Source: a virus
Strand: one strand, 5' to 3'
DNA: 64,000 bases
IMG/VR virus record: IMGVR_UViG_3300035701_000003
Shown: positions 1 through 64,000 of the stretch, in pieces
Position numbering within the stretch: position 1 is the first letter of the stretch
How the letters are laid out: every line of letters starts with the position of its first letter
Position numbers and translations under genes: made by a program
The notes under the pieces: model-generated
The model's database searches: none
What the model was told of the DNA's origin: nothing
The model's input: the letters and a program-made list of their open reading frames with translations, nothing else

Positions 1-1194
1 CCGCAAGCTAATATAATGGATATGTTTAGGAAAAGCGCTTACGGAGTAGTTGTACCCGAGTCAGTTGGTTTAGATAAAGATATGTTACAGTTACTAAATA
101 GTTTAAAAGAAGTAAAAGATGCAAGTACTAGCGTTGCTGATAGCTTTGATAAGTGGGGTGTGAAGAAAAATCTATTAGATGATACCGATAAGATGAAGCA
201 GACTATTGGAACTATGGAAAAATCCTTATGGATGTCTTCTAATATATTTGAATTAATAGGTAATCTTGGTAAGTATGGGGTGGCCCAATTTCAAACAGGA
301 CTTAGTAATTTAACGGGTGGTGTAGGGGGGCAGGGGGGCGTGCAAATACCCGAGTGGGCGATACAAGGGGGTATTTTAGCAGGTAGTTCTTTATTTATGG
401 GGCGCAGGCTAACGGGGGGTTTGCGAAAAGGAATGCAAACACTCGCTGAAAAGATAGGTCAACAGATTAATCCCTCAGAAGTTAACGCTGGACTTAAGCA
501 CGTTCCTTGGGGGCAAGTTATAGCTGAAAAGACTCCCGTCGCTGGGGAAATAGAGACCGCCTTAACTACTAGTACTAGAGTAGCACGTCTTGGAACTTGG
601 GCGGGTAGAGTATTTTGGCCAACTTTACTAGGTACTATGATATATGTAATAGGAAATGAATTACTTAGCAAATCCCCCGAGGAAATTGCAAGGTTATCCC
701 GTGCAACGCGGAAATTCGGGCCTAAATTTACATTTCCTCCTCCTGAAAAAGGACCCACTCCTTTGGATGCTTTACAAACAAATACTTTACAGGGATTAAC
801 AGGAGCTGATTTAATATTACCAGGAGAACTATATGGAGATCCTAAAGCTATAGAGCAAGGTAAAAAATTACGCGAATTAAGACGTTTTAAGCAAAGACTC
901 GGAGCTACAGAAACTTCTGTATTTTCTCCCGAAACTATAGCCCCTTCTTGGTTTTCTAATTCTCAAAAAAGAGAGCAATGGGATACTACTGATGATTTGT
1001 TAAATCTAGTAAAAGGAAGTAAAGTTACTAAGGGGGAGGAGATTAAGAAAGAAGGAGAAGGCAAAGATTTTGGTACTCTTAATGTAATATTTTCTAACGA
1101 CAAAGGCGATATACTCGCGCAAACTACTGTAGATAACCAAATGAAACAAACTGCTATTAGAATAGCTATATCATCAGAAATAGGAATAGGGTAA
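1..1194 (+). CDS. Probable tail tape-measure protein, C-terminal part (frame is open to the window edge, so 5' truncated)
   Basis: Frame open from base 1; G/A/L-rich helical sequence directly upstream of baseplate genes. Confidence 0.5.
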   Translation, partial: PQANIMDMFRKSAYGVVVPESVGLDKDMLQLLNSLKEVKDASTSVADSFDKWGVKKNLLDDTDKMKQTIGTMEKSLWMSSNIFELIGNLGKYGVAQFQTGLSNLTGGVGGQGGVQIPEWAIQGGILAGSSLFMGRRLTGGLRKGMQTLAEKIGQQINPSEVNAGLKHVPWGQVIAEKTPVAGEIETALTTSTRVARLGTWAGRVFWPTLLGTMIYVIGNELLSKSPEEIARLSRATRKFGPKFTFPPPEKGPTPLDALQTNTLQGLTGADLILPGELYGDPKAIEQGKKLRELRRFKQRLGATETSVFSPETIAPSWFSNSQKREQWDTTDDLLNLVKGSKVTKGEEIKKEGEGKDFGTLNVIFSNDKGDILAQTTVDNQMKQTAIRIAISSEIGIG

Positions 1195-1195
1195 T

Positions 1196-2011
1196 ATGTC
1201 AAGAATTCCTTTTAGAATATATACATTTAGAAATCCTGGTTTAGTACTGCCCGAAGGAAGCACTGGTCAAGAGGTCGGAGCTTGGAGATATATACAAGGT
1301 AAAACAGAAGAAGATATTCAACCTATAATAGGAACTATTCTCGAGAATGCCGTAGGCCAAATACCTTTAGCTACAACTAACTTTTTGGCTACTGTAAGCG
1401 AGGAATCTTTAATAAATCCTTTAATTGTTTATACTAACGATCCTGGTTATCCTGCTGCTTTAACAATAAATGTTGAAAATACGATATTCTTTATCCCACG
1501 TGCTAGATTAGATGATACTGTGGCTTTACAAGCGCCCCCCGTATTTGAATTTTACGTTAATCCTCAAAGAATAAGTTTTAATCATCAAAAAATAATAAGT
1601 GAAGTAAGAACCCGAGGGGGTTGGGATGTACAACATTGGGGAGAAAAATTAACAGAAATTACAGTGGAGGGAATTACGGGTGGCTTACATCGTGATGGAA
1701 CTAGATCTCTTAAACCTGGGGGTTACGGCCAAAGTTTAAAACCCACAGAGGATATTAGGGATTCTTCCGCTTGGCAACGTTTAAGAACCTTACGTCTTAT
1801 ATATGATACAGATCATAGTATATTAGCTACTAATAAAAGAAATTATAAATTAGGTTTTAGTATATATGAAGATTTTTATACTGGATATTTCCAAAGTTTT
1901 AATGGTCCTGAAATTTCATCTGATAAACCTTATTTAATAACTTTTTCTTTTACCTTTAAAGTAGAAGAAAAAGGAAGTCTCGATACAATTATAAACCCAA
2001 GTGAGGGATAA
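1196..2011 (+). CDS. Baseplate/tail-tube initiator-like protein
   Basis: FYVNPQRISFNHQKIISEVRTRGGWDVQHWGEKLTEITVEGITG resembles myophage tube-initiator proteins; lies between tape measure and hub. Confidence 0.55.
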   Translation: MSRIPFRIYTFRNPGLVLPEGSTGQEVGAWRYIQGKTEEDIQPIIGTILENAVGQIPLATTNFLATVSEESLINPLIVYTNDPGYPAALTINVENTIFFIPRARLDDTVALQAPPVFEFYVNPQRISFNHQKIISEVRTRGGWDVQHWGEKLTEITVEGITGGLHRDGTRSLKPGGYGQSLKPTEDIRDSSAWQRLRTLRLIYDTDHSILATNKRNYKLGFSIYEDFYTGYFQSFNGPEISSDKPYLITFSFTFKVEEKGSLDTIINPSEG

Positions 2012-2012
2012 A

Positions 2013-2615
2013 ATGGACTGGAGAAATACATTAAGTTTTCTTAAACAAACTGATCAAGAAGTTCCTCTTACTTTAGATTATATAAGAGATGGCAATATTA
2101 AACCCGGCGACTTCGTAACTTCTAAAGGTACTTCTATTCGTCCAGAGGATAATAAAGTTATTTTTAAACCTTTTGCTTTGTATAAAGTACTTGAAATTTA
2201 TCCGCAAGAAGGCCCTGGCGTTCAAGGACTTATACTAAATTCTGAATTAGGTAAATGGTACATACATTTTGGTAAAGATGGGGGGGCTAACTATTTCTAT
2301 CATGCTACTTTAACTCCAGAAGAGGAATTAGGTCAATTAGAAGGCCTTCCTTTTCGAATTATGGAGATGCTACATACTTATAAAAGTATAACTAGAAATA
2401 CTTTAATTTCGGAGATATTACAAGAAAATTATAGTGAAGATAAAAAGAAAATGGATTCGTTAAAGAATGACGTTTTTAGAGCTATCAAATTACTATTAGA
2501 CGCTGGTAAAATTCAAAGAGCTAAAAGACCAGGTTTTTACGAACTTAGTTTAGATGGTCAAAAGGAAATGCAAGAGCACTATAAAGGTCCTTTAGATAAT
2601 AACACTCCGGAGTAA
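2013..2615 (+). CDS. Hypothetical protein with WRxxLSF leader and possible C-terminal winged helix
   Basis: ATG 2013 gives MDWRNTLSF; C-terminus ITRNTLISEIL...AIKLLLDAGKIQRAKRPGFYELS looks wHTH-like. Confidence 0.5.
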   Translation: MDWRNTLSFLKQTDQEVPLTLDYIRDGNIKPGDFVTSKGTSIRPEDNKVIFKPFALYKVLEIYPQEGPGVQGLILNSELGKWYIHFGKDGGANYFYHATLTPEEELGQLEGLPFRIMEMLHTYKSITRNTLISEILQENYSEDKKKMDSLKNDVFRAIKLLLDAGKIQRAKRPGFYELSLDGQKEMQEHYKGPLDNNTPE

Positions 2616-2619
2616 TTCT

Positions 2620-4833
2620 TTGGCTGATATTAACGCTGATATAGGCGGAACTACTAATAATGTTGTAAGACATGTAAGTCCCAACGCCGCTGTCTTTTTT
2701 GTTAAGGGATTCGGGCAGGAAATTATAGCACAAGAGGTAATAATTGCTGATAATATTAAAGATGAAAAAACTATTGCTTCTATTGATGTTACTCTTACCG
2801 TTAGAAACAGTCCTGGTACCTTTACTTTACAGTTAAGAGATCCTGATAACATATTTATTTTGGAAGATAATCCTAATACTGAGATAGCAGCCTTAAAGAA
2901 AAATAGTCAGGCGAAGATTTATACTAGAGTAATGGGGGAGGAGAAGAAGGTAGTTGAAGATAAGAAATCAGGTCATACTTCCGGTTCTGTAACTTCTATT
3001 AATAAAGAATATCAATCTTATCCCGGAGAGTATTACTCTTGGCAGGATTATAACGACTGGTCTAAAGGATATCATATTGTTTTAGAAGATACTAAGACTA
3101 AACAAAGATATCCTACTCAATTTATTACAACTGAAGGTACTGTAAAAGAGAGATGGGCTTTTGATGAATTAGGTAATATTATATATGTATCTCTCCAAAG
3201 TTCAAAATACACAGACGTGCCTACCGAAGAGGCGTTATTAGCCGAGTTTGGAAGTTCTAGTACTACTAAAGAAAAAAAGTTTAGGATATCTAATGTTGAC
3301 GGCAGCTTGAATGTGACAGAAAACCCTCTTATAGCTCACCGTTATTATAATAAGGAACTCGTCGATGGACCCTACAGAGATTACAATGAGCAAGGCCCCC
3401 CCGGCCTGTTTCCGAAAGGTAAATGCCGGGTATCTCCTATGGATAGAGTTATAATTTTTATGACTCCGCGATTTGATAAAGATGGACACTTTAATCAAGG
3501 TGATAATGCTACTTATATGACTCCTGTTTTTACTGGGGTTGTTAACTCTGCTCAGCAAGGTTATAGCGATGGTCAGCATACTATTACAGTACAGGGAGAA
3601 GATGTTACAAAATATTTAAAACTATCTATAATTAACGTAAACCCCGCTTTAAATACGGGCAGAGAAATAGCGGGTCAATATAAGGACGAACCTATTACGA
3701 TTTGGGCCCATATATTTTTAGGATTAACTACCCCCGAAATTATTAGAGTTATTTGTTTAGGTACTGAAAGTTTATCAGGCGGGCGAAGAGGTACTCTTAA
3801 TCAAAAAATAGATGGAGTAGGTTTTTATAAGTTAGCCGCTGATAAAGGCGATCTAAAATTCTATGAGTATAATCCCAGTACTGATATGCCGACTCTTGAA
3901 GATAAAATGTCTGGAGTGCAGGTAACTAAAGCTAGTTTTAAGGAGACTTTGGGAAGTTTATTTAGCAATATTGCTGTACATATATATGATCCTTACCGAC
4001 AAGGTGGTGCTATTGATTTAGAAGGTTGGCGACCCTATGCATTATCTTTAGGTAATAATTGGAGTTTTTACCAAGCTGATTTTAAGACTAGAAGAGATAT
4101 AGCTTATAAAGCCGCAGAAGATAGTTTTTTTAATTTTTATGCTGATAGAAAAGGACATATTTGGTTTCATCCATATCGTTACGATATTTCTTGGATACTG
4201 GGGGCCAAAAATCCTAAAGTATATATTATAGATAATCCCAGTATTATAAGTTACGGGTTTATAGAAGATGATAGCGAACTATTTACTGAAGTTCAGGTTT
4301 CTACAGAACCCTCTTTTGGCATGGGGGAATTAAATAATATTGGCTTTTATACTGGTGCTATTAGAGATGATAATGCTATGTTAAAATATGGGCAAAGAAT
4401 CTTTGTTGGAGTAAATCCCGTAATAAATGTTAATGTTTCAAAAAGTCCTTATGTTAAAGAAACAGAACCTTCCATTAATAGAGGGATGATAGCCGCATCT
4501 ATTAATATTTTTGCAAAATCTTTATTGAAAAGACTTTTAGCAGGAAAATATCAAGGACAAGTTACTATAGTTGGAAGACCAGAGATAGATCCTGGGAGAC
4601 CCGTTTATATACCTATACGTAATATGATTTATTATGTAGAGACTGTAGAACATTCTTTTACTTTTGGAAATACTTTTACAACTACTTTACACTTAAGTTA
4701 CGGAAGGAAGCCTTGGGAGTTTCTACCAGAGTTATTAACTTTTTCTGAGAATGACGAAATTTATCTAACGGACGCTACTGCTTTTGATAGAAGGAAAGGT
4801 ACGGAGTTACAAGGTGACGATACGAACAAATGA
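2620..4833 (+). CDS. Baseplate hub / tail protein (T4 gp27 or Mu gp44-like)
   Basis: C-terminal GQVTIVGRPEIDPGRPVYIP...YYVETVEHSF...FTTTLHLSYGR and VFTGVV...ITVQGED are typical hub motifs; TTG start. Confidence 0.7.
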   Translation: MADINADIGGTTNNVVRHVSPNAAVFFVKGFGQEIIAQEVIIADNIKDEKTIASIDVTLTVRNSPGTFTLQLRDPDNIFILEDNPNTEIAALKKNSQAKIYTRVMGEEKKVVEDKKSGHTSGSVTSINKEYQSYPGEYYSWQDYNDWSKGYHIVLEDTKTKQRYPTQFITTEGTVKERWAFDELGNIIYVSLQSSKYTDVPTEEALLAEFGSSSTTKEKKFRISNVDGSLNVTENPLIAHRYYNKELVDGPYRDYNEQGPPGLFPKGKCRVSPMDRVIIFMTPRFDKDGHFNQGDNATYMTPVFTGVVNSAQQGYSDGQHTITVQGEDVTKYLKLSIINVNPALNTGREIAGQYKDEPITIWAHIFLGLTTPEIIRVICLGTESLSGGRRGTLNQKIDGVGFYKLAADKGDLKFYEYNPSTDMPTLEDKMSGVQVTKASFKETLGSLFSNIAVHIYDPYRQGGAIDLEGWRPYALSLGNNWSFYQADFKTRRDIAYKAAEDSFFNFYADRKGHIWFHPYRYDISWILGAKNPKVYIIDNPSIISYGFIEDDSELFTEVQVSTEPSFGMGELNNIGFYTGAIRDDNAMLKYGQRIFVGVNPVINVNVSKSPYVKETEPSINRGMIAASINIFAKSLLKRLLAGKYQGQVTIVGRPEIDPGRPVYIPIRNMIYYVETVEHSFTFGNTFTTTLHLSYGRKPWEFLPELLTFSENDEIYLTDATAFDRRKGTELQGDDTNK

Positions 4834-5326
4834 CGATATAAAAAGCATAGTAATTCATCATACGCAAGATGTTACTAGAACTAAGGGAGAGAGACTGAAT
4901 GTTGATTATGCGGCTACTCCTAACTACTTTGGGGTACCTTACGATATTATTATTAACAAAGATGGCACCGTAGATTTAGCCCCCCGTTGGATTTTAGCTG
5001 TTGATAAAGGGCAGTATATGAAGGATGTAAGTCTTCATAAAATTTTTAAGTATAAACAGCATTATGTTTCTGCCATCGGCGAAACCGATGATATAAGAAA
5101 AGAAGCCATTCATATCGGGGTTACTGGTGATTTTGATTCTCAAAAGGTTACAAAGGCTCAATTATATAAGTTAGTAGAAGTCTTAAAAACTATAATTTCG
5201 ACCCTTAATATCAATCCTAAAACACACTTATTTTACCATAGTAATTTAACTTCTACTTCTTGTCCTGGTTTCTATTTTCCACAACTTCCGTACCTAATAA
5301 ACCTAGTAAAAGACTCTTTTTCTTAA
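4814..5326 (+). CDS. N-acetylmuramoyl-L-alanine amidase (Amidase_2 type)
   Basis: IVIHHT, YDIIINKDGTV, IHIGVTGDF, FYHSNLTSTSCPG give the Zn ligands H/H/C; GTG 4814 is the likely start. Confidence 0.85.
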   Translation: MTIRTNDDIKSIVIHHTQDVTRTKGERLNVDYAATPNYFGVPYDIIINKDGTVDLAPRWILAVDKGQYMKDVSLHKIFKYKQHYVSAIGETDDIRKEAIHIGVTGDFDSQKVTKAQLYKLVEVLKTIISTLNINPKTHLFYHSNLTSTSCPGFYFPQLPYLINLVKDSFS

Positions 5327-5450
5327 GATTCTTTGTTTTTAACCAAATTTCAAAGAAAATATTTTTGTTATCGAGTAACTAATCTACGGATAACTGTGTA
5401 TATTAATAGTGTAAGTAATTATTTTTTATAAAATAAATGGAGATGCTAAG

Positions 5451-6287
5451 ATGGAACCTAATACTTTAATTCCTCGGAGACAGAGGCAGATTAACCTACA
5501 ATCCTTATTTTTTCCAGTTGTAAAAGAACCTTTGCAGTTCGTTTCTAAAGAAGCTAGAGCAAACATAGAGGGGGATTGCGGAATTGCTGTTGTAAGAGGT
5601 GACACAGGTCATATAATTCAGACCGCCTCAACAGATTACAATCTCGTGCTTCACGAAGACATTATTAATATGGTGGAAGCTGTATTTAAGGCTAACAAGG
5701 TTGAATTTCAAGTTCATGACGTTTTTACTGGGGGTATTCAAGGTAATAAGATGTTTGTGAATTATACATTACCTGGATACAAAATGAAGATCAATGGGGA
5801 AGAGTATATACCTTTCGTACAATTTCAGAATTCCTATGATAAGTCAGCTCTTTTCAAAAACCTTTCAGGACTTTATCGACTAGTTTGTTCAAACGGTTTG
5901 GTGAGGTTTCATTCCCGGAAGACTTTAATCAAAGCACGCCATTACGGTAACACCATTGATTTATCAAAGATTGCGTTTAACTTAGATGAATGGTTAGTAG
6001 AGATGGATATAACTAAGTTTAAGTTAGAAGAATTAGTTAAGAAACCGATAACTAAAGAAGTATCTATCGAAGACTTGACCAAAAAGATTTTTCAGAAGAA
6101 GAAAGATGTTAAAGCTTTCATGGAATCTAATTTAGTTCCTGCTTATATTGAGGAGTTAGGTAATAACCAATATGCTTTGATGAATGCATACACTGATTTT
6201 ACAACGCATGTTCTTTCTTCAAGGATGAAGAATTTTGATAGAGTAGCTAAATCCTTCGCAGCCATCGAAAATATATTCTTGAATTAG
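5451..6287 (+). CDS. DUF932-family protein
   Basis: FQNSYDKS...GLYRLVCSNGLV...ARHYG motif. Confidence 0.75.
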   Translation: MEPNTLIPRRQRQINLQSLFFPVVKEPLQFVSKEARANIEGDCGIAVVRGDTGHIIQTASTDYNLVLHEDIINMVEAVFKANKVEFQVHDVFTGGIQGNKMFVNYTLPGYKMKINGEEYIPFVQFQNSYDKSALFKNLSGLYRLVCSNGLVRFHSRKTLIKARHYGNTIDLSKIAFNLDEWLVEMDITKFKLEELVKKPITKEVSIEDLTKKIFQKKKDVKAFMESNLVPAYIEELGNNQYALMNAYTDFTTHVLSSRMKNFDRVAKSFAAIENIFLN

Positions 6288-6290
6288 GAT

Positions 6291-6512
6291 ATGATAGTAG
6301 GAATAAATACTCCTAAGGAACAATTCCAAAAATTTGCAAGAGGGTTCACTATTTTCGGTGAACCCCTTTTCTATTGCAGAAACTGTGTTACTGAGAAACA
6401 TCTTCATAGAAAGCTTTTATTACAATCAGTAAATAAAACTAATCTACAAGACAAACAATGTTCTTCGTGTAAGCGTGTTTATAAAGGTAATGAATGGAAG
6501 GAAATTAAATGA
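6291..6512 (+). CDS. Small Zn-binding protein
   Basis: CRNC...CSSC pairs. Confidence 0.55.
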   Translation: MIVGINTPKEQFQKFARGFTIFGEPLFYCRNCVTEKHLHRKLLLQSVNKTNLQDKQCSSCKRVYKGNEWKEIK

Positions 6513-6673
6513 ATACTAAAGAAAAAGAAATACCTCAAGTTATTATTGAGGAACCTTGCACTAAAACTAAAAAACATATGCTTGTAACTAACGAAAATGG
6601 TATGTATTTTTGGTGTTATCGTTGCGCGAGAGAACTAAATAAAGACGGTACAGAAAAAATAAGAGGAAATTAA
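6509..6673 (+). CDS. Small hypothetical protein (54 aa; not in the ORF track)
   Basis: MNTKEKEIPQ...WCYRCAR...KIRGN*; coupled to both neighbours (ATGA overlap upstream, TAAATG downstream). Confidence 0.55.
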   Translation: MNTKEKEIPQVIIEEPCTKTKKHMLVTNENGMYFWCYRCARELNKDGTEKIRGN

Positions 6674-8305
6674 ATGAATACTTGGTATCTAATAGGATGT
6701 AGTGCTAAGAAAGCATCTACCCCTCAAACACCTGATTTATTATATCAAGGGCCTCTTTTTGTACAGCCTTTTAAGTATTGTGAAAAGATATACAAACCGG
6801 AAGAAGGAGATAGAATATTCGTATTAAGTGCAAAGCATGGTTTATTACATTTAAGACCTAATCTGTCCTATATGGAGGTTATTGAGCCTTATTCTTTTGA
6901 TTTAACAAGGGCTAACAAAAGTACTTTGAGGAAGTGGGGAGGTATGGTGGCTATACAACTTGATCAATATATTTCGAAATATCAGATACCTTATCCTCTT
7001 AAGTTGGTATTTTATGCACACCGTCACTATAGAGACGCCCTAAAACCTTTTATAGAAGAACTCCAGATATCTGTGGAAGTTCCCTTACTGGGGGTAGTAA
7101 GAGGAAAACAAGTTAAATATTGGAAACATAAATTAAATGATATGTTTGAAGGAGAATCAAAGGAAAGTTGGAGAGACCATCCTGTGATGTTAACTCAAAA
7201 GGGGGGCGCTTATATAAAATCTGATTACAAACCACAAATTGAAGGAAATTTTATGAAAGCGTTGTCCGAAATGAAATTACAGAAAAAATCAAATACTGTT
7301 AATTCTAAAGGAGGCTACTTTGGGGTTAGAGCCATCGACCAATTCCCCGCAAAGTTCATGGAATATATTAACTCTTGTGATTCCTTTACTGATGTTACAG
7401 CTGGTTCCGGACTTTTCCCCCGCTATCTGGCTAGTTTAGGTAAAAAAGTTAATATATCTGATAGGTCTTATTACTCCTATTTAATGCTTCGAACCTTATC
7501 CCGTAACCTTTCCTTTACAGGATCTTACGAAGACTGGTTAAAAGATACTTATGGACAGATAAAGGGCATTTTAGAGACTCCTTTTACAGGTTATTTGTGT
7601 AATAATGAAATCTTATCTAAGAAATTTTCTTTGGAGACTGCTAAATTTATTGATTCTTATTGTAGATTTTATCAGAGTAATGTTTTAATGTTATATGCGT
7701 TAGGTAAAGTATTCTCTACCAAGTTTAGTTTTAGGGGCTTAGGGTGGTGTAATAAAACTACCGCTGGGTATAAGAGTAACGAAGTTACTCCAAGTACTAT
7801 GGCGGAATGGATTATAAGAACTGCTAATTTAATTATGTTAAGATTAACTGAACTGGACGAACGTTTCTCCGTTCCCGATATATTCTATGGAGATGTTTTA
7901 CAAGCCTTAGATTCTTTTAAAGTTAAGGATGGTATGGTTTATGCAGACCCCGCCTGGCCTTGGAGCGAAAAATTTCCTGGGACTAACCCTTATATATGGC
8001 AGACATATGATATTTCCAGCATCTTGACACAGACTAAGATTCCTGAAGTAAGATTTTGGCAAAGAGAAGATACTATAGATTCTATACTAGAAGAAATTAA
8101 AGGTTGGGGGGATAGGGCTTTCGAAAGAGGGGCAAAATACTTTGTAGTATGCAATCAAGATACTAATTACCCAAGTTGTGAAGAAGTATTTGATTGGTTT
8201 AGTAAGAAATTTAATACTGTTGAAATTATTTATAATTATGAAGATTATAGTAGCGCAGCTGGTAGAAAATATACAACCGGTTGGGGGATATATACCAAGG
8301 AATAA
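6674..8305 (+). CDS. Fusion: N-terminal YaaA/DUF6884-like domain plus C-terminal alpha-class (D12/Dam-like) DNA adenine methyltransferase
   Basis: LIGCSAKK...LYQGPLF...FVLSAKHGLL at the N-terminus; motif I DVTAGSG and motif IV YADPAW. Confidence 0.65.
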   Translation: MNTWYLIGCSAKKASTPQTPDLLYQGPLFVQPFKYCEKIYKPEEGDRIFVLSAKHGLLHLRPNLSYMEVIEPYSFDLTRANKSTLRKWGGMVAIQLDQYISKYQIPYPLKLVFYAHRHYRDALKPFIEELQISVEVPLLGVVRGKQVKYWKHKLNDMFEGESKESWRDHPVMLTQKGGAYIKSDYKPQIEGNFMKALSEMKLQKKSNTVNSKGGYFGVRAIDQFPAKFMEYINSCDSFTDVTAGSGLFPRYLASLGKKVNISDRSYYSYLMLRTLSRNLSFTGSYEDWLKDTYGQIKGILETPFTGYLCNNEILSKKFSLETAKFIDSYCRFYQSNVLMLYALGKVFSTKFSFRGLGWCNKTTAGYKSNEVTPSTMAEWIIRTANLIMLRLTELDERFSVPDIFYGDVLQALDSFKVKDGMVYADPAWPWSEKFPGTNPYIWQTYDISSILTQTKIPEVRFWQREDTIDSILEEIKGWGDRAFERGAKYFVVCNQDTNYPSCEEVFDWFSKKFNTVEIIYNYEDYSSAAGRKYTTGWGIYTKE

Positions 8306-8309
8306 CTAA

Positions 8310-8855
8310 GTGAAAATCCAGACTGAAATTAGAAATAAGATTAAAGAACTTACTAAAGAAAGAAAAGCCCTACTGTATAATGAGGAACTCGGTAAGGTAC
8401 AAAAAGAATATCGGGATAAACTAGACGCTTATTATAAAAAGATACGCCCCGAGAAAGATAAGATTGATGAAGAGATTGAGACTCTACGGAAAGAACTAAG
8501 TAAACGTAAAGATGATAGACTTCCTATTATAAGTAAGCGTTTGGAGGACTGGTTGCAAGGGTATACTCGCGGCGCTACCTTCGGGCCTCAAGGACTAAAG
8601 ATAAAAGAAATCTTAGATGATAAGGAAAGATTTGTGCTAGTGTATAATCCCGGTCATACCTATTGGGCAAGGAGAGGAGAATTTCATTATGGTAGTAGTA
8701 GTTATTGGATAACTGATACTTTTATACAAAAACAGTGGCTTGGTAATACTACTAAGATAATGGGTACTGAAGTAGAAGGAAGATTAACTAAAGAAGTAAA
8801 GAAAAAACTATTAGAAGTGTTAGAGGAATACAAAAAAGTAAATAAAATAACGTAA
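8310..8855 (+). CDS. Hypothetical protein with N-terminal coiled coil
   Basis: 181-aa ORF, GTG start, in operon. Confidence 0.55.
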   Translation: MKIQTEIRNKIKELTKERKALLYNEELGKVQKEYRDKLDAYYKKIRPEKDKIDEEIETLRKELSKRKDDRLPIISKRLEDWLQGYTRGATFGPQGLKIKEILDDKERFVLVYNPGHTYWARRGEFHYGSSSYWITDTFIQKQWLGNTTKIMGTEVEGRLTKEVKKKLLEVLEEYKKVNKIT

Positions 8856-8899
8856 AGTAATAGGGCGTGTGTAATAAATGAAAATAGAACGGGGTATAT

Positions 8900-9595
8900 A
8901 TGGCTACTAAAACAGAAAAAGAAAAAGCATTAGAAGCTACTATAGCAAGTCTGGAGAAGCAATTTGGTAAGGGCACTATAATGCAAATGGGTAAAACTCC
9001 TATAGAAAAAATAGGAGCTATTCCTACTGGTTGCATGTCCATAGATGAAATTACTGGTATAGGTGGAATTCCCAGAGGAAGAGTAACTGAGGTATTTGGG
9101 CCGGAGATGTCTGGTAAAACTACAATGTGCCTTCATATAATAGCACAAGCTCAGAAATTAGGGGGTATGGCTGCTTTTATTGACGTAGAACACGCTCTTG
9201 ATTTAAATTACGCTTCTAATATCGGGGTTAATGTAACTAGTTTATTGATATCTCAACCAGACTATGGAGAACAAGCTCTTGAAGTAGCAGACGCTTTGAT
9301 AAGAAGTAACTCTGTAGATATTGTTGTAGTAGACTCCGTAGCAGCTTTAGTCCCAAAAAGTGAATTAGAGGGAGAAATGGGAGACTCCACCATAGCCCTT
9401 CAAGCACGTTTAATGTCTAAAGCTTTACGGAAACTTACGTCTAATGTTAATAAATCTAATACAGCTTTAATATTTATAAATCAACTTAGAAGTAAAATTG
9501 GGATTATGTTTGGTAATCCCGAATGTGTTGATCCTTATACTACGGAGGTTGAATTGGAAGTTCCCGAAGATATTTATAAAATATTTTTTGAGTAA
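8900..9595 (+). CDS. recA: RecA N-terminal fragment fused to a 23-aa N-intein
   Basis: Walker [58 protein letters not shown], then CVDPYTT...FFE stop. Confidence 0.95.
9524..9592 (+). mobile_element. N-terminal half of a split intein (IntN, 23 aa)
   Basis: Cys1 directly after FGNPE (the mycobacterial recA-b site); block A-like [13 protein letters not shown]; ends at TAA 9593. Confidence 0.85.
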
Positions 9596-9653
9596 ACCCT
9601 TGAATTTTTTCCTCCTATACTTATATATCATAAGTAACAACGGGAGAAAAAAA

Positions 9654-10619
9654 ATGGATTTATTATTAAAATATTTTAATATTGTTATAACGAAGAATTT
9701 TTTGGTAAAACTTAAGTTTAAGAATGAATTTAAAGTTAAACATATGAAAAATATTAGGAAAATTATTCCGAAAGTAAATGGGCCTTCATTGGAATATTAT
9801 CAATATCATTTGGGGGGAGACACCGGAAGACAGATTTTTAATGAAAGAAAGAAATATTTCGGGTATCAAAAATTAGCAGAACTTGTAATAGCGAATAAAC
9901 TTTATGATAATGACGTACAATTAGCTGGAATACAAAAGAAAGTTTTACAAAATAATCAAAATATTAAAAAAGGTGTTATAGAATCTCAGCCTAAAACTTG
10001 GCATAATCCAGATTATGTATCCTCTTTGTTGAAAAAAAGAGCAATATCTATGAGTAAATTAGATTTTTCCTTAAATAAAAGTAAAAAAGCAAAAGAGTAC
10101 TGGGCTAGCGATAGGGCTATAGCCCACCGAGAAAAGATTTCAAAAAATCACAAAGAGGGTAAAAGTTTCTCTTTAGTCAAATGGCAAATAGAAAATGGAG
10201 TAAAACATAGTTCTTCTTTATTTCTAAGAAAAGGAAAAAATTTAAATTATTTAGAATATTTGTTTAGTTTGATGTTAGATGACTTTAGTATATTTTATGA
10301 AATAGAACAAAATATTAAAATTGATAATATTAATTATTTTCCAGATTTTTTTATACCGAGATTGCGTTTAATAATTGAATTATTTGGTGATGTTTGGCAT
10401 TGTAATCCTTCTTTAGTTAAAGTTTTTGAAAATAGTAAAGATATCTCTCCTTTTAAAAAAGATCCTAAAATAGTATGGCAAAAGGATAAAGAAAGACAAG
10501 ATACTTTTTTAAAAGCCGGTTATCGTTACTTGGTTTTTTGGGAAAACGAGTTTTCTTTTGGCCGATTAGAAAGAATTTATAAATTTTTAATAAAAATAGA
10601 AAAGGAATTACATGGATAA
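9654..10619 (+). CDS. Free-standing Vsr/DUF559-like PD-(D/E)xK endonuclease, probable homing endonuclease
   Basis: YEIEQNIKIDNINYFPDFFIPRLRLIIELFGDVWH...KDKERQDTFLKAGYRYLVFWENE; GGGAG RBS before ATG 9654. Confidence 0.8.
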   Translation: MDLLLKYFNIVITKNFLVKLKFKNEFKVKHMKNIRKIIPKVNGPSLEYYQYHLGGDTGRQIFNERKKYFGYQKLAELVIANKLYDNDVQLAGIQKKVLQNNQNIKKGVIESQPKTWHNPDYVSSLLKKRAISMSKLDFSLNKSKKAKEYWASDRAIAHREKISKNHKEGKSFSLVKWQIENGVKHSSSLFLRKGKNLNYLEYLFSLMLDDFSIFYEIEQNIKIDNINYFPDFFIPRLRLIIELFGDVWHCNPSLVKVFENSKDISPFKKDPKIVWQKDKERQDTFLKAGYRYLVFWENEFSFGRLERIYKFLIKIEKELHG

Positions 10620-11010
10620 GAAGTATATAAAAGTTAAAATTACTTTAGGAACTTTATTTAAAAAATTAGGCGTGAAAGATTTTAAAACTCCTTCTGTTTT
10701 ACCAGTTGATACTTTAGGAATTAGAATAAAATCTTTTGATACTGCATTATCTCAGGATGTTTTTTCTTTAATAAAAGATTTAGTAGTAAAAGCTCCAGTA
10801 CCTTATCATTTTATTCTAAAGTCTCTGAATGGACAAGAATTAAAAACATCTAGTCATCATAAGTCTTATAAAGATAAAGAATGGGTTGAATCATTTAAAA
10901 GATTTGAGTTAGAAGAAGATCATCTTAAAGTCGAAAAACCTTTAGATATTGTAGATTTGACAGTGAAAAATACTGAATGTTATTATGCTAATGGTCAATT
11001 AAACCACAAT
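10612..11010 (+). mobile_element. C-terminal half of a split intein (IntC, 133 aa)
   Basis: Ends His-Asn at 11005-11010; the +1 nucleophile is Thr at 11011. Confidence 0.85.
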
Positions 11011-11421
11011 ACTACACCTGGCGGTAATGCTCTTAAATTTTATGCTTCTATGAGAATTGATATAAGGAAGAAAACGGCTATTAAACAAGGAGATCGTACT
11101 GTTGGTAATATAACTAAGGTAAAAATTGTAAAAAGTAAAGTATCTCCTCCTTTTAGAGAAACTGAGGTTAGTATTATTAGTCCTTATGGAATAGATATAA
11201 TAGGGGATATATTAGACAAGGCGGTAGATTTTAAAGTTATAAAGCAAGGCGGGGCCTGGTTTACTTACAAAGAAGATAGATGGCAAGGTAGGGATTCCGT
11301 AACGGACACTTTAAAGAAGGATCCTATATTTTTAGATCAGGTAAAATCCGAAGTATTAGTAGCCATGAAAGAAAATAAGGAAGTTGTTAAAGAAAAAGAA
11401 GTTTTACCACAATTAGTATAA
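10612..11421 (+). CDS. recA: 133-aa C-intein fused to the RecA C-terminal fragment
   Basis: AAGGA RBS; block B LKTSSHH; block F/G VDLTVKNTECYYANGQLNHN; then TTPGGNALKFYASMRIDIRK...KSKVSPPFRE...GAWFTY. Confidence 0.95.
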   Translation: MDKKYIKVKITLGTLFKKLGVKDFKTPSVLPVDTLGIRIKSFDTALSQDVFSLIKDLVVKAPVPYHFILKSLNGQELKTSSHHKSYKDKEWVESFKRFELEEDHLKVEKPLDIVDLTVKNTECYYANGQLNHNTTPGGNALKFYASMRIDIRKKTAIKQGDRTVGNITKVKIVKSKVSPPFRETEVSIISPYGIDIIGDILDKAVDFKVIKQGGAWFTYKEDRWQGRDSVTDTLKKDPIFLDQVKSEVLVAMKENKEVVKEKEVLPQLV

Positions 11422-11422
11422 C

Positions 11423-11986
11423 ATGAAAATACTTTATAATCCAAATTTACAAGAAGTTTACGAAGGCTATACACAAGCTGTAGAAGACTTATCTTATAAC
11501 ATTTATACTCATTACTTTGTTTTCGAAGATGTAGTTAAGGAAATAGAAGATATGAGGGTTAAGTTACTAAGAGCTCCCGAAGACGATATGGCTAGTTTTA
11601 ATACTCTTTACGCAGAAGCCCAAAGTTATCATAGTAGAGCCTGTGGAGTATTGATATCCTTTATAGACGAAAGAAGATTTTGGAGAAGATTAGAAATTAT
11701 AGGCGATAAACTCTATGCAAGGTCCCGGAACTTTTTATTAGGTACTCCTGAAATACAGGACCTTCGCAACCAAGCTCTACAGAACGCTAAAGTGGACTCT
11801 AAACTTCAATTACTTTTATCTTTGATTAGTGTTATAACGGGGGCTTTATCTGATATGAAAGATTTAATAGAAATTGTACAAGTGAAAATTGATGAATTAA
11901 ATAATATAATAACTAATATGAGCCGTCAACAGAGAGTAACAGAATCTCTTATAGGTTTAGGTTATCCCGTTAGAGGCCGTAAATAG
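11423..11986 (+). CDS. Helical/coiled-coil hypothetical protein (possible recombination mediator)
   Basis: 187-aa helical ORF right after recA; function inferred only from position. Confidence 0.4.
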   Translation: MKILYNPNLQEVYEGYTQAVEDLSYNIYTHYFVFEDVVKEIEDMRVKLLRAPEDDMASFNTLYAEAQSYHSRACGVLISFIDERRFWRRLEIIGDKLYARSRNFLLGTPEIQDLRNQALQNAKVDSKLQLLLSLISVITGALSDMKDLIEIVQVKIDELNNIITNMSRQQRVTESLIGLGYPVRGRK

Positions 11987-11998
11987 AAAGATGCTAAA

Positions 11999-12826
11999 AT
12001 GAATAAATTAAACAAAATAAAACTACCAACCATGGAATCCGAAATTAAAAGTTTTATATTAAAAAAACTTCAAAAGTATTCTTCCATACCATCCCTTTCT
12101 GGCGAAGAATTTACTTTTCTCTCGGTGCTACTTCAAGATTTCGATGAAGAACATCCTGGTAATTGGAGAAAAGTTTATTATAATAATTCTCCTTTCTACT
12201 TCTATAGAAGTTGTCTTGATAATCGTCCTTCCCTTCCTTATTTCTTAATAACGCATAGTGATAGAGTTTCCGGGTTTTGGAGAAATTATACCGCTTATAT
12301 TGATACTATAAAAGACAATGGGGATTTACTAACAGGGCAATTAGACAATATAGTTGGTATAGCAATTGCTAGATATTTAACTTTTATAGGTATTCCTATT
12401 GATATTCTATTTACTACTAAAGAAGAATTAGTTAAATCTACTTATCAGGTTGTAGAAGTATGTAAGTTAGAAGGGAAAACTCCTATTACAATTGATATTG
12501 ATGTTTTTGATGAAATATCCGAATTTAAGAACGGTTTGATTTCTTTACGTTTTAAAGATAATGCTGGCGATATGTTACCTTCTTTAGTTACTGAACTACA
12601 AAGCGCAGCGATGACTATTAAAGTTCCTTATACCGAGAAGTTAGGTTACGCTGTAGTTGAAACTGGCTTTTTAGCTTCTGCTACTAATAATGAGTATCGG
12701 GGAGCTCATATTGGTTTACCTCTTATTAATTACCATAGTGATCAAGAAACCGCCTCTTGGAAGAGCGTGTTTAATATTATCCAATTGTTGAAGACATTTT
12801 TTGAAAAACAAATTAAAGGAGTATGA
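11999..12826 (+). CDS. M28/M42-like zinc aminopeptidase-fold protein
   Basis: ITHSDRV, GQLDNIVG, FTTKEE, IDID and C-terminal YHSDQE match the metal-ligand spacing. Confidence 0.65.
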   Translation: MNKLNKIKLPTMESEIKSFILKKLQKYSSIPSLSGEEFTFLSVLLQDFDEEHPGNWRKVYYNNSPFYFYRSCLDNRPSLPYFLITHSDRVSGFWRNYTAYIDTIKDNGDLLTGQLDNIVGIAIARYLTFIGIPIDILFTTKEELVKSTYQVVEVCKLEGKTPITIDIDVFDEISEFKNGLISLRFKDNAGDMLPSLVTELQSAAMTIKVPYTEKLGYAVVETGFLASATNNEYRGAHIGLPLINYHSDQETASWKSVFNIIQLLKTFFEKQIKGV

Positions 12827-12827
12827 T

Positions 12828-13442
12828 ATGCCTACTATTAAAATTAAAAAGTACGAAACGGTACCTGATTCGGTTTACAGAGTTCGTATAACCGGAGCAG
12901 AACTTCGGGAACGGAAAGATACCTCCGAGAAAACTTTTGGTTCCGATCAATTTATTATGTGGGACTTAGTTATAGTACCCGGTTACGGCCAGCCTTATGA
13001 AGGTACTACTCTTTCTCATATTACAGGGATAGAGTTTGGTAATAAATCGCAGGGTTACAAGTTCTTAAGAGCCGCTGGTATGCCCGAGCAAGAAAAAGTC
13101 ATAGATGTAGAGACGGAAGATTATACCAATCGAGAATTGATAGTTAGAACGGAAGTGCAAGAGGACTCTAAAAAGAATAAAGTTAATAAGTGCGTTGAAT
13201 TTTATTCTTTAGAGGAGTTTAAGACTATGCAATCACGAAGTTTGACGGACACTCCTATTAAAAATACTGTTCCTAAAATTGAGATTCCTCCCGCGCAACA
13301 ATCTAATTTAACAACTCCTGGTAAAACTAATTTAGTGCAACCTGATCTTACCGCAAATGGTAAACCCGGAGCTGGCGGGAAATCCCAAATAGTTATACCT
13401 CCTACCACGGGCGTTGACATTGATTTTCCAAAGGATGAATAG
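12828..13442 (+). CDS. Probable ssDNA-binding protein (DUF669-like OB fold) with low-complexity tail and acidic tip
   Basis: VPDSVYRVRITGAE...MWDLVIV...KFLRAAG...ELIVRTEV; ends IDFPKDE. Confidence 0.5.
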   Translation: MPTIKIKKYETVPDSVYRVRITGAELRERKDTSEKTFGSDQFIMWDLVIVPGYGQPYEGTTLSHITGIEFGNKSQGYKFLRAAGMPEQEKVIDVETEDYTNRELIVRTEVQEDSKKNKVNKCVEFYSLEEFKTMQSRSLTDTPIKNTVPKIEIPPAQQSNLTTPGKTNLVQPDLTANGKPGAGGKSQIVIPPTTGVDIDFPKDE

Positions 13443-13444
13443 GT

Positions 13445-13639
13445 ATGTTAAAGAAAACATCTGAAGTAAAGATAGACACCGGGGAAGCCACTAAAAAAGC
13501 TTCTTCTACTGCTTTGGGAATTCTTTGCCCCTATTGTAAACATTTAACCTCTATAAAGGTAGAAGATTTGGGAAATTCTCATACTTGTTTAACTTGCAAT
13601 AAAACTTTTATTCCCTCGAAGGTTATAGATGAAAAATAG
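13445..13639 (+). CDS. Zn-ribbon protein
   Basis: CPYC...CLTC. Confidence 0.6.
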   Translation: MLKKTSEVKIDTGEATKKASSTALGILCPYCKHLTSIKVEDLGNSHTCLTCNKTFIPSKVIDEK

Positions 13640-14198
13640 AGGTAAAAGTAAAGGAAGTGAATTCGAAAGAATGGTAGCTAAACTTTTAGACGTGTGGTGG
13701 GAAGTTCCTAAAGGGACTTTCTGGCGGTCTAAGATAAGCGGTGGGGCTGATGAACCTGGCGATATCACTCCGCGGTTTTCTACTGAATTAAAAGAGTGGC
13801 CTTTTGTAATAGAATGCAAACATTACAAGGAAGTAAAACTTATTCAATTATTAAGTTCTAGTTCCTTAAAGGATGGAGGTCAGATACTTCAATGGTGGCA
13901 ACAACTTTCTAAAGATCATCAAAAAGCTTTAACGAAAAAACCGAATACTTTACTATATCGTTTGTTATTTATGAAAGGTACTAATACTCCTTTATTGGTA
14001 GGCTTTCGCCCAATGGATTTTAATACATCCCCAAAAATAGACCTTAAGTTTATCGATATTTTTAGTAGAATACCCGATATATTAATATTTTCTAGGTGTT
14101 CATATTCCACCTCTCTTGCAATCTGTACTTGGGAAAATTTTTCGAATACTATAACTAAATCTATAATTTTAAATATGAAAAGCAAAAATGAAAACTAA
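13629..14198 (+). CDS. Holliday junction resolvase (Hjc/PD-(D/E)xK type)
   Basis: KSKGSEFERMVAKLL...SGG...PGDI...FVIECKHY. Confidence 0.8.
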   Translation: MKNRGKSKGSEFERMVAKLLDVWWEVPKGTFWRSKISGGADEPGDITPRFSTELKEWPFVIECKHYKEVKLIQLLSSSSLKDGGQILQWWQQLSKDHQKALTKKPNTLLYRLLFMKGTNTPLLVGFRPMDFNTSPKIDLKFIDIFSRIPDILIFSRCSYSTSLAICTWENFSNTITKSIILNMKSKNEN

Positions 14199-14826
14199 AT
14201 ATCCTCCTTGTTTTGTATTTGATATTGAAACTCTTCCTAACGACTTAGACCCCGTTCACGAGGCTTTATTAAAACATAAGTTACGTAATGTATCAGAAGA
14301 CAAATTAGCAATAGAGACATTAAAAGCCAGGTTTATATATCCCGTTTATTCTAGAGTTTGCAGTATTTCTACTTTATATGATCCCGGTTCTGGAGAAGGT
14401 AGCGAGTGGGTATTTTTCGATAGAACTAACGAGGAGAAACTTATAAGAGATTTTATAGATTATTTAAGTCAATGGAATGATAGATACGTACATTATAATG
14501 GATTAGACTTCGATGTACCTTATCTTCTTTTCAAATGTGCAAAATATGGTATAACTCCCCCTACTAATTTTTGTAATTTGATTAGATTCCGAACACATCC
14601 TCATTATGACTTGATGCAAGTTTTATCAGCCTGGGGAAAGTTTCCGATTAGTTTAGCGGAAGCCTTGGTAAGTTTTGGAATTACTAATTCTAAAGATACA
14701 TTAGGTGGTTTAGATACTTTAACATTTTTACAAACAGCTTCTGATGATGCTATTAGAAAGTATAATTTAGCTGATACTCAAAGTACTTACGAACTATTTA
14801 AGAAAGTTTATCTTATATATCAATAA
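14188..14826 (+). CDS. Stand-alone 3'-5' exonuclease (DEDD, PolB-exo-like)
   Basis: ExoI FDIET, ExoII YNGLDFDVPYL, HYDLM, ExoIII YNLAD. Confidence 0.85.
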   Translation: MKTKYPPCFVFDIETLPNDLDPVHEALLKHKLRNVSEDKLAIETLKARFIYPVYSRVCSISTLYDPGSGEGSEWVFFDRTNEEKLIRDFIDYLSQWNDRYVHYNGLDFDVPYLLFKCAKYGITPPTNFCNLIRFRTHPHYDLMQVLSAWGKFPISLAEALVSFGITNSKDTLGGLDTLTFLQTASDDAIRKYNLADTQSTYELFKKVYLIYQ

Positions 14827-14848
14827 CTTGTTTAACTGAAAGGTTTTT

Positions 14849-15394
14849 ATGTACCTACTAATTTTATTTTTTATATTAATTATTACGCTTATAATGTTGC
14901 GTGATAATATTATTCCTCCTATTGTTACTTATAAAATAGTAGAGGATGTAGCAGACCTTGCTAAAAAACCTACTAGACATCACTTAGCCGCCTGCTTCGA
15001 TTTATATTCCGTAGAAGAAATTACTATTCCTTCAGGGCAGTGGCGCGAAGTGAGAACCGGTATAATTTTTGCTCCTTGGCCTCATATTTATATACCTTTT
15101 TTAAATTGGTCATTTAATCCTTTGGGAAATATAGCTTACAAGATACATACTAGATCTGGATTGGCTTTGAAAAGAGGTATAAGAGCTCACTTAGGTATTA
15201 TAGACACTGACTATAGAAATGAATGTAATCCTATATTGTTTAACCACAATACTTCTTATCCTGTAAGAATAAGAAAGGGAGAGAAAATAGCTCAAGTAGA
15301 ATTCTATAGAGTGACGACTCCTATCTTTTGGAAAAAGGATAAGCTAAGTAATTCAGCGCGGGGTGATAAGGGGTTTGGAAGTTCAGGAAAATGA
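14849..15394 (+). CDS. dut: Trimeric dUTPase
   Basis: ACFDL, IHTRSGLA, GIIDTDYR, IAQ, RGDKGFGSSG motifs; hydrophobic N-terminal extension. Confidence 0.93.
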   Translation: MYLLILFFILIITLIMLRDNIIPPIVTYKIVEDVADLAKKPTRHHLAACFDLYSVEEITIPSGQWREVRTGIIFAPWPHIYIPFLNWSFNPLGNIAYKIHTRSGLALKRGIRAHLGIIDTDYRNECNPILFNHNTSYPVRIRKGEKIAQVEFYRVTTPIFWKKDKLSNSARGDKGFGSSGK

Positions 15395-15639
15395 AATTTA
15401 CTAAAGCTTTTTTAGCAATTGGTGTTTTTATACTTATAGGTTTAGTAGAACAATATGAAAAACTTAATCAGTGGTGGAATTATTATATACTAATAACGAC
15501 AGAAGAAGGACCTAATTACGTTAAACGTAAATATATAATTCTATGGGCGTTATCTATAGTTTTTTTTATAGTATTATTAATTTCAATAGTAATTTTTAAT
15601 TGCTTAGCTTTAGTTACTATGTTTTTAAGAATTTCGTAA
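15391..15639 (+). CDS. Small membrane protein
   Basis: Two hydrophobic segments. Confidence 0.55.
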   Translation: MKFTKAFLAIGVFILIGLVEQYEKLNQWWNYYILITTEEGPNYVKRKYIILWALSIVFFIVLLISIVIFNCLALVTMFLRIS

Positions 15640-15680
15640 CAACCTAGTTTATATTATTAATTTTAAAATAGGAGAAATAA

Positions 15681-16724
15681 ATGAAAGATTTCTTATTTGC
15701 TAATAAAATAACTCCTTTACATACTAATAATCCCAGCGAGGCTTTAGGGTTTGCGGAAACTTTAAAGGTCACACCCCACACTATTCATGTAAAGGATTTA
15801 AAAGTAAATGAAAATGGTACTGTGCAATATAATGGGGAACCTCAAAAAATTACTAAATATGGATTTTTGAAGTTTTGTAAAGTATTAGGTATACCTACCT
15901 CCTTCGCCAGAGATATTCCCCCCGATTTACTTTTAGATAATATTGAAAGATTATCATCCCTCATGGAAAAAGATGAAATGATTTTACTACGAAGAGACAA
16001 TTATGATATAGCTGGTATTGGCAGAGGGGATTATAAAGAACCTTCTTATGTAGATGTTTTAAGTACTTTTTCCGAAAGAAGTAACTTAAAGTATGTTAAT
16101 ATTGGAGAAGAGTTACTTACAATATGTTTAGAAGAAGGACAAGTACTTCATAAGACAGACGAAGATATTCTTGATGTAAGTACTTATATTTATAGTTCTA
16201 TATTACAAGAATGCAAGATACATGCCTACTCAGGTTTATATAGGAATTCTTGTGAGAACTCTTTTGTAATGCCTTACTTTGGTTCCGTAAAAGCTAACTA
16301 TAGACACAAGGATACTATGCTTAGTAAGTTTTCCGATATAATAACTTGTTTTGACGAACAAATTTATAAACGACTTAATACTACTTTTGATACCTTTAAC
16401 ATAAGAAGATTATTTGATACTGAACTAGCTGCTATTTGGAAAGGTATTCATAAGGTGGTTAATTCTTCTGAGGCTGATAGTCTTTTATTATTTAATGAAG
16501 AAAGTAGAAAGGCTTTACTTAGTACTGTATTTGTAAGAGGTATGGAGAACAGAAGAGCTAGGTTAGAAGGAAGACCCATTGATGAAAAGGTGTTAACCGA
16601 GGTTTCCGCTTATGATATTCTAAACAATGTTACTTCTTATTCTCGAAAGAATCTCTTTGGAGCTGATAAATTAAAAATAGAAAAATTAGCAGGTTCATGG
16701 ATAGAGAAGATAATACTGAATTAA
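15681..16724 (+). CDS. Second DUF932-like protein
   Basis: FLKFCKVLGIPTSFAR...YSGLYRNSCENS resembles DUF932-type proteins; GGAG RBS. Confidence 0.5.
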   Translation: MKDFLFANKITPLHTNNPSEALGFAETLKVTPHTIHVKDLKVNENGTVQYNGEPQKITKYGFLKFCKVLGIPTSFARDIPPDLLLDNIERLSSLMEKDEMILLRRDNYDIAGIGRGDYKEPSYVDVLSTFSERSNLKYVNIGEELLTICLEEGQVLHKTDEDILDVSTYIYSSILQECKIHAYSGLYRNSCENSFVMPYFGSVKANYRHKDTMLSKFSDIITCFDEQIYKRLNTTFDTFNIRRLFDTELAAIWKGIHKVVNSSEADSLLLFNEESRKALLSTVFVRGMENRRARLEGRPIDEKVLTEVSAYDILNNVTSYSRKNLFGADKLKIEKLAGSWIEKIILN

Positions 16725-16737
16725 TGGAAGTGATATT

Positions 16738-17037
16738 ATGATTAATGAAGAACAATTGCAAGATAACATAGAGAGTCTAAAAGATGCTACATTAGTAATA
16801 GCTTTTAATACAAAAAATCAAAAGACAGATTGGTGGCTAACTTATGATGATCCCAAGAAGGTTCAAGATATAATAGTTAAATCAGGAGAAATACCTTCTA
16901 GTAAATATGAAGGAGTACTGTCTTTACCAGGCACATTATTAGTAGGCATAATGAATACTTGTTTTAAAGATAATTTAAAAGATATTAAGATTGAAACACC
17001 AATTTTAGAAAAGTTTTTAGGTATTGGAAGAAACTAA
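16738..17037 (+). CDS. Hypothetical protein
   Basis: 99-aa ORF in operon. Confidence 0.55.
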   Translation: MINEEQLQDNIESLKDATLVIAFNTKNQKTDWWLTYDDPKKVQDIIVKSGEIPSSKYEGVLSLPGTLLVGIMNTCFKDNLKDIKIETPILEKFLGIGRN

Positions 17038-17048
17038 GCGATAAGAGC

Positions 17049-17438
17049 ATGGATAGAGAAAATAATACTGAACTAAAAGAAAAATTGAATAGTACTATTA
17101 AGAATATTCTTGATGATATTACTTGGTGGGAACGAATAACCTTTCGTATAAGGTTTGGATTTGTTGAATTACTTTGGCGTTACTTACCTATGTGGAAGAT
17201 ATATAGTAAATGGTATATGTTTTTAATACGTTTATATGGATTTAAACCCTTGAGATGTGTGGATTACATGGGTGAGTATACTTTTATATTTAAGACACAA
17301 GAGGAAGCTGATCGTACATTTTATAGATTAGAAAATAGAGGAGAAAATAAAAGAATTTTGGTAACGGGTTGGTGGTACGGAGAAAAGGAATTTGAAGAAG
17401 CAAAAAAGGAATGTGATATAAAAATAGGATGGCTATGA
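17049..17438 (+). CDS. Hypothetical protein
   Basis: 129-aa ORF in operon. Confidence 0.55.
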   Translation: MDRENNTELKEKLNSTIKNILDDITWWERITFRIRFGFVELLWRYLPMWKIYSKWYMFLIRLYGFKPLRCVDYMGEYTFIFKTQEEADRTFYRLENRGENKRILVTGWWYGEKEFEEAKKECDIKIGWL

Positions 17439-17650
17439 TGTTTGAAATAATATTACCGGATGCTATTGAAATTAAGTTTGCTGACTGGGTAAAACCAAAC
17501 ATGCTTAAACAAAGAAAAGAAAGTGAATATTTTTATGCTAAGATTATGAGAGTAGGAGCAGATTGTTCTAGTGGTATTATGATAGGTAATGGTAATAACT
17601 TCTTAGATTTATATTATTTCGCTGATGTTAAAATACTAAAGAAATCCTAA
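17429..17650 (+). CDS. Hypothetical protein
   Basis: 73-aa ORF coupled to the SbcC gene by TAATG. Confidence 0.5.
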   Translation: MAMMFEIILPDAIEIKFADWVKPNMLKQRKESEYFYAKIMRVGADCSSGIMIGNGNNFLDLYYFADVKILKKS

Positions 17651-18903
17651 TGCTTCAGAAACTAATTTTAAAAAACTTTCAAGCTCATAAACATTCTGAA
17701 ATTGAATTCTCTCCCGACGTTACATGTATTACCGGGCTTAACAATCACGGTAAAAGTTCTATTTTTAGAGCCCTTCAAAAATGTATAAGAGACATTCCTG
17801 AAGGTAATTCTTTTATAATGAATACTCCCTTTCAAGAAGATACTTGTACCATTACTGTAGTGTCTGATAAAGGGGAAGTTATACGACAGGTGAAAAGGAA
17901 TATTGCTTCCGATGCTAACTTTTATAAAGTAAGTAGAATTGATGGTACCGAAGAAGAATACGTTAAGTTTGGAAAAACAGGAATTCCAGAAGAAGTTACT
18001 AATAACTTTCCTACTTCACCTCCTCAAATGTTTGGCGACGTGGAAATCGATATGAATTTTCATAATCAATTGGATTCTTTATTTCTGATTCAAGGCGCTG
18101 GTCTTTCCTCTTTACGAGGTAAGGTATTAGGTAAGACTACTGGGGTGGATAAAGTACAAAGGGCCATTCAAATAAGTTCCTCCGAAGAGAAGAAAGAGAA
18201 GCAAATCTTAAAAATTCTAAAGCAACAGTCAGAAGATGTAGCGGTTAAATTACTTGAGTATAAAGATATTGATACCTTCTTAAAACTATTAGTTAGTTGC
18301 GAAAATCTTTTTCAGGAAACAGAGGAGAAAAGAATTTTAATTACTAATATAATAGGTTGTTACGAAATTCTTAAAAACATAGTAACTAAAGCTAAGCAAT
18401 TAAAAATTACTATTAAAGTAATAGATATTGATTCTTTAAAGGAATTTTTTCAAAAGATAACTCAGACTTATAATGTATATAATCTTGCCAACAGATTATT
18501 AACTACTAAAGAACAGATTACTTATTCTCATCAAGTATTAGAAATAACCAAAGTAGTTCCTACGGAAGACTATCAAGTCCTACAGAAGAAATTATCTCTC
18601 TTAAAGAAACTAAAAGATTTATATAGTATTCAAATTAGATATAATGATACTAAACTGAAAGTGGCTTATATTAATTCTCTTTTACCCTCTTTGGAAAGTA
18701 ATAATTATCATATTATTCAGAGTCTATCTAAGTATAATAGTTTATTTACTATACAGGATACTTTATTTTTACTAAAGAAGAGAATAATTGATAAACAGCA
18801 GATTATATCGAATAAAATAAACGAACTTAGTAGTACCGAACTAGAATTAACTAATTTTAAAAAAGAAATTAAAGTATGCCCGACATGTGGAAAGGCTTGG
18901 TAA
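17650..18903 (+). CDS. SbcC/Rad50/gp46-like ATPase, N-terminal half ending at the zinc hook
   Basis: LKNFQAH, Walker A GLNNHGKSS, Q-loop NFHNQLD, coiled coil, terminal CPTCG. Confidence 0.85.
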   Translation: MLQKLILKNFQAHKHSEIEFSPDVTCITGLNNHGKSSIFRALQKCIRDIPEGNSFIMNTPFQEDTCTITVVSDKGEVIRQVKRNIASDANFYKVSRIDGTEEEYVKFGKTGIPEEVTNNFPTSPPQMFGDVEIDMNFHNQLDSLFLIQGAGLSSLRGKVLGKTTGVDKVQRAIQISSSEEKKEKQILKILKQQSEDVAVKLLEYKDIDTFLKLLVSCENLFQETEEKRILITNIIGCYEILKNIVTKAKQLKITIKVIDIDSLKEFFQKITQTYNVYNLANRLLTTKEQITYSHQVLEITKVVPTEDYQVLQKKLSLLKKLKDLYSIQIRYNDTKLKVAYINSLLPSLESNNYHIIQSLSKYNSLFTIQDTLFLLKKRIIDKQQIISNKINELSSTELELTNFKKEIKVCPTCGKAW

Positions 18904-18904
18904 T

Positions 18905-19297
18905 ATGAGAAATATACTTGTTTTATTTTGTTTATTATTAACAATAAAAGTTTTAGGTCAAGAAGACGGGGACTTAAGATTTAACGAAAATAAAAATTAT
19001 ATAGAGATTTATGTGGATTGCTATGAAGAGGAGAGTATTCCCATATGTTCTATTGCGAATGGCGATTCTGTTTGGTGGTTTAAGACGGCTAGAAAACACA
19101 CACAGGGATGGTTTAATGTAGATACTCTTTATACAAAATATGGCGATTATTTTCACCCCTGTACTTGGGGACCTTACTACGACATACGTACAATAGTATA
19201 TATGAGAAAATTGCTTGATGTCCTCCTAGACGAGAAGATATATAGAGATTATTACTACTTTTATATTAATGGAAGACCGCATAATGATTATAGGTAA
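18905..19297 (+). CDS. Predicted exported protein (signal peptide followed by Gln)
   Basis: MRNILVLFCLLLTIKVLG|QED. Confidence 0.55.
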   Translation: MRNILVLFCLLLTIKVLGQEDGDLRFNENKNYIEIYVDCYEEESIPICSIANGDSVWWFKTARKHTQGWFNVDTLYTKYGDYFHPCTWGPYYDIRTIVYMRKLLDVLLDEKIYRDYYYFYINGRPHNDYR

Positions 19298-20234
19298 TTT
19301 TACAGATTTGCACGCGAGAGCCGATACTCCTCAAGGAAGAACCGATAACTTCCGCAAGAGTATTCTTACTAAACTTGAGGAGATAGGACAGATCTGGAAA
19401 GATAACAAAGTAGAGATTGTTACTTTTACAGGAGATTTATTTGATAGTCCCGACCCTGCTTCTAGTGTGCGTAATGATGTAATATCAATTCTGAAGTCCT
19501 GGCGGCTACGTATTGTAGGGGTCGTAGGCTCTCATGATTATTTTGGTTACCAGATGAAAACTTTGAAGCGTACAGCTTTAGGGTCATTATACTATGCGGG
19601 TATTATTGACTTAGTAGGAGGAGCAGACCAGAAAGAGTACGTAGAATTTAGGCTTAAAGATTTTACTGCTGTTATTACAGGTACCCCTCATACTTACTGG
19701 GCAACTGATAATCTATTATATATAGAGAAGCCACGTTATGTGGAAGGAGCATTTCAGATACAATTAGTTCATTTTGATCTTATGAATAAGACAGTTCCTT
19801 GGCCGCATCTTACAATAGGGCAGATAAGAACAAGTTCCGATGTAGCATTCTGTGGGCATTATCATCCTGGTTGGGAAGTTCCGGTTATGGGCAAAGACCA
19901 CTGCTTGTTTATAAATCAGGGTTCTATAGGGCGTTTGGATAATACCGGCAAACAGCGAACTCCTAGAGTGTGTATATTACAGTTAACAGATTCATTTAAT
20001 CCGCCGGATATTACTTATGTATCATTGCAATCAGCTTTACAACATCCGTTTAAGGAATATATAAAAGAATCTAAAGAAATTAAGTCACAGGATATAAGTA
20101 AATTACTACAAATGATGGAGAACACAGATATAAACATTATAGACATTAAAACTGTACTTCCGAAAGTAGCGAAAGAATTTAATTTCGGGGAAGATGTTTT
20201 ATCTAAAGCGTTTGAATTATTAGAAAAAGTATAA
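19284..20234 (+). CDS. SbcD/Mre11/gp47-like metallophosphoesterase nuclease
   Basis: TDLH, TGDLFD, VGSHD, LVH, CGHYH motifs. Confidence 0.9.
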   Translation: MIIGNFTDLHARADTPQGRTDNFRKSILTKLEEIGQIWKDNKVEIVTFTGDLFDSPDPASSVRNDVISILKSWRLRIVGVVGSHDYFGYQMKTLKRTALGSLYYAGIIDLVGGADQKEYVEFRLKDFTAVITGTPHTYWATDNLLYIEKPRYVEGAFQIQLVHFDLMNKTVPWPHLTIGQIRTSSDVAFCGHYHPGWEVPVMGKDHCLFINQGSIGRLDNTGKQRTPRVCILQLTDSFNPPDITYVSLQSALQHPFKEYIKESKEIKSQDISKLLQMMENTDINIIDIKTVLPKVAKEFNFGEDVLSKAFELLEKV

Positions 20235-20262
20235 TAAATAGAATAAATTACGGAGTAAAATT

Positions 20263-20499
20263 ATGATTAAGATAGTTGTAACTTTTATTGATGGTCCACC
20301 AACTACCTACGAAGCTAGTTATACTAAAGTAAGAGGTTCTTTTTTCTGTATTCATTTTCCTACAAGAAAAGAAGGTAGTAAGGAAAAATTTGATAGTAAG
20401 TTTATTCCTCTACAGCAAATAAAAGAAATTAACCAAACTTCTGATAAAGCACCTGGCCGGGATTTTGATAATCGTTATCCTGGTGGAGGGGATGACTAG
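20263..20499 (+). CDS. Hypothetical protein
   Basis: 78-aa ORF with GGAG RBS. Confidence 0.5.
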   Translation: MIKIVVTFIDGPPTTYEASYTKVRGSFFCIHFPTRKEGSKEKFDSKFIPLQQIKEINQTSDKAPGRDFDNRYPGGGDD

Positions 20500-20501
20500 A
20501 C

Positions 20502-21074
20502 ATGTATACCATAACCAAACAATTCGATTTTTGTTACGGGCATAGAGTATGGTCTCAAACCCTGAATACCGAATTTAGTTTGGACTCTTGTCTTGCTTGC
20601 AGGCACCTTCATGGGCATCAGGCGAGAGTAATTGTATATTTACAGGCGGATACTCTCGTATCAGGAATGGTGACTGATTTCAAGCATCTTAATTGGTTTA
20701 AGAAATGGCTCGATGATGTATTGGATCATAAGTTTATTATGGATATAAATGATCCTTTATTAGTTTATGAAATACCTCATCTTTTTGACGGTCATAGAAA
20801 TTTAAAGCGGGATTATTTAGTAAAACACGCAATAGATGGGGGTTATTATACTCTTTATTTAGAAAAACTAGATGTTCTTAAATATGATTCTGCGTTGACA
20901 GAAAAATATGAAGGAATGGTTATAGTAAATTTTGTTCCTACTTCTGAAAATTTAAGTAGTTGGCTTTTTGATATAGTAAATGAAAGAATGAAAAGATTGT
21001 TTGTAAAAGTATCAAAAGTGGAATTTTTTGAAACCCCAAAATCAAGAAGTATATATACAGACGGTGGAGTCTAA
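20502..21074 (+). CDS. queD: 6-carboxytetrahydropterin synthase (QueD/PTPS family)
   Basis: FCYGHR, CRHLHGH, GMVTDFK, LDHKF, PTSENL, FETP motifs. Confidence 0.9.
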   Translation: MYTITKQFDFCYGHRVWSQTLNTEFSLDSCLACRHLHGHQARVIVYLQADTLVSGMVTDFKHLNWFKKWLDDVLDHKFIMDINDPLLVYEIPHLFDGHRNLKRDYLVKHAIDGGYYTLYLEKLDVLKYDSALTEKYEGMVIVNFVPTSENLSSWLFDIVNERMKRLFVKVSKVEFFETPKSRSIYTDGGV

Positions 21075-21143
21075 ATGGGGCTATTTGGTCTCCTTAATTA
21101 TACAAGTTAAATAAGGAAGTTTAATAAAAAAAAGGACTTATAA

Positions 21144-21404
21144 ATGTCTAACGAAGAAAAATTAATACAGTATACCAATAGAATAGAAGCTATAAAGAAG
21201 ATTAAAATATCTTCGGAGGCCGAGTTAAAAATGCTAGAAACTCAGTACCAAGAAAAGGAACAAGAATTAAAGGATCTTGGTGTAACTGATTTGGATAATC
21301 TTCCTTCTTTTTTACAAAATTTAGGACAAGAAATAACTACTGCAGAACAAAAGATAGAAAATGTGTTATCTGATATAGAAACTAAATTAACTATTAAAAA
21401 ATGA
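21144..21404 (+). CDS. Small coiled-coil protein, possibly the middle piece of the split SbcC
   Basis: 86-aa heptad-rich ORF overlapping the SbcC C-half by ATGA. Confidence 0.5.
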   Translation: MSNEEKLIQYTNRIEAIKKIKISSEAELKMLETQYQEKEQELKDLGVTDLDNLPSFLQNLGQEITTAEQKIENVLSDIETKLTIKK

Positions 21405-22108
21405 TTGATTCCGATTTACTACAAACTTTTAAGAGACTAAAGAATACGGTTTTAGCCCTAGAAGGGGAAAGGAATCTACTGCAGAAACAAGAAAAAGAAA
21501 TTATTGATAAAATCGTTTTCTCTGAACATGAAATACTCTTATATGAAAACGTAAGAAACTTATTAGAGTTATTCGTAAAAAGTACTGAGAAGGGTATTAA
21601 GAATTATGTAGAACCCTTAATAACAGAGGCTCTTGAATATGTATTCTCGCAATATCTTAAATTTCATCTTATACTTACTACTAGAAGGAATCAAATTGAA
21701 ATAGATTTTGTATTGATAAGAAGTTCAGATATAGAGCAGTTATACCAAGAGTGTATAAAAGACCCCAGTAAGGAAGACGATTTAATGGAGTTAGTAAAGG
21801 ATGCTAAGAATATTAACTACAACCAAGGAGGCGCTATCAATCAGGTAATATCTACTGTGTTGAGATTAGTTATATTAGAAATGTTGAAAATAAAGGGGCC
21901 TGTATTTTTTGATGAGCCTACTTCTATGGTATCCGAAGAGTATAGTACTAGATTAGGTCATTTACTATTATCTCTTAGCAGGCGTTTTAATAGACAACAT
22001 ATTTTAATTACTCATAGTAATTCCCTTGCAGCTTATGCTTCTAAAATTTATCAAGTAACTCAGGAAAATTCTATATCCAGAGTAACTTTAATAAATGATG
22101 GGGTATAG
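21401..22108 (+). CDS. SbcC/Rad50-like ATPase, C-terminal half
   Basis: Degenerate signature NQGG, Walker B VFFDEP, H-loop ILITH. Confidence 0.85.
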   Translation: MIDSDLLQTFKRLKNTVLALEGERNLLQKQEKEIIDKIVFSEHEILLYENVRNLLELFVKSTEKGIKNYVEPLITEALEYVFSQYLKFHLILTTRRNQIEIDFVLIRSSDIEQLYQECIKDPSKEDDLMELVKDAKNINYNQGGAINQVISTVLRLVILEMLKIKGPVFFDEPTSMVSEEYSTRLGHLLLSLSRRFNRQHILITHSNSLAAYASKIYQVTQENSISRVTLINDGV

Positions 22109-22110
22109 TA

Positions 22111-22620
22111 ATGACAACAGTACTTCTTAAAAAAATTCCCAATTCTAGTATGATAGAAGCACCTGATTTTTGTCCTTATAAAGAATTGGATTTCCGTCCC
22201 GCTTTTGATACTATCCAAACAGTATCTCCTTCTATGTGTCCTCTTTGTAAGTTATGCCAGTTTGCCCCCAATTTAGAAGCATCGGATTCTTTCCTAATGA
22301 CTTCTTTATCTAAAGAAGAAATGAAATTATGTAATGAGTATCTTCTAAGATTTAATAGTAAGCTAGCTAAAGCTATTTCAGATCAAGTTTCCTTTCTTTT
22401 AAGTAAAGGGAGAGCGACTTTGGCTATTTTAGTTACAGCTACCATTTTAGAAAATACTTTACAATATGCTATAAAAGATTCTAAGAAATGTAAATTATTA
22501 TTCTATCATTATACTAACCACGAAGAACCTTTGTGTTATATATCTGGAAGTCCTGTGTATTTTTCTAGAAAGTTAACTAAAAGTAGTATTCAAGTGGTTG
22601 GAGAGGCGGAATGGAAATGA
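22111..22620 (+). CDS. Hypothetical protein
   Basis: 169-aa ORF; CPLCKLC cluster. Confidence 0.55.
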   Translation: MTTVLLKKIPNSSMIEAPDFCPYKELDFRPAFDTIQTVSPSMCPLCKLCQFAPNLEASDSFLMTSLSKEEMKLCNEYLLRFNSKLAKAISDQVSFLLSKGRATLAILVTATILENTLQYAIKDSKKCKLLFYHYTNHEEPLCYISGSPVYFSRKLTKSSIQVVGEAEWK

Positions 22621-22826
22621 ACAATTATTTACGAGTAGAAGAACCTGAGGTTTATATAAAAGTAGGTATCAAAGGAGTGTCTGTAGTGAAAGTGGATTGG
22701 GGCGAACTTATAGATCGTACACTTTTATTTGATACTATAACTAATGATAAGATCACTGAGGAAGTTGTAGGATATTTAAATCAAGCAATAAAAATGATGA
22801 AAAGAAAACCAATAAAAGGAGAATAA
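22611..22826 (+). CDS. Hypothetical protein
   Basis: 71-aa ORF with GGAGG RBS. Confidence 0.5.
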   Translation: MEMNNYLRVEEPEVYIKVGIKGVSVVKVDWGELIDRTLLFDTITNDKITEEVVGYLNQAIKMMKRKPIKGE

Positions 22827-22828
22827 AT

Positions 22829-23833
22829 ATGTTACTATACACTGATTCTGATTTACGAATAAAAGCCAGCAAGATTATTACTACTGGAACTGGGCGGACT
22901 TCCGAAAAGTATCCCCCAGTTCCTTTTTCCATTAACAATACCCCATTAACAGCATTTTATGTGGAAACTAGTAATACTTATCGTTTTAAATGGGGGGACC
23001 ATTATTTTAAACTTTTTGTAGATGAAGTAAAAGCTCTTCCTATTCATGAACAAATGAAGTTTTACACCGATAAAAAGGTTGAAGAAGCTCTTCAAAAACT
23101 CTTTCCGGGAAAAGAGAAAAAAATAAAAAGTACTTCTTTTTTAAAGGGAGGTCCTTTTGTTACTATGATTCAACACCCCGGTATTAAAGGAGTCTTCGTA
23201 GGTACTGTACTTAGAGTAATGAGTTTTAAAGATGATGGAGTTGTTGTTTATACGACTGATGGTATACATACAATCCCCCCTGAATTTTACAGATACTCTT
23301 CTAATGGGGAAGTTTATTCATATTTTATAAGACAAGGCTCAGGGTACGCGAAAATAATACTAGAAGAGAATATACTTCCTAAAATAGTATCTTTAAAAGG
23401 AGTAGCAGAAGATTTAGGAGTCGTTTATTATGAAGGTGGTGAAGCTCCTTTGGAATGTTGTTTTGTAGTAACACCTTCTGAAATATTAACCCATTTGAAA
23501 GAAGAAGTTAAAAAAGATTATCAAATGGATATAGGATCCACTGTAGTTCATAACCTTGGAACTAAAGGTAAAGTAACTAATTTTTTACTGGATACTCATA
23601 ATGCTTTTCTTCTAGTGCAAATAGAATCTACTCCTGGTAGTAAACCTTTAGTACGCCCTGTGAAGGAATTCAAGACTTTGAATGATTATTCCTCTTTACG
23701 TGGTAATCAATTATTAGAATACTATAAAAAGCAGATTGAAGAATTGTTAATAGTTGATAAGAATCCTAAATCTGTTGTGTGGGAGACCTTTTTTACACAA
23801 TTAAAAACATATGCGAAAGAAAAATTAAAGTAA
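22829..23833 (+). CDS. Hypothetical protein, possibly tandem SH3/KOW-like beta domains
   Basis: 334-aa ORF; segments such as MDIGSTVVHNLGTKGKV. Confidence 0.5.
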   Translation: MLLYTDSDLRIKASKIITTGTGRTSEKYPPVPFSINNTPLTAFYVETSNTYRFKWGDHYFKLFVDEVKALPIHEQMKFYTDKKVEEALQKLFPGKEKKIKSTSFLKGGPFVTMIQHPGIKGVFVGTVLRVMSFKDDGVVVYTTDGIHTIPPEFYRYSSNGEVYSYFIRQGSGYAKIILEENILPKIVSLKGVAEDLGVVYYEGGEAPLECCFVVTPSEILTHLKEEVKKDYQMDIGSTVVHNLGTKGKVTNFLLDTHNAFLLVQIESTPGSKPLVRPVKEFKTLNDYSSLRGNQLLEYYKKQIEELLIVDKNPKSVVWETFFTQLKTYAKEKLK

Positions 23834-23950
23834 CTGTTTTTAACTGTTTTTCGTTAAACTTATACTTTATACCATGTTTATCATAAAAGTTGTTTATAGA
23901 CCATTTATGCTTGAAATAAGATGTATTTTCCATACAAGGAGATAACTATA

Positions 23951-24184
23951 ATGAACAATCCCTTAAATGAATTTATATCCGATGAAACTTATGATCTTAT
24001 AAAACCTTTTCTTGATGAAAAAGCCATACGTGATTATATTATACGACAGAAGTATAAAAGATTGAGAAGTGAGGGAATGAGAGCTTGTGACACGATTGAG
24101 AAACTGTTAGTAGATTACCCTTATTTACAATTTGATACTGTTAGAAAAATAGTAAGTACTCATACCCTTAAAAACGTCCCCTAA
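23951..24184 (+). CDS. Small helical protein resembling a conserved Ignavibacteria-type putative regulator
   Basis: NPLNEFISDETY...LDEKAIRDYIIRQKYKRLR...DYPYLQFDTVRKIV; family recognised from memory, not searched; GGAG RBS before ATG 23951. Confidence 0.55.
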   Translation: MNNPLNEFISDETYDLIKPFLDEKAIRDYIIRQKYKRLRSEGMRACDTIEKLLVDYPYLQFDTVRKIVSTHTLKNVP

Positions 24185-24191
24185 AAAACTC

Positions 24192-24446
24192 TTGTTTGAT
24201 ATATTTGAAAGCCCCGATTTTATATTAACTCCAGATAAATGGTCCCGTACCATACATAAAAGATCCCGTGGAAAAAAAGAAATAGTATTTCTTTATAAAA
24301 AAGAAGCCTTCACAGCGATTACCTTTTATCAAACTTCTCCTTTTTATGAAGTAGTTACTTTAGAAAATAAATGTCCCTATAGATTACCATTACCCCGTAA
24401 TGTGGAAGAATTTGAGTCCGACTTACAAAGGTGTAAAGCTTCCTAA
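24192..24446 (+). CDS. Hypothetical protein
   Basis: 84-aa ORF, TTG start. Confidence 0.4.
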   Translation: MFDIFESPDFILTPDKWSRTIHKRSRGKKEIVFLYKKEAFTAITFYQTSPFYEVVTLENKCPYRLPLPRNVEEFESDLQRCKAS

Positions 24447-24614
24447 AATTTGAGTTTCCCCTTGGAAGCACTATATTTAAGGTAGTAAATAAACAAAAGT
24501 AGAATATAGTTTATGTTATTATTTATTGTTCTTGAAATTACTTTATTACAACTCTTTTAATTTCATGTCAATACTATTACCGCCACTTTTTTATCATAAG
24601 TTTTAGGGGGAATT

Positions 24615-26075
24615 ATGCCAGGGCCTGCTGCTATTATTAAATATAATTGGGTTAGGAGGAAAGCATATCTACACAAAAATTTAATAGAAGAGTATCTGAG
24701 GAAGTATCCCAATTTATCTTCTAGCGAACTTTCTATTAAAATAATTACCGAAACTCCTTCTCTTGGGGTAACTCATCTTACTAACTTAACTAACATTGTT
24801 AACGCTGTTAAACGTAAAGATTTTATGATATCTTCTCCCGATGCATGTCCCGGCGAGTCTACCAACATAGGAGTAATTAGTGTTAGTGGTAATGCGGATG
24901 GTTCCCAAGAAATGAAAGGTAACTCTGATACAGAAATAAAATCCTTACAAGGGCTTTTAAAGTTTTTTAAGGTAGACCCCGAACAATGGATTGTAGAAAA
25001 ATGGGAATGTACTACTTGGCAATCCCATGTTAAATTAAGACATTATGATCAAGATAAAGAGTCTAAAATAGGTTACCATAGAATAGATGATGAACATAAG
25101 GTAATCGACTTGTATAGAGTATGGGCTAGGTTGTCTCCTAATAAGCCCGTAATAGATTTAAGATTTATAGAAAGTACTATACTAAAGAATATTAAGAAGT
25201 TCTCCCCTATTTATAAAAAGATAAAATATGAGAAATATCTTAATCCTGCTATGCAAGAAATTAATATTTTTGATTTACATTTAGGCAAAAGAGGATGGAT
25301 GCCGGAAACTGGAACGGAATACAACTTAGAAATAGCAAGGGAATTATTTTTAGTATGTTTAAAGGATTTAATAAATAAAGGGCAATACTGGCATAGAGAT
25401 CTTATTTTATTTCCTGTAGGCAACGATTTCTTTAATGCTGATAATCCCGAAAACGCTACTTCCAGCGGAAGACATATACAAGATGAAGATGAAAGGTGGA
25501 GAAAAACCTTTTCTACCGGGTTGAATTTAATAAGAGAGGCTATTGATTTATTGCAAAATATAGCTCCCGTTGAAGTACCTATTATACCCGGTAATCACGA
25601 TAGACAAAGGTCTCAATATTTAGGTTATGCTTTAGAGGGGTGGTATCATAATAATCCTAACGTAACTATAGATAATAGCCCCAAATTAAGAAAATATAAA
25701 CTATACGGAAATTGCCTAATAGGATATACCCATGGGCATGATGAGAAACTGGAAGATTTGCCTATTACTATGGCCAACGAAGTCCCAGAACTTTTTTCAA
25801 GAGCTAAATTTAAAGAATGGCATATTGGTGATAAGCACTTTAAAAAAGAAATTAAATGGTTGTCCACAGAAGAAATGAAAGGAGTTACTGTAAGAAGATT
25901 ACGAAGTCTTACAGGAACGGATGCTTGGCATTACTTGAAAGGGTATGTAGCCAACGTGAGAGCCGCGGAGTCTTTTATTTGGGATAAAACAAATGGTTTG
26001 GTATCTCAATTTTCAGTTAACTACCATGGTGAAACTGACGAGCGATTTAGGGATAGAAAAATACCTAAAAAATAA
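24615..26075 (+). CDS. Calcineurin-like metallophosphoesterase with N-terminal extension
   Basis: FDLHLGK, GNDFFNAD, PGNHD, YTHG, HIGDKH motifs. Confidence 0.8.
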   Translation: MPGPAAIIKYNWVRRKAYLHKNLIEEYLRKYPNLSSSELSIKIITETPSLGVTHLTNLTNIVNAVKRKDFMISSPDACPGESTNIGVISVSGNADGSQEMKGNSDTEIKSLQGLLKFFKVDPEQWIVEKWECTTWQSHVKLRHYDQDKESKIGYHRIDDEHKVIDLYRVWARLSPNKPVIDLRFIESTILKNIKKFSPIYKKIKYEKYLNPAMQEINIFDLHLGKRGWMPETGTEYNLEIARELFLVCLKDLINKGQYWHRDLILFPVGNDFFNADNPENATSSGRHIQDEDERWRKTFSTGLNLIREAIDLLQNIAPVEVPIIPGNHDRQRSQYLGYALEGWYHNNPNVTIDNSPKLRKYKLYGNCLIGYTHGHDEKLEDLPITMANEVPELFSRAKFKEWHIGDKHFKKEIKWLSTEEMKGVTVRRLRSLTGTDAWHYLKGYVANVRAAESFIWDKTNGLVSQFSVNYHGETDERFRDRKIPKK

Positions 26076-26102
26076 TACTAATTCCTTCAACTACCCCCTG
26101 CG

Positions 26103-26139
26103 AGAACGGAAGTATCTTTTAATTAAGATCTTCCGTTCT
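26103..26139. other. 15-bp stem hairpin with a 1-nt bulge in the intergenic gap
   Basis: AGAACGGAAG-t-ATCTT / AAGAT-CTTCCGTTCT around a TTAATT loop. Confidence 0.75.
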
Positions 26140-26193
26140 TCGTGTATTATACTATATAAACATAACAAAAGGAGAAGCCACTTGGGTATTAAA

Positions 26194-26382
26194 ATGGGCG
26201 GTTATATTTGTGATTCATGCCGGAAAATAATTTTACTTCCTACTGACGAATTATACGGAGCTGTAATAAAACTTATTGATAAAGGTTTTACAGTAGCTAT
26301 CTTTTGTGAAGAATGTAAAACCTTACCTATTGAACACTTACTGAAAATACAACGAAAGGAGAATATTAATGAAAATGCTTAA
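26194..26382 (+). CDS. Small Zn-binding protein
   Basis: MGGYICDSC...FCEEC; true start probably 26194. Confidence 0.5.
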   Translation: MGGYICDSCRKIILLPTDELYGAVIKLIDKGFTVAIFCEECKTLPIEHLLKIQRKENINENA

Positions 26383-26494
26383 ATTTTTTCGTGACTTAGG
26401 CGCCGTCATTATTTCCGCGTTACTATGGATATGTATTATTTTATTTTATAAGATATGTGGAAAAGACGAGGAAGTGGGGTTATGGCTGGATTAA
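26369..26494 (+). CDS. Small membrane peptide (41 aa; not in the ORF track)
   Basis: MKMLKFFRDLGAVIISALLWICIILFYKICG...; GGAG upstream. Confidence 0.4.
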   Translation: MKMLKFFRDLGAVIISALLWICIILFYKICGKDEEVGLWLD

Positions 26495-26688
26495 ATGAAA
26501 CAATATTATATGCTGCTATGAAAATATTAACGGAAATAGAATATGTTGATGTTTTAAGTAAGCAGACGAAAATTATAAAACTTAGTGGTTGTGCAGGTTA
26601 TATACCTGTATTTAAAACACTGAAAGAAGCTAAGAAATATACCTTAAAAGGTACATATAAAACTATGTTAGTAAGAGTCGGGGAATAA
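26455..26688 (+). CDS. Hypothetical protein (start uncertain)
   Basis: ORF track; accessory cluster. Confidence 0.45.
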   Translation: MWKRRGSGVMAGLNETILYAAMKILTEIEYVDVLSKQTKIIKLSGCAGYIPVFKTLKEAKKYTLKGTYKTMLVRVGE

Positions 26689-26689
26689 A

Positions 26690-26965
26690 ATGAAAGATAG
26701 AATACATAAAGTATTAAAAGAGATAATATCAAAATATAGCCAAGAGGATGGTTATTTACTTAAGAGCTCCTATGATGAAGTTGTAAAGGATATTGAGATT
26801 TTTATAGCCTCCCTTGGAAAAACCCCTAGAAAGTTTTGGGTAGAGATACAATACATACCTGCTGAGAGCGAGCCCCCTGAATTTATAGAAGCCATTTTTA
26901 TCCAAAGACATAGAGAAAATCTTGATAATGTGGGTGAAGTTTTTAGAGTAATAGAGGAATTATAA
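26690..26965 (+). CDS. Hypothetical protein
   Basis: 91-aa ORF, coupled to neighbours. Confidence 0.55.
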   Translation: MKDRIHKVLKEIISKYSQEDGYLLKSSYDEVVKDIEIFIASLGKTPRKFWVEIQYIPAESEPPEFIEAIFIQRHRENLDNVGEVFRVIEEL

Positions 26966-27234
26966 TGAATAAAGCTACTTGTCCTATACACGGTACTAAA
27001 TTTATGATAAGAGAGGGTACTGCTAAATGTAGCCCCTATTATTGTAACTTTCCTACTCCAAATGAGAGATTCTCCAGGTGTTTTTATCATTCTTCAGGGA
27101 GATCAAAAGTTATAGTTAAAGAAGATACAGATCATAGTAAGCCTGATGTGATGAAGGCTATATTTACAAATAGTGATAAGTTTTGGTTAAGGAAAGTACA
27201 GATAAAAAAAGCGCAAGGTTATGCTAAATTTTAA
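26965..27234 (+). CDS. Cys/His-rich hypothetical protein
   Basis: CPIHG...C...C...C..H. Confidence 0.5.
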   Translation: MNKATCPIHGTKFMIREGTAKCSPYYCNFPTPNERFSRCFYHSSGRSKVIVKEDTDHSKPDVMKAIFTNSDKFWLRKVQIKKAQGYAKF

Positions 27235-27309
27235 TAAAGGGAAATATAAAATGAAGACAGTAAAAGAATATTTTAATGCCAATACAACATTTGTAATGGA
27301 GCAACTATT

Positions 27310-27606
27310 TTGATAGATATAAAACCAAATCTTCAAGCAGCCATTCTTCAGATAGAAGAAGCTAAAAGGATAGGTAAATGTCCTTGGTGTTGTTGTGCAA
27401 TAACAGAACAGTATGTATATGATATAATGAACCCAAATGGACTTGTAAAAGATGGTATAGTATATAGAATCGTTCACTTTCCACAAGAAACTTTCGCAGA
27501 ATCTCAAAAAAGATGGCGAGAAGAGGGTGTGATTACAGAAAAACAATATAAACGAGCTGTGTCTATCAAAGTTAAAACCCCGAAAATGAAGGGGGAAATA
27601 AAATGA
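27310..27606 (+). CDS. Hypothetical protein
   Basis: TTG start with GGAG 8 nt upstream; CPWCC. Confidence 0.5.
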   Translation: MIDIKPNLQAAILQIEEAKRIGKCPWCCCAITEQYVYDIMNPNGLVKDGIVYRIVHFPQETFAESQKRWREEGVITEKQYKRAVSIKVKTPKMKGEIK

Positions 27607-27659
27607 AAACAGAATCAAGAAAATGTAATGATAATGTCTTAGGGGACAGAGGAAACAAA

Positions 27660-27965
27660 ATGAACTGGAAATCAATCAAAAAAAAATATCCGAAGGCATT
27701 CAAATTACTGGACAAAACTGTTGATATATTTTGGGATTGTAGATTCCTCTATGACTTCTTTGATGAGCAGGGGATAATAATACAGATTAAATTTTTCTGG
27801 AAAGCCGAGATACTAAAAAAGAAATGGTCTTATGAAATAAGTAACGATTTTGAGTATATCTATTCCTCCAACTTAAATGATAGTATTACTTATTCTAACC
27901 GCATCGAAGCAGAAGAACAAGCCTTTCTTAAAGCATTCGAAATACTGGAGGAGAAAATAAAATGA
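27660..27965 (+). CDS. Hypothetical protein
   Basis: MNWKSIKKKYPKAF...RIEAEEQAFLKAFEILE, a phage-type small protein. Confidence 0.55.
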   Translation: MNWKSIKKKYPKAFKLLDKTVDIFWDCRFLYDFFDEQGIIIQIKFFWKAEILKKKWSYEISNDFEYIYSSNLNDSITYSNRIEAEEQAFLKAFEILEEKIK

Positions 27966-28102
27966 ATGATATTAAAAAAGATAGGCAAGGAAACAGAAAT
28001 ATATTTGCAGGGGATAAGGCAGTTTAAAGGTAAGACGGATTTGAAGTTAGTCAAAATATTTCTTGAACAAGAATTATTAAAATATAAAGGAGAAACAAAA
28101 TG
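27962..28102 (+). CDS. Small hypothetical protein (46 aa; not in the ORF track)
   Basis: Begins MNDIKK, as does the next ORF; ATGA overlap with the upstream gene. Confidence 0.4.
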
Positions 28103-28342
28103 AATGATATTAAGAAAGAACTGGCGGGTGCTTTAGCAAGAGCATATACTACTGATAGAAATTCTCACAAAGAACTTGATTCGATTTTAATTGAAGATAT
28201 GGTTACTGAGTTAATTCCTATTGTAGAACGAAAACTTAAAGAAGCAAGGATAGATGAGAATAAACAATGGTTAAAAGCAACAAAGTTAGATTATGTTACA
28301 TCGTTTAATTTTAAGAATCGTATATCAGAACTGGAGAAATAA
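28100..28342 (+). CDS. Hypothetical protein
   Basis: 80 aa, GGAG RBS. Confidence 0.55.
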   Translation: MNDIKKELAGALARAYTTDRNSHKELDSILIEDMVTELIPIVERKLKEARIDENKQWLKATKLDYVTSFNFKNRISELEK

Positions 28343-28343
28343 A

Positions 28344-28661
28344 ATGAATGAGAAAACAACTTGGCAAGATAGATTAAAAGAGAAACTAAAGTTAGCCATT
28401 TTTAAAGATAGTTGGGGTTATGAAATAATTGAGACAGATGCCGATGGATTCTTCAAGGTTCTCAATGATGGCATCTCCGAACTTCTTAAAGAACAGAGAA
28501 AGATATGTGCTAAACAATATGAACTTTATAGTTGCCTCACTAAACAATATGACCTTTATAGTTGCCTCAAAGACTCAGAAAGATATATTAAAAACAGAAT
28601 TGAAAACGCATCAGACCCTAAAGGACAACCACTATGGGCAGATACAGGAGAAATAAAATGA
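28344..28661 (+). CDS. Hypothetical protein with a 10-aa tandem duplication
   Basis: KQYELYSCLT KQYDLYSCLK; start 28344 after GGAGAAATAAA. Confidence 0.55.
   Translation: MNEKTTWQDRLKEKLKLAIFKDSWGYEIIETDADGFFKVLNDGISELLKEQRKICAKQYELYSCLTKQYDLYSCLKDSERYIKNRIENASDPKGQPLWADTGEIK
28511..28569 (+). repeat. 30-bp tandem repeat, 2 copies
   Basis: taaacaatatga(a/c)ctttatagttgcctca twice. Confidence 0.9.
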
Positions 28662-28879
28662 AGCTATACAAAGTTAATATTGCATATCGTTATGACCATC
28701 GAAGTTCATCTACATTCTTTGTGGTTGCAAAAGACGTAGCCAGTGCCGAAAAAATAGCAAGTGATACATTCAAAAAATATGATTATGGAGATTTTCATAT
28801 TCATAGTTTAGAGATAATCGCAGAAGAAGGACAATATTCAAAACCAGATATTTTAGTTATCGAAGGAGAAATAAAATGA
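28658..28879 (+). CDS. Hypothetical protein
   Basis: MKLYKVNIAY...; GGAG RBS. Confidence 0.55.
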   Translation: MKLYKVNIAYRYDHRSSSTFFVVAKDVASAEKIASDTFKKYDYGDFHIHSLEIIAEEGQYSKPDILVIEGEIK

Positions 28880-29064
28880 ATTGGCGAGGTCGAATAAAAG
28901 ACATACCGTTTTATAGAGAACCGCAAGACAAAGACATTGTTTACCTACAAGAGACTAAATTGATGCAAGTCGTCTCTCAACTTCTTAAAGAAGTAAGAGA
29001 TGAAGAGAAGAAAAAATGGACTAAATTATTAAAACAATCTACCCCTTATAAAAAGGAGAAGTAA
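28876..29064 (+). CDS. Hypothetical protein
   Basis: 62 aa, GGAG RBS. Confidence 0.5.
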   Translation: MNWRGRIKDIPFYREPQDKDIVYLQETKLMQVVSQLLKEVRDEEKKKWTKLLKQSTPYKKEK

Positions 29065-29065
29065 A

Positions 29066-29416
29066 ATGAAGAGTAACATTATCCATATGCACAAATATAA
29101 AAAAATGTTATATCAACTAGGTGAAAATTTTAAATTGGCCCGATTAAGAAGAAAACTTACAAAAGAACAAGTGTGTGAAAGAGCCAATATAACATTGGGA
29201 ACATTAAACTTGATTGAATCAGGTTATGAAAATGTAAATTTTATAGATTATTTTAGAGTTTTGATTGTATTTGATTTAGCTGAAGATATAACAAAATTAG
29301 CAAGTGATGATGTTTTGGGAAGAAAATTACAAGATATAGAAACCTTGCAAAATGAGGTTAATGCGAAGACCATGAAGAGTTTTATAAAAACTATATTCTA
29401 TCAATATATCCAGTAG
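29066..29416 (+). CDS. XRE-family helix-turn-helix regulator
   Basis: LGENFKLARLRRKLTKEQVCERANITLGTLNLIESG...LASDDVLGRKLQD. Confidence 0.85.
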   Translation: MKSNIIHMHKYKKMLYQLGENFKLARLRRKLTKEQVCERANITLGTLNLIESGYENVNFIDYFRVLIVFDLAEDITKLASDDVLGRKLQDIETLQNEVNAKTMKSFIKTIFYQYIQ

Positions 29417-29439
29417 GACCTGTTACTATTGAATTTGCT

Positions 29440-29640
29440 CCAGTATAACCAGTATAACCAGTTCTGAATTTAGAACTACTTACTGGAAACAATATTTCTC
29501 AACTCTAGAAAAAGTAACTAAGTAACATTTATACTTTTTTCGAACCTGCCTTTGAGTGACCTTTGAGTGTGAAATTTTCAAGATTCTACCTATATCTGAT
29601 GTAGTTAAAAAATTGTAATAGATAAAGGTAGAGGAAGAAT
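29440..29640 (+). promoter_or_regulatory. Intergenic control region with short direct repeats and hairpins, one covering the putative RBS of the 1594-aa gene
   Basis: CCAGTATAA x2 plus CCAGT (29440-29462); CTTTGAGTG x2; TCTACCTATATC (29585-29596) pairs with GATAAAGGTAGA (29621-29632) with one mismatch. Confidence 0.5.
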
Positions 29641-32600
29641 ATGATACCTTCACGAAGTTTTTATAGTATTTCCCACAGAACGAGAGAGATACTAAATTCT
29701 ATCAATTCTGTATTGAAAAACAATGAACCATTACCTATTTTATCTACCATAAAAAGCGAACCTCCGATTGTTAAATCCTCCCCTGATAAGATTAATTTTA
29801 AAGATGCTATAGAGAGTAAGCGATTTTCCTATATAGGAATGTCTCTATACAAGGGAGCAAGCGAAGATGGTAATATAGGTAGAATATGGGTTAAGAAAGA
29901 GATTATAGACCCTAAGACGGGTGAGAAGCAGGAATGGTTAGTAACGTATACTACAGACGAAGATGACTTAGTTTATTCATTGGCAAGCAAGAGAATGAAG
30001 AAAATTGCTGACTACGGCCCTTTCGGAGTAGACGAACTTAAACATACTCAAGAAGGTATTGATAAAGCCGTTCAAGGTTTAGATATGCCTGAACTCGAAG
30101 ATACTGTTAACCCTCTCAAAGTACCTACTACTGACGCAGAAGCGAGAGATAGTACGGGGCATCAAGTACAGATGGGAAATGTAGTAGAGAATGAATTTAA
30201 TAAGCAAGGCGAAGTAGTTGATATATTAGGGCCTGACAAATTAGTTGTTAAATGGATGGATAAACCTTATAGTGAAGGCGAGATGGGAGATACTATAGCA
30301 TCAAGTGATATAGTAGTGGTTGGCTCTCAGAAGACAGCTTTTGATTACCGTGAAAATCTAATGAAAGGCTATAAGAAGCCATTGCCCGAATTGCAACCTG
30401 GTGATAGGGTAGAAGATACAAGAACAAAGAATATTGGTCTGGTAAAGGATATACAAGGAGATCTTGTAGAAGTAGATATGGGCACACATTCAATGAAAGT
30501 GCCTATAAGCGCAATAAACAAGCTGAGTGCTTTAAACAAACATAGTGTGAATATACAGATTATACCTGTTACTAGCTGGCAAAGAGGTAAGGTTGATCCT
30601 ACCGAATATGATGCCACTACTGATACTATAAGGGTTAGAGGGGATTATGATGTAAATAATGATCCTGCCGGATGGATGGTACACGAAAAGGTACACGCAA
30701 CATTAGCTGCAGCCGGTCAACAAAACAACTCAGGGAATTACCCCGATAATCCTATAGAGGAAAGAGCTTATAAAACACAATTTAATTATTTGAAATCTTT
30801 AGGACATACTTTTGATGATATATTTCAAATACCTACTATGGAACATAAAGCGCCTTATAGAAATATATTTGCAAAATGGTGGAACGCATCTTCTCCTCAA
30901 CAGCTTCCTACTTTAAGAACAGCCGGACAACCTAAACCGCAGGATATACCTATTGCGCCCGGTATCAAATCCAAGAATATTACAATGGATGAATCAGGTG
31001 GTGGAGGAACAGCGAAGGTTACAGTAGAGTTCAGTGACGTGAATAAAGGTTTGCAATTTTATCAAGAAGAAGTAGGACAACCACAAGCTCCACCTAAACC
31101 TCCTGAACAACCTAAAGAAGAAGAGAAACCCGAAGCCTCCGCGGAACAAGGACCCCCTCCCGTGCAAGGTCCTCAGTTACCTAATTTACCTACAGCGCGT
31201 TTGAAGTTTAATTTACAAGTTATCAGTAAAGTAGTCCACAGAAAAGACGGTTGGCATGTAGTTAGCGAAGAAGGAAAGAACTTAGGAGGCCCTTACCCTG
31301 AGAAAAAGAAGGCTATTAAAAGACTAAAACAAGTAGAATACTTTAAACATCATGGAAGCGCTGATGTAGTTAAAATGGATGTTCCATTTTTAATTAGGGA
31401 AATGGAATACTCTAAAGAAGATGCTAAAACTGATCAAGACTTACATAAAGCTACGGAGAATATGATTGATGAAGGCGATAAAGTATTAGAAATGAGTGAT
31501 TACGATAAGATATTTGATAAACCTAAGAAAGGTTCATTAAAGTTATCTTGGCAAGAACAAGGGCCAGGTGAAGATTTTCATCAAAACTTAGTGGATGAAG
31601 CCTATGATTTATGGCAGAAACCAGAGAATAATTGGAATAAAGACCAGTTTCTCCAGAACCTTCCTTCTCAAGCACACAGAGACGCTGTAATATTAGGTAA
31701 TCTTAACTATCAAGTAGGTAATGGGGGTTTTGAGCAATGGTTTGGTAATGATTATGGAGATAGAGATGCTGAATATTTAATAGGTACTTTACTTCCTGCT
31801 ATCGGTACCCCATCCGCTAAGAGAGTCATGTACTTAGTAGAGGAAGCTTACGACCTACGTGAAGAATATGATCCTTACGAAGGAGAACCTAACGAAGACG
31901 CCTCGAACGATTTAGACAATCTAGATAGCGAATATTATGCTATAGATGATGAGTTTATGAAAGATGTCAACCAATATTTATATAAACTAAAGATTCAAGG
32001 TTCATTAATATTCTCCTCTTCTGTAAAACAAGCAGCGTCCGATATTCATGATTATTTAGCAGAGAATGTAAGAGATACTGAAGATTTAGATGAAAGAGAT
32101 GTACAAAGAATAACAGAAAGAATATTATCACAACCATGGTGTAACTCTTCAAAGGAAAAAGTATTAAAACAAGTAAGAGATTGGATAGGATTAGAAAAAG
32201 AATCCTCAGCTGACGAAATACATACGTGGATAAGAGTTAAAAGAGTATTAGATGAAATGGGCGTAGACGAAACTACAGCAGCCAAATTCGTTGAAGATGT
32301 CAAAAAGTACTGGCAGGAATATATAGAATTACCTGATGAACAGATATATGATGCTTATAAAGCTTGGAAAGATGAAGAAGGCCCCAGAAAAATGACTGAT
32401 GAAGATTGGGACCAAAGATTCGAAAATGATGCTTTCAACAGAGAACAATTTGGTAGCAAAAAAGCTTCCTTAAAATTCTCACAAACAGAAGAAGATTATG
32501 ATTTTTATAATGATAATTATAGATTCAATTCTGGAGAAGAGCACGAGTGTGAAGACTGTGGAGCACCAGGAGCTAAATTATATAACACCTTCGGCCAAAA

Positions 32601-34425
32601 ACTTCAAATAGGAGGTTTTAGTAGTGATTTAGAGTTATGCGATAATTGTCATAAAGAGAGGTTTCCAGAACACTGGCGTTACAAGAAAAAAGCATCTTAC
32701 ATATATAAGCCCGGTGAGCAGATAGGTTATCATGGTAGGGAAGGCCGTATAGTTCGAGAAGATAATGGTGGTTACATTGTTTACTTTACGGATACCAACG
32801 AAGAACAATGGTTAGATAAAGAGGAATTACTCGAGCAGGAAGGATTAAAAGAACCAGAAAATGAATTTGATAAAGTACTCAAACTAAGAGATAGAGCAAG
32901 AGAAAGGAGAGACACAGATATGTCTAAAGAAACAAATTTTACCTTATGGTTTAACAAAAATAAAAATGAAACTTCCTATTGGGAAGGTTATTCTAATTTT
33001 ATTAAAACAGCTGCTCAACATAAACAGTTCAAAGATTGGATGAAAGAGAAGTTCGCAGATGTAGTAATAGAGGACGAACCCGAAACTAAGGATGGGGCTG
33101 CCTATGAATTACCTGATGGAAGTGGTTTTATGACTGGTACCGTTGGAAGTAAACAAGCTTCAGGAGTAGCCCTTAATATATTACCAGACCTCTTTGAAGA
33201 TAAGTTCGCGATGAGTAAGATACCTCCAGAATTAAGATTACTTCGCTCCAATGCTAAGCAAGCTCTTAGTAAAGTAGTAGAGCATATGCAAGTATTAGGA
33301 CGAGAGAGTACCCCAGCCGACTTCCCAATGGAATGGTTTTATAAGGATCAAGGTTATGTAGTTCCAGATAGTATAGGAGAGGTAAGAGCCCAATTACAAG
33401 AGATTATAGATTACGCCAACCGCGCAACTGGTAATAATTTCTATGGTAATATGAAGTCTTCTTTTAAAGTAATATCAAAGAGTGGGTTGCAAGGAGTTGA
33501 AATTATAAGAGAACTAATAGATGGAAAGATAAATAAATATGGTTACATCAATGAAAAGAACCAGTTTGTGGTGCTACCTAATTATAGAGAACTCCGTATA
33601 AACAGTCAATTAAATAGGCCTGATACAGGTGAAACAGTAAAAGTGATCAAATACGTTGATGTTTCGTTAGGTAGCACTGCTAATATGGTAGAGACTCTTA
33701 TGAAGAAGAAAGCAGGCGATGAAGCAGATGATTTAGCCGAAAAAGAGTGGTCTGATAAAGGGGAAGAAGATTGGAGTAGAAAACCCTCAGAAGGATTCAT
33801 ACCTACAAATAGAGGAATGCAGACACCCGACGATATAGTAAGTGATTTAACCTTTTTGAATTATGCTTATAATAGAGATAGATCTCCAGAAATAACTCCA
33901 GAGCGTTGGGCTAAGGTATATGGTCCCAACACAGAAACTATGGAAATGCGTTATCAAAGAGAAAAAGCTTCTGGCAAAACATTTACTAAAAAGGATATAA
34001 ATAAGGCTTTTATAAAATACGCTATTGATGTTAGCGATGAAATACCTCCAATGGGATGGGATGCTAGTACTCCTGGAAAACCAGCTGGGGCAGGAGCACC
34101 CAAGGAACCTATGCAGGGATTACAGGATAAGGATAAAGAACAAGAAGAAAAGAAGAATGTAATTTATGATAGTTCTAGTGATACAGGACCTCAATTCCAA
34201 ACTACTATTAATCCAGCTACAAAAGAGGTTACAGTGAAGTTTATGGATTCCCCTCAAAAGGAAGCTCTTGATGATGCAATGAAGACTCAAATGCAAAGCC
34301 CTCAGCTTCCTACGTTAAATACTACTCCACAGAATAATCAAGGAACACCAGGTACTCCAGGTGGACCGGGAGCAAACGAGGAACCGAATCAGTTTAAGAA
34401 TCAACAAGTACCAGTAAGTTTTTAA
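29641..34425 (+). CDS. 1594-aa multi-module (polyvalent/polyprotein-like) protein: KOW/SH3-like repeats, zincin HExxH domain, DMP19/DUF4375-like domain, Zn ribbon
   Basis: VHEKVH...PIEERAY; LNYQVGNGGFEQWFGN; CEDC...CDNC; GKNLGGPY...KRLKQVEYFK; modules separated by K/R-x-A/S sites. Confidence 0.7.
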   Translation: MIPSRSFYSISHRTREILNSINSVLKNNEPLPILSTIKSEPPIVKSSPDKINFKDAIESKRFSYIGMSLYKGASEDGNIGRIWVKKEIIDPKTGEKQEWLVTYTTDEDDLVYSLASKRMKKIADYGPFGVDELKHTQEGIDKAVQGLDMPELEDTVNPLKVPTTDAEARDSTGHQVQMGNVVENEFNKQGEVVDILGPDKLVVKWMDKPYSEGEMGDTIASSDIVVVGSQKTAFDYRENLMKGYKKPLPELQPGDRVEDTRTKNIGLVKDIQGDLVEVDMGTHSMKVPISAINKLSALNKHSVNIQIIPVTSWQRGKVDPTEYDATTDTIRVRGDYDVNNDPAGWMVHEKVHATLAAAGQQNNSGNYPDNPIEERAYKTQFNYLKSLGHTFDDIFQIPTMEHKAPYRNIFAKWWNASSPQQLPTLRTAGQPKPQDIPIAPGIKSKNITMDESGGGGTAKVTVEFSDVNKGLQFYQEEVGQPQAPPKPPEQPKEEEKPEASAEQGPPPVQGPQLPNLPTARLKFNLQVISKVVHRKDGWHVVSEEGKNLGGPYPEKKKAIKRLKQVEYFKHHGSADVVKMDVPFLIREMEYSKEDAKTDQDLHKATENMIDEGDKVLEMSDYDKIFDKPKKGSLKLSWQEQGPGEDFHQNLVDEAYDLWQKPENNWNKDQFLQNLPSQAHRDAVILGNLNYQVGNGGFEQWFGNDYGDRDAEYLIGTLLPAIGTPSAKRVMYLVEEAYDLREEYDPYEGEPNEDASNDLDNLDSEYYAIDDEFMKDVNQYLYKLKIQGSLIFSSSVKQAASDIHDYLAENVRDTEDLDERDVQRITERILSQPWCNSSKEKVLKQVRDWIGLEKESSADEIHTWIRVKRVLDEMGVDETTAAKFVEDVKKYWQEYIELPDEQIYDAYKAWKDEEGPRKMTDEDWDQRFENDAFNREQFGSKKASLKFSQTEEDYDFYNDNYRFNSGEEHECEDCGAPGAKLYNTFGQKLQIGGFSSDLELCDNCHKERFPEHWRYKKKASYIYKPGEQIGYHGREGRIVREDNGGYIVYFTDTNEEQWLDKEELLEQEGLKEPENEFDKVLKLRDRARERRDTDMSKETNFTLWFNKNKNETSYWEGYSNFIKTAAQHKQFKDWMKEKFADVVIEDEPETKDGAAYELPDGSGFMTGTVGSKQASGVALNILPDLFEDKFAMSKIPPELRLLRSNAKQALSKVVEHMQVLGRESTPADFPMEWFYKDQGYVVPDSIGEVRAQLQEIIDYANRATGNNFYGNMKSSFKVISKSGLQGVEIIRELIDGKINKYGYINEKNQFVVLPNYRELRINSQLNRPDTGETVKVIKYVDVSLGSTANMVETLMKKKAGDEADDLAEKEWSDKGEEDWSRKPSEGFIPTNRGMQTPDDIVSDLTFLNYAYNRDRSPEITPERWAKVYGPNTETMEMRYQREKASGKTFTKKDINKAFIKYAIDVSDEIPPMGWDASTPGKPAGAGAPKEPMQGLQDKDKEQEEKKNVIYDSSSDTGPQFQTTINPATKEVTVKFMDSPQKEALDDAMKTQMQSPQLPTLNTTPQNNQGTPGTPGGPGANEEPNQFKNQQVPVSF

Positions 34426-34428
34426 GTT

Positions 34429-34782
34429 ATGAGTAATTGGCGAAAAGTATTAAGTTGGCAAGTACAACCCGAAGCTCCTAAAGATACTAGAGCTTTATTT
34501 AGAGATATATCAATGAGAAAACCAAGTAGCTGGGCGGAAGTAGGGACTTATGATTTTCATCAATTCGATACTTTACATCAACAGGCTCTTTTGGGAAAGC
34601 GTGTAATAGAAGGATATGTAGCAACTCCCTATAGTACTATTACACCACTTTATGATATCTCCGGAAGAACATCTGAATTTATATTACATAATCAAGCAGA
34701 TGATTTTTATTATTATATAAATACCGAAGGTTTCTCTTATGCAAGATATACATTTAGAATATTAAATTTTCCAAACGCGTGA
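34429..34782 (+). CDS. Tagged hypothetical protein (WRKVLSWQVQ leader)
   Basis: MSNWRKVLSWQVQ; C-terminal YINTEGFSYARY. Confidence 0.6.
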   Translation: MSNWRKVLSWQVQPEAPKDTRALFRDISMRKPSSWAEVGTYDFHQFDTLHQQALLGKRVIEGYVATPYSTITPLYDISGRTSEFILHNQADDFYYYINTEGFSYARYTFRILNFPNA

Positions 34783-35000
34783 AAAATTGGTTTACAGAAA
34801 ATAGTAAATGGCTATATCCAACTATAACCTTTTTCGGGGGGGCGCTGATTGGATTCTATCTTTGTATTTTAAGATATGAAAGCGAAATTGATGTTATGAA
34901 AGTAGAACTTAAATTGGAGATTTATAAGGTAGCTGACGCTATTTCGGATTTGAAAAATTTAATTCAAAATAGAGTATTGACAAAAGTAAAAGAAAAATGA
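34779..35000 (+). CDS. Small membrane protein
   Basis: One transmembrane segment followed by a coiled coil. Confidence 0.5.
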   Translation: MKNWFTENSKWLYPTITFFGGALIGFYLCILRYESEIDVMKVELKLEIYKVADAISDLKNLIQNRVLTKVKEK

Positions 35001-35128
35001 TAATTTATTATTGTACTGTTACAACTACTGATGGCCATACTTATATGTATGGTTATTATCCATATTCTTACTGGTTAAATACAACTGGTAATGTTATTGT
35101 AACTGAAATAAACAAGTTTGAAAGTTAA
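34997..35128 (+). CDS. Small hypothetical protein (43 aa; not in the ORF track)
   Basis: MIIYYCTVTTTDGHTYMYGYYP...; ATGA overlap. Confidence 0.35.
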   Translation: MIIYYCTVTTTDGHTYMYGYYPYSYWLNTTGNVIVTEINKFES

Positions 35129-35149
35129 TTAAACACAGGAGATAAAACA

Positions 35150-37642
35150 ATGGGAAGGATCATAATACCCGAATTCAATAAACCAAAGAGTACAGCTCCC
35201 GCTTGGATTGATGCTGAAGCTCTTAAGGAAGCCAGTTCACAAGAAGCTGCGGAAAGAGAAGAGGTACTTTCCAAGATCTCTTCCCAAAGCGAAGACCTTG
35301 TAATTTCCTATATTGCCCCATCTACGGGGAAGATATATTTTGCTGGCGAACCTAGATTAGTTGTTCAAGCAAGAATGGCTAAGGCTAGTAATCAACCCGT
35401 AGAATTCACAGACCCTGAAACAGGGGAGAAATTACATTCCTATAGAGTATCTAAAAAGATTAGCCATATTGATAGTCTTAAATATTCTAATGAAACGGAG
35501 GTAATGCCTCGAGTCGAAAAAACATCAGGGGTATATACTAATACCTTTGTGGATAGGCATGTAGTCTATAAAACATTGGATGCGTTACAGAGATATGCTT
35601 CACAGAATGGGTTATCTTTAGCAAGAGCCCGTTACCTGAAGGGGGAATACGGCCAGAAGAAACTAGGGTCTGAATTAATAACTATAGCTAAGATACAAGC
35701 GGAACTAGAGTGGAGCTACGGTAGAAACCAAAAAGGTAGAATATTCGCTAATGCTGAAATAGATACTGCTGGTAAGATACAAATGCCTAAAACTTTTAAG
35801 ATAGCATCCGGCGAGGAATTTGAATTTAATAAGGATAATATTAGATTAATGGAGAAGGATTCAACATTTAGAGAGTTAATTGCTATTAAACCGAAAAAGA
35901 GTGACGTGCCTCAAATAAGGAGACCCGATATATCTAACTTTATGGCAACGTCTTCTATGAAGACTGGAGGTCCTGTTCCTACTAATGTACCTCCTCAGAA
36001 TACTAATACTACTAATCCTCAGGAACAGTTCCAGCCTGGTAGCCAATATATTAACCCTGCTGATAATAAAACTTATACTGTTAAGAATTATGATCCTCAG
36101 AAGGGAGCAACTGTTACATCACCAGAAGGCCAGGATATGTTAGTACCACAGGATCAAGTTCAGAATCTTAAACCAGTTATGAAAACATCCGCTTATGAAT
36201 TTTCTGTAGAGACTATGGCGGACGACCTTTTACGAAAACTTTCTAAGAAGGATAAAAAAGAAGAAGATAAAGGTGAGAAGAAGGATAAAAAAGAAGATAA
36301 AGATGATGAAGATGATATGGTTGATAAACTGACGAAAAAGGATAAGAAAGAAGATAAGAAAGAAAAGGAAAAGGATAAAAAAGAAGAGAAGGGCGAAAAG
36401 GACGAAAAGGAAGATTGTTCAGACCATATGTCTTCTCTTAAAAAAAAAGATAACGCCGTCCTCGAAACAAAGTCTTCGAGAGTAGCCAATATGGGAAGAA
36501 GATGGTTAGAGATAAGAGATGAAATACGTAGTAAACAAGCTTCTCAACGAACCGCCACATCAAAACATACTTTTCAGGATGAAGTAGTTGAAGAACTAAC
36601 TAAAAGAGGTTATAAAGCCTTAAAATCACTTGAGGTTAAACCCAACGAAGCCGGAAGAGACCCAAAGACCAATATACCTACCAAGAGTTCCGGAGACGTG
36701 GAAATAGGAATGACTGACTTCCCTGACTTTACTAAACCTATACAAGAAGCACAAGCGGAAATAATTAAAGATAGAGAACACTTCACTAATGAAGATAAAC
36801 TGCCAGTATACAATATGAGAAGAAACGAATTGAAGAAGTATATGGATGATGAAAAAGGTGGAGAGAAGAATTACGGTTTAAGCGAAGAAGCAAGAGGTGA
36901 TAAAGACTTTAAGAACCCAGATCCTTTTAGAAAGAAATCATCAACGGATGAGGATATAGCAAATGCACTTATCAATAAGACCGCAGCTGATGAAGAAGAA
37001 AAGGTAGATGTAAGACCTATTCAATATAAACCTCAAAAGAGAGCACCTGGGTTGGAGGAATTCAAAGAGCCTGAAGTTATACCAGAAGCTGAAGGTAAAG
37101 CAAAGGAAGCCATTACAAAGTTCCGGAAGGTACAAGCTGACATTGAACAAACTAGGAAGCAACTGCAGGAAGCTATAGCTCCAATTCAAAAACAACTAAT
37201 GGATACTCAAAAACCTTTTCAGGAAGATTTAGTAAAGAAACAAGAATCCTTTTCTAGTTACTTGGAGATGATTTATACCCAGTTAGGAGAAACCAAAGAT
37301 AAGATCGCAGCCTATGGCGATAAGATACTAGCTATAGTGGAGAGAGGCAAACGAGAAACTAAATCTCCCACGATAGCCCAGTTGTTAAAGAGATTAGAAG
37401 AAGTAGAACCCGAAGTGTTTACAGCTGTTCAGAATGTAAAGGAAGCTATGGAAAATGAACATGTGAGTAATGTATTAGAAAGATACTTATATGATTATGA
37501 TATAAGTAAAGAACATGAGAAGAAGAAAGTTATAAGAACAAGTGACGACGAAGGTTCCTTTAATGAAGCATTGAAAGTATTGAAAGTAGCTTTAATGGGA
37601 TTACTTAACCTCAACGATAAATTGCGATTCGAGGAGGTATAA
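35150..37642 (+). CDS. 830-aa probable head/scaffold-associated protein with a K/D/E low-complexity tract and coiled coil
   Basis: KKDKKEEDK tract about 36240-36420; many K/R-x-A/S sites (KEAS, KTSA, KQAS, RTAT, KTAA); GGAG RBS. Confidence 0.5.
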   Translation: MGRIIIPEFNKPKSTAPAWIDAEALKEASSQEAAEREEVLSKISSQSEDLVISYIAPSTGKIYFAGEPRLVVQARMAKASNQPVEFTDPETGEKLHSYRVSKKISHIDSLKYSNETEVMPRVEKTSGVYTNTFVDRHVVYKTLDALQRYASQNGLSLARARYLKGEYGQKKLGSELITIAKIQAELEWSYGRNQKGRIFANAEIDTAGKIQMPKTFKIASGEEFEFNKDNIRLMEKDSTFRELIAIKPKKSDVPQIRRPDISNFMATSSMKTGGPVPTNVPPQNTNTTNPQEQFQPGSQYINPADNKTYTVKNYDPQKGATVTSPEGQDMLVPQDQVQNLKPVMKTSAYEFSVETMADDLLRKLSKKDKKEEDKGEKKDKKEDKDDEDDMVDKLTKKDKKEDKKEKEKDKKEEKGEKDEKEDCSDHMSSLKKKDNAVLETKSSRVANMGRRWLEIRDEIRSKQASQRTATSKHTFQDEVVEELTKRGYKALKSLEVKPNEAGRDPKTNIPTKSSGDVEIGMTDFPDFTKPIQEAQAEIIKDREHFTNEDKLPVYNMRRNELKKYMDDEKGGEKNYGLSEEARGDKDFKNPDPFRKKSSTDEDIANALINKTAADEEEKVDVRPIQYKPQKRAPGLEEFKEPEVIPEAEGKAKEAITKFRKVQADIEQTRKQLQEAIAPIQKQLMDTQKPFQEDLVKKQESFSSYLEMIYTQLGETKDKIAAYGDKILAIVERGKRETKSPTIAQLLKRLEEVEPEVFTAVQNVKEAMENEHVSNVLERYLYDYDISKEHEKKKVIRTSDDEGSFNEALKVLKVALMGLLNLNDKLRFEEV

Positions 37643-37647
37643 ATTGA

Positions 37648-37818
37648 ATGAAACTAGTAAATTTTTATTTCCGCTGTAAGTGCGGGAAATATTTAGCTTT
37701 TCATACTACTGAGGAGATTCAGGGATGCCCAAAATGTATGAGCATCCTTCGCTTACCTAAGGTGTTTATTAACTATCTATTGACACGTGAGAGAGATGGA
37801 AAAGAAGAACTGGCGTGA
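37648..37818 (+). CDS. Small Zn-finger protein (56 aa; not in the ORF track)
   Basis: MKLVNFYFRCKCGK...GCPKCM... Confidence 0.55.
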   Translation: MKLVNFYFRCKCGKYLAFHTTEEIQGCPKCMSILRLPKVFINYLLTRERDGKEELA

Positions 37819-38068
37819 AATACTGAGTTGGCAGATACAACCCGAAGAATCCTCTCGGAATATTAATAAGATGATAGCTATGAAGGCTTCTCAAGAAATT
37901 ATTGATGATTTGGCTATTATTATTCCCGATAAAGTTCAAAATCAAATAGATCCTTCTCTCGGAGACCAAATTGATAATATAGATGAAAATGTTGTTACTA
38001 AATACATTAAATTATATTTAGGAGCCTACATAAGACATTTAACGCGCGAGGATATTTTTGCCGACTAA
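37796..38068 (+). CDS. Tagged hypothetical protein (WREILSWQIQ leader)
   Basis: MEKKNWREILSWQIQ. Confidence 0.6.
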   Translation: MEKKNWREILSWQIQPEESSRNINKMIAMKASQEIIDDLAIIIPDKVQNQIDPSLGDQIDNIDENVVTKYIKLYLGAYIRHLTREDIFAD

Positions 38069-38405
38069 CTGGAGACAAATATTAAAATTCGGTTGGTTGA
38101 ACGAAGAAGAGATTCGTAAAAACCAAAAAGAAGAGTATGAGACTAAGACTTGGGAAGAACATGAGATTCCTTTCAGTAGAGAAAAAGGTGAAGAATTGCA
38201 ACGGGCTTTGGCATATGCTACAGAAGGAGCTATTAATTACCTTTTTGAACCTAACGTATTTCACGATAGAGTGCGCATTCTCGGGACATTACAGAATTAT
38301 AAGGAATCTTATATAACAGCATATCAGCATAAAATGAAGCTATATGGTGAATTAGTCGAATTCTATACTAAACTAGTACAAGATTACCCTGTAGAGGAAT
38401 ATTAA
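38058..38405 (+). CDS. Tagged hypothetical protein (WRQILKFGW leader)
   Basis: TTG start, then PTNWRQILKF. Confidence 0.55.
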   Translation: MPTNWRQILKFGWLNEEEIRKNQKEEYETKTWEEHEIPFSREKGEELQRALAYATEGAINYLFEPNVFHDRVRILGTLQNYKESYITAYQHKMKLYGELVEFYTKLVQDYPVEEY

Positions 38406-38420
38406 ATAGACGAGAAAACT

Positions 38421-41400
38421 ATGAAAAAGTTTTTATATCCTTTATTACTTTGCATATTGTTTACGGTATCGCTCTTTGGGCAATACACTGATGAGAAATA
38501 CGAAAAGTATGTAGGTTACGCCAGAGGTAAATATCCTTTAACGCTGAGCGGTTTACAGAGGGCGATAGCTGCAGTAGTAGCTGTAGATAGTGGAGTAGTA
38601 AATATTGCATATCCTGGAGTTGATACTACAGGTTTAGGAGTGCTTCCCCCAAGAATATACTTACGCGGTTGGATTAGTGGAGAGGAAATAGTAAGCGGGG
38701 TAGTAGCTGGAACTGGTACTTGGGGTTATATTACAGGTGATATAACTGAACAAACTGACCTCCAAGAGGCTTTATCTAATAAATTAGACCTATCCGATAC
38801 CTCTCACAAAGTATTAACTTCTAATTTAATTTATAACAATAAATCTGGTATGAGGGATACCTTATTATACAGCGACTTATACGAGAAGTTCTTAGGTATT
38901 GAAGATGGTAAATACGATTTGAGCGTAGCTGGAGTACAATCTGCCATAGCTGATTTACCTAATGATAGTGGAACTGTATATATTTCTTACCCCGGTATAG
39001 ATACTACAGGTTTAGGAACGCTACCAAACGACATAATATTATGGGGGTGGATTCTTACTTATGTTAGTGGTAACAATACCGCGGAGGTACTTACTTTCCA
39101 AATAGAAACCTCGGCTTCCTCTACTGGAAACTTCTATACTACTATTGATGATAGTACCTATACTACTGTTATAGATAATGGGGACGTTAATACTATAGTA
39201 GCTACTAAAATTTATAATACTTTATACGGAAATGTAACAGGATGGACAATTACTAAGAATTCTTTTAGAATAACTCTAACACATAATACTTATGGTGATA
39301 TTACTGATCCTACTTATAATGCTTCTGCTATTGGGGCTACCGTTACTACTTATTCGCGCGCAAACGGTACTTTAAAACTTTATAGTAGTTCTTATACTCA
39401 AGGGGCTGGTTATATAGTCGTCACCCCCGCGCAAAGTAAAGTAGTAGTAGCTAGTGATTCTATGAGAGTGCAAGGCAAATCAAAATTTGTAGGTAATGTA
39501 ACATTACCTAATACGAGTATCTGGAATACCACTGGTGTTGGTATAGGAACAATCACTCCAAGAACAACACTTGAAGGAGTTGGTGCTTTATTATTTACGG
39601 GGACGGCAGGAGCTGGATGGACTGAACCGAATTTAGGTGCTGGTACAAGATTACTTTGGTATCCGAGAAAAGCAGCTTTTAGGGTCGGAACGGTTACGGG
39701 GACTCAGTGGAACGATGCTAATATTGGAGAAAATTCAGTGGCATTTAGTTATAACAATATTGCTTCTGGTAAGGGGAGTATAGCGATTGGCTCAAATAAT
39801 TCTGTATCGGGAAGTTATAGTACAGTTATTGGTGATAATAATACTGCAACTTATCCTCAAGGTGTTGCACTAGGCACGGGTAATACTATCGATGGTGATT
39901 ATGGGGTAGCCATAGGAGTAAATAATAGTACTTATGGATCTAGTTCAAGGGCATTCGGAACAAGTTGTATCACTTATGGAATTTATTCTACGGCATTTGG
40001 CTTTACTAACATAGCAAGAAGTTATTTGGAATTTGTTATCGGTAGAAATGCACTAGATGGTGGAAGTTCAGATACTTGGGTTGCAACAGACCCTTTATTT
40101 AGTGTTGGAATTGGTACAAGTACAAATAACAGATTAAATGGGTTCACAGTATTCAAAAATGGCAATGCAGAAGTGTATGGGACATTAAAAGTTGGTCATA
40201 TTTATACTTTCCCCGCTACTGACGGGACCAGTGGTTATGTGTTAAAAACTAATGGTGCTGGAATAGTAAGTTGGCAGGCTGACGCAAGTGGTATTGGGGG
40301 CGCCGCTTATGCTGATTCTTTATTACACGATGGAAGACATGTCCCTGGCGACAGTTTAATAACAGACGCTGAAGGCAATTCTAGATTTCAAGCTAAAGGT
40401 ACTTATCTTATTCCAAGTGATAGTACTTCAATGAGAAGTTATTCTAATGCTAAATACCAAGCCAAAGGTACTTATCTTATTCCAAGTGATAGTACTTCAA
40501 TAAGAAATTATTCTAACGCTAAATACCAAGCCAAAGGTACTTATCTTATACCAAGTGATAGTACTTCTATGAGAAATTATTCTAATGCTAAATACCAAGC
40601 TAAAGGTACTTATCTTATTCCAAGTGATAGTACTTCTATGAGAAGTTATTCTAATGCTAAGTATCAATATAAGTTTAGTAATATAGCGGAAACTTCCGCC
40701 GGGGATAGTATTAAGTTTTATAATAAATATACCTTTCCAAGAACAGATGGAAACTCTGGCCAGATACTTAAAACTAATGGTAACGGGGAAGTAACCTGGC
40801 AAATAGACGCTAGTGGTTTAGGAGGCGCTTCCTTCGCGGATTCCGTCTCTCATGATGGAAGACATGTTGTAGGAGATAGTTTAATAACTGATGCCGAAGG
40901 CACCGCAAGATTCGAACCTAAAGGAGTAACTATTAGTGATGTATCTCTCTTACAAGATTCTCTGACTGTAAAATTAAATCGTAATGAACTTGATATAGCT
41001 CCTAGTAAAATACAAGATTCTCTGACTGTAAAATTAAATCGTAATGAACTTGATATAGCTCCTAGTAAAATACAAGATTCTCTGACTGTAAAATTAAATC
41101 GTAATGAAAGTATAAGATATACTAAAGTATTAGGTTTACCTGATACGACTGGAGTTACTACTGGTTATGTTATGAAGAAGCAAGCCGATGGTACTATTCA
41201 ATGGAATAACGACGCTACTGGAGGAGCTCCCGTTTGGGGTAATATATCTGGAACTTTAGCTAATCAAACGGATTTACAAGGGGCTCTTAATAGTAAATCA
41301 GCTACTGGTCACTTACACGCCGCCAGCGATATTACTTCTGGTATTATAGATACAGCTCGATTCCATGCTTACGCTGATTTAGTGGTAGAGAATAAAGTAG

Positions 41401-42245
41401 GGACTGGTTCTGCACAAGTAGCTGCCGGTAATCATACTCATAGTGGAGTATATGAACCCGTTATTACTAAAAATACAGCATTCAATAAGAACTTTGGAAC
41501 AGCTACTACTGATATTGCAGCGATAGGAGCCACTTTGGGTAATTCTCAAGTAGTAGAAACCGATGGCACTGGTAAATTGATAACAGCCGCGAAGGGAACT
41601 GCTTATAATAAGGCCTTCGGTACTACCTCTGGTACTGTTTCCGAAGGTAATCATGCTCATACTGGAGTATATGAACCAGCTTCTTCTACAATAATGAAAG
41701 AAGGCGAGAATATATCTCTCTTGAATAATAACTCTGGTTACATTACGGGTAATCAAACTATTACCTTGAGCGGTGATGTTACTGGCAGTGGGGCCGTTTC
41801 TATTTCAGCCACTGTTAAGGATAGTTCTCATATACATTCTATAGCTAATGTTACTCATTTACAAGATACTTTAACTAACAAAGTTAACTTATCTACTTTT
41901 AATAGTTATATAATAGAAGAAACTAAACAGCCAGGTTTCGTACTAGGGTCTAACGGTACCTGGAATGAATATAGTAGAACTACTTTTAAGGATTCTTTAA
42001 ATTTGTTTGTCTCTGGAACAGCTACTATTCCTGTAGGTGATGATTCAGTAATAGTAACCCATAATTATGGAAGTTCTCCTACTATAAGTGATATTAGTAT
42101 AACCCCTCAAACGAATACCTTTGGGTATCCTTACTGGATTACAGCTGTAGGTTCCGCTACCTTTAAGGTTAAACTTGGTAATGTGGGTTTAGAAACAAGA
42201 AATGCCAGTGTTTTATTTAGTTGGCAAATATGGAAAAGAGATTAA
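38421..42245 (+). CDS. 1274-aa tail-fibre/adhesin-like protein with Sec signal peptide, YadA-like head repeats and phage tail-fibre repeats
   Basis: MKKFLYPLLLCILFTVSLFG|QY; SIAIGSNNSVSGSYSTVIG repeats; WGNISGTLANQTDLQGALNSK...HLHAASDITSG; GNHTH/GNHAH. Confidence 0.7.
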   Translation: MKKFLYPLLLCILFTVSLFGQYTDEKYEKYVGYARGKYPLTLSGLQRAIAAVVAVDSGVVNIAYPGVDTTGLGVLPPRIYLRGWISGEEIVSGVVAGTGTWGYITGDITEQTDLQEALSNKLDLSDTSHKVLTSNLIYNNKSGMRDTLLYSDLYEKFLGIEDGKYDLSVAGVQSAIADLPNDSGTVYISYPGIDTTGLGTLPNDIILWGWILTYVSGNNTAEVLTFQIETSASSTGNFYTTIDDSTYTTVIDNGDVNTIVATKIYNTLYGNVTGWTITKNSFRITLTHNTYGDITDPTYNASAIGATVTTYSRANGTLKLYSSSYTQGAGYIVVTPAQSKVVVASDSMRVQGKSKFVGNVTLPNTSIWNTTGVGIGTITPRTTLEGVGALLFTGTAGAGWTEPNLGAGTRLLWYPRKAAFRVGTVTGTQWNDANIGENSVAFSYNNIASGKGSIAIGSNNSVSGSYSTVIGDNNTATYPQGVALGTGNTIDGDYGVAIGVNNSTYGSSSRAFGTSCITYGIYSTAFGFTNIARSYLEFVIGRNALDGGSSDTWVATDPLFSVGIGTSTNNRLNGFTVFKNGNAEVYGTLKVGHIYTFPATDGTSGYVLKTNGAGIVSWQADASGIGGAAYADSLLHDGRHVPGDSLITDAEGNSRFQAKGTYLIPSDSTSMRSYSNAKYQAKGTYLIPSDSTSIRNYSNAKYQAKGTYLIPSDSTSMRNYSNAKYQAKGTYLIPSDSTSMRSYSNAKYQYKFSNIAETSAGDSIKFYNKYTFPRTDGNSGQILKTNGNGEVTWQIDASGLGGASFADSVSHDGRHVVGDSLITDAEGTARFEPKGVTISDVSLLQDSLTVKLNRNELDIAPSKIQDSLTVKLNRNELDIAPSKIQDSLTVKLNRNESIRYTKVLGLPDTTGVTTGYVMKKQADGTIQWNNDATGGAPVWGNISGTLANQTDLQGALNSKSATGHLHAASDITSGIIDTARFHAYADLVVENKVGTGSAQVAAGNHTHSGVYEPVITKNTAFNKNFGTATTDIAAIGATLGNSQVVETDGTGKLITAAKGTAYNKAFGTTSGTVSEGNHAHTGVYEPASSTIMKEGENISLLNNNSGYITGNQTITLSGDVTGSGAVSISATVKDSSHIHSIANVTHLQDTLTNKVNLSTFNSYIIEETKQPGFVLGSNGTWNEYSRTTFKDSLNLFVSGTATIPVGDDSVIVTHNYGSSPTISDISITPQTNTFGYPYWITAVGSATFKVKLGNVGLETRNASVLFSWQIWKRD
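40389..40664 (+). repeat. 69-bp (23-aa) tandem repeat, 4 copies
   Basis: QAKGTYLIPSDSTS(M/I)R(S/N)YSNAKY at 40389, 40458, 40527, 40596. Confidence 0.95.
40951..41108 (+). repeat. Perfect 60-bp (20-aa) tandem repeat, about 2.6 copies
   Basis: QDSLTVKLNRNELDIAPSKI; identical nucleotide units at 40951, 41011, 41071. Confidence 0.95.
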
Positions 42246-42259
42246 ATAAGGAAAGTAAT

Positions 42260-45200
42260 ATGAAAAAAATATTCTTAAGTTTACTTCTACTGATAGTTGT
42301 TTTATCGTCTGGAGCAATATATTCTCAAAGGTACGCAACTAAAGATACTACCGTAACCACAGCTTCTTTAGCGAGAGCTACAGCTATTTCTCTTGGGAGT
42401 ATATCGACTCAGGTAAGTCATATTGCAGGAGACTATTACAGCCAAGCCTATTTAGACGGTGTCATAGGAACTATGAATGATTCTATTGCAGCATTAAACC
42501 ATGAAATAGATAACATTTGGGCGTACTTAGGAAGATATCACTATGATTTACCGTATGCGCCTTATAATTTTATAGCTGATGGTACTAGTGGTGATGTTGA
42601 AATAATATGGTCTGATTCTACAAATAGCCTTGATAGCAATGTAATTTATATGAAATTTACTAACCCCGAAATAAGCGAAGTTCCTTCTGGGGGTACTCGA
42701 ATAGGAGCAACTACTGATACCGATACTACTTTTACATACAGCGGTACTAACCTCCCAAAAAATACTACTATGTGGTTTTGGGTAAAGAACTGGAAAGGGG
42801 GATTTTCTAACGTATCTTCTGTGGATACTACTTTTATTTATGAAGCTGGTGGGGGAGGAGGTACTATTACTTATACTCGTCAGTTAGCAGGTATTGACTT
42901 TGAAGAAGGCAATCTAACTGATTTTACCAGCGTTGATTCTACGAATGGAAGCCTATGGACAGTATCTACCCCTGTGAACATAGGTACTAAAAGCTTGAGA
43001 GTAGGGATTGATCAAGGTACCGCTGGATATCCCGTAGATGGATTAAAGACTTTTACTTCAGCTACCTATGATACTGTGTCTGGAGGATTCTTTGTTTATT
43101 TTCCTGCTATTATGAATACTGCTCAAACCGATGTAAGTTTTTGTGATCTTTTTATTCTTGGTTTATATGACGGGGGAAATGATTTATGTTACATAGGAAT
43201 TAAATGGGATGCTTCTCACTTAGTATCTCGATGGGCTTTATATATGGCAGCTGGTTCCTCTTTAGATACTGCTACTACTGCTGAGAATACTAATAATCCT
43301 ACTACGGGGGCTTGGTATAAAGTAACATGGCAATACTTTGGAAATCAAGGTTCTAACGGCGGGGTTAAAGTATATGTTAATAATAATTTAGTTTTGCAGA
43401 AGATGGGGATAGTAACTACTGGTTTCTTTCCCGATCTTATTCACTACGGCGCCGTTGAAGGTTATAGTATGGTTTGGGCGGCAGCTGGTTATTTTTATCT
43501 TGATGATGCTATAGTTTGTGATGGTATAATGACAGAAAACTTTGTAGGCTTTCCAACCGCGGGGGGAGCAGTCGAAGGTCCTTACGGGCACTTTGTGAAT
43601 GCTTACGCGACTGGCGGGGGTACTAATACTTACGATGGGACTAGTTGGGATAAGGCTTGGAAGACTATGCAGGATGTTACATGGAATGCTATAGTACCCG
43701 GCGATACTTTATATATTTCCGGAGGTAACGTAAATAGTTCTATTACTTATACTGGTTTAGTGAATATAGGTAGGAGCGGAACTCCAGGACATATAATTAC
43801 TATAAGACCTGGCATAAGTTTCGGGCACAACGGTGAAGTAATTTTCTACGGCACCTCTGTTTCTAATAAAGGTTTTGTTAAAATAGAAGATCAGAAATAT
43901 ATAAGACTCGAGCATATAACTATTAACTTTGCCCCCGTTAATGTTTCTGAAGGATATGCTCTTTTAGTAAGGGGTAATAGCGTAGGAGCTACTAAAGGGA
44001 TTTATCTAGATAGTTTGACCGTTACTTGTGCTTCCGGAGATAGATACGGAGGAGCGGATACTGATAACTTTTTAGTTAAAATAGATGGTTCTGGCGGGGG
44101 AGTAAGTACTTACGTAGATTCTGTTTACCTTATGTATAGTACCCTTGCAAATACGAGATATCCAGCGACTTGGGTGCAAGCCGACGGCATCGTGTTACAA
44201 TACGCTCAGAATATATGGATACTGAATAACCACGTAACTATAAATAACGACTGGCCTACAGCCGCTTATCCTACCGGTAATAATGCACACAATGATTGTA
44301 TAGCAAGTAATGCTATTACTAAAAATCTTACTATAGCTAACAACTATATGATAAATCTTCAAACTGCGAATCATCAATCTCAAGGTGCTATCTTAGGTAA
44401 CGGTAGTGGTTATATGCTTATTTATAATAATGTATTTGCTACTCCTAATTTTGTTAATGATGGTAATTGGATGCCTACTACTTTTGTAATATATCCAGGG
44501 TCTGCGTCTTGTGAATACTCTCTGTATCATAATACTATTGTAGCCGGCTCTAATTTTTATGGGGCTGATTTTCAAGATACTTCTGTCGTATATCACGTAA
44601 GATTAAAGAATAACATCTTCACCGCCGTAGGGCAAGGCTCGGCCGCTCCTAAGATACGATTTAGACAGTATTTAAGTTCCACTGGATTAAATCCTATATG
44701 GGCTAACATAAATGATAATATATATGGACAATACTGGGCTGGTAGCAGTAATCAATTGATGGTAACAGCTGATGGTTATTTAACTATGGCTAATTTGAAC
44801 GCTTCTCCGAGATTCGCCGAGTTAGCTAATACACCCGCGAATAGATGGAATGTAGTGAATTCTAATTTATTTTCAGATGTTACTAACTATGATTATACCT
44901 TAAAGACTGGAGCACCTGCCATTGGAGTAGGTTTAGATTTGGGTATTGATACTGATTTACTTGGCAATGCAAGAGACCCAAATACTCCTGATATAGGCGC
45001 TTATGAATACATGGGGGCAAGTACTCCTAATATTTACACTTCAGTAGCATCTCTTACTGATTTTGGTAATGTAGAAACAGGTACTAATTCCTCTCCTCAA
45101 AGTTATACAGTATCCGGAACAGATTTATTAGGTAACGTTACTATAGACGTTCCTACTGGATTCCAGATATCTTTAAGTAGTGGAAGCGGGTATGGTACAC

Positions 45201-46093
45201 AATTAGTATTACCTCCTACAGGACCTACTTTACCGGGTACTACAATTTATGCAAGATTTAGTCCCGTTAATTCCGTTCCTTATTCTGGTAATATTAGTCA
45301 TACTAGTTCTGGAGCTACTACTAAGAATGTTTCTGTAAGTGGTACTGGAGTAACTACTCCACCTTCTGGATATCCAAGGTCACTATTATTAGCCGACTTT
45401 GAAGAAAATAACTGGAGTGAGTTTAATAGAGCTTTTGCTTATTTCGCAGGGGCTTATGTGGGTAATCATGATATATCTACGGGACTTGCTTACAAACACA
45501 ATGGTAATTACGGTATGAAACTTCATTTAGATACTCTCAGTCAGACAAGAATAGATACTACTGCTATTGAAAAAACCTTTTCAACAGGAACCGGACAAGA
45601 TACTATTTCGGGATACTTTTACTTCTACGCCGATAATTCTATAAACACTTCTGTACCAACTAATTACTCTGATATAGAAATATTCGGACTTTATGACGGG
45701 CCTTATCCCTCTGATTGGCAAATATTTTTAGGATTAAAAACCGATGGTAGTAATAACTTTACCCGATTTTTATTAGAACAAATGGATAGTTCCGATGTTT
45801 TTGCTGAGTTTTCCTATAACTGGGGGAGTAGTCTTACGGGAGCTTGGCATAGAATAAAATGGCAATATTTTGGGCATCAAACCTCTCCTAATGGAGGTAT
45901 AAAGATCTGGTGTGATGCTACTCTTATATTTAATAGACAAACTCACGCTACTACAGGAATTTATCCGAAGAAAGTTCTCTGGGGGTTACCAGAGCTTAAC
46001 GGTAGTCTCAGAATCAGCGATAGTAATTCCTTTATATACTTCGATGATATTATAATTAGTGCTGGATTAATGGGAGACTTTACGGGCTTTTAG
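42260..46093 (+). CDS. 1277-aa exported protein: FnIII-like, lectin/LamG-like, right-handed beta-helix, choice-of-anchor-Q-like, Ig-like, second lectin-like domain
   Basis: MKKIFLSLLLLIVVLSSGAIYS|QR; two paralogous DFEE...WY/WH.(V/I).WQYFG domains; DYTLKTGAPAIG...PDIGAYEY. Confidence 0.7.
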   Translation: MKKIFLSLLLLIVVLSSGAIYSQRYATKDTTVTTASLARATAISLGSISTQVSHIAGDYYSQAYLDGVIGTMNDSIAALNHEIDNIWAYLGRYHYDLPYAPYNFIADGTSGDVEIIWSDSTNSLDSNVIYMKFTNPEISEVPSGGTRIGATTDTDTTFTYSGTNLPKNTTMWFWVKNWKGGFSNVSSVDTTFIYEAGGGGGTITYTRQLAGIDFEEGNLTDFTSVDSTNGSLWTVSTPVNIGTKSLRVGIDQGTAGYPVDGLKTFTSATYDTVSGGFFVYFPAIMNTAQTDVSFCDLFILGLYDGGNDLCYIGIKWDASHLVSRWALYMAAGSSLDTATTAENTNNPTTGAWYKVTWQYFGNQGSNGGVKVYVNNNLVLQKMGIVTTGFFPDLIHYGAVEGYSMVWAAAGYFYLDDAIVCDGIMTENFVGFPTAGGAVEGPYGHFVNAYATGGGTNTYDGTSWDKAWKTMQDVTWNAIVPGDTLYISGGNVNSSITYTGLVNIGRSGTPGHIITIRPGISFGHNGEVIFYGTSVSNKGFVKIEDQKYIRLEHITINFAPVNVSEGYALLVRGNSVGATKGIYLDSLTVTCASGDRYGGADTDNFLVKIDGSGGGVSTYVDSVYLMYSTLANTRYPATWVQADGIVLQYAQNIWILNNHVTINNDWPTAAYPTGNNAHNDCIASNAITKNLTIANNYMINLQTANHQSQGAILGNGSGYMLIYNNVFATPNFVNDGNWMPTTFVIYPGSASCEYSLYHNTIVAGSNFYGADFQDTSVVYHVRLKNNIFTAVGQGSAAPKIRFRQYLSSTGLNPIWANINDNIYGQYWAGSSNQLMVTADGYLTMANLNASPRFAELANTPANRWNVVNSNLFSDVTNYDYTLKTGAPAIGVGLDLGIDTDLLGNARDPNTPDIGAYEYMGASTPNIYTSVASLTDFGNVETGTNSSPQSYTVSGTDLLGNVTIDVPTGFQISLSSGSGYGTQLVLPPTGPTLPGTTIYARFSPVNSVPYSGNISHTSSGATTKNVSVSGTGVTTPPSGYPRSLLLADFEENNWSEFNRAFAYFAGAYVGNHDISTGLAYKHNGNYGMKLHLDTLSQTRIDTTAIEKTFSTGTGQDTISGYFYFYADNSINTSVPTNYSDIEIFGLYDGPYPSDWQIFLGLKTDGSNNFTRFLLEQMDSSDVFAEFSYNWGSSLTGAWHRIKWQYFGHQTSPNGGIKIWCDATLIFNRQTHATTGIYPKKVLWGLPELNGSLRISDSNSFIYFDDIIISAGLMGDFTGF

Positions 46094-46117
46094 AATTAAT
46101 AGAGAACGTGTATTCTA

Positions 46118-46136
46118 CGAATACACTTCATAATAT
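46118..46136. other. 8-bp perfect hairpin in the intergenic gap
   Basis: GTGTATTC-tac-GAATACAC. Confidence 0.65.
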
Positions 46137-46159
46137 TTAAATATAAAGGAGAAAAAAGA

Positions 46160-49100
46160 ATGAGACTACGAATAGTGTTAGCTACTATATTTATGTTATT
46201 AAATATGGTTTATGCTCAGGAGGTTATTACTATAACCCTTCCGAGCGGGGATGAGGACACAACTTACACAGTTCCAGCTACTGTTCCAATTGTGATACAA
46301 GCAACTATTAAGGGGATACCGAAACCACCTAAAGCACCCTCCGACTTAAGTGGGGAACCCGGGGAATTAGAGAATACTTTACATTGGAAAGATAACTCTA
46401 ACAACGAAACTAATTTTACGGTATACGCAAACAACGTTAAGTTAGTTACGCTACCAGCGAATACTATATCTTATTTGGATAAACCCAGAGGTAATTTAGA
46501 GACTGTGAAGTATTGGGTAACAGCTCTTAATCAGAGAGGTGAAAGTCCAGCTAGTAATATTATTTACGTTACTACTTTAGATACTACTCCCCCTACCGTT
46601 GATATTGTTGGTAACATTTCTACATCAACTGGTTTACTAGTGGGCGGGGTTAATATAACCTTCAGCGGCTACAGTATCCCAGCTGTAAGTGACGGAAATG
46701 GTAATTATTCTATGACCGTAGATTACAATTATACTGGAATTGCTATTCCTTCTGCTAATGGATACACCTTTAATCCAGTGAATCGTTCTTATACTAATGT
46801 TACTACTAATCAAATTAGTCAGAATTATACAGCCATCAACAATCCTGTTAATATATCAGGTTATGTAAAAGATAATGTTGGTAATGGTTTAATCGGGGCT
46901 ATTATAACTTTTAGTGGCGGTGGTGGTATAACAACTAATAGTATGGGATTTTATACAAAAGATGTTGTATATGGATTTTCGGGAACAACTACATTAACTT
47001 TAACGGGATGGACATTTAGTCCGTCAAGTATTTCATATAATAATATTGTTGTTAATCAAGTTAATCAAAATTATATTGGAACACATATTCCAATAACAAT
47101 TTCTGGGTATATAAGAGATGGTGCGAATAATGGAGTCAGCGGAGTCGTTGCCATATTTAGTAATGCTGGAAATGCAACAACAGACATTTCAGGATTTTAT
47201 ACAAAAGACGTTGTATATGGATATACTGGTACTGTTACGCCCACTTTAGCGGGATGGACTTTTAATCCTTCAAGCATATCTTATAATAACGTTATAATAA
47301 ATCAATTGAATCAAAATTATATTGGTGTGTACAATAATAATATTTCGATTTGGTATATAGATCCAAATGGAACGGCCCTCGATCCTCATACTTGGTTAGG
47401 AGCTTGGAAAACATTTTCTGCTATTAATTGGACTTCGATTAAGCCGGGAGATATAATATATATTTCTGGAGGTGTAACATCTCAAATTTATTATGAAACA
47501 TTAATTATAAAAAAGAGTGGAACTCCTGGGCATATTATTACTATAACAAAAGGAATAGACACAGGTCATAATGGCGAAATAATTATAGACGGTAAAAATA
47601 CGCTTGTAAGAGGAATAGATAATACTGGAACTAACTGGGACGGCTATGATTATATTAAAGTATCGTATTTAACAATTCGAAGAATAGGCGGTAATGGAGA
47701 TGGCGGAGGTGGAATACATTCTACTGGATTTAATGTAAATTATTTTGATCATATCAATATGCCAATGATGCATACGCGAGGCTTTCATTGTACTGGTATA
47801 TATCCAGGTACAATAACATCAGATTCGTTATTTATAACAAATTGCAAAATTATAAGCGACAGTATAAATAGTAATCAAACAGATGGAATGTATTTAAATT
47901 GGTTATCTAATATTTTTATAGAAGATAGTTATATAGAAGCATACAATCAAAATAATTTACATTGTGATATAGTATCGACTGGTAATTGGATAGAAAATAT
48001 AAATATAACTCGTTCATTTTTAATAAATAAGTCATATAAAAATGGTTATCCCGATAATTATGATAATGGATTGTTACTTCAAGCAAGAGGAATTGTAAAT
48101 ATAAATAACAGTGTAATTTCTACACCTAATTTTGATAATAGTTTAGGTTGGTGTATTTCTTTTTCGGGAACTAGTCCTAATCCAGCTACTATATATTTTT
48201 ATAATAATACTGTTTATACTAATAAAGCAAATAATGCCGTTGTGTTTCAATACGCGGCGATGAACTCTAATTCAATATTTAAGAATAATATATTCTATGG
48301 TAATCAAGGAGTAGGAAACGGATTTGATTACGGTTCTGGGTTTACTGCATCTAATATAAACTATAACTTATACTATACTGGCGGTAGTACAATATGTGCC
48401 TATAATGGAGTAAAGACTTTAGCCCAAATGAAAACAGCGGGCGCTGAATTAAACGGATTAAACGCTTTACCATTATTTAAAAGTCCTTCAACTTTTGACT
48501 ATTCTTTGTTAAATAATTCTCCTGGTATTAATGTTGGTATTGATTTAGGTTCTCAATATTCAAAGGATATTACTGGAAAAATTAGAACTGGCATTTGGGA
48601 TATGGGCGCTTATGAATCTAATGTATCAAGTTCTATTGTTTTAGAGGGTCCAAACAGTTGGAAAATTAATCCTAATGGAACGGGTTTAGCTCCGCATACT
48701 TGGGCAGGTGGATGGAAAACATTGTCTGCTATAAATTGGACATCAGTTCAACCTGGCGATACTATATTTGTTTTTGGAGGAGCTGATTCTGTTACTTATA
48801 ATGAAGCTTTAACTGTTGGTAAATCTGGTGCCCCTAATAAATTTATTACTATTATGCCAGGATTGAGTGCGAGTTATAATGGAAAGGTAATTATATCTGT
48901 CAGTTCCGGTAATGGTATAAACATTAATCAGCAAAATCCAATGGGAATAAAACAATATATTCGTATTAAAAATATTACGGTAAAAATGCAACAGATAACA
49001 GCGGGAGGATATGGCATATATGTAAGTAGTAGAGTTGCGCAAGGTTGTAACGTTATTTATTTAGATAAAGTGCAAGTTATTTGGAATTTAAATGGAACGG

Positions 49101-50014
49101 GAAGTAGTAGCACAGAGCAATTTGGTATAAAGGTAGATGGTTATGGTGGAGGTACAAGTTATGTTGATTCTGTTTTCATAATAAATTCATACGTACAAAA
49201 TATAAGAACTGTTCCATCTATAAATGTTCAATGTGACGGAATAGTATTGCAGAATTTGTCAAACATTTTTGTTCTAAACAACAAAGTGGTAGTTAATAAT
49301 GATACTCCTGGTAGGAATGATACTCCGCATAATGACCCTATAGGCGTAAACGCTTCTATTTATAATCTTACGATAGCTAACAACATACTTATCAATTCTC
49401 AAGATGTCAACACTTGTTCTAATGGTATTATATTAGGAGCCTTATCTGGTAAGTTCGATATGTATAACAACGTATTAGCAACTCCATTCTTTGGCTGGAC
49501 TAATGGCGAAGTACCGCAGTCCTTATCTATTTATAGTGTAACTACTGGTACTTATTTTTATATTTATAACAATACCTTCGAAGGTGGTTCAAGTCCTTAT
49601 GTAGTCATGTCCAGGAATTCTAATAACCCTTATGTATACTTTAAGAATAATATAGTAGCCGCGCGAGAATCCGGAAGTTTTAGGGTAGCTTTTGAAAACA
49701 GTACTCCTACTTGGAATCAGATTAATGGTAATCTTTATACTACTTACGCGAAGAGTAGTAGCAACGGTTTAATCAACGGATACTCTATGACTACATTAAG
49801 AACTACTTACGGAGCCGAAACAGTCGGTATAGGGTCTGATAGATGGAATATAGCGGAATCTAGTTTGTTTAATAACTACCTTAATTACGATTATTCATTG
49901 AAGGATGGTTCCCCGGCTATCGACAAGGGAGTTTATCTTGGGCCTCCTTACGATAAAGATATAACTGGAAAGACTAGAAGTAATCCTCCCGATATTGGGG
50001 CCTATGAAAAATAA
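46160..50014 (+). CDS. 1284-aa exported protein: FnIII, three carboxypeptidase-regulatory-like repeats, two beta-helix plus choice-of-anchor-Q-like units
   Basis: MRLRIVLATIFMLLNMVYA|QE; LHWKDNSNNETNF...YWVTALN; ISGY(V/I)(K/R)D...GWTF.P.SISYNN repeats; WDMGAYE and PDIGAYEK. Confidence 0.7.
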   Translation: MRLRIVLATIFMLLNMVYAQEVITITLPSGDEDTTYTVPATVPIVIQATIKGIPKPPKAPSDLSGEPGELENTLHWKDNSNNETNFTVYANNVKLVTLPANTISYLDKPRGNLETVKYWVTALNQRGESPASNIIYVTTLDTTPPTVDIVGNISTSTGLLVGGVNITFSGYSIPAVSDGNGNYSMTVDYNYTGIAIPSANGYTFNPVNRSYTNVTTNQISQNYTAINNPVNISGYVKDNVGNGLIGAIITFSGGGGITTNSMGFYTKDVVYGFSGTTTLTLTGWTFSPSSISYNNIVVNQVNQNYIGTHIPITISGYIRDGANNGVSGVVAIFSNAGNATTDISGFYTKDVVYGYTGTVTPTLAGWTFNPSSISYNNVIINQLNQNYIGVYNNNISIWYIDPNGTALDPHTWLGAWKTFSAINWTSIKPGDIIYISGGVTSQIYYETLIIKKSGTPGHIITITKGIDTGHNGEIIIDGKNTLVRGIDNTGTNWDGYDYIKVSYLTIRRIGGNGDGGGGIHSTGFNVNYFDHINMPMMHTRGFHCTGIYPGTITSDSLFITNCKIISDSINSNQTDGMYLNWLSNIFIEDSYIEAYNQNNLHCDIVSTGNWIENINITRSFLINKSYKNGYPDNYDNGLLLQARGIVNINNSVISTPNFDNSLGWCISFSGTSPNPATIYFYNNTVYTNKANNAVVFQYAAMNSNSIFKNNIFYGNQGVGNGFDYGSGFTASNINYNLYYTGGSTICAYNGVKTLAQMKTAGAELNGLNALPLFKSPSTFDYSLLNNSPGINVGIDLGSQYSKDITGKIRTGIWDMGAYESNVSSSIVLEGPNSWKINPNGTGLAPHTWAGGWKTLSAINWTSVQPGDTIFVFGGADSVTYNEALTVGKSGAPNKFITIMPGLSASYNGKVIISVSSGNGININQQNPMGIKQYIRIKNITVKMQQITAGGYGIYVSSRVAQGCNVIYLDKVQVIWNLNGTGSSSTEQFGIKVDGYGGGTSYVDSVFIINSYVQNIRTVPSINVQCDGIVLQNLSNIFVLNNKVVVNNDTPGRNDTPHNDPIGVNASIYNLTIANNILINSQDVNTCSNGIILGALSGKFDMYNNVLATPFFGWTNGEVPQSLSIYSVTTGTYFYIYNNTFEGGSSPYVVMSRNSNNPYVYFKNNIVAARESGSFRVAFENSTPTWNQINGNLYTTYAKSSSNGLINGYSMTTLRTTYGAETVGIGSDRWNIAESSLFNNYLNYDYSLKDGSPAIDKGVYLGPPYDKDITGKTRSNPPDIGAYEK

Positions 50015-50032
50015 ACAAGATAAGGTTTAATT

Positions 50033-53000
50033 ATGTATAGAAAAGTAAATGCTTTTTTAAGAACATTATTATATATAGTAATATCTTTTATGATAACTGG
50101 GGGAACTTTCCCCCAGGTTCATAAAATTATTATAGGTAATAAAATAAGTGGGCCCTCTCAAGTAGATTCTCTTCCCAGTACTTTTGTATTTAATGATATT
50201 ACTGGAGCTGAACTATCTACTCTTTATACTTCCAATGGAGTAACTTTAACCAATTTTGATAGTGCTTACGCTTACGGAGGTGGAAAGGAATTTAGAGTAA
50301 ACTTAGGAAGTTGGGGAAGTTCTTATAAGAGGGTTCACCGCGATGACGTAGTATACATTAGAAATACATCTTCCGGTTCTTATTTAACTACCGTGAATGC
50401 TACGCTAACTGTTGGAGGAGTTAGCGATGTTTATTCTATTACTACTAAGGCTTCTATTATAGATACCATACCTGCCGATTTTCAATTCGCAGATCAACTT
50501 AATGCGGAACTATCCACTTTGTATTCCTCAAATGGTATAACCTTAAATGCTTTTGATAGCTCCTACGCCTATGCAGCTGGTAAAGAATTTAAAGTAAACT
50601 CCGGTAGTTTTAGTTCTACTATAAGAAGAGTTCATCGTAACGATATTGTATACATTAGAAATACTTCTTCAAGTTCTTATTCAACTATAGTTAATGCTAC
50701 CTTAAACATAGGGGGGGTAACTGATGTTTATTCTATTACTACTAAGGCCCCACCAGATACAATACCGGCTAGTTTTGTATTTACTCCTGTTACTAATGCT
50801 GCTTTATCTACTCTTTACACTTCTAATGGCGTAACTTTAACTAGTCTCGATAGTGCTTATGCTTATGCTACTGGTAAAGAATTTAAAGTAAATTCTGGTA
50901 GTTTTAGTTCTACTATAAGAAGAGTTCATGGTAATGATGTAGTATACATTAGAAATACTTCTTCAGGTTCTTATTCAACTACCGTTACAGCTACTCTAAC
51001 CGTAGGTGGCGTGGGAGGAATTTATTCTATTACAACATCGACTGCTCCCGATACTGTCCCCGCGACTTTTGCATTTAATGATATTACTGGAGCTGAACTA
51101 TCTACCCTTTATACTTCTAATACTATAACTTTAACCAATTTTGATAGTGCTTACGCATACGCAGCGGGTAAATTATTTCAAGTAAATTCTGGAAGTTTCA
51201 GCGCTACTAGAAGAAAAGTTTATAATAATAATACCGTACGTATTCAAAATACTTCTTCTAGTTCTTACTTAACTACAGTAGATGCTACTTTAACAGTGGG
51301 GGGTATAAGTGATACTTATTCTATTACTACTAGATCTGCTACTCCTCCTCTTTATGTGGAAGGAGGGCATTTTATTTCCAAAAATGGTTCTAATACAGTT
51401 CCTTATAATACCTGGGCTAAAGCTTGTACCAACTGGACTGCTAGTAGCCCCCTTTGGCCATATTTAAATATCGGTGACACTATTTGGGTTGATGGTGGAG
51501 CCGATTCGACTAATTATACTGGCGTCGTACAAATCGATAATAAAACAGGGACCGCAGCTTTACCAATTGTGATTACTAAGGGTATATCTCCTGGGCATAA
51601 TGGAGAAGTATGGTTTGATGGACAAGATGCTACTAATAAGAATTTTATTCTCCACGGATGTAAGTATATGAAAGTACAAAGAATCAATACTTATCGCGGT
51701 GGTATATTAATTGACGAAAATGGTTCTTCTCTTGTAAATGTAATTTATCTCGATAGTATAAAAGTAAGAAATTCCTATACTCAAGGAATAGAAATATCAG
51801 GATACCCAGCTACTTCCAATGTAGATTCTGTACTTGTAAGATGGTGCGATATACGTAATGATAGAGTAACCTCTACCGAAACCGATGGTATAGCTTTTTC
51901 ATTCATGACTAATTTCTTCGCTCTAAATAATAATATCTATGTAAACAATCAAAATGCATCTCATGTTGATTGCATAATGGGTTATGCTTCTGTAAGCGGG
52001 CAGTCAATAACGAACGTTACTATAGCGAGAAATCATATGATAAATTACTCCCAGAAGACGGGGTATCCCAGTAACGCTGATAATGGCGTTATTATGTCTG
52101 AATTAGTAGGGACTATAAAGATTTATGATAATTTTCTTGCAGAACCGAGATTTGACTCTAATGCTGGTATAGGATTCTTTACTACAGGAACTAACTTCCT
52201 TTTATATTTTTATAATAATACTGTTGTAACCAATACTTCCAATAATGCTTTACAGATTGCTACTTATGCAGGTACTATAAATCCTGCATCAGAAATTAAG
52301 AATAATATTTTTTATTCAAAGGCAAGTAGTTCTGCTTATGAATTTAGTTCTAGTATAACAGCGGCTAATATAAACTATAATTGTTATTATTACACTACTG
52401 GTAATACTTCTATTTGTAATTACGGAGGCACTAAAAATTTAGCTCAAATGAAAACTGCAGGAGCCGAGACTAATGGAATAAATACAAATCCATTACTTGC
52501 TAATCCTAATTATGCTAATATAGCTCATTTTGATGATAGACTACAGGCAGGTTCCCCTTGTATAAATATAGGACTTAATACTTTAGGCTCCGATTACGCA
52601 AAGGATAGAGTAGACTATATCAGAACTGGTTCTTGGGATATGGGAGATTACGAATATGCTCCTCTTTATGTCGAACATGGACATTTTATTTCTCCTAACG
52701 GAAGTAATACATCTCCATATGATACTTGGCAGAAAGCTCAAACTACTGTTTCTAGTTCTAGTATATGGAGTCAAGTTACAGCTGGTGATACTGTTTGGGT
52801 AGATGGTGGGGTAGGCTATGATTCTTTAGTATATAATACTAATATGGATATTCAAACGAGCGGAAATGCTAATGCTTTAGTAGTTGTGAGAGCTGGAAAA
52901 ACACCCGGGCACTACGGTAAGGTTGTAATAGCAGGAAGTACTTCTGGTACTAATATTACTATTCAAGATAGAAAGTATCTTAAACTCGAGAAAATAACAG

Positions 53001-54040
53001 TTAGAATGCAAAATGGAACTAATCAAGGTATTTATATAAGAGGTAACAATACTTCAGAAGGACTTAATGTTATATATATAGATAGTTGTACTGTTACTTG
53101 TTATGATAAAAATTTCACAACTTGGTTAATGCGTATAGATGGTTACCCCGGCCCCGGTACAACTAGACTCGATTCTGTTTTTGTAAGATATGGATTTTAT
53201 AGAAATTGGATGATAACTCCGCAGGACATTCAAAAGGACGCTATTATAGCACAGTATGCGCAAAATATATTTATTATAGGAAACGATGTTGCTGTTATGA
53301 ATGATTATAATGTTTTCGATACACAAGCTCATAATGATTGCTTTGCAACCGACAATATTTGCAAGAACGTTACTATAGCATTTAATAGATTATTTAACTG
53401 GCAGGCGAACAACGGGAGATCCCAAGTTCTTATTTGTAGTGTTGATGGATTTTTTAAAATTTATGCAAATATAATAGCTTCACCTTATTTTAGAATAAAT
53501 GGTCAGGCTTGGCCCTCTACTTTAAATATGGGAGGGTCCAGTAATTCTCCAACTTGTTACATTTTCAATAATACCTTTATAGGGGGTTCTAATCCTTACG
53601 TAGTTCAGATAGACGGCGCTATAAATACCCCACAGACTCGTCTTAAGAATAATATTATTTATTCTATGTACCCGTGTGATTCTGGTACTAACCCCCGAGT
53701 TCATTTTAGAACAACTTCCCCGACTTGGAATTATATAGATGGTAACTTATATGCGGAATATTCCGATGGAAGTACTAATAATTTGATTAGTAGTTATACC
53801 ATGACTCAATTAAGAGCCTCTCCAAGATTCGCTGAAAGTATAGGTATTGGTTCTGATAGATGGAATATATCAAACTCAACTATATTTACAAATATAGCTA
53901 CTTGGGATTTAACATTAAAGGTAGGTTCCGCCGCTATTGATAAAGGAGTAGATTTAACTGGTGAGGGCGTAGAATATACAAAAGATATTACAGGAAAGAC
54001 TAGAACAGGTTCTTGGGATATTGGAGCTTACGAAAAGTAA
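50033..54040 (+). CDS. 1335-aa exported protein: four Ig-like repeats of about 98 aa plus two beta-helix/choice-of-anchor-Q-like units
   Basis: MYRKVNAFLRTLLYIVISFMITGGTFP|QV; WDMGDYEY and WDIGAYEK. Confidence 0.7.
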   Translation: MYRKVNAFLRTLLYIVISFMITGGTFPQVHKIIIGNKISGPSQVDSLPSTFVFNDITGAELSTLYTSNGVTLTNFDSAYAYGGGKEFRVNLGSWGSSYKRVHRDDVVYIRNTSSGSYLTTVNATLTVGGVSDVYSITTKASIIDTIPADFQFADQLNAELSTLYSSNGITLNAFDSSYAYAAGKEFKVNSGSFSSTIRRVHRNDIVYIRNTSSSSYSTIVNATLNIGGVTDVYSITTKAPPDTIPASFVFTPVTNAALSTLYTSNGVTLTSLDSAYAYATGKEFKVNSGSFSSTIRRVHGNDVVYIRNTSSGSYSTTVTATLTVGGVGGIYSITTSTAPDTVPATFAFNDITGAELSTLYTSNTITLTNFDSAYAYAAGKLFQVNSGSFSATRRKVYNNNTVRIQNTSSSSYLTTVDATLTVGGISDTYSITTRSATPPLYVEGGHFISKNGSNTVPYNTWAKACTNWTASSPLWPYLNIGDTIWVDGGADSTNYTGVVQIDNKTGTAALPIVITKGISPGHNGEVWFDGQDATNKNFILHGCKYMKVQRINTYRGGILIDENGSSLVNVIYLDSIKVRNSYTQGIEISGYPATSNVDSVLVRWCDIRNDRVTSTETDGIAFSFMTNFFALNNNIYVNNQNASHVDCIMGYASVSGQSITNVTIARNHMINYSQKTGYPSNADNGVIMSELVGTIKIYDNFLAEPRFDSNAGIGFFTTGTNFLLYFYNNTVVTNTSNNALQIATYAGTINPASEIKNNIFYSKASSSAYEFSSSITAANINYNCYYYTTGNTSICNYGGTKNLAQMKTAGAETNGINTNPLLANPNYANIAHFDDRLQAGSPCINIGLNTLGSDYAKDRVDYIRTGSWDMGDYEYAPLYVEHGHFISPNGSNTSPYDTWQKAQTTVSSSSIWSQVTAGDTVWVDGGVGYDSLVYNTNMDIQTSGNANALVVVRAGKTPGHYGKVVIAGSTSGTNITIQDRKYLKLEKITVRMQNGTNQGIYIRGNNTSEGLNVIYIDSCTVTCYDKNFTTWLMRIDGYPGPGTTRLDSVFVRYGFYRNWMITPQDIQKDAIIAQYAQNIFIIGNDVAVMNDYNVFDTQAHNDCFATDNICKNVTIAFNRLFNWQANNGRSQVLICSVDGFFKIYANIIASPYFRINGQAWPSTLNMGGSSNSPTCYIFNNTFIGGSNPYVVQIDGAINTPQTRLKNNIIYSMYPCDSGTNPRVHFRTTSPTWNYIDGNLYAEYSDGSTNNLISSYTMTQLRASPRFAESIGIGSDRWNISNSTIFTNIATWDLTLKVGSAAIDKGVDLTGEGVEYTKDITGKTRTGSWDIGAYEK
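50164..51340 (+). repeat. Four diverged repeats of about 294-297 bp (about 98 aa)
   Basis: D(S/T)xP..F.F.....AELSTLY(T/S)SN..TL..FDSAYAY...(R/I)NTSS.SY.T.V.ATL..GG....YSITT starting near 50164, 50461, 50755, 51049. Confidence 0.9.
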
Positions 54041-55533
54041 TGAAGAACTGGAGACAAATATTAGGTTGGCAAGTTCAGAATAGTTATACTGTTGAAGAAA
54101 TGATAACGATGTTAGCTCCTCACCAAATATGGAAGGACGCTCGAGACTACTCTTATCTTTTTATGATAGGTGATGTAATTGAAGTTGTATGGAAAGAGAA
54201 GGATTCTGGCGGGGAACCGCGGTATGTTATACAAGAGGCCATATGGGCAAGTTCTCTTCACAGTAGAGTATCTCCTGGTTGTTTCGCTTATCTTTATCTA
54301 GATGCCGGCCCTTTTGAATTATTGAGTGAAGAAGATATAAATAAACTCTCTTGGCAAGTATTCTTAGGAGATATAGACCCTATGGACAGAGGTATTATGG
54401 CTAGTTTACTAACCGCTGACGATGATCATGTAGTAGCTTTATTATGCATACCTTCCGATACTACTATAGATGATATAGCTAAAGATATGATCGATTCGGG
54501 GTTTACTGAAGAAGCTTTTTTGTTTCAAGATATGGTAAAAAGAGCAAAAGGAGTAGCATGGGAGGCTACCGATGAATTCTCTAACGTAATGAGAATAGAG
54601 GAAATTAAAAGATATTATAAAGTACATTATCCCAACGACGAACTAAACTTTATTCCCGACTGGTTGAAGGTTAAAAAGGCTTTTAAGGAGATAGTAGATA
54701 GTTATAACCTTCCTGATAAAGAATCCTCTAAACTATCATGGCAAGATTCGACTTATGGTGGTAAATATGATATTGGTGCTTTAGTATTTGACCCGCTATC
54801 TAAAAGATTTGGTAAGGTTACTTTTGTAGGACCTTTAAGTAAAGTAGAAGGACTAGATAAGGGTAAACAAGTTTATTTAACAAAATATAAAATAAGAAAC
54901 GAGAAAAAAGATATTCCTTCAGAAGATGACCCTACCGTAATGCTTTTGGACTTAAACGTAGGATTCGCCCACTATGAAGGAAATATACAATCTCCCAACG
55001 AATTTATGACTATAGACCCTCCTAAGACTGTTATAAGAGGTTTAACAAGTGGTGTTAAGAAGGTAAAGAAACTGCCAGAGGAAGGGGATTCCCACGAAGA
55101 TATATTCGAAACTTCTTCCCCCAATCATACTTACTTTAAAGACGCTAGACTTTCTTTAGAAGTAGTTGGACAAGGAATATTCAAACTATCATGGCAAATA
55201 CAAGAACCAGTTTTAAAAGTAGGGGATAAAGTAAAGATAATAGCATTTCTTAAAAAATTAAGAGATTTGGATATTGTTTTTTACGCTCGGAATACTGACG
55301 AATTCGATCCAAATACTATTTATGAGGTAGCATCTATAGATACTAGCGAGGTTGGAACGATGGGTATTTATAGTGATAACATGTGGGTAAACATAAGAGA
55401 AAACTCAATGGGGGCTGGTTGGTGGATTCCTTATCATTATTGGCAGGAATTTTTAGAGATAGTAGAATCTAAAGAAGCATCTTTAACACCCGCTGATAAA
55501 GAAGAATGGCTACAAATAATAGAAGGGGGATAA
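54040..55533 (+). CDS. Modular tagged protein (WRQILGWQVQ leader and three internal KLSWQ sites)
   Basis: ATG 54040 gives MKNWRQILGWQVQ; KLSWQ at 54343, 54730, 55183. Confidence 0.65.
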   Translation: MKNWRQILGWQVQNSYTVEEMITMLAPHQIWKDARDYSYLFMIGDVIEVVWKEKDSGGEPRYVIQEAIWASSLHSRVSPGCFAYLYLDAGPFELLSEEDINKLSWQVFLGDIDPMDRGIMASLLTADDDHVVALLCIPSDTTIDDIAKDMIDSGFTEEAFLFQDMVKRAKGVAWEATDEFSNVMRIEEIKRYYKVHYPNDELNFIPDWLKVKKAFKEIVDSYNLPDKESSKLSWQDSTYGGKYDIGALVFDPLSKRFGKVTFVGPLSKVEGLDKGKQVYLTKYKIRNEKKDIPSEDDPTVMLLDLNVGFAHYEGNIQSPNEFMTIDPPKTVIRGLTSGVKKVKKLPEEGDSHEDIFETSSPNHTYFKDARLSLEVVGQGIFKLSWQIQEPVLKVGDKVKIIAFLKKLRDLDIVFYARNTDEFDPNTIYEVASIDTSEVGTMGIYSDNMWVNIRENSMGAGWWIPYHYWQEFLEIVESKEASLTPADKEEWLQIIEGG

Positions 55534-55535
55534 TA

Positions 55536-56312
55536 ATGGCTAAGCAAACGTCTAAAAAAACTATAACTTCTTCCCAGAAGTATACTTCTAAAGATTGTGA
55601 AGTTATAAAGAAATGTATCAATTCTGGGGTAAATGGTTTAAGGAAAGAAATACTACCCCGTATCGAAAATATCGATAAAAGATATAAAGATCAATATGAA
55701 AGCACTAAAAGAATAATAGTGGATGTTGATTTAATGATGGTAAAGCGTCAAGAGCATACCGAAAAAATAGTGGGGTTAGTAGAAAAGGAGTTAAAGTGTG
55801 TGTCTGAGAAACAAGATAGCGTAGTGACCAGTATTAATACTTCCATGGGGTCTTTACATAAAAAGTTTGACGATCATATAGTTGATGAAAATCTAACTTT
55901 TAAGGATATAAAAGTTACTTTAACTGATATACGCGATCACGGTACAAAACTTGCACGTGATATAGATGATAAACTTGACCATATTAATGTTAACGGTGGA
56001 GTATTTCCTTTGAATGAGGCCTTTCAATTTATATATACCCAAAGTACAGAAACCCATCAGAAGTTAGACGAAGTTTATGCTCTAGTAGCTCCTATGCAAG
56101 CTCGTAAGAAATGGTGGGAAGCTTCTAAGGAACTTATTAAGCGAAATGGTTTACTACATTTTGTGTTTAATACTAAAGTAGGCGCTATACTAGGAATATC
56201 CACTTTACTTTTAATAATAAATACTATTCTAGTAGATGTATTTAGGGTAAACTTTGATATTAAAAGTATATTTACTTGGATACTTAACCTTATTAAAGGA
56301 GTAACAAAATGA
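55536..56312 (+). CDS. Coiled-coil protein with C-terminal transmembrane segment (possible lysis/holin-associated)
   Basis: GAILGISTLLLIINTILVDVF; function is a guess. Confidence 0.45.
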   Translation: MAKQTSKKTITSSQKYTSKDCEVIKKCINSGVNGLRKEILPRIENIDKRYKDQYESTKRIIVDVDLMMVKRQEHTEKIVGLVEKELKCVSEKQDSVVTSINTSMGSLHKKFDDHIVDENLTFKDIKVTLTDIRDHGTKLARDIDDKLDHINVNGGVFPLNEAFQFIYTQSTETHQKLDEVYALVAPMQARKKWWEASKELIKRNGLLHFVFNTKVGAILGISTLLLIINTILVDVFRVNFDIKSIFTWILNLIKGVTK

Positions 56313-56812
56313 TAACTTACTGGAATCAATTTATAGCTACATTCAAGGATATTTTATTAGCATCTTTGTTCTTTGCTATATGCGCATTTTTAAATGCTTC
56401 TATGGATGTAACTAAAGATAAATTTTCTTCTAGTGTTTACAGTAAAATCTCCGAACCCGGCACTGCCACTTATAAATACTTTGAAAGTGACTGGAGAAAC
56501 AAATGGGAAACCTGGCCAGATGGGGGGTTAATATTGGATAAGGATGGTAATAAGATTCCAAAATGGTTTTTAGGAATACATATTGTACCTTTGAATCACC
56601 CCATGTTTTTTGATAGTTGGCATCTGTTTAAATCTGCAATGGTATTTTTCTTTGGAGTAACATTAATTGTTCTTTATTTTAAAGCTGCTAAAATTATATT
56701 TAAATTTAATAAGTGGTATTACTGGGTCGTATTAGGAATAGTGTTAGTATGGTTCTTTCTCGACTGGAATATTGTGTTTAATCTATTTTATGATCATTGG
56801 CTAATGGTATGA
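56309..56812 (+). CDS. Membrane protein
   Basis: Three hydrophobic segments; FLNASMD...WRNKW...DSWHLFK. Confidence 0.6.
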   Translation: MITYWNQFIATFKDILLASLFFAICAFLNASMDVTKDKFSSSVYSKISEPGTATYKYFESDWRNKWETWPDGGLILDKDGNKIPKWFLGIHIVPLNHPMFFDSWHLFKSAMVFFFGVTLIVLYFKAAKIIFKFNKWYYWVVLGIVLVWFFLDWNIVFNLFYDHWLMV

Positions 56813-59001
56813 ATGAACCGGACTTAAAACTAAGTTGGAAAGTTGAGATACTTCCGGACTCTAAAGAAATTCTTAAGGATAAATCATGGAGCGATTCTAA
56901 TTATGAAAAACAGACTCAATACTGGGTGGACGATGCTCGAGTGAAATCAGAAGCCTACCAAAAATATATTTTCTTTATAATAGATAACGGGCATATAACA
57001 CCAAGTTCTCATAGTATTTTTAATGCTTACATAAATGAGAATAAAGATAATTTAACTATAGAGGAGATAGCACAAGCTTTAAATGACTTATGGCCTACCA
57101 CCGACGAAGATTCTAAGGACTTTTTACTGTATAATGCTCGAAGATTAGGAATAAAAGAATCCTCCTCCAAATTAAGTTGGCAAGTACAAGAGCCTTCCTC
57201 CTTCGAGGAACTGGTTGGATATTTAATACATTATGGTAGTCCCCTTTCTCACAGTTACTACCGTAATGAATATGGCGTAATAACTAGTGTGGTAACATCC
57301 GACGACCCCAAATATAAGGATACAATTTTACTCTGGGGGTTTTGGGCGGGTTCTGCTGAAGACGCTTTATATTATTACGAACACCCCCAGAAGCTAGTCG
57401 AATCTAGATTACCTTCTTTTTGGCCCGTGCCCCTTACCGATTTTGATAAAATAAAAGTTATTAAAGAAGTAACTATTTCTTCTCTTAAACTCTCCTGGCA
57501 GACCTTTAATATCTATGAAGGTAAATATAGAGAAGGACCTGGTTTCGATTATATAGTTACTAAGGATGGTAAACCTTTTTCTCACGTTACTTCTCTCGCT
57601 ATAGAAAATCATTCTCCTACTGGATTCGCTTGGGGTTACGGTGGTTCTGGACCCTCTCAACTCGCACTCGCCATCCTTTATGATCATACTAATGATGCTG
57701 AATTTGCTAAAAAATGGAGATGGGCATTTAAGGATGATTATACTTCCAAATGGCCCTCTAATAGAGATTGGCAATTATCCGGAGATGAAATAGATAATTG
57801 GATAAACGAAAAGACTATACAAAAGGAATCCTGGGTTATTAGAAGAACTCTCTCTAAAGGCGAAATAAGAGACTTGATAACTTCGGTAGGTTTAACTCCT
57901 ATTAATTTCTACATGGGCAAACGAACTAGAAGAGTAGACGCTGGTTACTTAGTAAATGATAAATGGGAAAATATCCCTGGGGAAATGATTGAGAAATTAA
58001 AAAGTGAACTGTCGGCTCTTACTCCGGAAGGGAGAATAGAGCAATCAAGGTATAAAGGAAAAAGTATAATAGTAAAAGTCCCTGTTTATAGAGATACCCC
58101 TAACTTGCCTTGGAGGGAAGTTAAAAAACAATTAAAAGCTTTAGGGTTTGATAGAATAGATGTTATAACAGGAACCACCGAAATAAGAGTGGATGTTTGG
58201 GGAATAGACGACCTTCATCCTACTCATAGAAGGGAAATGGTTCGTGAAATTACTACTATATTAAGACAATTCAATCCTAATTTTAAAGCCTATGAAACCA
58301 ACTTACCAGGTTACTTTACCTTTACAGCACCAATAAAAATACAAGAATATCCAGATGAAGTTACTTCTAGTTTAGAAAAAGAATCTTGGGCTATGACTAA
58401 GAATATGAGTAAGCAACGCTTAAGGGAAATAATAAATGAAGTAGGTTTAACTGCTTTAAACCTTTATATAGGACGCCGCCAAAGAAAAGCGTTTGTAGGT
58501 TATAGACCTAATAATAGATGGGAAAATATACCTCCGGAAACCGTACAGCTTTTGAAAGATAGACTAGAACAAGAAGCCCCCGATACGGAAGTACAATTCC
58601 CCATTACCAGTCCTTATTTTCAATATTTAGGCCCCCGCGTAAGTGAAAAAGCCAAAAAGTTTCTAGTTATTTTCGTATCTATAAAAAGAGATAGACAATT
58701 GCTTCCAGTAAAAGAAGTTAAGGATGCTATTAAAGAGAAATTTCCTCAGTATGAAGTTAGACTTTTTACTCGAACTAATGAAATAGAAATTTCTATTGAT
58801 ACTCCTTGGAATATAGAAGGTAGATCCGAAAATTTAAGAGGGCCGACTAAAGAAGCAAGATGCCAAGAATTACTAAATATATTAAAACAGTTTAATACTA
58901 ATACTATAATATCACCGTCTAATAATTGGCGGAGGAACGAATCTGGATATCATTTCCTTATTCCCTTTTCTCCTTATCAAGAATATGTTACTGGAGAATG
59001 A
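56809..59001 (+). CDS. Modular tagged protein with a DUF6166-like domain and a duplicated C-terminal module
   Basis: HSPTGFAWGYGGSGPSQLALAIL; KLSW at 56827, 57169, 57487; two paralogous units each starting KESW. Confidence 0.65.
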   Translation: MNEPDLKLSWKVEILPDSKEILKDKSWSDSNYEKQTQYWVDDARVKSEAYQKYIFFIIDNGHITPSSHSIFNAYINENKDNLTIEEIAQALNDLWPTTDEDSKDFLLYNARRLGIKESSSKLSWQVQEPSSFEELVGYLIHYGSPLSHSYYRNEYGVITSVVTSDDPKYKDTILLWGFWAGSAEDALYYYEHPQKLVESRLPSFWPVPLTDFDKIKVIKEVTISSLKLSWQTFNIYEGKYREGPGFDYIVTKDGKPFSHVTSLAIENHSPTGFAWGYGGSGPSQLALAILYDHTNDAEFAKKWRWAFKDDYTSKWPSNRDWQLSGDEIDNWINEKTIQKESWVIRRTLSKGEIRDLITSVGLTPINFYMGKRTRRVDAGYLVNDKWENIPGEMIEKLKSELSALTPEGRIEQSRYKGKSIIVKVPVYRDTPNLPWREVKKQLKALGFDRIDVITGTTEIRVDVWGIDDLHPTHRREMVREITTILRQFNPNFKAYETNLPGYFTFTAPIKIQEYPDEVTSSLEKESWAMTKNMSKQRLREIINEVGLTALNLYIGRRQRKAFVGYRPNNRWENIPPETVQLLKDRLEQEAPDTEVQFPITSPYFQYLGPRVSEKAKKFLVIFVSIKRDRQLLPVKEVKDAIKEKFPQYEVRLFTRTNEIEISIDTPWNIEGRSENLRGPTKEARCQELLNILKQFNTNTIISPSNNWRRNESGYHFLIPFSPYQEYVTGE

Positions 59002-59015
59002 ATGAATGAATGAAT
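58996..59015 (+). repeat. (GAAT)5 microsatellite spanning a stop/start junction
   Basis: gaatgaatgaatgaatgaat contains the TGA of the upstream gene and several ATGs. Confidence 0.8.
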
Positions 59016-59833
59016 TAGTTGCTTTAAGTAAAAGACATCCCCTTTGTAAAATATGCACTGTATTCGAAGACGACCTCCTTAACGACATTACCCTTGATAT
59101 AGTATTACAAAGGAAAACGTATAAAGAAATATGTGAATGTTACTCTAAACTATTACCCCCTAACATCCCTGATATAAACGATATTAATGTTAGAAATCAC
59201 AAAAGACATTGCGATCCTGGCTTACTAGCTAAGGAATACTTACAACAACAGGGTATGGCTATTACTCCAGGTGAGATTGCTGTAAAGTTATACGCAGAAA
59301 TTTATAAGGATGAGATTGATAAGAACAACACATTAAATGAATTGTATAGAGAAAGAATCAAAAATATGCAATCTCTTCAATTAGTGCTAGATGAAAAGCA
59401 TTTAAGAGCCGATGAATTGGAAAGAACTTTACAAAAAGCAAAAGATGAAAGACAACCAGATTCTGTTATAAACGATATGGCTTACCGGTTAAAGGAAATA
59501 CAAGGTGATATAAGATCCTATATTAAGCAGATAGATTCCATGCAAGGGGAAGTTCAAGATGTAATATTAAAAGAGAAGCAGGCTGAAAAGACCCCGATGG
59601 AAGGGACTATCTATGTTACTCAAAACTATGTAAATATATTTCAAGTTCATATGCAATCCTTTCTTGATGAATTAGTACCTTCAATGTTACAAGAGTTTAG
59701 AGATATTCCCGAAAGAGGAAAGAAAACCATACAACTAATTACATCTTGTATGGATAGACATATTGGCTCTGCTCTTGATGAAACTAAGTTATTAAAGTAT
59801 ACAAAAGGTAAAAAAATATTAAATGGAGACTAG
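59006..59833 (+). CDS. Probable terminase small subunit
   Basis: HPLCKIC...HKRHC, HTH-like N-terminus plus long coiled coil; just upstream of TerL. Confidence 0.5.
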   Translation: MNELVALSKRHPLCKICTVFEDDLLNDITLDIVLQRKTYKEICECYSKLLPPNIPDINDINVRNHKRHCDPGLLAKEYLQQQGMAITPGEIAVKLYAEIYKDEIDKNNTLNELYRERIKNMQSLQLVLDEKHLRADELERTLQKAKDERQPDSVINDMAYRLKEIQGDIRSYIKQIDSMQGEVQDVILKEKQAEKTPMEGTIYVTQNYVNIFQVHMQSFLDELVPSMLQEFRDIPERGKKTIQLITSCMDRHIGSALDETKLLKYTKGKKILNGD

Positions 59834-60194
59834 ATATACCGATACTAAGAGTAGAGGGTTGAAGATTTTATCTTGGCAAGTACAACTGCTTACTTGGGGC
59901 GATTTTCTAAAAGAGGTAGGCCCCAATCAAATTTGGGAAGCCAAGAATGGTCCGGGACTCGCGGGGCATTATTTACATACTACTATAGAATCTAATACGT
60001 ATCCTCTTTGGATGACCCATATAGATATTACAAGGGCGCTATGGTTACCTCAAGTGGATTACTCTTTATCCGATGACGACCACCATGCTTATAGGTTAAT
60101 ACAACTATATTTTGTATTTATAGGTTATAAAACCTATATTCTTATTACCGCTTGCGTTGTCGAGTCCCGCGGACCTTTTATGAGGGTTAAATAA
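59823..60194 (+). CDS. Tagged hypothetical protein (KILSWQVQ near the N-terminus)
   Basis: RGLKILSWQVQ at 59862-59885. Confidence 0.55.
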   Translation: METRYTDTKSRGLKILSWQVQLLTWGDFLKEVGPNQIWEAKNGPGLAGHYLHTTIESNTYPLWMTHIDITRALWLPQVDYSLSDDDHHAYRLIQLYFVFIGYKTYILITACVVESRGPFMRVK

Positions 60195-60209
60195 AATTTT
60201 AGAGGGCAA

Positions 60210-62723
60210 TTGTCTAAAATTATAAGTTTCTCAGACTACGCTAACGATCTTATCGATAGTTCCATATCTTCTTACGGAGAAATAGAACCGTTAGATGCCT
60301 TTGCATTTATAACCTCTTCAGATTATTTAAACGAAGATCCTACCCCCTTTCAAAGTTTAGCTATTAAAACTCTTTACAATCTTTGGGGTATATATCCCCC
60401 TATCTTAGAGGAAGAAGAACTAATAAGAATTCTCTACAGAGATTGGAATATAAAAGTAGAATTAGATAGAGAAGACCCTGTTACTCATTTTATAATGGTT
60501 TTAGGTCGAAGGAGTACTAAATGCTTAACGGGAGATTCCGAAATAATAGATGCTAATATGGGGAAGATTTATAAGTTAGGAGATTTATATGAATATAATT
60601 TACATCCCCCGATTTTTACATTAAAGAATGATTTTAAATTTACTAAAACTACTGATTACAGAGTACTTGATAATGGAATTAAACCCTGTTATAAAATATT
60701 AACTAAGACTGGGAGAACCTTAGAGTGTACTGATAACGAACCCTTTTTAACAATTGAGGGATGGAAAGAACTTAAAGATCTAAAAGAAAAAGATAGAATA
60801 GCTGTACCTTCTGTTTTACCTATCTTTGTAACTGATAAAGTTATAACGAAGAACGCAGCTAAAATGGATAATGCTTTTATTACTTCTATCCCGAAAGAAA
60901 TTTGGAATTATGTAGATAAGATAAGAATCGGAAAAGGATTAAAGAAACAGGATATACGAAAAGTGAAAAAGATTAGTGAATACTTAGACGATACCTATCT
61001 TAAGAACTTAGTTAAAGCTGATGTAATTTGGGATCCTATTAAAAGTATCGAGTACGTTGGGAAGAAGCAAACTTACGATTTAAACGTGCCAGATACTCAT
61101 AATTTTATAGCTAATAATATTGTAGTACATAATAGTACTTTAGCATCTTTCTTTGCTACTTATGCTCTTTACACCCTTATATGTAGAGGTAATCCCCAAA
61201 AATATTATGGAATAAGAGAAAGGCATCCTATTTATGTAACTCACGTGGCTGCTAAAGGAAAACAGGCAGAAAGCGTTTTTATACTAACTAAAGATAATCT
61301 GAGAAAAGTTCCTTTCTTTGACCCTTACTTAGATTTTGATAAAGATAGTCTTACAGAACTCCGACTTTTTACTCCTTACGATAAATACCTTAACGATCAG
61401 ATTAAACAGATGAATATATTACTTCCAAGAGGAGAACTTAAAAAGCCGAAGAGGCCCGGTTCGTTATATGCGAAATCTATTACTACATCCGCAGCTACTA
61501 ATAGAGGCGATGCTACTTTTATGTTAATGCTTTCCGAGTTTGCGCACTTCTTAAGGGCTAGGATGGATCCTTCTAAAACAGCAGACCAGGTAGCGGAAGA
61601 AAACCCTCAGAGTGATTATGCTATTTATAAAGCTTTAGTACCCGCTGTTAAAGACTTTGGAGAAGATGGTAAGATTATATTGGAGTCATCCCCTGCAGAA
61701 AAAGGTGGGGAAATGTATAGACATTATGGTATTGCTGGAGGTTCCGAACAAGAAGGTGGGCAGACTATGGAGAGGGAAGTAGGTTATGCTTTATTACAAT
61801 TACCTACTTGGGCCGCGAGACCCAGTATATCAAGAGAATCATTAGCATCTGAATTTAGGAGCGATTCAGTGGGGGCCAACGCTGAATATGGGGCTCATTT
61901 TCTTAATCCTTCTATGGCTTTTATATCTGAGAACGTTATAAATAGTATTCCTCAACCGGAAAGGGGTATAATACTTAGAAATCCAAGTAACTGGAGATTC
62001 GTTATATGTTTAGATCCAGGGGGAAAGGCTAAAGTTAAAGTGGCCGATACTTACGCTTTAGGATGGGGGCACGCTGACGTTAAACCCGACGAAAGAGATA
62101 CCACTTATTGGATAGATGGATTTAAAGGATGGGATGCTATTCCAAAAGATATAGGTTTTGGGAAAATAGAAACAATACCTGTGGACCCCAACGAAGTTTT
62201 GAACTATTTAATAGAGTTAATAAAAGACTTAGGAGGGAGAAACTTTGTATTAGAAATATGTTATGATCAATGGCAAAACCAACAAGCTGTATCTTCTCTT
62301 CAAGCTATAGGATTACCGGCTATCGAGACTACTTTTACTAATCCTTACAAAGGTCAGATGTATGGAGATTTCCTTTCTAAAGCCGAACACGGTCAAGTAA
62401 AAATGTATGGTCAAGATACCGAAGGTTGGGTAGATAGATGGAAACTGGAAATGAAATACTTACAAAGAATAATATCTGGTAAGTATACTTATTTTAAACA
62501 TCCCGATTCTGGCCCCGTAAGGCACGATGACTTCGCCGATGTTGCGAGTAACATTGTTCACAGACTTTCTATTTGGAGTTATCCTACTAAAGAAACTACC
62601 GAAAGAAACATATTAGACAAACAAGGTAGACCAGTACGAAAACGAACTACTGTATATCCAGTAAAAGGGCCTGGTTTATATAGAGGAAGTCCATTGGGCG
62701 GTAGAACTTCAGGAGGGCGTTAA
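60210..62723 (+). CDS. terL: Terminase large subunit with a cis intein
   Basis: Walker A GRRSTK/S, Walker B LMLSEFAHF, coupling motif ILESSP, nuclease ICLDPG, YDQWQ, HDDFAD; TTG start. Confidence 0.9.
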   Translation: MSKIISFSDYANDLIDSSISSYGEIEPLDAFAFITSSDYLNEDPTPFQSLAIKTLYNLWGIYPPILEEEELIRILYRDWNIKVELDREDPVTHFIMVLGRRSTKCLTGDSEIIDANMGKIYKLGDLYEYNLHPPIFTLKNDFKFTKTTDYRVLDNGIKPCYKILTKTGRTLECTDNEPFLTIEGWKELKDLKEKDRIAVPSVLPIFVTDKVITKNAAKMDNAFITSIPKEIWNYVDKIRIGKGLKKQDIRKVKKISEYLDDTYLKNLVKADVIWDPIKSIEYVGKKQTYDLNVPDTHNFIANNIVVHNSTLASFFATYALYTLICRGNPQKYYGIRERHPIYVTHVAAKGKQAESVFILTKDNLRKVPFFDPYLDFDKDSLTELRLFTPYDKYLNDQIKQMNILLPRGELKKPKRPGSLYAKSITTSAATNRGDATFMLMLSEFAHFLRARMDPSKTADQVAEENPQSDYAIYKALVPAVKDFGEDGKIILESSPAEKGGEMYRHYGIAGGSEQEGGQTMEREVGYALLQLPTWAARPSISRESLASEFRSDSVGANAEYGAHFLNPSMAFISENVINSIPQPERGIILRNPSNWRFVICLDPGGKAKVKVADTYALGWGHADVKPDERDTTYWIDGFKGWDAIPKDIGFGKIETIPVDPNEVLNYLIELIKDLGGRNFVLEICYDQWQNQQAVSSLQAIGLPAIETTFTNPYKGQMYGDFLSKAEHGQVKMYGQDTEGWVDRWKLEMKYLQRIISGKYTYFKHPDSGPVRHDDFADVASNIVHRLSIWSYPTKETTERNILDKQGRPVRKRTTVYPVKGPGLYRGSPLGGRTSGGR
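60522..61133 (+). mobile_element. 204-aa contiguous intein without a recognisable complete endonuclease, inside the TerL Walker A
   Basis: CLTGDSEI...block B ECTDNEPF...YDLNVPDTHNFIANNIVVHN, then Ser+1. Confidence 0.92.
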
Positions 62724-62888
62724 TCGTGTATATTATATATAAACATTTATGTTTAACTATTTATAAGGTATTAAGTTGAAACTTTTTATTAGTGTTTTTA
62801 TACTTATTGTTCTATGGATATTACTATTATGCATAGTAAACTAATAGAATGATATTGAAGTCATTTACAACTTAGGAGAAAATAAATT

Positions 62889-63302
62889 ATGACAAAAAAA
62901 TTAGAAGATAAGTTATTTGAAAAATACCCTAAAATCTTTCGTCAAAAAGATTTGGATATGAAACAAACCGCAATGTGTTGGGGAATCGAGTGCGGAGATG
63001 GCTGGTATATGTTGCTTGATGTAATGTGCCATTTATTACAATGGGATACCGACCACAATAATTCCAAAAAAGGAAATAACGAAGGTAGAAACCCTCAAAT
63101 TGAGGTAGTCCAAGTAAAAGAAAAGTGGGGTGAACTTAGATTTTATACTACTGGTTATAATGACCATCAAAGTGGAATAATAAGTTTCGCTGAAAGTATG
63201 TCGCACCACATTTGTGAAAATTGCGGATCTACGGACGATGTGCAAGAAACAAAAACAAGTTGGATAAGAAATTTGTGTAAAAAATGTAGAGAGACAAAAT
63301 AA
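62889..63302 (+). CDS. Conserved phage hypothetical protein
   Basis: ECGDGWY...QVKEKWGELRFY...ICENCG...LCKKC. Confidence 0.7.
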   Translation: MTKKLEDKLFEKYPKIFRQKDLDMKQTAMCWGIECGDGWYMLLDVMCHLLQWDTDHNNSKKGNNEGRNPQIEVVQVKEKWGELRFYTTGYNDHQSGIISFAESMSHHICENCGSTDDVQETKTSWIRNLCKKCRETK

Positions 63303-63614
63303 ATGATACCTGAAGATGATATTATAAAAGTTTTGATAAAAGATTACGGATGGAAAGTTGAAGAAGACTTCGGTTTTATGAGTAAAGAACTAATCAGAAA
63401 CGTAGCGAAGATAGTAGAAGATAAGGTTAAGAGTGGTGTTGATAAAGATTTATTAAAGAAATTTTTAATATGGTGCTATAGAGTAGCTAAAATTGATGTA
63501 GTAGACCCCGAAATAAACATTGAGGTTAAAGGCTATAGTAGTAAAGATTCCGTTCCTATTTGGGATTTAGAGAAATTAGTTTCGCAATTTTTGCTGGAAA
63601 ATAAATATGGATAA
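63303..63614 (+). CDS. Hypothetical protein
   Basis: 103-aa ORF, coupled to neighbours. Confidence 0.5.
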   Translation: MIPEDDIIKVLIKDYGWKVEEDFGFMSKELIRNVAKIVEDKVKSGVDKDLLKKFLIWCYRVAKIDVVDPEINIEVKGYSSKDSVPIWDLEKLVSQFLLENKYG

Positions 63615-63843
63615 GGAAAGGATAAAAGAATTAGCGGGATTAGCCGGATTTAAATACTCGCACGACGGGCCTGATTATGTTTGTTTTAAAAGTGAGAATA
63701 CTAATATAATTCTTGTTTATACTTCTACTGGGGAACTGAGCCTTTTACGAAGGTTATTTAAAGAATGTAGAATTGCTGGTCAAATAAAATTACGACTGGA
63801 ATACGAGAAACTTATGAATCCTTTTAACTATCACCTACTCTAA
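63607..63843 (+). CDS. Hypothetical protein
   Basis: 78-aa ORF. Confidence 0.5.
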   Translation: MDKERIKELAGLAGFKYSHDGPDYVCFKSENTNIILVYTSTGELSLLRRLFKECRIAGQIKLRLEYEKLMNPFNYHLL

Positions 63844-63844
63844 T

Positions 63845-64000
63845 ATGATTGAAAGTATCTTACATTTTATCGGTATATGTCCTGATAGCCTTTCACACCC
63901 TAATCTTCTTAATCTTTTAACACTTGGTATCTTAGTCTCCATTGGAGCGAAACTTAAGTTTTTTTATTATAAATCACGAAAAATTGTTAAAAATCTTGGT
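63845..64000 (+). CDS. Small membrane protein, 3' truncated
   Basis: MIESILHFIGICPDSLSHPNLL...; open to the window end. Confidence 0.45.
   Translation, partial: MIESILHFIGICPDSLSHPNLLNLLTLGILVSIGAKLKFFYYKSRKIVKNLG

Follow-up and report, generated by a model that had tools for sequence, protein, structure and literature searches.

Tagged genes in the window

The window, by which we mean the whole stretch of 64,000 nucleotides that was analyzed, encodes a group of proteins that carry a short peptide built around the residues LSW. The copies listed in the original prediction were all found in frame and on the + strand when the window ORFs were checked: LSWQ occurs in nine exact copies (L at 31543, 34450, 37823, 54346, 54733, 55186, 57172, 57490, and 59868) spread over six + strand ORFs (29641, 34429, 37787, 54013, 56797, and 59823), LSWK at 56830, and KESW twice, at about 57823 and 58378. 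The degenerate leaders MDWRNTLSF (2013), TNWRQILKFGW (38058), and MKNWRQILGWQVQ (54040) were also confirmed, and four leaders with the NWR element are present (34429, 37796, 38058, and 54040) in addition to the degenerate one at 2013.

Regarding the individual genes, all of which lie on the + strand, a 200-aa ORF (2013..2615, assigned by inspection of the ORF and its leader) begins with MDWRNTLSF, which lacks the core Trp and makes this ORF a weak member of the group. Its body is homologous by BLAST to tagged modules of two related genomes, G001 (L005:9674) and G002 (L017:11194), and it is flanked by a tail-tube-initiator-like gene on one side and the gene for a 737-aa tail protein on the other. 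A 1594-aa multidomain protein of the polyvalent type (29641..34425; Pfam, PWM, and motif scan) has two internal tags, of which GSLKLSWQEQGP is strong (L at 31543, PWM score 27.5) and ASLKFSQ, at 32476, is degenerate. Residues 677-780 form a DMP19 domain (PF14300, E 5.5e-11), and a 69-aa module shares 71% identity with a head-module protein of the related genome G003. Near residue 348 the protein also has an HExxH module (HEKVH), for which ESM Atlas matches to Zn peptidases (0.86-0.89) provide a lead only. Beginning 3 nt past the stop of this gene, 34429..34782 encodes a 117-aa single-module protein, the leader of which, MSNWRKVLSWQVQPE, has the top PWM score of the set (32.5). Further along the window are a 90-aa single-module protein (37796..38068) with the leader MEKKNWREILSWQIQPEE (PWM 29.6) and a 115-aa protein (38058..38405) in which inspection revealed the variant leader (M)PTNWRQILKFGW; since its orthologue P0007 starts with MTNWRKILKFGW, this variant is conserved.

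The 497-aa four-module protein (54040..55533; PWM 19-24) is encoded by a gene whose start overlaps with the stop codon of the final fibre gene. It carries the leader MKNWRQILGWQVQ (L at 54061) and internal KLSWQ tags with L at 54346, 54733, and 55186, and a search of 5.8 billion proteins returned no homologue of similar length other than the protein itself. The 730-aa five-module protein (56809..59001; motif, Pfam, and PWM) has the N-terminal tag MNEPDLKLSWKVE (L at 56830), two internal tags (L at 57172 and 57490), and degenerate junctions at both KESW sites, KESW being replaced by KLSWQLP in P0158; Pfam places a DUF6166 domain at 57547-57807. A 123-aa protein (59823..60194; PWM 24.1), with the tag RGLKILSWQVQ at residues 12-22, is encoded directly upstream of the terminase gene, a position that is also tagged in the relatives L037, L038, L041, and L042.

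Enrichment and sequence grammar of the tag

The nine LSWQ copies compare with 0.065 expected in the window proteome and with a mean of 0.054 and a maximum of 2 in 2000 within-protein shuffles, and no tetrapeptide of this proteome is more enriched than WQVQ and LSWQ. In related metagenomic phage contigs, a PWM identified 61 tags with scores exceeding those of all shuffled sequences except two, and two complete, more distant relatives had zero tags. The motif was not recognized from described phages in the original prediction, and no description of it was found in the searchable literature.

Two forms of the tag were distinguished. The leader form is N-terminal and reads M-x-N-W-R-K-[IV]-[LF]-S-W-[QE]..P/E (18 leaders in the seed set), so that a short N-terminal leader common to unrelated proteins, as in T4-type targeting, is present; the junction form is internal, reads [EK]-[AS]-S-L-K-[LV]-[SA]-W-[QE]-x-[QP]-[PE], and has a Ser/Glu/Lys-rich linker and S-L-K ahead of the core. 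Trp is unchanged in 53/53 seeds, only S or A is permitted before it, hydrophobic residues alternate with polar ones in the core (L-S-W-Q-V-Q), and Glu shows a modest enrichment upstream of the tag (22/50 versus 13.6 expected). The residue following Trp (W+1) is Q, E, K, D, or N across genomes: Q in 10/11 window tags, E in 15/16 of those in G002, D or N in 8/8 of those in G004, and mixed in G001 and G009. This genome specificity of W+1 and W+2 holds in both forms (mutual information 1.32 versus 0.55 in the null, p<2e-4), a pattern that favours a single partner that acts in trans and co-evolves with the tag.

The same pattern bears on whether the partner may belong to the host, with the tag being a short linear motif that is read by a host protease, acts as a degron, or is bound by a host hub protein. 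A precedent for a host protease is the staphylococcal phage 80alpha, the capsid and scaffold proteins of which have leaders that imitate the Prp-cleaved leader of L27. In outline, a short leader with a terminal aromatic residue is similar to that of L27 and 80alpha, and the passengers, which are enzymes and immunity-type domains, have their activity within cells. However, by eye the tag differs from the L27 leader, complete relatives are entirely tagless, and W+1/W+2 vary between related phages and are largely uniform within each genome, a distribution more in keeping with a partner encoded by the phage than with a conserved host protein. We consider a host-directed motif to be improbable.

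Passenger modules

After removal of the tags, the only match within the window was between modules 4 and 5 of the protein of ORF 56797, in agreement with the claim that the ORF bodies are unrelated, and the 73 tag-stripped modules of the full data set fell into 55 BLAST clusters. The 54040 and 56809 proteins combine 4-5 modules that are unrelated by BLAST, so that one chain has multiple globular domains. Pfam named only DMP19 and DUF6166 among the window passengers, and the relatives add Fic/Doc, 2H phosphoesterase, Acid_PPase/HAD phosphatase, Imm5_like, and Hist_deacetyl domains; going by these names, some passengers appear to be of the effector or anti-defence type, the original prediction having proposed injected effectors. 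One Imm5 paralogue was found with either form of the tag.

The tag lies 0-8 residues ahead of independently defined domains, which it abuts from outside the fold in a segment modelled as flexible. In the 730-aa protein, alignments of the modules to standalone homologues begin 2-6 residues past the tag Trp, and in its AF2 model pLDDT is 61-65 for the tag and >90 for the domain.

The similarity among tags might alternatively reflect no signal at all, being due to recent duplication, a DNA-level recombination cassette, or the first strand of one divergent domain family. The 18 nt shared by the leaders at 38067 and 54046, from which spread as a DNA cassette had been proposed, are indeed identical, and the identity among tag codons in G002 exceeds expectation (304 versus 208), an excess that we attribute to recent Imm5 paralogues. 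Nevertheless, the 18-nt identity is exceptional among tag pairs. Over all window tag pairs, 72 codons are identical at identical residues against 76.9 expected from codon usage, i.e. the level of chance; the tag Leu codons in the window include TTA, CTG, CTC, and CTA, and Ser is encoded by both AGT and TCN. Since the copies vary as codon usage predicts, the DNA-cassette idea fails, and selection acts on the tag at the peptide level, not on DNA. A single domain family is at odds with passengers from differing Pfam families, with more than 100 standalone DUF6166 homologues that have no tag, and with the position of the tag outside the fold in the AF2 model. Taken together, the module clusters, codon identity, tagless standalone homologues, and AF2 model largely refute this explanation, to which we assign a very small likelihood.

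Another alternative is that the tags are only processing sites of a specific protease, either the HExxH module in cis or another phage protease, by which many small proteins would be made from few late ORFs with no role in virion loading. The junction position, the linker upstream, and a long motif in which Q or E follows an invariant aromatic residue resemble high-specificity polyprotein sites, and HExxH modules occur within tagged polyproteins of three genomes. A zincin can cut N-terminal to a hydrophobic residue, and the K before the hydrophobic L would suit such an enzyme. However, in single-module proteins the tag lies within 2-12 residues of the start, a position at which there are no domains to be separated, some tag-bearing contigs show no HExxH module, and tagged genes lie strictly in structural modules and adjoin head genes. 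Pure processing appears rather unlikely.

Genomic setting and candidate partners

Tagged ORFs are confined to the late or structural parts of the window (7/26 versus 0/41, p=7.6e-4), in which they flank tail, fibre, and terminase genes, and the replication block contains none. Most tagged genes overlap or abut (within 3 nt) the upstream gene. In relatives, the head maturation protease gene is on one side of the cargo genes and the capsid genes are on the other; in G001 and G002, many tagged genes are found among baseplate genes, and a location in the tail instead of the head may thus apply.

Pfam and gene annotation of the window revealed no protease, scaffold, portal, or capsid genes. In relatives, phrog_18299, "head maturation protease", is matched by a 335-aa protein (E 1e-10) whose match to Pfam S78 is weak and below the cut-off (E about 1e-3); the AF2 model of this protein is poor (pLDDT 54). 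This family is also found in tagless relatives (G007) and is therefore not specific to the tag. The capsid protein of the relatives (316 aa, phrog_2522), a 150-aa protein, and a head protein of roughly 580 aa carry no tags. A conserved head-module protein, which tagless relatives also have, contains internal W-R-x-x-[LF] ... S-F-K-Q-K-P repeats, and its small acidic neighbour contains L-S-F-S-D repeats; the tag may therefore mimic a core-protein motif.

These repeats are among the points in favour of docking without cutting, in which the tag would bind the inner surface of the capsid or a core protein in the manner of encapsulin cargo and multiple tags would confer avidity. The alternation of the core recalls a beta-augmentation strand, S-L-K recalls the G-S-L-K that encapsulin peptides contain, and the NWRK extension is better explained as an additional binding surface than as protease subsites. 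On the other hand, the absence of a spacer before the next fold and the flexible linker upstream are more like a junction for cutting, uncut polyproteins of 1300-2900 aa would have to exit the tail as a single chain, and the cargo embeds putative HExxH peptidase modules. Docking alone is thus unlikely, although it deserves consideration.

Proposed role of the tag

We favour the interpretation, at about even chances and from sequence-based evidence, that the LSW peptide is a virion-cargo tag that serves for docking and/or proteolysis, in which case the tagged proteins are most likely tagged polyvalent proteins of the phage type. The original prediction of a virion-targeting and maturation code is supported in part. 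The tag is a portable signal that is under peptide-level selection, is found on unrelated passengers as leader and junction, is conserved in the clade, and is restricted to late regions; spread as a DNA cassette is to be dropped.

In the mechanism that we propose, a tag and the passenger domain behind it would make up one module. Modules encoded singly have the M-x-NWRK-[IV] extension ahead of the core; in those joined end to end in polyvalent polyproteins, the Ser/Glu/Lys-rich linker and S-L-K take its place. The core, [LFV]-[SA]-W-[QE], would be recognized by a phage-encoded partner, for which the head maturation protease and/or a component of the prohead core or shell are the most likely candidates and the putative HExxH peptidase module within the cargo polyproteins is an alternative. 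This partner may incorporate the modules during head assembly and probably separates them by cutting, and the modules would then enter the host along with the DNA and exert their action early. We infer recognition, packaging, cleavage, the cut position, and host delivery alike from sequence. The preferred cut would be just past W+1, so that P4 would be hydrophobic, P3 S/A, P2 W, and P1 Q/E; such a site would resemble the S/A/G-x-E rule that head proteases of giant phages follow and would free the domains at their native N-terminus. The range of W+1 residues among genomes and their mixture in G001 and G009 are awkward for a strict P1, cleavage alone would leave the NWRK extension of the leaders unexplained, and the initially suggested cut at K/L-x-S is one among several possible positions.

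A second tag, FERG-x-DPK..GIG, was found in another uncultured phage lineage (L077-L108, P0043), also as N-terminal leader and internal junction, with 6-7 copies per polyprotein and a near-invariant Glu four residues ahead of Phe. One of its passengers and module 1 of the 56809 protein are homologues. The two lineages had no core genes in common in the loci sampled, and the two tags were never found together. By these likenesses, the FERG tag is a second dialect that would play the same role in another lineage. A broader view, which we advance tentatively and hold to be somewhat short of an even chance, is that tailed phages have evolved lineage-specific peptide "zip codes" in at least two dialects (LSW and FERG-DPK), by which a tagged small domain becomes loaded, cut, and injected cargo, and that anti-defence and host-takeover modules may be swapped between phages by re-tagging.

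If the tag loads and separates cargo, the loose idea of polyvalent proteins would become a defined and testable code, injected proteins might be listed from sequence alone, and the movement of effectors between phages might be traced. In the present data, one passenger has different tags in two lineages. The tag and its reader would also represent a natural portable system for loading proteins into capsids, in which a peptide of 10-12 residues might load chosen proteins, and the catalogue of tagged modules, most of which belong to no known family, would be a list of candidate early-acting anti-defence proteins.

Comparison with known systems

Encapsulin cargo-loading peptides are short and conserved, occur on unrelated cargo, and bind inside a shell of the HK97 fold; they are usually C-terminal and uncut and, unlike LSW tags, are not known as polyprotein junctions. 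The 3C, 3CL, and TEV NIa sites of eukaryotic viruses also have a hydrophobic P4, an aromatic or hydrophobic P2, and Q/E at P1 and separate modules, an analogy only, as the protease folds and viruses are unrelated.

In T4, a leader of approximately 10 residues directs the unrelated proteins IPI-III and Alt to the prohead and ends in a gp21 site, and the internal-protein cargo counters host defence after injection (Mullaney and Black, 1996, cited in PMC10052503; PMC3012670). The T4 leader, to which the LSW tag has no sequence similarity, is confined to the N-terminus and has L/I-x-E at its end, whereas the LSW tag is also internal and has an invariant Trp. LSW tags contain no invariant Glu of an L/I-x-E prohead-protease site (L-S-W-Q in the window, [SA]-W-E in some relatives such as G002), and PHROGs and Pfam scans of the tagged proteins detected no match to the T4 internal-protein family. 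Many head and ejection proteins of phiKZ and SPN3US are cut at S/A/G-x-E or A-x-E (PMC10052503, PMC5694885). This rule of a small P3, a free P2, and Glu at P1 fits the [SA]-W-E of G002, and the window phage has Q; however, giant-phage motifs comprise three residues, remove long propeptides, and delimit no swappable modules.

A further parallel is provided by polyvalent proteins, which are large late-gene chains of unrelated effector and anti-defence domains, such as zincin peptidase, 2H, Fic/Doc, and phosphatases (Iyer, Burroughs, Anand, de Souza, Aravind, 2017; PMC5512222). They adjoin virion genes, and the proposal is that they are packaged, enter the host with the DNA, and are cleaved by peptidase domains of their own, HExxH being the hallmark hub domain of these proteins, for which autoprocessing has been proposed (PMC5512222). 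That article describes no conserved junction peptide, and the word "linker" is absent from its text. The LSW phage likewise has unrelated domains in one chain and a late or virion gene location, but differs in that each module follows one conserved peptide of 10-12 residues, which also heads single-domain proteins and occurs in lineage-specific dialects.

Occurrence and anatomy of the tag

All nine LSWQ peptides that the original prediction had counted in six ORFs were found in frame on the + strand in a six-frame scan, and the degenerate leaders and KESW junctions that it had listed are also present in the window, as is one LSWK. Given their composition, the 70 called proteins (20,885 aa) should contain just 0.065 copies, and within-protein shuffles (n=2000) gave a mean of 0.054 and a maximum of 2 versus the observed nine; WQVQ and LSWQ were the top two enriched tetrapeptides of the whole window proteome. 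The bodies of these ORFs share no relationship, and the sole intra-window match after removal of the tags was that between modules 4 and 5 of the protein starting at 56797 or 56809.

Logos of the tag (hereafter the LSW tag) were built from 53 seed copies. The N-terminal form was M-(x)-x-N-W-R-K-[IV]-[LF]-S-W-[QE]-x-x-[PE], and the internal form found at module junctions was [EK]-[AS]-S-L-K-[LV]-[SA]-W-[QE]-x-[QP]-[PE]. The Trp was invariant across the seeds, and the residue before it was Ser or Ala only, which the seed pattern itself demanded; the leader of the 54040 protein has Gly at this position (LGW). In the window, three single-module proteins (starting at 34429, 37796, and 38058) carry a full leader, a fourth (59823) has an internal-style tag at residue 12-22, and the leader of the 2013 protein is weak. 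The 54040 and 56809 proteins comprise four and five modules, respectively, and in the 1594-aa protein (29641) the single strong tag is immediately followed by a DMP19 domain. The length of inter-tag modules was mostly 77-200 aa.

The alignments of more than 100 standalone DUF6166 homologues, which lack the tag, start 2-6 residues past the tag Trp, and the Imm5_like matches in a related phage, G002, start 2-7 residues past it. In an AlphaFold2 model (104 sequences), the linker and tag had a pLDDT of 61-65 and no regular packing, and the following domain exceeded 90. By these alignments and the model, the tag is placed just outside independently defined domains. The possibility of the tag being a piece of one diverged domain family was ruled out by the unrelated modules, the tagless standalone homologues, and the AlphaFold2 model. 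A 2A-like ribosome-skipping or arrest peptide was set aside because the tag is 2-12 residues from many start codons and its spacing is unlike that of the SecM or TnaC arrest peptides.

Distribution among phages

The source sequence of the window is at least 176,978 bp. The phage is not closely related to any cultured one: no megablast match to cultured phages was obtained for the 29-40 kb region, the window terminase was just 21-33% identical to those of cultured phages, and no relative of the 830-aa protein was found in IMG/VR. Two many-copy relatives, G001 and G002, were recovered from IMG/VR with a back-translated leader pattern, and more tagged relatives were recovered by searching with the G002 capsid protein and the window terminase. 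A position weight matrix (PWM) scan revealed 61 tags among 523 ORFs, with real scores of up to 32.5 and top shuffled scores of 15.8, 15.1, and 12.0. No tags were present in the 117,000 aa of G006 (171.8 kb, terminal repeats) and G007 (194 kb), which are complete genomes with a capsid identity of 65%; therefore, the tag system belongs to a subclade. A profile of the leader-bearing small proteins retrieved only 8 matches at E<=10 among 5.8 billion proteins, since so short a leader cannot build up a score.

Gene context and passengers

In the window, 7 of the 26 ORFs in the late/structural parts were tagged versus 0 of the 41 in the replication block (6-29.6 kb; Fisher p=7.6e-4), and six of the eight tagged ORFs overlap or abut (<=3 nt) the upstream gene. 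The gene order of the relatives runs from a protein of ~657 aa, which is probably the portal, through a small leader protein, a 335-aa protein that matches the head maturation protease family phrog_18299 (E 1e-10) and, weakly, Pfam S78, a NUDIX protein, and the cargo polyproteins, in which several tagged modules are chained, to a conserved protein in which W-R-x-x-[LF] ... S-F-K-Q-K-P-D-G-T repeats occur internally, a small acidic protein bearing L-S-F-S-D repeats, proteins of ~580 aa and 150 aa, and the capsid protein. The capsid-side proteins had no tags.

The WR-repeat and acidic head-module proteins were located at L023:6069-7327, L024:6115-7343, G003:6961-8127, G004:14742-15638, and G005:7706-8398. 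The fuller WR-repeat motif is [NSD]-W-R-x-x-[LF] ... S-F-K-Q-K-P-D-G-T, and the N-terminal part of the acidic protein holds two or three L-S-F-S-D-like repeats. The tagless G007 also has the protease and WR-repeat families, and G006 has the latter. These two repeat proteins may represent the ancestral context of the tag.

The 73 tag-stripped modules fell into 55 BLAST clusters. DMP19 and DUF6166 are the named passengers of the window; others are Imm5_like (six G002 proteins), a HAD-type acid phosphatase (four proteins, one under the Pfam cut-off), a histone-deacetylase-type domain, Fic/Doc (two), one 2H phosphoesterase, and, as a weak match only, GNAT. The DUF6166 module (window 57547-57807) has over 700 relatives at E<1e-10, most of which stand alone at a length of 100-130 aa; its confident model (pLDDT 88) is a small alpha/beta domain, for which Foldseek returned no PDB match.

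Several other features of these loci were recorded. Four consecutive fibre-like genes of ~1300 aa each (window 38421-54040), with traces of phage tail repeat, YadA-head-like, and polysaccharide-lyase-like sequences, have tagged cargo genes on either side. The first of these proteins contains a tag-like VLFSWQIWKRD (42216-42245) at its C-terminal end, 9 residues before the stop, the PWM score of which (10.4) is under the threshold and which may be a chance match. The large terminase gene (60210-62723) contains an intein (PF14890, E 1.2e-21); terminases without it (~633-647 aa) occur in the IMG/VR stretches L040, L041, and L042, and those of L038 and L039 are longer. The major capsid gene (phrog_2522) is split by an inserted ORF in several relatives (L016:11088-13526, i.e., G002, and the L034 and L036 capsid loci); in G002 the insert, a 223-aa ORF at 12000-12668, breaks the reading of the capsid protein into pieces.

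Selection on the peptide and genome-specific flavours

The original prediction proposed that the tag spreads as a DNA cassette, based on 18 identical nucleotides shared by the leaders at 38067 and 54046. This identity is real, but it is an isolated case. The tag Leu is encoded by TTA, CTG, CTC, and CTA in the window copies, Ser by AGT as well as TCN, and the leader Arg by CGN or AGA. Over all window tag pairs, identical codons at identical residues numbered 72 versus the 76.9 expected from phage codon usage, which rules out a cassette origin; the tag is maintained by selection on the peptide. The excess of codon identity in G002 (304 versus 208) is due to the recent duplication of its Imm5-like modules.

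The residues after the Trp vary across genomes and are mostly uniform inside each, in leaders and junctions alike: Q-[VI]-Q in the window, E-E in G002, [DN]-I-P in G004, and K-K-E-E in G005. Mutual information between the genome and the first of these residues (W+1) was 1.32 bits versus 0.55 when permuted (p<2e-4). Since codon identity is at chance, the window flavour does not stem from recent duplication. On these sequence patterns, the simplest reading is that a single phage-encoded partner reads all copies and drifts along with them. At W+1 both G001 and G009 show a mixture, and thus the constraint is not absolute.

A comparison of tag-bearing and tagless genomes found no tag-specific orthogroup, the contigs being too fragmentary, and Pfam Trypsin_2 had no match in the relatives. 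A papain-like (C1) cysteine peptidase of 268 aa with a C-terminal membrane helix was found at L023:1495-2301 and L038:2579-3385, next to the head protease at one site and the terminase at the other, and is absent from the 64-kb window. With two sampled contigs only, its role as a general reader is unsupported, and its absence elsewhere is uncertain because the contigs are fragments. The head protease family profile matched no PDB sequence, and its AlphaFold2 model (pLDDT 54) was too poor for a fold search.

A second dialect

For module 1 of the 56809 protein, homologues that stand alone carry another leader, N-F-E-R-G-x-D-P-K-K-A-M-G-I-G. One homologue, P0043, carries this FERG leader twice, and the second copy occupies the exact place of the window SSKLSWQVQEP, after the common domain end RLGI[KT]ES. 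A pattern scan detected 82 copies in 32 IMG/VR stretches (L077-L108), with the consensus ..E-[SN]-x-x-F-E-R-G-x-D-P-K-x-[AS]-[ML]-[GN]-I-G, in both N-terminal and junction forms; polyproteins of ~1170-1190 aa have 6-7 copies (L095, L105), and the proteins P0019, P0030, and P0152 also bear the tag. The two tags were never found together, and the loci sampled from both lineages have passenger modules alone in common. The FERG system belongs to another phage lineage, one passenger of which is homologous to module 1. The strongest argument for reading the tags as lineage-specific signals is that unrelated peptides serve homologous passengers in the same role.

Proposed mechanism and comparison with known systems

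We consider it about an even chance that the LSW tag is a virion-cargo tag, acting through docking, cleavage, or both. The favoured cut would be at the bond after W+1, with a hydrophobic residue at P4, Ser or Ala at P3, Trp at P2, and Gln or Glu at P1, and would free each domain at an N-terminus matching that of its standalone homologues. This site echoes the S/A/G-x-E rule of the head proteases of phiKZ and SPN3US (PMC10052503). Alternatively, an HExxH module may cut in cis before the hydrophobic Leu; such modules are embedded in tagged polyproteins from G009 and L024 as well as from the window, and the ESM Atlas zinc-peptidase leads for the window module (0.86-0.89) are below the level of evidence. 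A T4-like cut at a Glu of the upstream linker is another alternative, but Glu is only modestly enriched upstream of the tag (22/50 versus 13.6 expected). The tag may also serve for docking only and never be cut. The NWRK extension, which resembles the repeats of a conserved head-module protein, suggests that the tag may do more than fill protease subsites and may also bind.

The motif had been noted as unrecognised in described phages, and none of the phage papers in the searchable literature contained its strings; such tags also go unmentioned in the papers on polyvalent proteins and jumbo phages. Phage-type polyvalent proteins, the passenger repertoire and architecture of which match those of the LSW-tagged proteins, have been proposed to be packaged and to be autoprocessed by zincin peptidase domains (PMC5512222), but that paper reports no conserved peptide at their junctions. 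T4 and the giant phages already exemplify the concept of a leader, a head protease, and injected cargo. The new element is a long conserved tag bounding swappable modules, which is used as both leader and junction and exists in dialects.

Follow-up and report, generated by a model that had tools for sequence, protein, structure and literature searches.

A phage recA gene fractured by an unevenly split intein of predicted trans-splicing activity and by a free-standing, probably Vsr-like endonuclease gene

Results

A fractured recA locus

We analyzed a 64,000-nt stretch of DNA from an uncultured phage (IMG/VR virus record IMGVR_UViG_3300035701_000003), referred to here as the window, and conclude with a probability of roughly 0.88 that its recA is a fractured gene in which a class 1 mini-intein, located in the codons of the L2 loop, is cut at its S1 loop by the gene for a free-standing Vsr-like (EDxHD-type) endonuclease, so that RecA would arise by protein trans-splicing. 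All parts of the locus lie on the plus strand, and recA is divided between two open reading frames (ORFs) at 8900-9595 (231 aa) and 10612-11421 (269 aa). The first encodes the 208-residue RecA N-extein (8900-9523), ending in FGNPE within the L2 DNA-binding loop, followed by the N-terminal intein piece (IntN, 9524-9595), a tail of 23 codons (9524-9592) that begins with the nucleophile Cys1 and is closed by TAA at 9593-9595. The second ORF starts 5 nt downstream of an AAGGA motif. Its initial 133 residues (IntC, 10612-11010) comprise the remainder of the HINT domain, with Ser80 and His83 in block B, Asp115 in block F, and His132-Asn133 in block G, and are followed by TTPGG and the remaining RecA sequence, a C-extein of 136 aa plus stop (11011-11421) whose first residue, Thr134 of the ORF, is the Thr+1 nucleophile. 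The 321-residue endonuclease ORF (9654-10619) lies between the two halves, the three ORFs occupy three different frames, and the IntC start and endonuclease stop overlap by 8 nt. The GC content of the cassette was 26%, compared with 33-37% for the exteins, which, like the existence of uninterrupted orthologues, speaks for a mobile element. An earlier note, made from the sequence alone, had described the N half with its FGNPE end, 23-residue tail, and TAA at 9593, the separately initiated ORF at 10612 with its ribosome-binding site, block-B stretch, and terminal His-Asn, and the Thr+1 junction; the ORF layout agrees on each of these points. The charge bias that it assigned to the two pieces was also found, with 7 Asp/Glu and 1 Lys in the 23-residue IntN and 8 Lys and 2 Asp among the first 25 residues of IntC.

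Exact restoration of RecA by the predicted excision

The N-extein ORF matched the Pfam RecA profile over positions 1-201 of 262 (E 8e-97), and the C-extein ORF matched positions 198-261 of 262 from ORF residue 131 onward, together with RecA_C. Uninterrupted recA orthologues exist (P0056-P0061), to which the N-extein is 71-77% identical, and the alignment of the C-extein with solved RecA structures starts at the residue after the splice site. Once the 23-residue tail and the 133 residues of IntC are removed, the L2-loop motif is restored with zero residues gained or lost, and the junction is the FGNPE-TT(T/P)GG of uninterrupted RecAs. We regard the excision as exact because E. coli RecA has FGNPE-TTTGG at the equivalent point. 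The window belongs to a contig of up to 177 kb. Within its 64 kb no second recA was found, and for this stretch the proposal that RecA is made only by trans-splicing would hold. A scan of IMG/VR with the uninterrupted orthologue P0060 returned more distant RecAs only.

Intein fold, split point, and catalytic residues

Searches of Pfam, NCBIfam, and PDB sequences with the intein part returned only a weak C-terminal match to Pfam Intein_splicing (positions 132-155 of 155, E 0.023, at the C terminus of IntC). The intein family is too diverged for sequence libraries, and we therefore used evidence from the fold. An AlphaFold2 model of IntC alone, computed from a 31-sequence alignment, reached a pLDDT of 95.9 and superseded an earlier model of the whole IntC ORF that was based on 4 sequences (pLDDT 55). 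The top matches listed by Foldseek for this model were all inteins or intein-like HINT domains, and VIA-align comparisons with inteins gave Z scores of 12-15 (up to 15.3) with rmsd values of 2.0-3.0 over 111-129 residues. The model of IntC is a high-confidence intein (HINT) domain in which only the first strand is missing.

Alignment with 13-15 contiguous relatives puts residues 1-13 of IntN at the N terminus, where they supply the missing strand, and shows the break to lie in a loop whose length varies. In structural comparison, residues 4-5 of the IntC model are matched by residues 11-13 in contiguous inteins. The split is thus at S1, the site used in VidaL and PolB16, and not at the S2 site of AceL-TerL and GOS-TerL. 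The atypical split with a 23-residue IntN stood as an uneven split, but only about the first 13 of these residues belong to the intein core; the last 10 (residues 14-23) form an extra acidic and aromatic tail in the variable loop, conserved in the relatives L001, L002, L003, L004, and L030.

The sequence and the modeled fold make protein splicing the most likely activity. The features of a class 1 intein that we found are Cys1, the block-B His, the block-F Asp, the terminal His-Asn, Thr+1, the HINT fold, and exact host restoration. Among 31 family members (alignment A3), His83, Asp115, Tyr124, and Asn133 were invariant and His132 was nearly so (at least 90% conserved), and Cys1 (9524-9526) did not vary among four N pieces or in any of the contiguous relatives. 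This pattern bears on the possibility that the locus is a splicing-dead relic, a recA gene broken by the endonuclease gene whose halves are useless or form a non-covalent complex through the intein pieces with no ligation. The (near) invariance of Cys1, the block-B His, the block-F Asp, the His-Asn pair, and Thr+1 across relatives at 30-60% identity counts against docking only, because simple docking needs none of it. Two properties of the intein do suit a relic: block B has Ser80 in place of the Thr of most relatives and most inteins, and the strongly complementary charges of the two pairing strands (anti-correlated at r = -0.65 over 21 members, kinship ignored) are equally suited to mere association. 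However, purifying selection acts on the two exteins as well as on the two parts of the intein (pN/pS 0.09-0.37/0.49-0.74 over all parts of the locus; 0.09/0.68 for IntN against L003), and the split persists in lineages that lost the endonuclease gene. We consider a relic very unlikely and a splicing-competent split intein the better account.

Recurrence of the split in assemblies and relatives

The 2,522-bp region was 100% identical in four other assemblies and differed by 1 nt in a fifth, and these five assemblies are independent and come from different samples. Diverged relatives (50-62% identity) retain the same split, with the endonuclease gene (L003 and L007) or without it (L001, L002, and L004). 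The fractured layout is not due to chance, because it is identical in other assemblies and recurs in diverged relatives. A census of the family in IMG/VR, resting on an alignment-based scan, comprised 80 loci, 58 of them split and 13 contiguous, with 38 distinct IntN sequences of 15-41 residues that end in stops. By these alignments, the intein is one member of a large metagenomic RecA/UvsX family, most of whose members are split; the new short-IntN intein proposed in the earlier note is not a new type. IMG/VR gave nothing in a close-match scan that used only the protein of this locus, the cultured-phage collection contained no relative of the intein, and no mention of a split intein in UvsX or RecA was found in the searchable open literature.

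These data bring close to refutation the reading that the locus is really a single contiguous intein in which an endonuclease domain is nested, its stop and frame changes being assembly or sequencing errors. The sources are metagenome assemblies of AT-rich, homopolymer-rich DNA, and in-frame endonuclease-IntC fusions are known in relatives (P0013, P0019, P0028, and P0039), both of which would favor such errors. Against this, the same 2,522 bp recurred with 0-1 differences in the five independent assemblies, three frames would have to be merged, relatives that are 50-62% identical carry stops and starts of their own at this position, and each of the 38 distinct N pieces ends in a stop.

Endonuclease gene and upstream hairpin

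The sequence of the middle gene suggests a Vsr-like (EDxHD-type) homing endonuclease, with the nuclease domain at its C terminus, that is under purifying selection. Residues 222-299 matched TIGR00632 (Vsr) over positions 42-119 of 119 at E 0.002, far below the curated cut-off; the L003 orthologue matched the same profile at E 6e-5, also sub-threshold, as was a match to DUF559 (E 0.034), and phrog_22677 was matched at E 1e-9. Along the full length, the protein and the product of the L003 gene share 65% identity (pN/pS 0.21/0.64); the protein is 30% identical (E 1e-11) to the endonuclease parts fused to IntC in P0039, against which Asp231, Glu242, Asp246, His249, and Asp283 are conserved. A phmmer search of PDB sequences found no match, and the cultured-phage collection yielded only distant Vsr-like matches. 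The earlier description of a fractured recA with an unevenly split intein and a Vsr-like homing endonuclease gene between the halves is supported by fold, catalytic residues, conservation, and independent assemblies. A group I intron that houses the endonuclease gene and is spliced out of the RNA, the arrangement known from recA of Bacillus phage 0305phi8-36, is exceedingly improbable and was rejected. Group I introns with EDxHD endonucleases are indeed found in this part of recA (PMC3239194, PMC2677866), but no Rfam family was matched at E <= 1 across 8700-11600, and the sequences on either side of the endonuclease gene code for a well-folded intein that shares the frame of the exteins.

A predicted RNA hairpin (9605-9650) precedes the endonuclease gene; in it, a U/C-rich run pairs with the Shine-Dalgarno sequence of that gene (GGGAG, 9642-9646), which lies downstream of the run. 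Folding of 9560-9680 gave -24.6 kcal/mol (z = -3.55), and 0 of 200 shuffled sequences were as stable. Hairpins upstream of such endonuclease genes are noted by Dassa et al. 2009 (PMC2677866).

Discussion

In the mechanism that we propose, the two RecA halves would be translated separately, and the acidic first strand of IntN would pair with the Lys-rich first strand of IntC, completing the HINT fold. Cys1 would then begin an N-S acyl shift, attack by Thr+1 would yield a branched ester, and cyclization of Asn133 would free a 344-residue RecA with a native L2 loop. The endonuclease would cut intein-less recA alleles of co-infecting relatives, and the whole cassette would be copied in. The hairpin over the ribosome-binding site may damp endonuclease translation, and translation of IntC is perhaps coupled to the endonuclease stop through the 8-nt overlap.

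Two further ideas concern the family and are tentative; taken together, we think them somewhat unlikely to be right. The first is that an EDxHD endonuclease gene repeatedly enters and leaves the S1 loop of the RecA/UvsX L2-loop mini-intein, and not the canonical endonuclease site, a series that would yield interleaved contiguous, split, endonuclease-fused, and re-abutted forms. The second is that, in the clade of this locus, the strand charges may be the reverse of those elsewhere in the family, with an acidic IntN and a basic IntC, and a helical tail may have been gained; the two pieces could then form a pair without cross-reaction to other family members.

The recA locus is one more case of a large, already known kind of element, and it leaves the current understanding of inteins unchanged. 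Its interest is in part practical. Inteins split so unevenly that the N piece is of peptide size are sought after for protein labeling and semisynthesis, and to our knowledge few natural ones have been characterized (AceL-TerL, GOS-TerL, VidaL, and PolB16). The locus, and more so the IMG/VR census with its 38 N pieces of 15-41 residues, is a source of tool candidates; in some N pieces of the family the strand charge is reversed, and these might be orthogonal to one another; a charge-reversed pair that does not cross-react would, if real, be useful as a new short-tag ligation tool. As predicted from sequence and model, RecA would also be another essential phage recombination enzyme that depends on protein ligation. 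Neugebauer et al. 2017 reportedly also named a "VidaL UvsX-2" intein, which we presume may belong to the RecA/UvsX family found here.

The closest precedents are the fractured genes of environmental phages described by Dassa, London, Stoddard, Schueler-Furman & Pietrokovski 2009 (PMC2677866). As defined in that paper, a fractured gene has split-intein halves around a free-standing endonuclease gene in one host gene, and the recA locus fits this definition. It shares with the cases given there a host gene in two same-strand ORFs with the intein halves at the break, a free-standing homing endonuclease gene, here probably Vsr-like, that separates the halves, a hairpin ahead of that gene, and a phage DNA-metabolism gene as the setting. 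The hosts named in the passages considered here include gp41, IMPDH, DnaE, NrdA, NrdJ, ligase, and terminase, whereas recA appears in them only as a group I intron host. The gp41-1, gp41-8, NrdJ-1, and IMPDH-1 inteins have the canonical split with a long IntN and a short IntC, in contrast to the split near the N terminus in the recA locus.

Natural inteins that are atypically split at S1 include VidaL (PDB 6vgv, 16-residue IntN) and PolB16 OarG (15-residue IntN) (PMC13014065, PMC10189870). As in these S1-type inteins, each piece of the recA intein has an ORF to itself, the first closed by a stop and the second opened by a ribosome-binding site and start. VidaL has the same split point (residue 2 of the IntC model corresponds to VidaL residue 17; Z 11.9, rmsd 2.8 A, 112 residues), and the recA intein is, like VidaL, predicted to be cysteine-dependent. 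It nevertheless belongs to a different sequence family from VidaL: a search of PDB sequences gave no match at E <= 10, and the structurally aligned residues are 16% identical. It also differs from both VidaL and PolB16 in the 10-residue extra tail of IntN and in Thr as the +1 residue. AceL-TerL, GOS-TerL, and Cat-TerL (IntN of 25-37 residues) resemble it in their short IntN, long IntC, and metagenomic phage origin, and Cat-TerL shares the HINT fold (6dsl_B against the IntC model, Z 12.0). These inteins, however, are split after the first helix (S2) and are hosted by terminase, and the Cat-TerL IntC (6dsl_B) begins at model residue 23, about 20 residues later in the fold than the recA IntC.

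The prototype EDxHD (Vsr-like) homing endonuclease is I-Bth0305I (PMC3239194). It has a C-terminal Vsr-like nuclease domain with an Asp/Glu/Asp/His/Asp set, as predicted for the enzyme of the recA locus, and it targets recA codons of the L2 motif F-G-D-P (PMC3239194), which are also the few codons on which the intein of this locus borders. Sequence similarity between the two enzymes is too low for phmmer against PDB. The vehicle of I-Bth0305I is a group I intron and that of the recA-locus enzyme a split intein; one endonuclease family appears to reach the same few recA codons by two vehicles. Mycobacterial RecA inteins (sites a and b; PMC4513877) also reside in RecA, with site b in or next to the same loop. 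Unlike the recA locus, they are contiguous, are 350-440 aa long, and occur in cellular genomes. The M. tuberculosis RecA intein is a LAGLIDADG homing endonuclease, and no sequence similarity was detected between the solved M. tuberculosis intein and that of the recA locus. By alignment, the insertion site corresponds to M. tuberculosis RecA 208|209. Site-b inteins start at residue 205-207, or at 211 in one strain (Table 1 of PMC4513877), and the site of this locus, which the earlier note had equated with recA-b, is therefore in the same loop but possibly a few residues away.

Organization of the fractured recA gene

The recA region of the window comprises three ORFs on one strand, all in different frames. 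The first (8900-9595, 231 aa) matches Pfam RecA positions 1-201 of 262 and continues, directly after FGNPE, into a 23-residue N piece with Cys first (IntN, 9524-9592), followed by the stop codon TAA (9593-9595). The third ORF (10612-11421, 269 aa) has AAGGA 5 bases ahead of its ATG; its residues 1-133 (IntC), which terminate in His-Asn, do not belong to RecA, and from residue 134 onward (TTPGG) the ORF matches positions 198-261 of the RecA profile plus RecA_C and can be aligned to solved RecA structures. Between the recA halves lies a 321-aa ORF (9654-10619), its stop and the ATG of the third ORF overlapping by 8 nt. The stop position, ribosome-binding site, charges of the two pieces, and block B stretch described in the earlier note were all right. 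Because FGNPE-TTTGG occupies the junction both in E. coli RecA and in the nearest relatives that lack an interruption, excision of the 23 + 133 residues would restore the L2 loop exactly. The insertion site corresponds to M. tuberculosis RecA 208|209 and may equal the mycobacterial recA-b site given in the earlier note; site-b inteins are listed as starting at residue 205-207, or 211 (PMC4513877). We conclude that the window recA is genuinely fractured and that it carries a split intein of S1 type and a homing endonuclease gene that is probably of EDxHD type, and we infer trans-splicing of its halves and homing of the endonuclease gene. The window RecA (8900-9523 and 11011-11418) is of the bacterial type, and its nearest named cellular relatives are Ignavibacteria RecAs (∼67% identity), a likeness that is possibly a hint to the host lineage.

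The split region is real and maintained. Its 2,522 bp recur unchanged in four further assemblies and with one base different in a fifth, all from different samples, and the same two-gene layout was found in three relatives at 50-62% identity. The orthologous endonuclease gene is present between the halves in one of these relatives (L003, a 2.7-kb JGI 3300037067 contig); the gaps in relative loci L001 and L002 measure 88 and 164 bp and hold no endonuclease gene. Across exteins, both intein parts, and endonuclease, pN was 0.09-0.37 and pS 0.49-0.74 against L003 and L001, values for which pN/pS ratios are rough because synonymous sites are near saturation. Uninterrupted RecA orthologues with the same C-terminal tail share 71-77% identity. 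The GC content is 26% for the endonuclease gene plus IntC, 31% for IntN, and 33-37% for the exteins, and the higher AT content of the cassette fits a mobile insert. An Rfam search of the recA region gave no family match, and hence no group I intron.

Identity of the intein and its split site

The sole sequence-library match of the window intein was Pfam Intein_splicing (positions 132-155 of 155, E 0.023), and a PDB sequence search with it gave no match. A HMMER search of the whole library with the 133 IntC residues matched 51 representative clusters; all those inspected were RecA/UvsX-type proteins that carry a homologous insert at this position. When IntC was modeled by AlphaFold2 from an alignment with 31 of the family's cluster sequences (pLDDT 95.9), the top Foldseek matches were all inteins, and VIA-align against PI-PfuI, Ssp DnaB, Mtu RecA, Pho RadA, and others gave Z 12-15 and rmsd 2.0-3.0 Å over 111-129 residues. 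All 31 sequences share His83 (block B), Asp115 (block F), Tyr124, and Asn133, His132 is nearly invariant, and Cys1 does not vary among N pieces; these residues make up the complete class-1 intein set, with Thr as the +1 nucleophile.

The intein is contiguous in 13-15 relatives, where it measures 134-148 aa. Aligned to these, window N-piece residues 1-13 form the first strand, and the split falls in a loop of variable length (0 to ∼13 residues among relatives). The final 10 N-piece residues are an additional tail, kept in close relatives L001, L002, and L003 and also in L004 and IMG/VR locus L030. In structural alignment, IntC residues 4-5 correspond to residues 11-13 of contiguous inteins, and residue 17 of VidaL (6vgv), the natural N piece of which has 16 residues, aligns with IntC residue 2; in the TerL-type Cat intein (6dsl_B), IntC starts only at model residue 23. 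The window intein is therefore split at S1 (VidaL, PolB16) and not at S2 (AceL/GOS-TerL), the two sites being described in PMC13014065.

The endonuclease gene

In the 321-aa ORF, the C-terminal 80 residues gave matches to Vsr (E 0.002, and 6e-5 in the L003 orthologue) and to DUF559, both below the curated cut-off. The protein is 65% identical to that of L003 over its full length and shares 30% identity (E 1e-11) with endonuclease parts fused in frame with IntC in other family members. The conserved residues Asp231, Glu242, Asp246, His249, and Asp283 are consistent with the EDxHD set reported for I-Bth0305I. That enzyme resides in a group I intron within the recA of a Bacillus phage and targets the L2-motif codons (PMC3239194), the same motif that holds the window intein; one endonuclease family seems to use this recA site via two vehicles. 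A predicted hairpin spanning 9605-9650 (z = -3.55) sequesters the endonuclease Shine-Dalgarno sequence, and Dassa et al. (PMC2677866) likewise note hairpins for such endonuclease genes.

Distribution of split and contiguous forms

Among 53 representative clusters, 32 were IntC-first (split), 15 contiguous, and four endonuclease-IntC fusions, with two of no clear class. These states are interleaved on the maximum-likelihood tree, where well-supported branches force at least eight changes, and the window groups with split forms only, in a clade of nine clusters (support 96/95). Because the cluster classes were taken from gene calls, the DNA-level census of 80 IMG/VR loci is firmer; it gave 58 split, 13 contiguous, and nine without an assigned state. 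The 38 distinct N pieces of these loci (L013-L092) fall into two groups by length. Those of 15-24 residues lie 0.13-1.26 kb from IntC, with an endonuclease gene or remnants in the gap. Those of 31-41 residues carry a conserved acidic/aromatic helix as a tail and directly adjoin or overlap the IntC gene (-17 to +10 nt); contiguous members L048 and L049 contain this helix internally. Where both strands were known (21 members), the net charge of the first strand was anti-correlated with that of its partner strand (r = -0.65, p = 0.0015, kinship ignored), mostly in the order basic then acidic, which is reversed in the window and L003.

Several relatives carry variant arrangements. In L003 (3-330), the C-terminal part of another, unrelated intein opens the RecA N piece; this part is open in frame to the contig end and terminates in Ser-His-Asn just ahead of the Thr that follows the P-loop Lys, at site c of RecA/RadA. 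The P-loop is intact in the window. Some UvsX-type relatives have two inteins in one loop with only 7 residues between them, the first after K-I-G and the second, after G-D-P-x, belonging to the family described here. Proteins P0010 and P0044 are contiguous examples, and in P0009 and P0014 the first intein is split, so that one protein opens with its IntC, followed by the 7-residue extein and the whole second intein. A Vsr-like endonuclease continues in frame into IntC with no intervening stop in P0013, P0019, P0028, and P0039 and probably in L019, L020, and L038; such a fusion may be a step from a free-standing gene to a nested endonuclease domain, at the S1 loop and not the canonical site. 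In L005 (3791-4000), the 210 bp that separate IntC from a 16-residue N piece encode a broken, out-of-frame Vsr-like endonuclease tail and are a decayed homing endonuclease gene.

Elsewhere in the window, very large same-strand ORFs (1594, 830, 1274, 1290, 1284, and 1335 aa) run from 29641 to 54040, and a PHROG search with two of them (29641-34425 and 35150-37642) gave no match. Two genes upstream of recA, a 543-aa ORF (6674-8305) bears a DUF6884 domain (E 4e-24) at its N terminus, followed by a long C-terminal remainder.

Follow-up and report, generated by a model that had tools for sequence, protein, structure and literature searches.

The window analysed here, a 64,000-nucleotide stretch of viral DNA, carries four consecutive genes, P1 to P4, as co-directional open reading frames of 1274, 1277, 1284 and 1335 aa on the plus strand (Table 1). 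The length of P2 is counted from an ATG; a TTG located 13 codons upstream would give 1290 aa. Each protein opens with a leader followed by Gln (LFG/Q, IYS/Q, VYA/Q and TFP/Q, the slash marking the proposed cut site), in which a positive n-region precedes an uncharged run of 10-19 residues in the n/h/c layout; the residue at -1 is small in P1, P2 and P3. A sequence-only reading of this DNA had described these ORF sizes, leaders and cut-site residues, as well as several P1 motifs and two C-termini ending in DIGAYEK, and all of them are present in the ORFs and translations as written. It had also allowed that translation might start downstream of the leaders. We found the leaders at start codons supported by ribosome-binding sites, with Shine-Dalgarno-like motifs 5' of the first ATG in P2 (AGGAAA), P3 (AAGGAG) and P4 (TAAGG), that of P1 being weak, and no in-frame start just behind the leader in any of the four genes. 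Public gene calls place the start of P3 at residue 12 or 45, so that the leader is lost from them. Among the window proteins of at least 700 aa, four of nine have such a leader, namely P1-P4; in the rest of the window it occurs only in a 130-aa ORF (18905-19297, VLG/Q) and a few small membrane proteins. The neighbours of the block are 'LSWQ'-tagged putative capsid-cargo genes. On our reading, P1-P4 would be genuine Sec/signal peptidase I (SPase I) substrates that target glycans.

Table 1. Features of the P1-P4 block (positions refer to the window).
Feature	Position	Strand	Basis
P1, 1274-aa fibre-like protein	38421..42245	+	ORF, PTR PF12789, homologues
P1 leader, 20 aa, Gln at +1	38421..38480	+	n/h/c anatomy
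P1 YadA-like head region, about residues 418-593	39672..40199	+	phmmer vs PDB
P1 tandem repeat, 69 nt x 4 (23-aa units)	40389..40667	+	TRF
P1 tandem repeat, 60 nt x 2.6, copies 100% identical	40951..41108	+	TRF
P1 podophage tail-fibre motif, residues 1105-1160	41733..41900	+	tblastn
P1 C-terminal domain, not a recognisable T9SS CTD	41853..42242	+	kept in relatives
P2, 1277 aa	42260..46093	+	ORF, domain searches
P2 leader, 22 aa, Gln at +1	42260..42325	+	AGGAAA 6 nt upstream of ATG
P2 beta-helix module, residues 437-917	43568..45010	+	BLASTP, NF041518
Perfect 8-bp hairpin in P2-P3 spacer	46108..46126	.	sequence
P3, 1284 aa	46160..50014	+	ORF, domain searches
P3 leader, 19 aa, VYA/Q	46160..46216	+	AAGGAG 8 nt upstream
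P3 module A, first (N-terminal) beta-helix	47354..48637	+	module comparison
P3 module B, second (C-terminal) beta-helix	48638..50011	+	NF041518, 45.2 bits
P4, 1335 aa	50033..54040	+	ORF, domain searches
P4 leader, 27 aa, TFP/Q, atypical Pro at -1	50033..50113	+	n/h/c anatomy
P4 N-terminal repeats, 294 nt x 3.9	50182..51332	+	TRF
P4 module A, first (N-terminal) beta-helix	51371..52675	+	module comparison
P4 module B, second (C-terminal) beta-helix, modelled	52676..54037	+	AF2

Judged by its sequence, P1 appears to be a long trimeric fibre that combines phage tail repeats with a YadA-like head and a fibre motif known from podophages. The PTR family PF12789 scores 27.4 bits in P1 (cut-off 27), and YadA_head and Peptidase_S74 domains occur in many of its 60 homologues. 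The head region matches UspA1 (1e-4), CbpF (1e-3) and BpaC (3e-3) in a phmmer search of the PDB, and Pfam YadA_head reaches it at 8e-4, below the cut-off of that model. In tblastn, the fibre motif shares 60-62% identity with tail fibre genes of two phages, Celeribacter phage P12053L and Roseobacter phage SIO1. The PTR match, the phmmer hits and the podophage motif thus back the tail-fibre and YadA-like head repeats that had been claimed for this protein. At the C-terminus, Pfam at E<=10 gave a weak CBM_6 match alone (0.058), and two relatives, P0026 and P0032, end with the same domain.

The other three proteins are built around five paralogous right-handed beta-helix modules ("choice-of-anchor Q"), joined with beta-sandwich and repeat domains. 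Behind the leader, P2 has a helical N-terminus, a lectin/lyase-like domain, one beta-helix module, an Ig-like domain and a second lectin/lyase-like domain; P3 has an FN3-like domain with three CarboxypepD_reg-like repeats and then two modules; P4 has four repeats of about 98 aa and again two modules. The P2 module is 39% and 34% identical to module B of P3 and P4, respectively (BLASTP), and scores 25.3 bits with NF041518 (cut-off 25). An AF2 model of P4 module B, made with alignment A1, is a right-handed beta-helix (pLDDT 85, pTM 0.90), and Foldseek matched it in the PDB to GH136 lacto-N-biosidases (6.5e-10) and the PL9 enzyme Pel9A (6.5e-7), and further to a rhamnogalacturonan lyase, PL6 lyases, RbmB and the Dettilon and Fri1 tailspikes, this likeness of fold to enzymes and tailspikes being at 10-15% identity. 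An alignment of 32 modules has invariant His, Asp, Lys, Arg and Asn columns. Judging from the model, the P2-P4 modules would be of the kind that binds or cuts polysaccharide, catalysis being a prediction. The beta-helix assignment of the earlier reading is therefore borne out by AF2 and NF041518, and the proposed comparison of models with tailspikes did return tailspikes; its FnIII, Ig-like and lectin-like modules are confirmed in part, through the Pfam content of homologues and sub-threshold matches.

Repeats and modules are gained or lost in frame among variants, as in receptor-binding genes. A contig from another sample skips 207 nt at the 69-nt repeat of P1, one sample's contig skips 885 nt at the P4 repeats, and module A of P3 is absent or replaced in P0006, a variant of 843 aa, and likewise in contigs from three further samples.

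A sorting signal that would carry these proteins to the outer membrane was not detected. Neither NCBIfam at E<=1 with whole proteins nor Pfam at E<=10 with the C-terminal 130-230 aa found a T9SS CTD in P1-P4, while each Ignavibacteria genome yields 93 to more than 150 CTDs with the same TIGR04183 model. Bacterial relatives of the modules do carry a CTD; the claim that P1-P4 have none stands. We also found no lipobox and no barrel anchor in the four proteins, and domain searches gave no known virion-attachment domain.

An exhaustive HMMER search with the module family returned 312 relatives; signal-peptide-like starts occur in 106 of the 147 listed, and a T9SS CTD ends many. The best genome matches are Ignavibacteria MAGs of 30-35% GC, in which a signal peptide, the module and a CTD follow one another. 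In T9SS cargo of Ignavibacteria and Bacteroidota (NF041518), the signal peptide precedes the same beta-helix module, 30-45% identical. These bacterial proteins have mostly 450-1100 aa, one module and a type A CTD at the end, whereas P2-P4 lack the CTD, have one or two modules and bear long N-terminal fibre or repeat regions. By sequence, the phage modules appear to share ancestry with the T9SS cargo of the host clade. Shine-Dalgarno-like sites precede 56-61% of phage starts (background 18%); such use is shared with Ignavibacteria loci, and not with Bacteroidetes loci or Bacteroides phage DAC19. A search of 301 genomes of the proposed host class gave neither a CRISPR-spacer-like nor a prophage match. 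Most likely, the host would be an Ignavibacteria-like member of GTDB Bacteroidota, and we speak of a periplasm because such a diderm host is assumed. The earlier reading took Gln after the cut site as a mark of exported proteins in the whole FCB group. This rule holds for Bacteroidetes and some others, including Ignavibacterium album with a Q-value of 77%, and fails as a trait of the whole group (PMC5837995).

The leader with Gln recurs in other phages. Every one of 21 proteins, taken from the window, six other phage-like contigs (L003, L004, L005, L006, L088 and L089) and unplaced relatives, has it, and the suggested survey of homologues thus revealed leaders that are retained while their sequence has diverged. 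For instance, P0026 of contig L003 is 56% identical to the mature N-terminus of P1; its leader of 28 aa is unlike that of P1, yet again ends in Ala before Gln. Retention of this layout despite diverging sequence points to selection for the export and cleavage machinery of the host rather than for a contact between proteins. In L003 the leader genes come after the prohead protease, major head protein and 'tail fiber' PHROGs; L004 has a row of three signal-peptide genes, and L089 a row of four, including Phage_depo_C and Beta_helix proteins. In 81 kb of phage DAC19 no protein of more than 500 aa has a leader.

A cultured analogue is the siphovirus phi10:1 of Cellulophaga (NC_021802), whose host belongs to Flavobacteriia. 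Its gp091-gp095 each bear a leader with Gln, like P1-P4, and are five consecutive genes that end the tail module and are followed by small membrane proteins; two 'pectate lyase' proteins and one 'tail fiber protein' are among them. In the record, gp091-094, with a pectate lyase and a tail fibre protein in their number, carry a structural annotation 'based on experimental MS/MS proteomics'. This layout is that of L004 and L089, and that of the window except for genome position, the phi10:1 genes being part of the tail module in a phage of 54 kb. The phi10:1 proteins have 317-777 aa rather than about 1300 aa, and no sequence similarity to P1-P4 was detectable. In the literature searched we found no discussion of their signal peptides. 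Mass spectrometry of purified particles can include co-purifying proteins. By analogy, phi10:1 tilts the likely function towards virion association.

We thus propose, as a fairly probable account taken as a whole, that P1-P4 form a late co-directional block in a sediment phage of at least 177 kb, with leaders that would be tuned to the Sec pathway and SPase I of the host. Through the glutaminyl cyclase of the host, the Gln at +1 would become pyroglutamate. As the leader is kept and a C-terminal sorting domain is absent, the proteins would be translocated, trimmed, folded and held in the periplasm, where their T9SS cargo relatives fold too, and be freed only upon cell lysis. Outside the cell they would act on glycans of the host surface or matrix, as recognition and depolymerase gear. 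The earlier interpretation, that this phage exports large receptor- or polysaccharide-binding proteins, is supported, and none of the refutation tests that were run went against it. That P1-P4 also dock on virions as receptor-binding appendages is a tentative idea which we rate slightly below an even chance; docking might take place after holin lesions have joined cytoplasm and periplasm, or after release. We know of no mechanism for joining periplasmic proteins to tailed virions. P3 and P4 resemble bacterial multidomain secreted CAZymes more than trimeric tailspikes, which speaks against docking, because two catalytic-type modules and CBM-like repeats share one chain.

Parts of this arrangement are familiar from other phages. 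The tailspikes TSP1-4 of CBA120 and the depolymerases of Klebsiella phage K64-1 likewise come from large beta-helix genes that stand in a row in one large phage and have diverged in specificity, and the fold modelled for P4 module B matches tailspikes. However, the CBA120 and K64-1 proteins have N-terminal docking domains and no signal peptide, each chain has a single beta-helix, and their place in the virion is proven. Late or receptor-binding proteins do pass through host Sec before release in the case of Sec-exported and SAR endolysins and of filamentous-phage pIII; the former are small peptidoglycan hydrolases, and the latter belongs to a non-tailed phage assembled at the membrane. [quoted passage not shown]

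The main alternative, possible but rather unlikely in our opinion, is that P1-P4 are exported and never virion-bound. As free or envelope-associated enzymes or adhesins loaded into the periplasm, they might cut or mask host capsule, EPS or receptor glycans from within and, after lysis, clear biofilm matrix, aid the escape of progeny, stop readsorption to debris or exclude superinfecting phages. The Sec-exported endolysins (Lys44 of fOg44, SAR endolysins) are a precedent for export of a late enzyme before lysis. The capsid-cargo-like genes flanking the block, the missing virion-attachment domain and the two-module layout of P3 and P4, which is that of bacterial secreted CAZymes with monomeric T9SS cargo enzymes as nearest relatives, all agree with this. 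On the other hand, five diverged modules and a fibre suggest many glycan types rather than one task at the phage's own host envelope, and P1 has true tail-fibre motifs. Moreover, homologous or analogous genes stand in the place of tail-fibre genes in smaller phages, where they fill at least one tenth of the contig sequenced, and the phi10:1 analogues were annotated from virion preparations.

It is improbable that the leaders serve no export at all, with P1-P4 as ordinary cytoplasmic fibres or spikes whose N-terminal helix functions in assembly or is a bypassed relic. Such a view would fit the textbook assembly route and the virion annotation in phi10:1. SPase I normally rejects Pro at -1, so that the P4 site would be a poor one; [FY]P/Q also occurs in a 257-aa protein of L004 and in P0262, P0263, P0246 and P0207. 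Nevertheless, relic leaders would decay rather than persist in every protein surveyed, and a functional signal peptide made while the membrane is energised would engage Sec.

Display on the surface of the infected cell, or anchoring in its inner membrane, which would alter sticking to neighbours or particles, is very unlikely. Its model is the MAT fibres of Bdellovibrio; these and Bacteroidota 'tail fiber domain-containing' proteins, both among P1 relatives, combine a signal peptide with phage-fibre-like trimers and mosaic tips, and MAT fibres reach the surface by an unknown route (PMC10769870). Like P1, to whose central part they are related by sequence, MAT fibres have no recognised outer-membrane sorting signal, and the conserved N-terminal segment behind each leader of the phage proteins could serve retention. 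However, these bacterial proteins are chromosomally encoded, with a conserved domain for retention at the N-terminus and, in many cases, an S74 chaperone; P1 lacks both, the former by inspection. The Gln cut-site pattern also favours cleavage over a signal anchor, and a lytic huge phage would gain no evident benefit.

Finally, although the modules resemble bacterial secreted proteins, misassembly of host DNA with phage DNA, which the earlier reading had raised, is hardly credible, because independent contigs of other sediment samples extend across both flanks (upstream tagged genes to P1, P1 through P2 to P3, and P4 to downstream genes), the genes occur again on a contig of 176,978 bp and on related ones of 33-51 kb, the GC content (0.33-0.38 in the block, 0.30-0.39 elsewhere in the window), strand and gene packing agree, and the P4 stop codon overlaps the ATG of the next, tagged phage gene (TAATG).

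We therefore retain periplasmic maturation of P1-P4 as the preferred account. Virion assembly of tailed phages is cytoplasmic, and to our knowledge none of their parts is built outside the cytoplasm. The presence of a host secretion signal on fibre and putative sugar-cutting proteins suggests that the outward-facing gear of this phage seems to mature outside the cytoplasm.

The four consecutive genes P1-P4, which had been described from the sequence alone, were found again at exactly the same positions (see the table), and each of them begins with a leader which, by its anatomy and by comparison with relatives, is predicted to be a Sec/SPase I signal peptide. The n-regions contain 2-3 basic residues (charge +2 to +3), and behind them lie h-regions of 10-19 uncharged residues. 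Gln comes directly after the uncharged run, except in P3, where a short c-region stands in between (VYA|Q), and it occupies position +1 of the predicted cut site in 4/4 proteins. The residues at -1 are Gly (P1), Ser (P2), Ala (P3) and Pro (P4), and those at -3 are Leu, Ile, Val and Thr, respectively. Pro at -1 is atypical for SPase I; the P4-type [FY]P|Q layout is also present in several relatives. The leaders lie at the first ATG, and the 70 or more codons behind each of them hold no further in-frame start. In P2, P3 and P4 this ATG is preceded by a Shine-Dalgarno-like motif; that of P1 is weak. In public gene calls of P3 the start is placed at residue 12 or 45, and the leader is lost. Among the nine window proteins of at least 700 aa, only P1-P4 bear a leader. 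The only other protein in the window with a leader followed by Gln is a 130-aa product (VLG|Q), rich in Cys, Tyr and Trp, which is encoded amid DNA-metabolism genes and gives a weak Pfam match to Imm47 (0.072). The rule that Gln follows the cut site (the Q-rule) and its taxonomic range have been described (PMC5837995); it is not valid across the whole FCB group. We consider export of P1-P4 likely.

The leader-Gln layout is shared by all proteins compared, that is, by 21/21 when P1-P4 are taken with their phage relatives. P0026, the relative of P1 on contig L003, is 56% identical to it over about 90 residues of the mature N-terminus and 47% over the C-terminal 560 residues; its leader, 28 aa long, is unlike that of P1 and ends in Ala|Gln. 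The next gene on L003 encodes 1696 aa, again with a leader-Gln start, and its N-terminus resembles that of P2. L003 is clearly a phage, as judged from its PHROG matches (prohead protease, major head protein, “tail fiber” and a virion protein), and the leader-bearing genes stand immediately behind these. By its major head protein it comes closest to SPO1-like phages and Bacteroides phages DAC16-23. Upstream of the head genes (L003:1-3350) it encodes a polyvalent protein of more than 2100 aa, with an InPase and an SNF2 helicase domain, as well as an Ulx-like anti-restriction protein (phrog_1629). In the control, 81 kb of the cultured Bacteroides phage DAC19, whose capsid protein is related to that of L003, no protein above 500 aa carries a leader. 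Other phage-like contigs contain one leader-Gln gene (L088), one flanked by small tail-fibre-like genes (L006/L007), three consecutive ones (L004) or four consecutive ones, including genes for Beta_helix and Phage_depo_C proteins (L089). An exhaustive HMMER search with the two modules of P4 gave 312 relatives, and signal-peptide-like starts were present in 106 of the 147 listed. A subset of these relatives, located on phage-like contigs, ends at the beta-helix with no sorting domain, like P3 and P4.

In four phage contigs, the gene directly behind the leader-bearing beta-helix genes encodes a small membrane protein; the L004 and L089 versions are homologous (2e-10). In the window, a 167-aa protein with three transmembrane segments is encoded 2.3 kb downstream of P4, and it aligns weakly with them around an invariant His. 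It could be a holin or a dedicated membrane partner.

The sequence-only reading had also stated that P1-P4 lack any outer-membrane export signal, and all our searches agree with this. No T9SS CTD of type A (TIGR04183/PF18962) or type B (TIGR04131/PF13585) was found in whole P1-P4 with NCBIfam at E<=1, nor in their C-terminal segments with Pfam at E<=10. The absence is meaningful, because a type A CTD is common at the end of bacterial relatives of the beta-helix module, and the same CTD HMM detects from 93 to more than 150 CTDs per genome in three Ignavibacteria genomes. The YadA_anchor beta-barrel is likewise absent from P1-P4 (Pfam), despite the head-like region of P1, and inspection revealed no lipobox with Cys at +1: the sole leader Cys of P1 is preceded by Leu-Leu-Leu, and the leaders of P2-P4 have no Cys.

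P1 is a mosaic fibre. Its YadA-like head matches UspA1 (1e-4, sequence search against PDB), its stalk includes two tandem-repeat segments, and a phage-tail-repeat (PTR) domain scores barely above the Pfam cut-off. A stretch of 55 residues is 60% identical to tail fibres of Roseobacter phage SIO1 and Celeribacter phage P12053L. Within the block, tail-fibre repeat and tip motifs are confined to P1. Its C-terminal domain is conserved and has at most a weak CBM6 likeness. The ...FSWQ... near this end was considered as one of the “LSWQ” tags of the genome and rejected, as the same ending belongs to the fibre family in L003, an unrelated phage; the L003 fibre also contains an internal ...SWQ... motif, and no “LSWQ” tags occur elsewhere in the 18.6 kb of L003 examined.

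P2-P4 are built around beta-helix modules, one in P2 and two each in P3 and P4 (the first being module A and the second module B), which are 29-41% identical to one another; P3 and P4 share 39% identity over 924 residues. The NCBIfam model NF041518 (“choice-of-anchor Q”), with a curated cut-off of 25 bits, scores 25.3 bits in P2, 45.2 in P3 and 39.7 in P4, the latter two over two stretches each. For module B of P4, one of the five modules, AF2 predicts a right-handed parallel beta-helix (pLDDT 85, pTM 0.90). Foldseek matches it with probability 1.0 to the Dettilon tailspike as well as to GH136, PL9, PL6 and rhamnogalacturonan lyase. Among solved folds, the closest are those of lacto-N-biosidases (GH136), a pectate lyase (PL9), rhamnogalacturonan and PL6 lyases, RbmB, and the tailspikes Dettilon and Fri1. 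Across 32 aligned modules, columns of His, Asp, Lys, Arg and Asn are invariant, which is compatible with an enzyme but no proof of one. It seems probable that P1-P4 bind or cut glycans. For other parts of P2-P4, the labels FN3, CarboxypepD_reg, Ig-like and lectin/lyase-like derive from the Pfam content of homologues and from sub-threshold matches. PHROGs and Pfam gave almost no matches for P2-P4 or the flanking genes, and the ESM Atlas yielded nothing or just viral “hypothetical” clusters below 0.9. Near-identical DNA was absent from 50,697 phage records, in which the P3 protein was also unmatched; the IMG/VR scan gave no matches, the JGI metagenome scan returned two irrelevant domain matches only, and the exact sequences of P0005, P0006 and P0024 were absent from the records. 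Conserved Cys pairs, which would hint at periplasmic disulfides, formed no consistent pattern among the modules. The Bacteroidota O-glycosylation sequon D-[ST]-[AILVMT] occurs 22 times in P1 against 5.9 in shuffled sequences (z 6.9), 14 against 5.5 in P2 (z 4.0), 7 against 3.8 in P3 (z 1.7) and 14 against 5.8 in P4 (z 3.6), an excess that stems partly from internal repeats.

The block is set in a phage stretch in which all genes lie on the same strand. Its left half contains replication and nucleotide-metabolism genes (SbcCD-like exonucleases, dUTPase, PolB-type exonuclease, PTPS/QueD, PDDEXK nuclease), and a 176,978-bp contig on record encodes the same proteins as the window. P1-P4 are tightly packed, with spacers of 14, 66 and 18 nt, and the stop codon of P4 overlaps the ATG of the following gene (TAATG). 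The P2-P3 spacer, the sole sizeable one, contains a perfect hairpin (8-bp stem, 3-nt loop) with an A/T-rich run behind it; this may act as a terminator or as a processing site that divides the block into two units. The promoter signal was no higher than background, and there are no tRNA genes in the window. The large terminase gene (phrog_17415, 3.7e-18) is split by an intein (Pfam Intein_splicing, 1.2e-21, residues 151-308). The 6-pyruvoyl-tetrahydropterin synthase/QueD-like gene (1e-26) hints at a 7-deazaguanine-type DNA modification. The dUTPase (Pfam 9e-19; domain from residue 45) has a strongly hydrophobic 20-residue N-terminus when read from the first ATG, reflecting either a wrong start call or a membrane-tethered enzyme. 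In the genes flanking the block (29641-38405 and 54040-60194), the motif [LI][SG]WQ occurs at 10 sites in 7 ORFs and nowhere inside P2-P4, frequently in the form N-W-R-x-I-L-[SG]-W-Q close to the N-terminus or K-L-S-W-Q at internal boundaries. One KLSWQ site (residue 638) is found in a 1594-aa protein with a DMP19-like domain (DNA-mimic, anti-restriction type; residues 677-780), a candidate injected polyvalent protein.

Locations of P1-P4 and of other features in the window and in related phage contigs
Feature	Location	Strand	Description
P1	38421-42245	+	ORF, 1274 aa
P2	42260-46093	+	ORF, 1277 aa
P3	46160-50014	+	ORF, 1284 aa
P4	50033-54040	+	ORF, 1335 aa
Hairpin	46108-46126		P2-P3 spacer
dUTPase	14849-15394		ORF
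130-aa protein	18905-19297		ORF with leader-Gln start
QueD-like	20502-21074		gene
1594-aa protein	29641-34425		DMP19-like domain
167-aa protein	56309-56812		three transmembrane segments
Large terminase	60210-62723		split by intein
Small membrane protein, L004	6219-6545		after beta-helix genes
Small membrane protein, L089	6850-7146		after beta-helix gene
Small membrane protein, L088	2983-3219		after beta-helix gene
Small membrane protein, L006	3913-4230		after beta-helix gene

We compared window positions 36000-55900 with contigs from four other sediment metagenomes. These cover the left junction from the upstream genes into P1 (36852-38659), the passage from P1 through P2 to P3 (41079-46937, resuming at 48713-50217) and the right junction from P4 into the downstream genes (51127-55543), with at most a few base differences in the covered stretches. 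The GC content of the block is 0.33-0.38, against 0.30-0.39 in the rest of the window. The block is no assembly artefact. The strains from the other sediments do differ from the window inside the genes: P1 by an in-frame 207 nt within its 69-nt repeats (40388-40596), P4 by an in-frame 885 nt within 294-nt repeats (50187-51073), and P3 by in-frame replacement of 46937-48713, matching the 843-aa public variant P0006, which is without module A. All these differences are in-frame losses or replacements of whole repeats or modules, while the neighbouring DNA is nearly identical. Intact frames combined with modular variation of P1, P3 and P4 are the pattern of receptor-binding or surface genes.

The host is likely an Ignavibacteria-like diderm with a busy T9SS. 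We infer this from several lines: the best genomic relatives of the module are Ignavibacteria MAGs of 30-35% GC, and the window phage has 34%; Ignavibacterium album has a Q-value of 77% (PMC5837995); and the DNA comes from sediment metagenomes. Shine-Dalgarno usage points the same way, as such sites precede 56-61% of starts in the window phage (background 18%), related phage contigs likewise use them, and Ignavibacteria loci have 30% versus 11% (a small sample), while Bacteroidetes loci (14% versus 11%) and DAC19 (8% versus 13%) do not make such use of them. When 19.9 kb of the DNA was compared by BLAST with 301 genomes from the class to which Ignavibacteria belong, no match resembled a spacer or a prophage; the matches were short or weak, at chance level or in low-complexity or conserved-motif stretches.

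P1-P4 appear to form a phage receptor-binding/depolymerase gene cluster that would be routed via the host Sec system. In the simplest reading, their modules would derive from, or have been exchanged with, host proteins whose folding in the periplasm precedes export by the T9SS, and the phage versions would retain the entry ticket (leader and Gln at +1) without the exit ticket (CTD). The proteins would be translocated by Sec and cut by SPase I, the predicted Gln at +1 would be capped to pyroglutamate by the host glutaminyl cyclase, and the proteins would fold in the periplasm and be kept there till lysis. Whether they finally reach virions is a different matter; we regard it as possible, at somewhat below even chances. 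On one hand, P1 has tail-fibre motifs, relatives in smaller phages occupy the tail-fibre position, mature N-termini are conserved while distal parts vary, and the strain variation is modular. The strongest support comes from the cultured Cellulophaga siphovirus phi10:1 (NC_021802), in which gp091-gp095 all have the leader-Gln layout and gp091-094, a pectate lyase and a tail fibre protein among them, are annotated on the record as structural from MS/MS. These genes have no sequence similarity to P1-P4 and are best seen as an analogue, not a relative. On the other hand, no known virion-attachment or anchor domain was found in P1-P4 (Pfam, PHROGs), the N-terminus being the leader; the block is set among “LSWQ”-tagged putative capsid-cargo genes; and P3 and P4 have a CAZyme-like two-module layout.

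The alternative that P1-P4 are free exported enzymes would suit this layout and the missing attachment domain, but would leave the tail-fibre motifs of P1 aside, and we hold it to be rather unlikely. A broader proposal is that tailed phages of Bacteroidota/Ignavibacteria, the window phage included, build virions in two compartments: capsid and tail would be made in the cytoplasm, while receptor-binding fibres and depolymerases would be exported by Sec, trimmed, pyroGlu-capped and perhaps O-glycosylated in the periplasm, and the parts would be joined only once holin lesions have opened one compartment to the other, or after release. The phi10:1 annotation speaks for it, and the position and architecture of the block against it; it seems more doubtful still. 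That the leaders serve no export at all is improbable; the Pro at -1 of P4 would fit such a view, and the layout common to the 21 proteins compared would not. Slightly less probable again is surface display after the manner of the MAT fibres of Bdellovibrio, whose exposure on the surface is proven and which carry signal peptides but no known outer-membrane signal (PMC10769870). A host-DNA chimera, which the sequence-only reading had considered, can practically be dismissed, since contigs of other sediment samples bridge both flanks and the GC content matches.

Our literature search turned up no account of tail fibres or depolymerases with signal peptides in tailed phages; the closest case is that of some Porphyromonas phage genes of unknown function that obey the Q-rule (PMC10367356). 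The export question is directly testable, because phi10:1 and Cellulophaga baltica are in culture. The practical side concerns annotation, where public gene calls of P3 already remove the leader; host prediction, in which a Q-rule leader would be a host-clade marker borne by the phage; and the mining and expression of depolymerases, which would call for mature forms starting at Gln +1, probably under oxidising conditions or in the periplasm. The block would also be a case of gene flow, with exchange between host T9SS cargo and phage receptor-binding genes. By the textbook rule, every part of a tailed virion is folded and assembled in the cytoplasm; should the leaders function as they seem to, there would be a systematic exception to this rule in at least one host clade.
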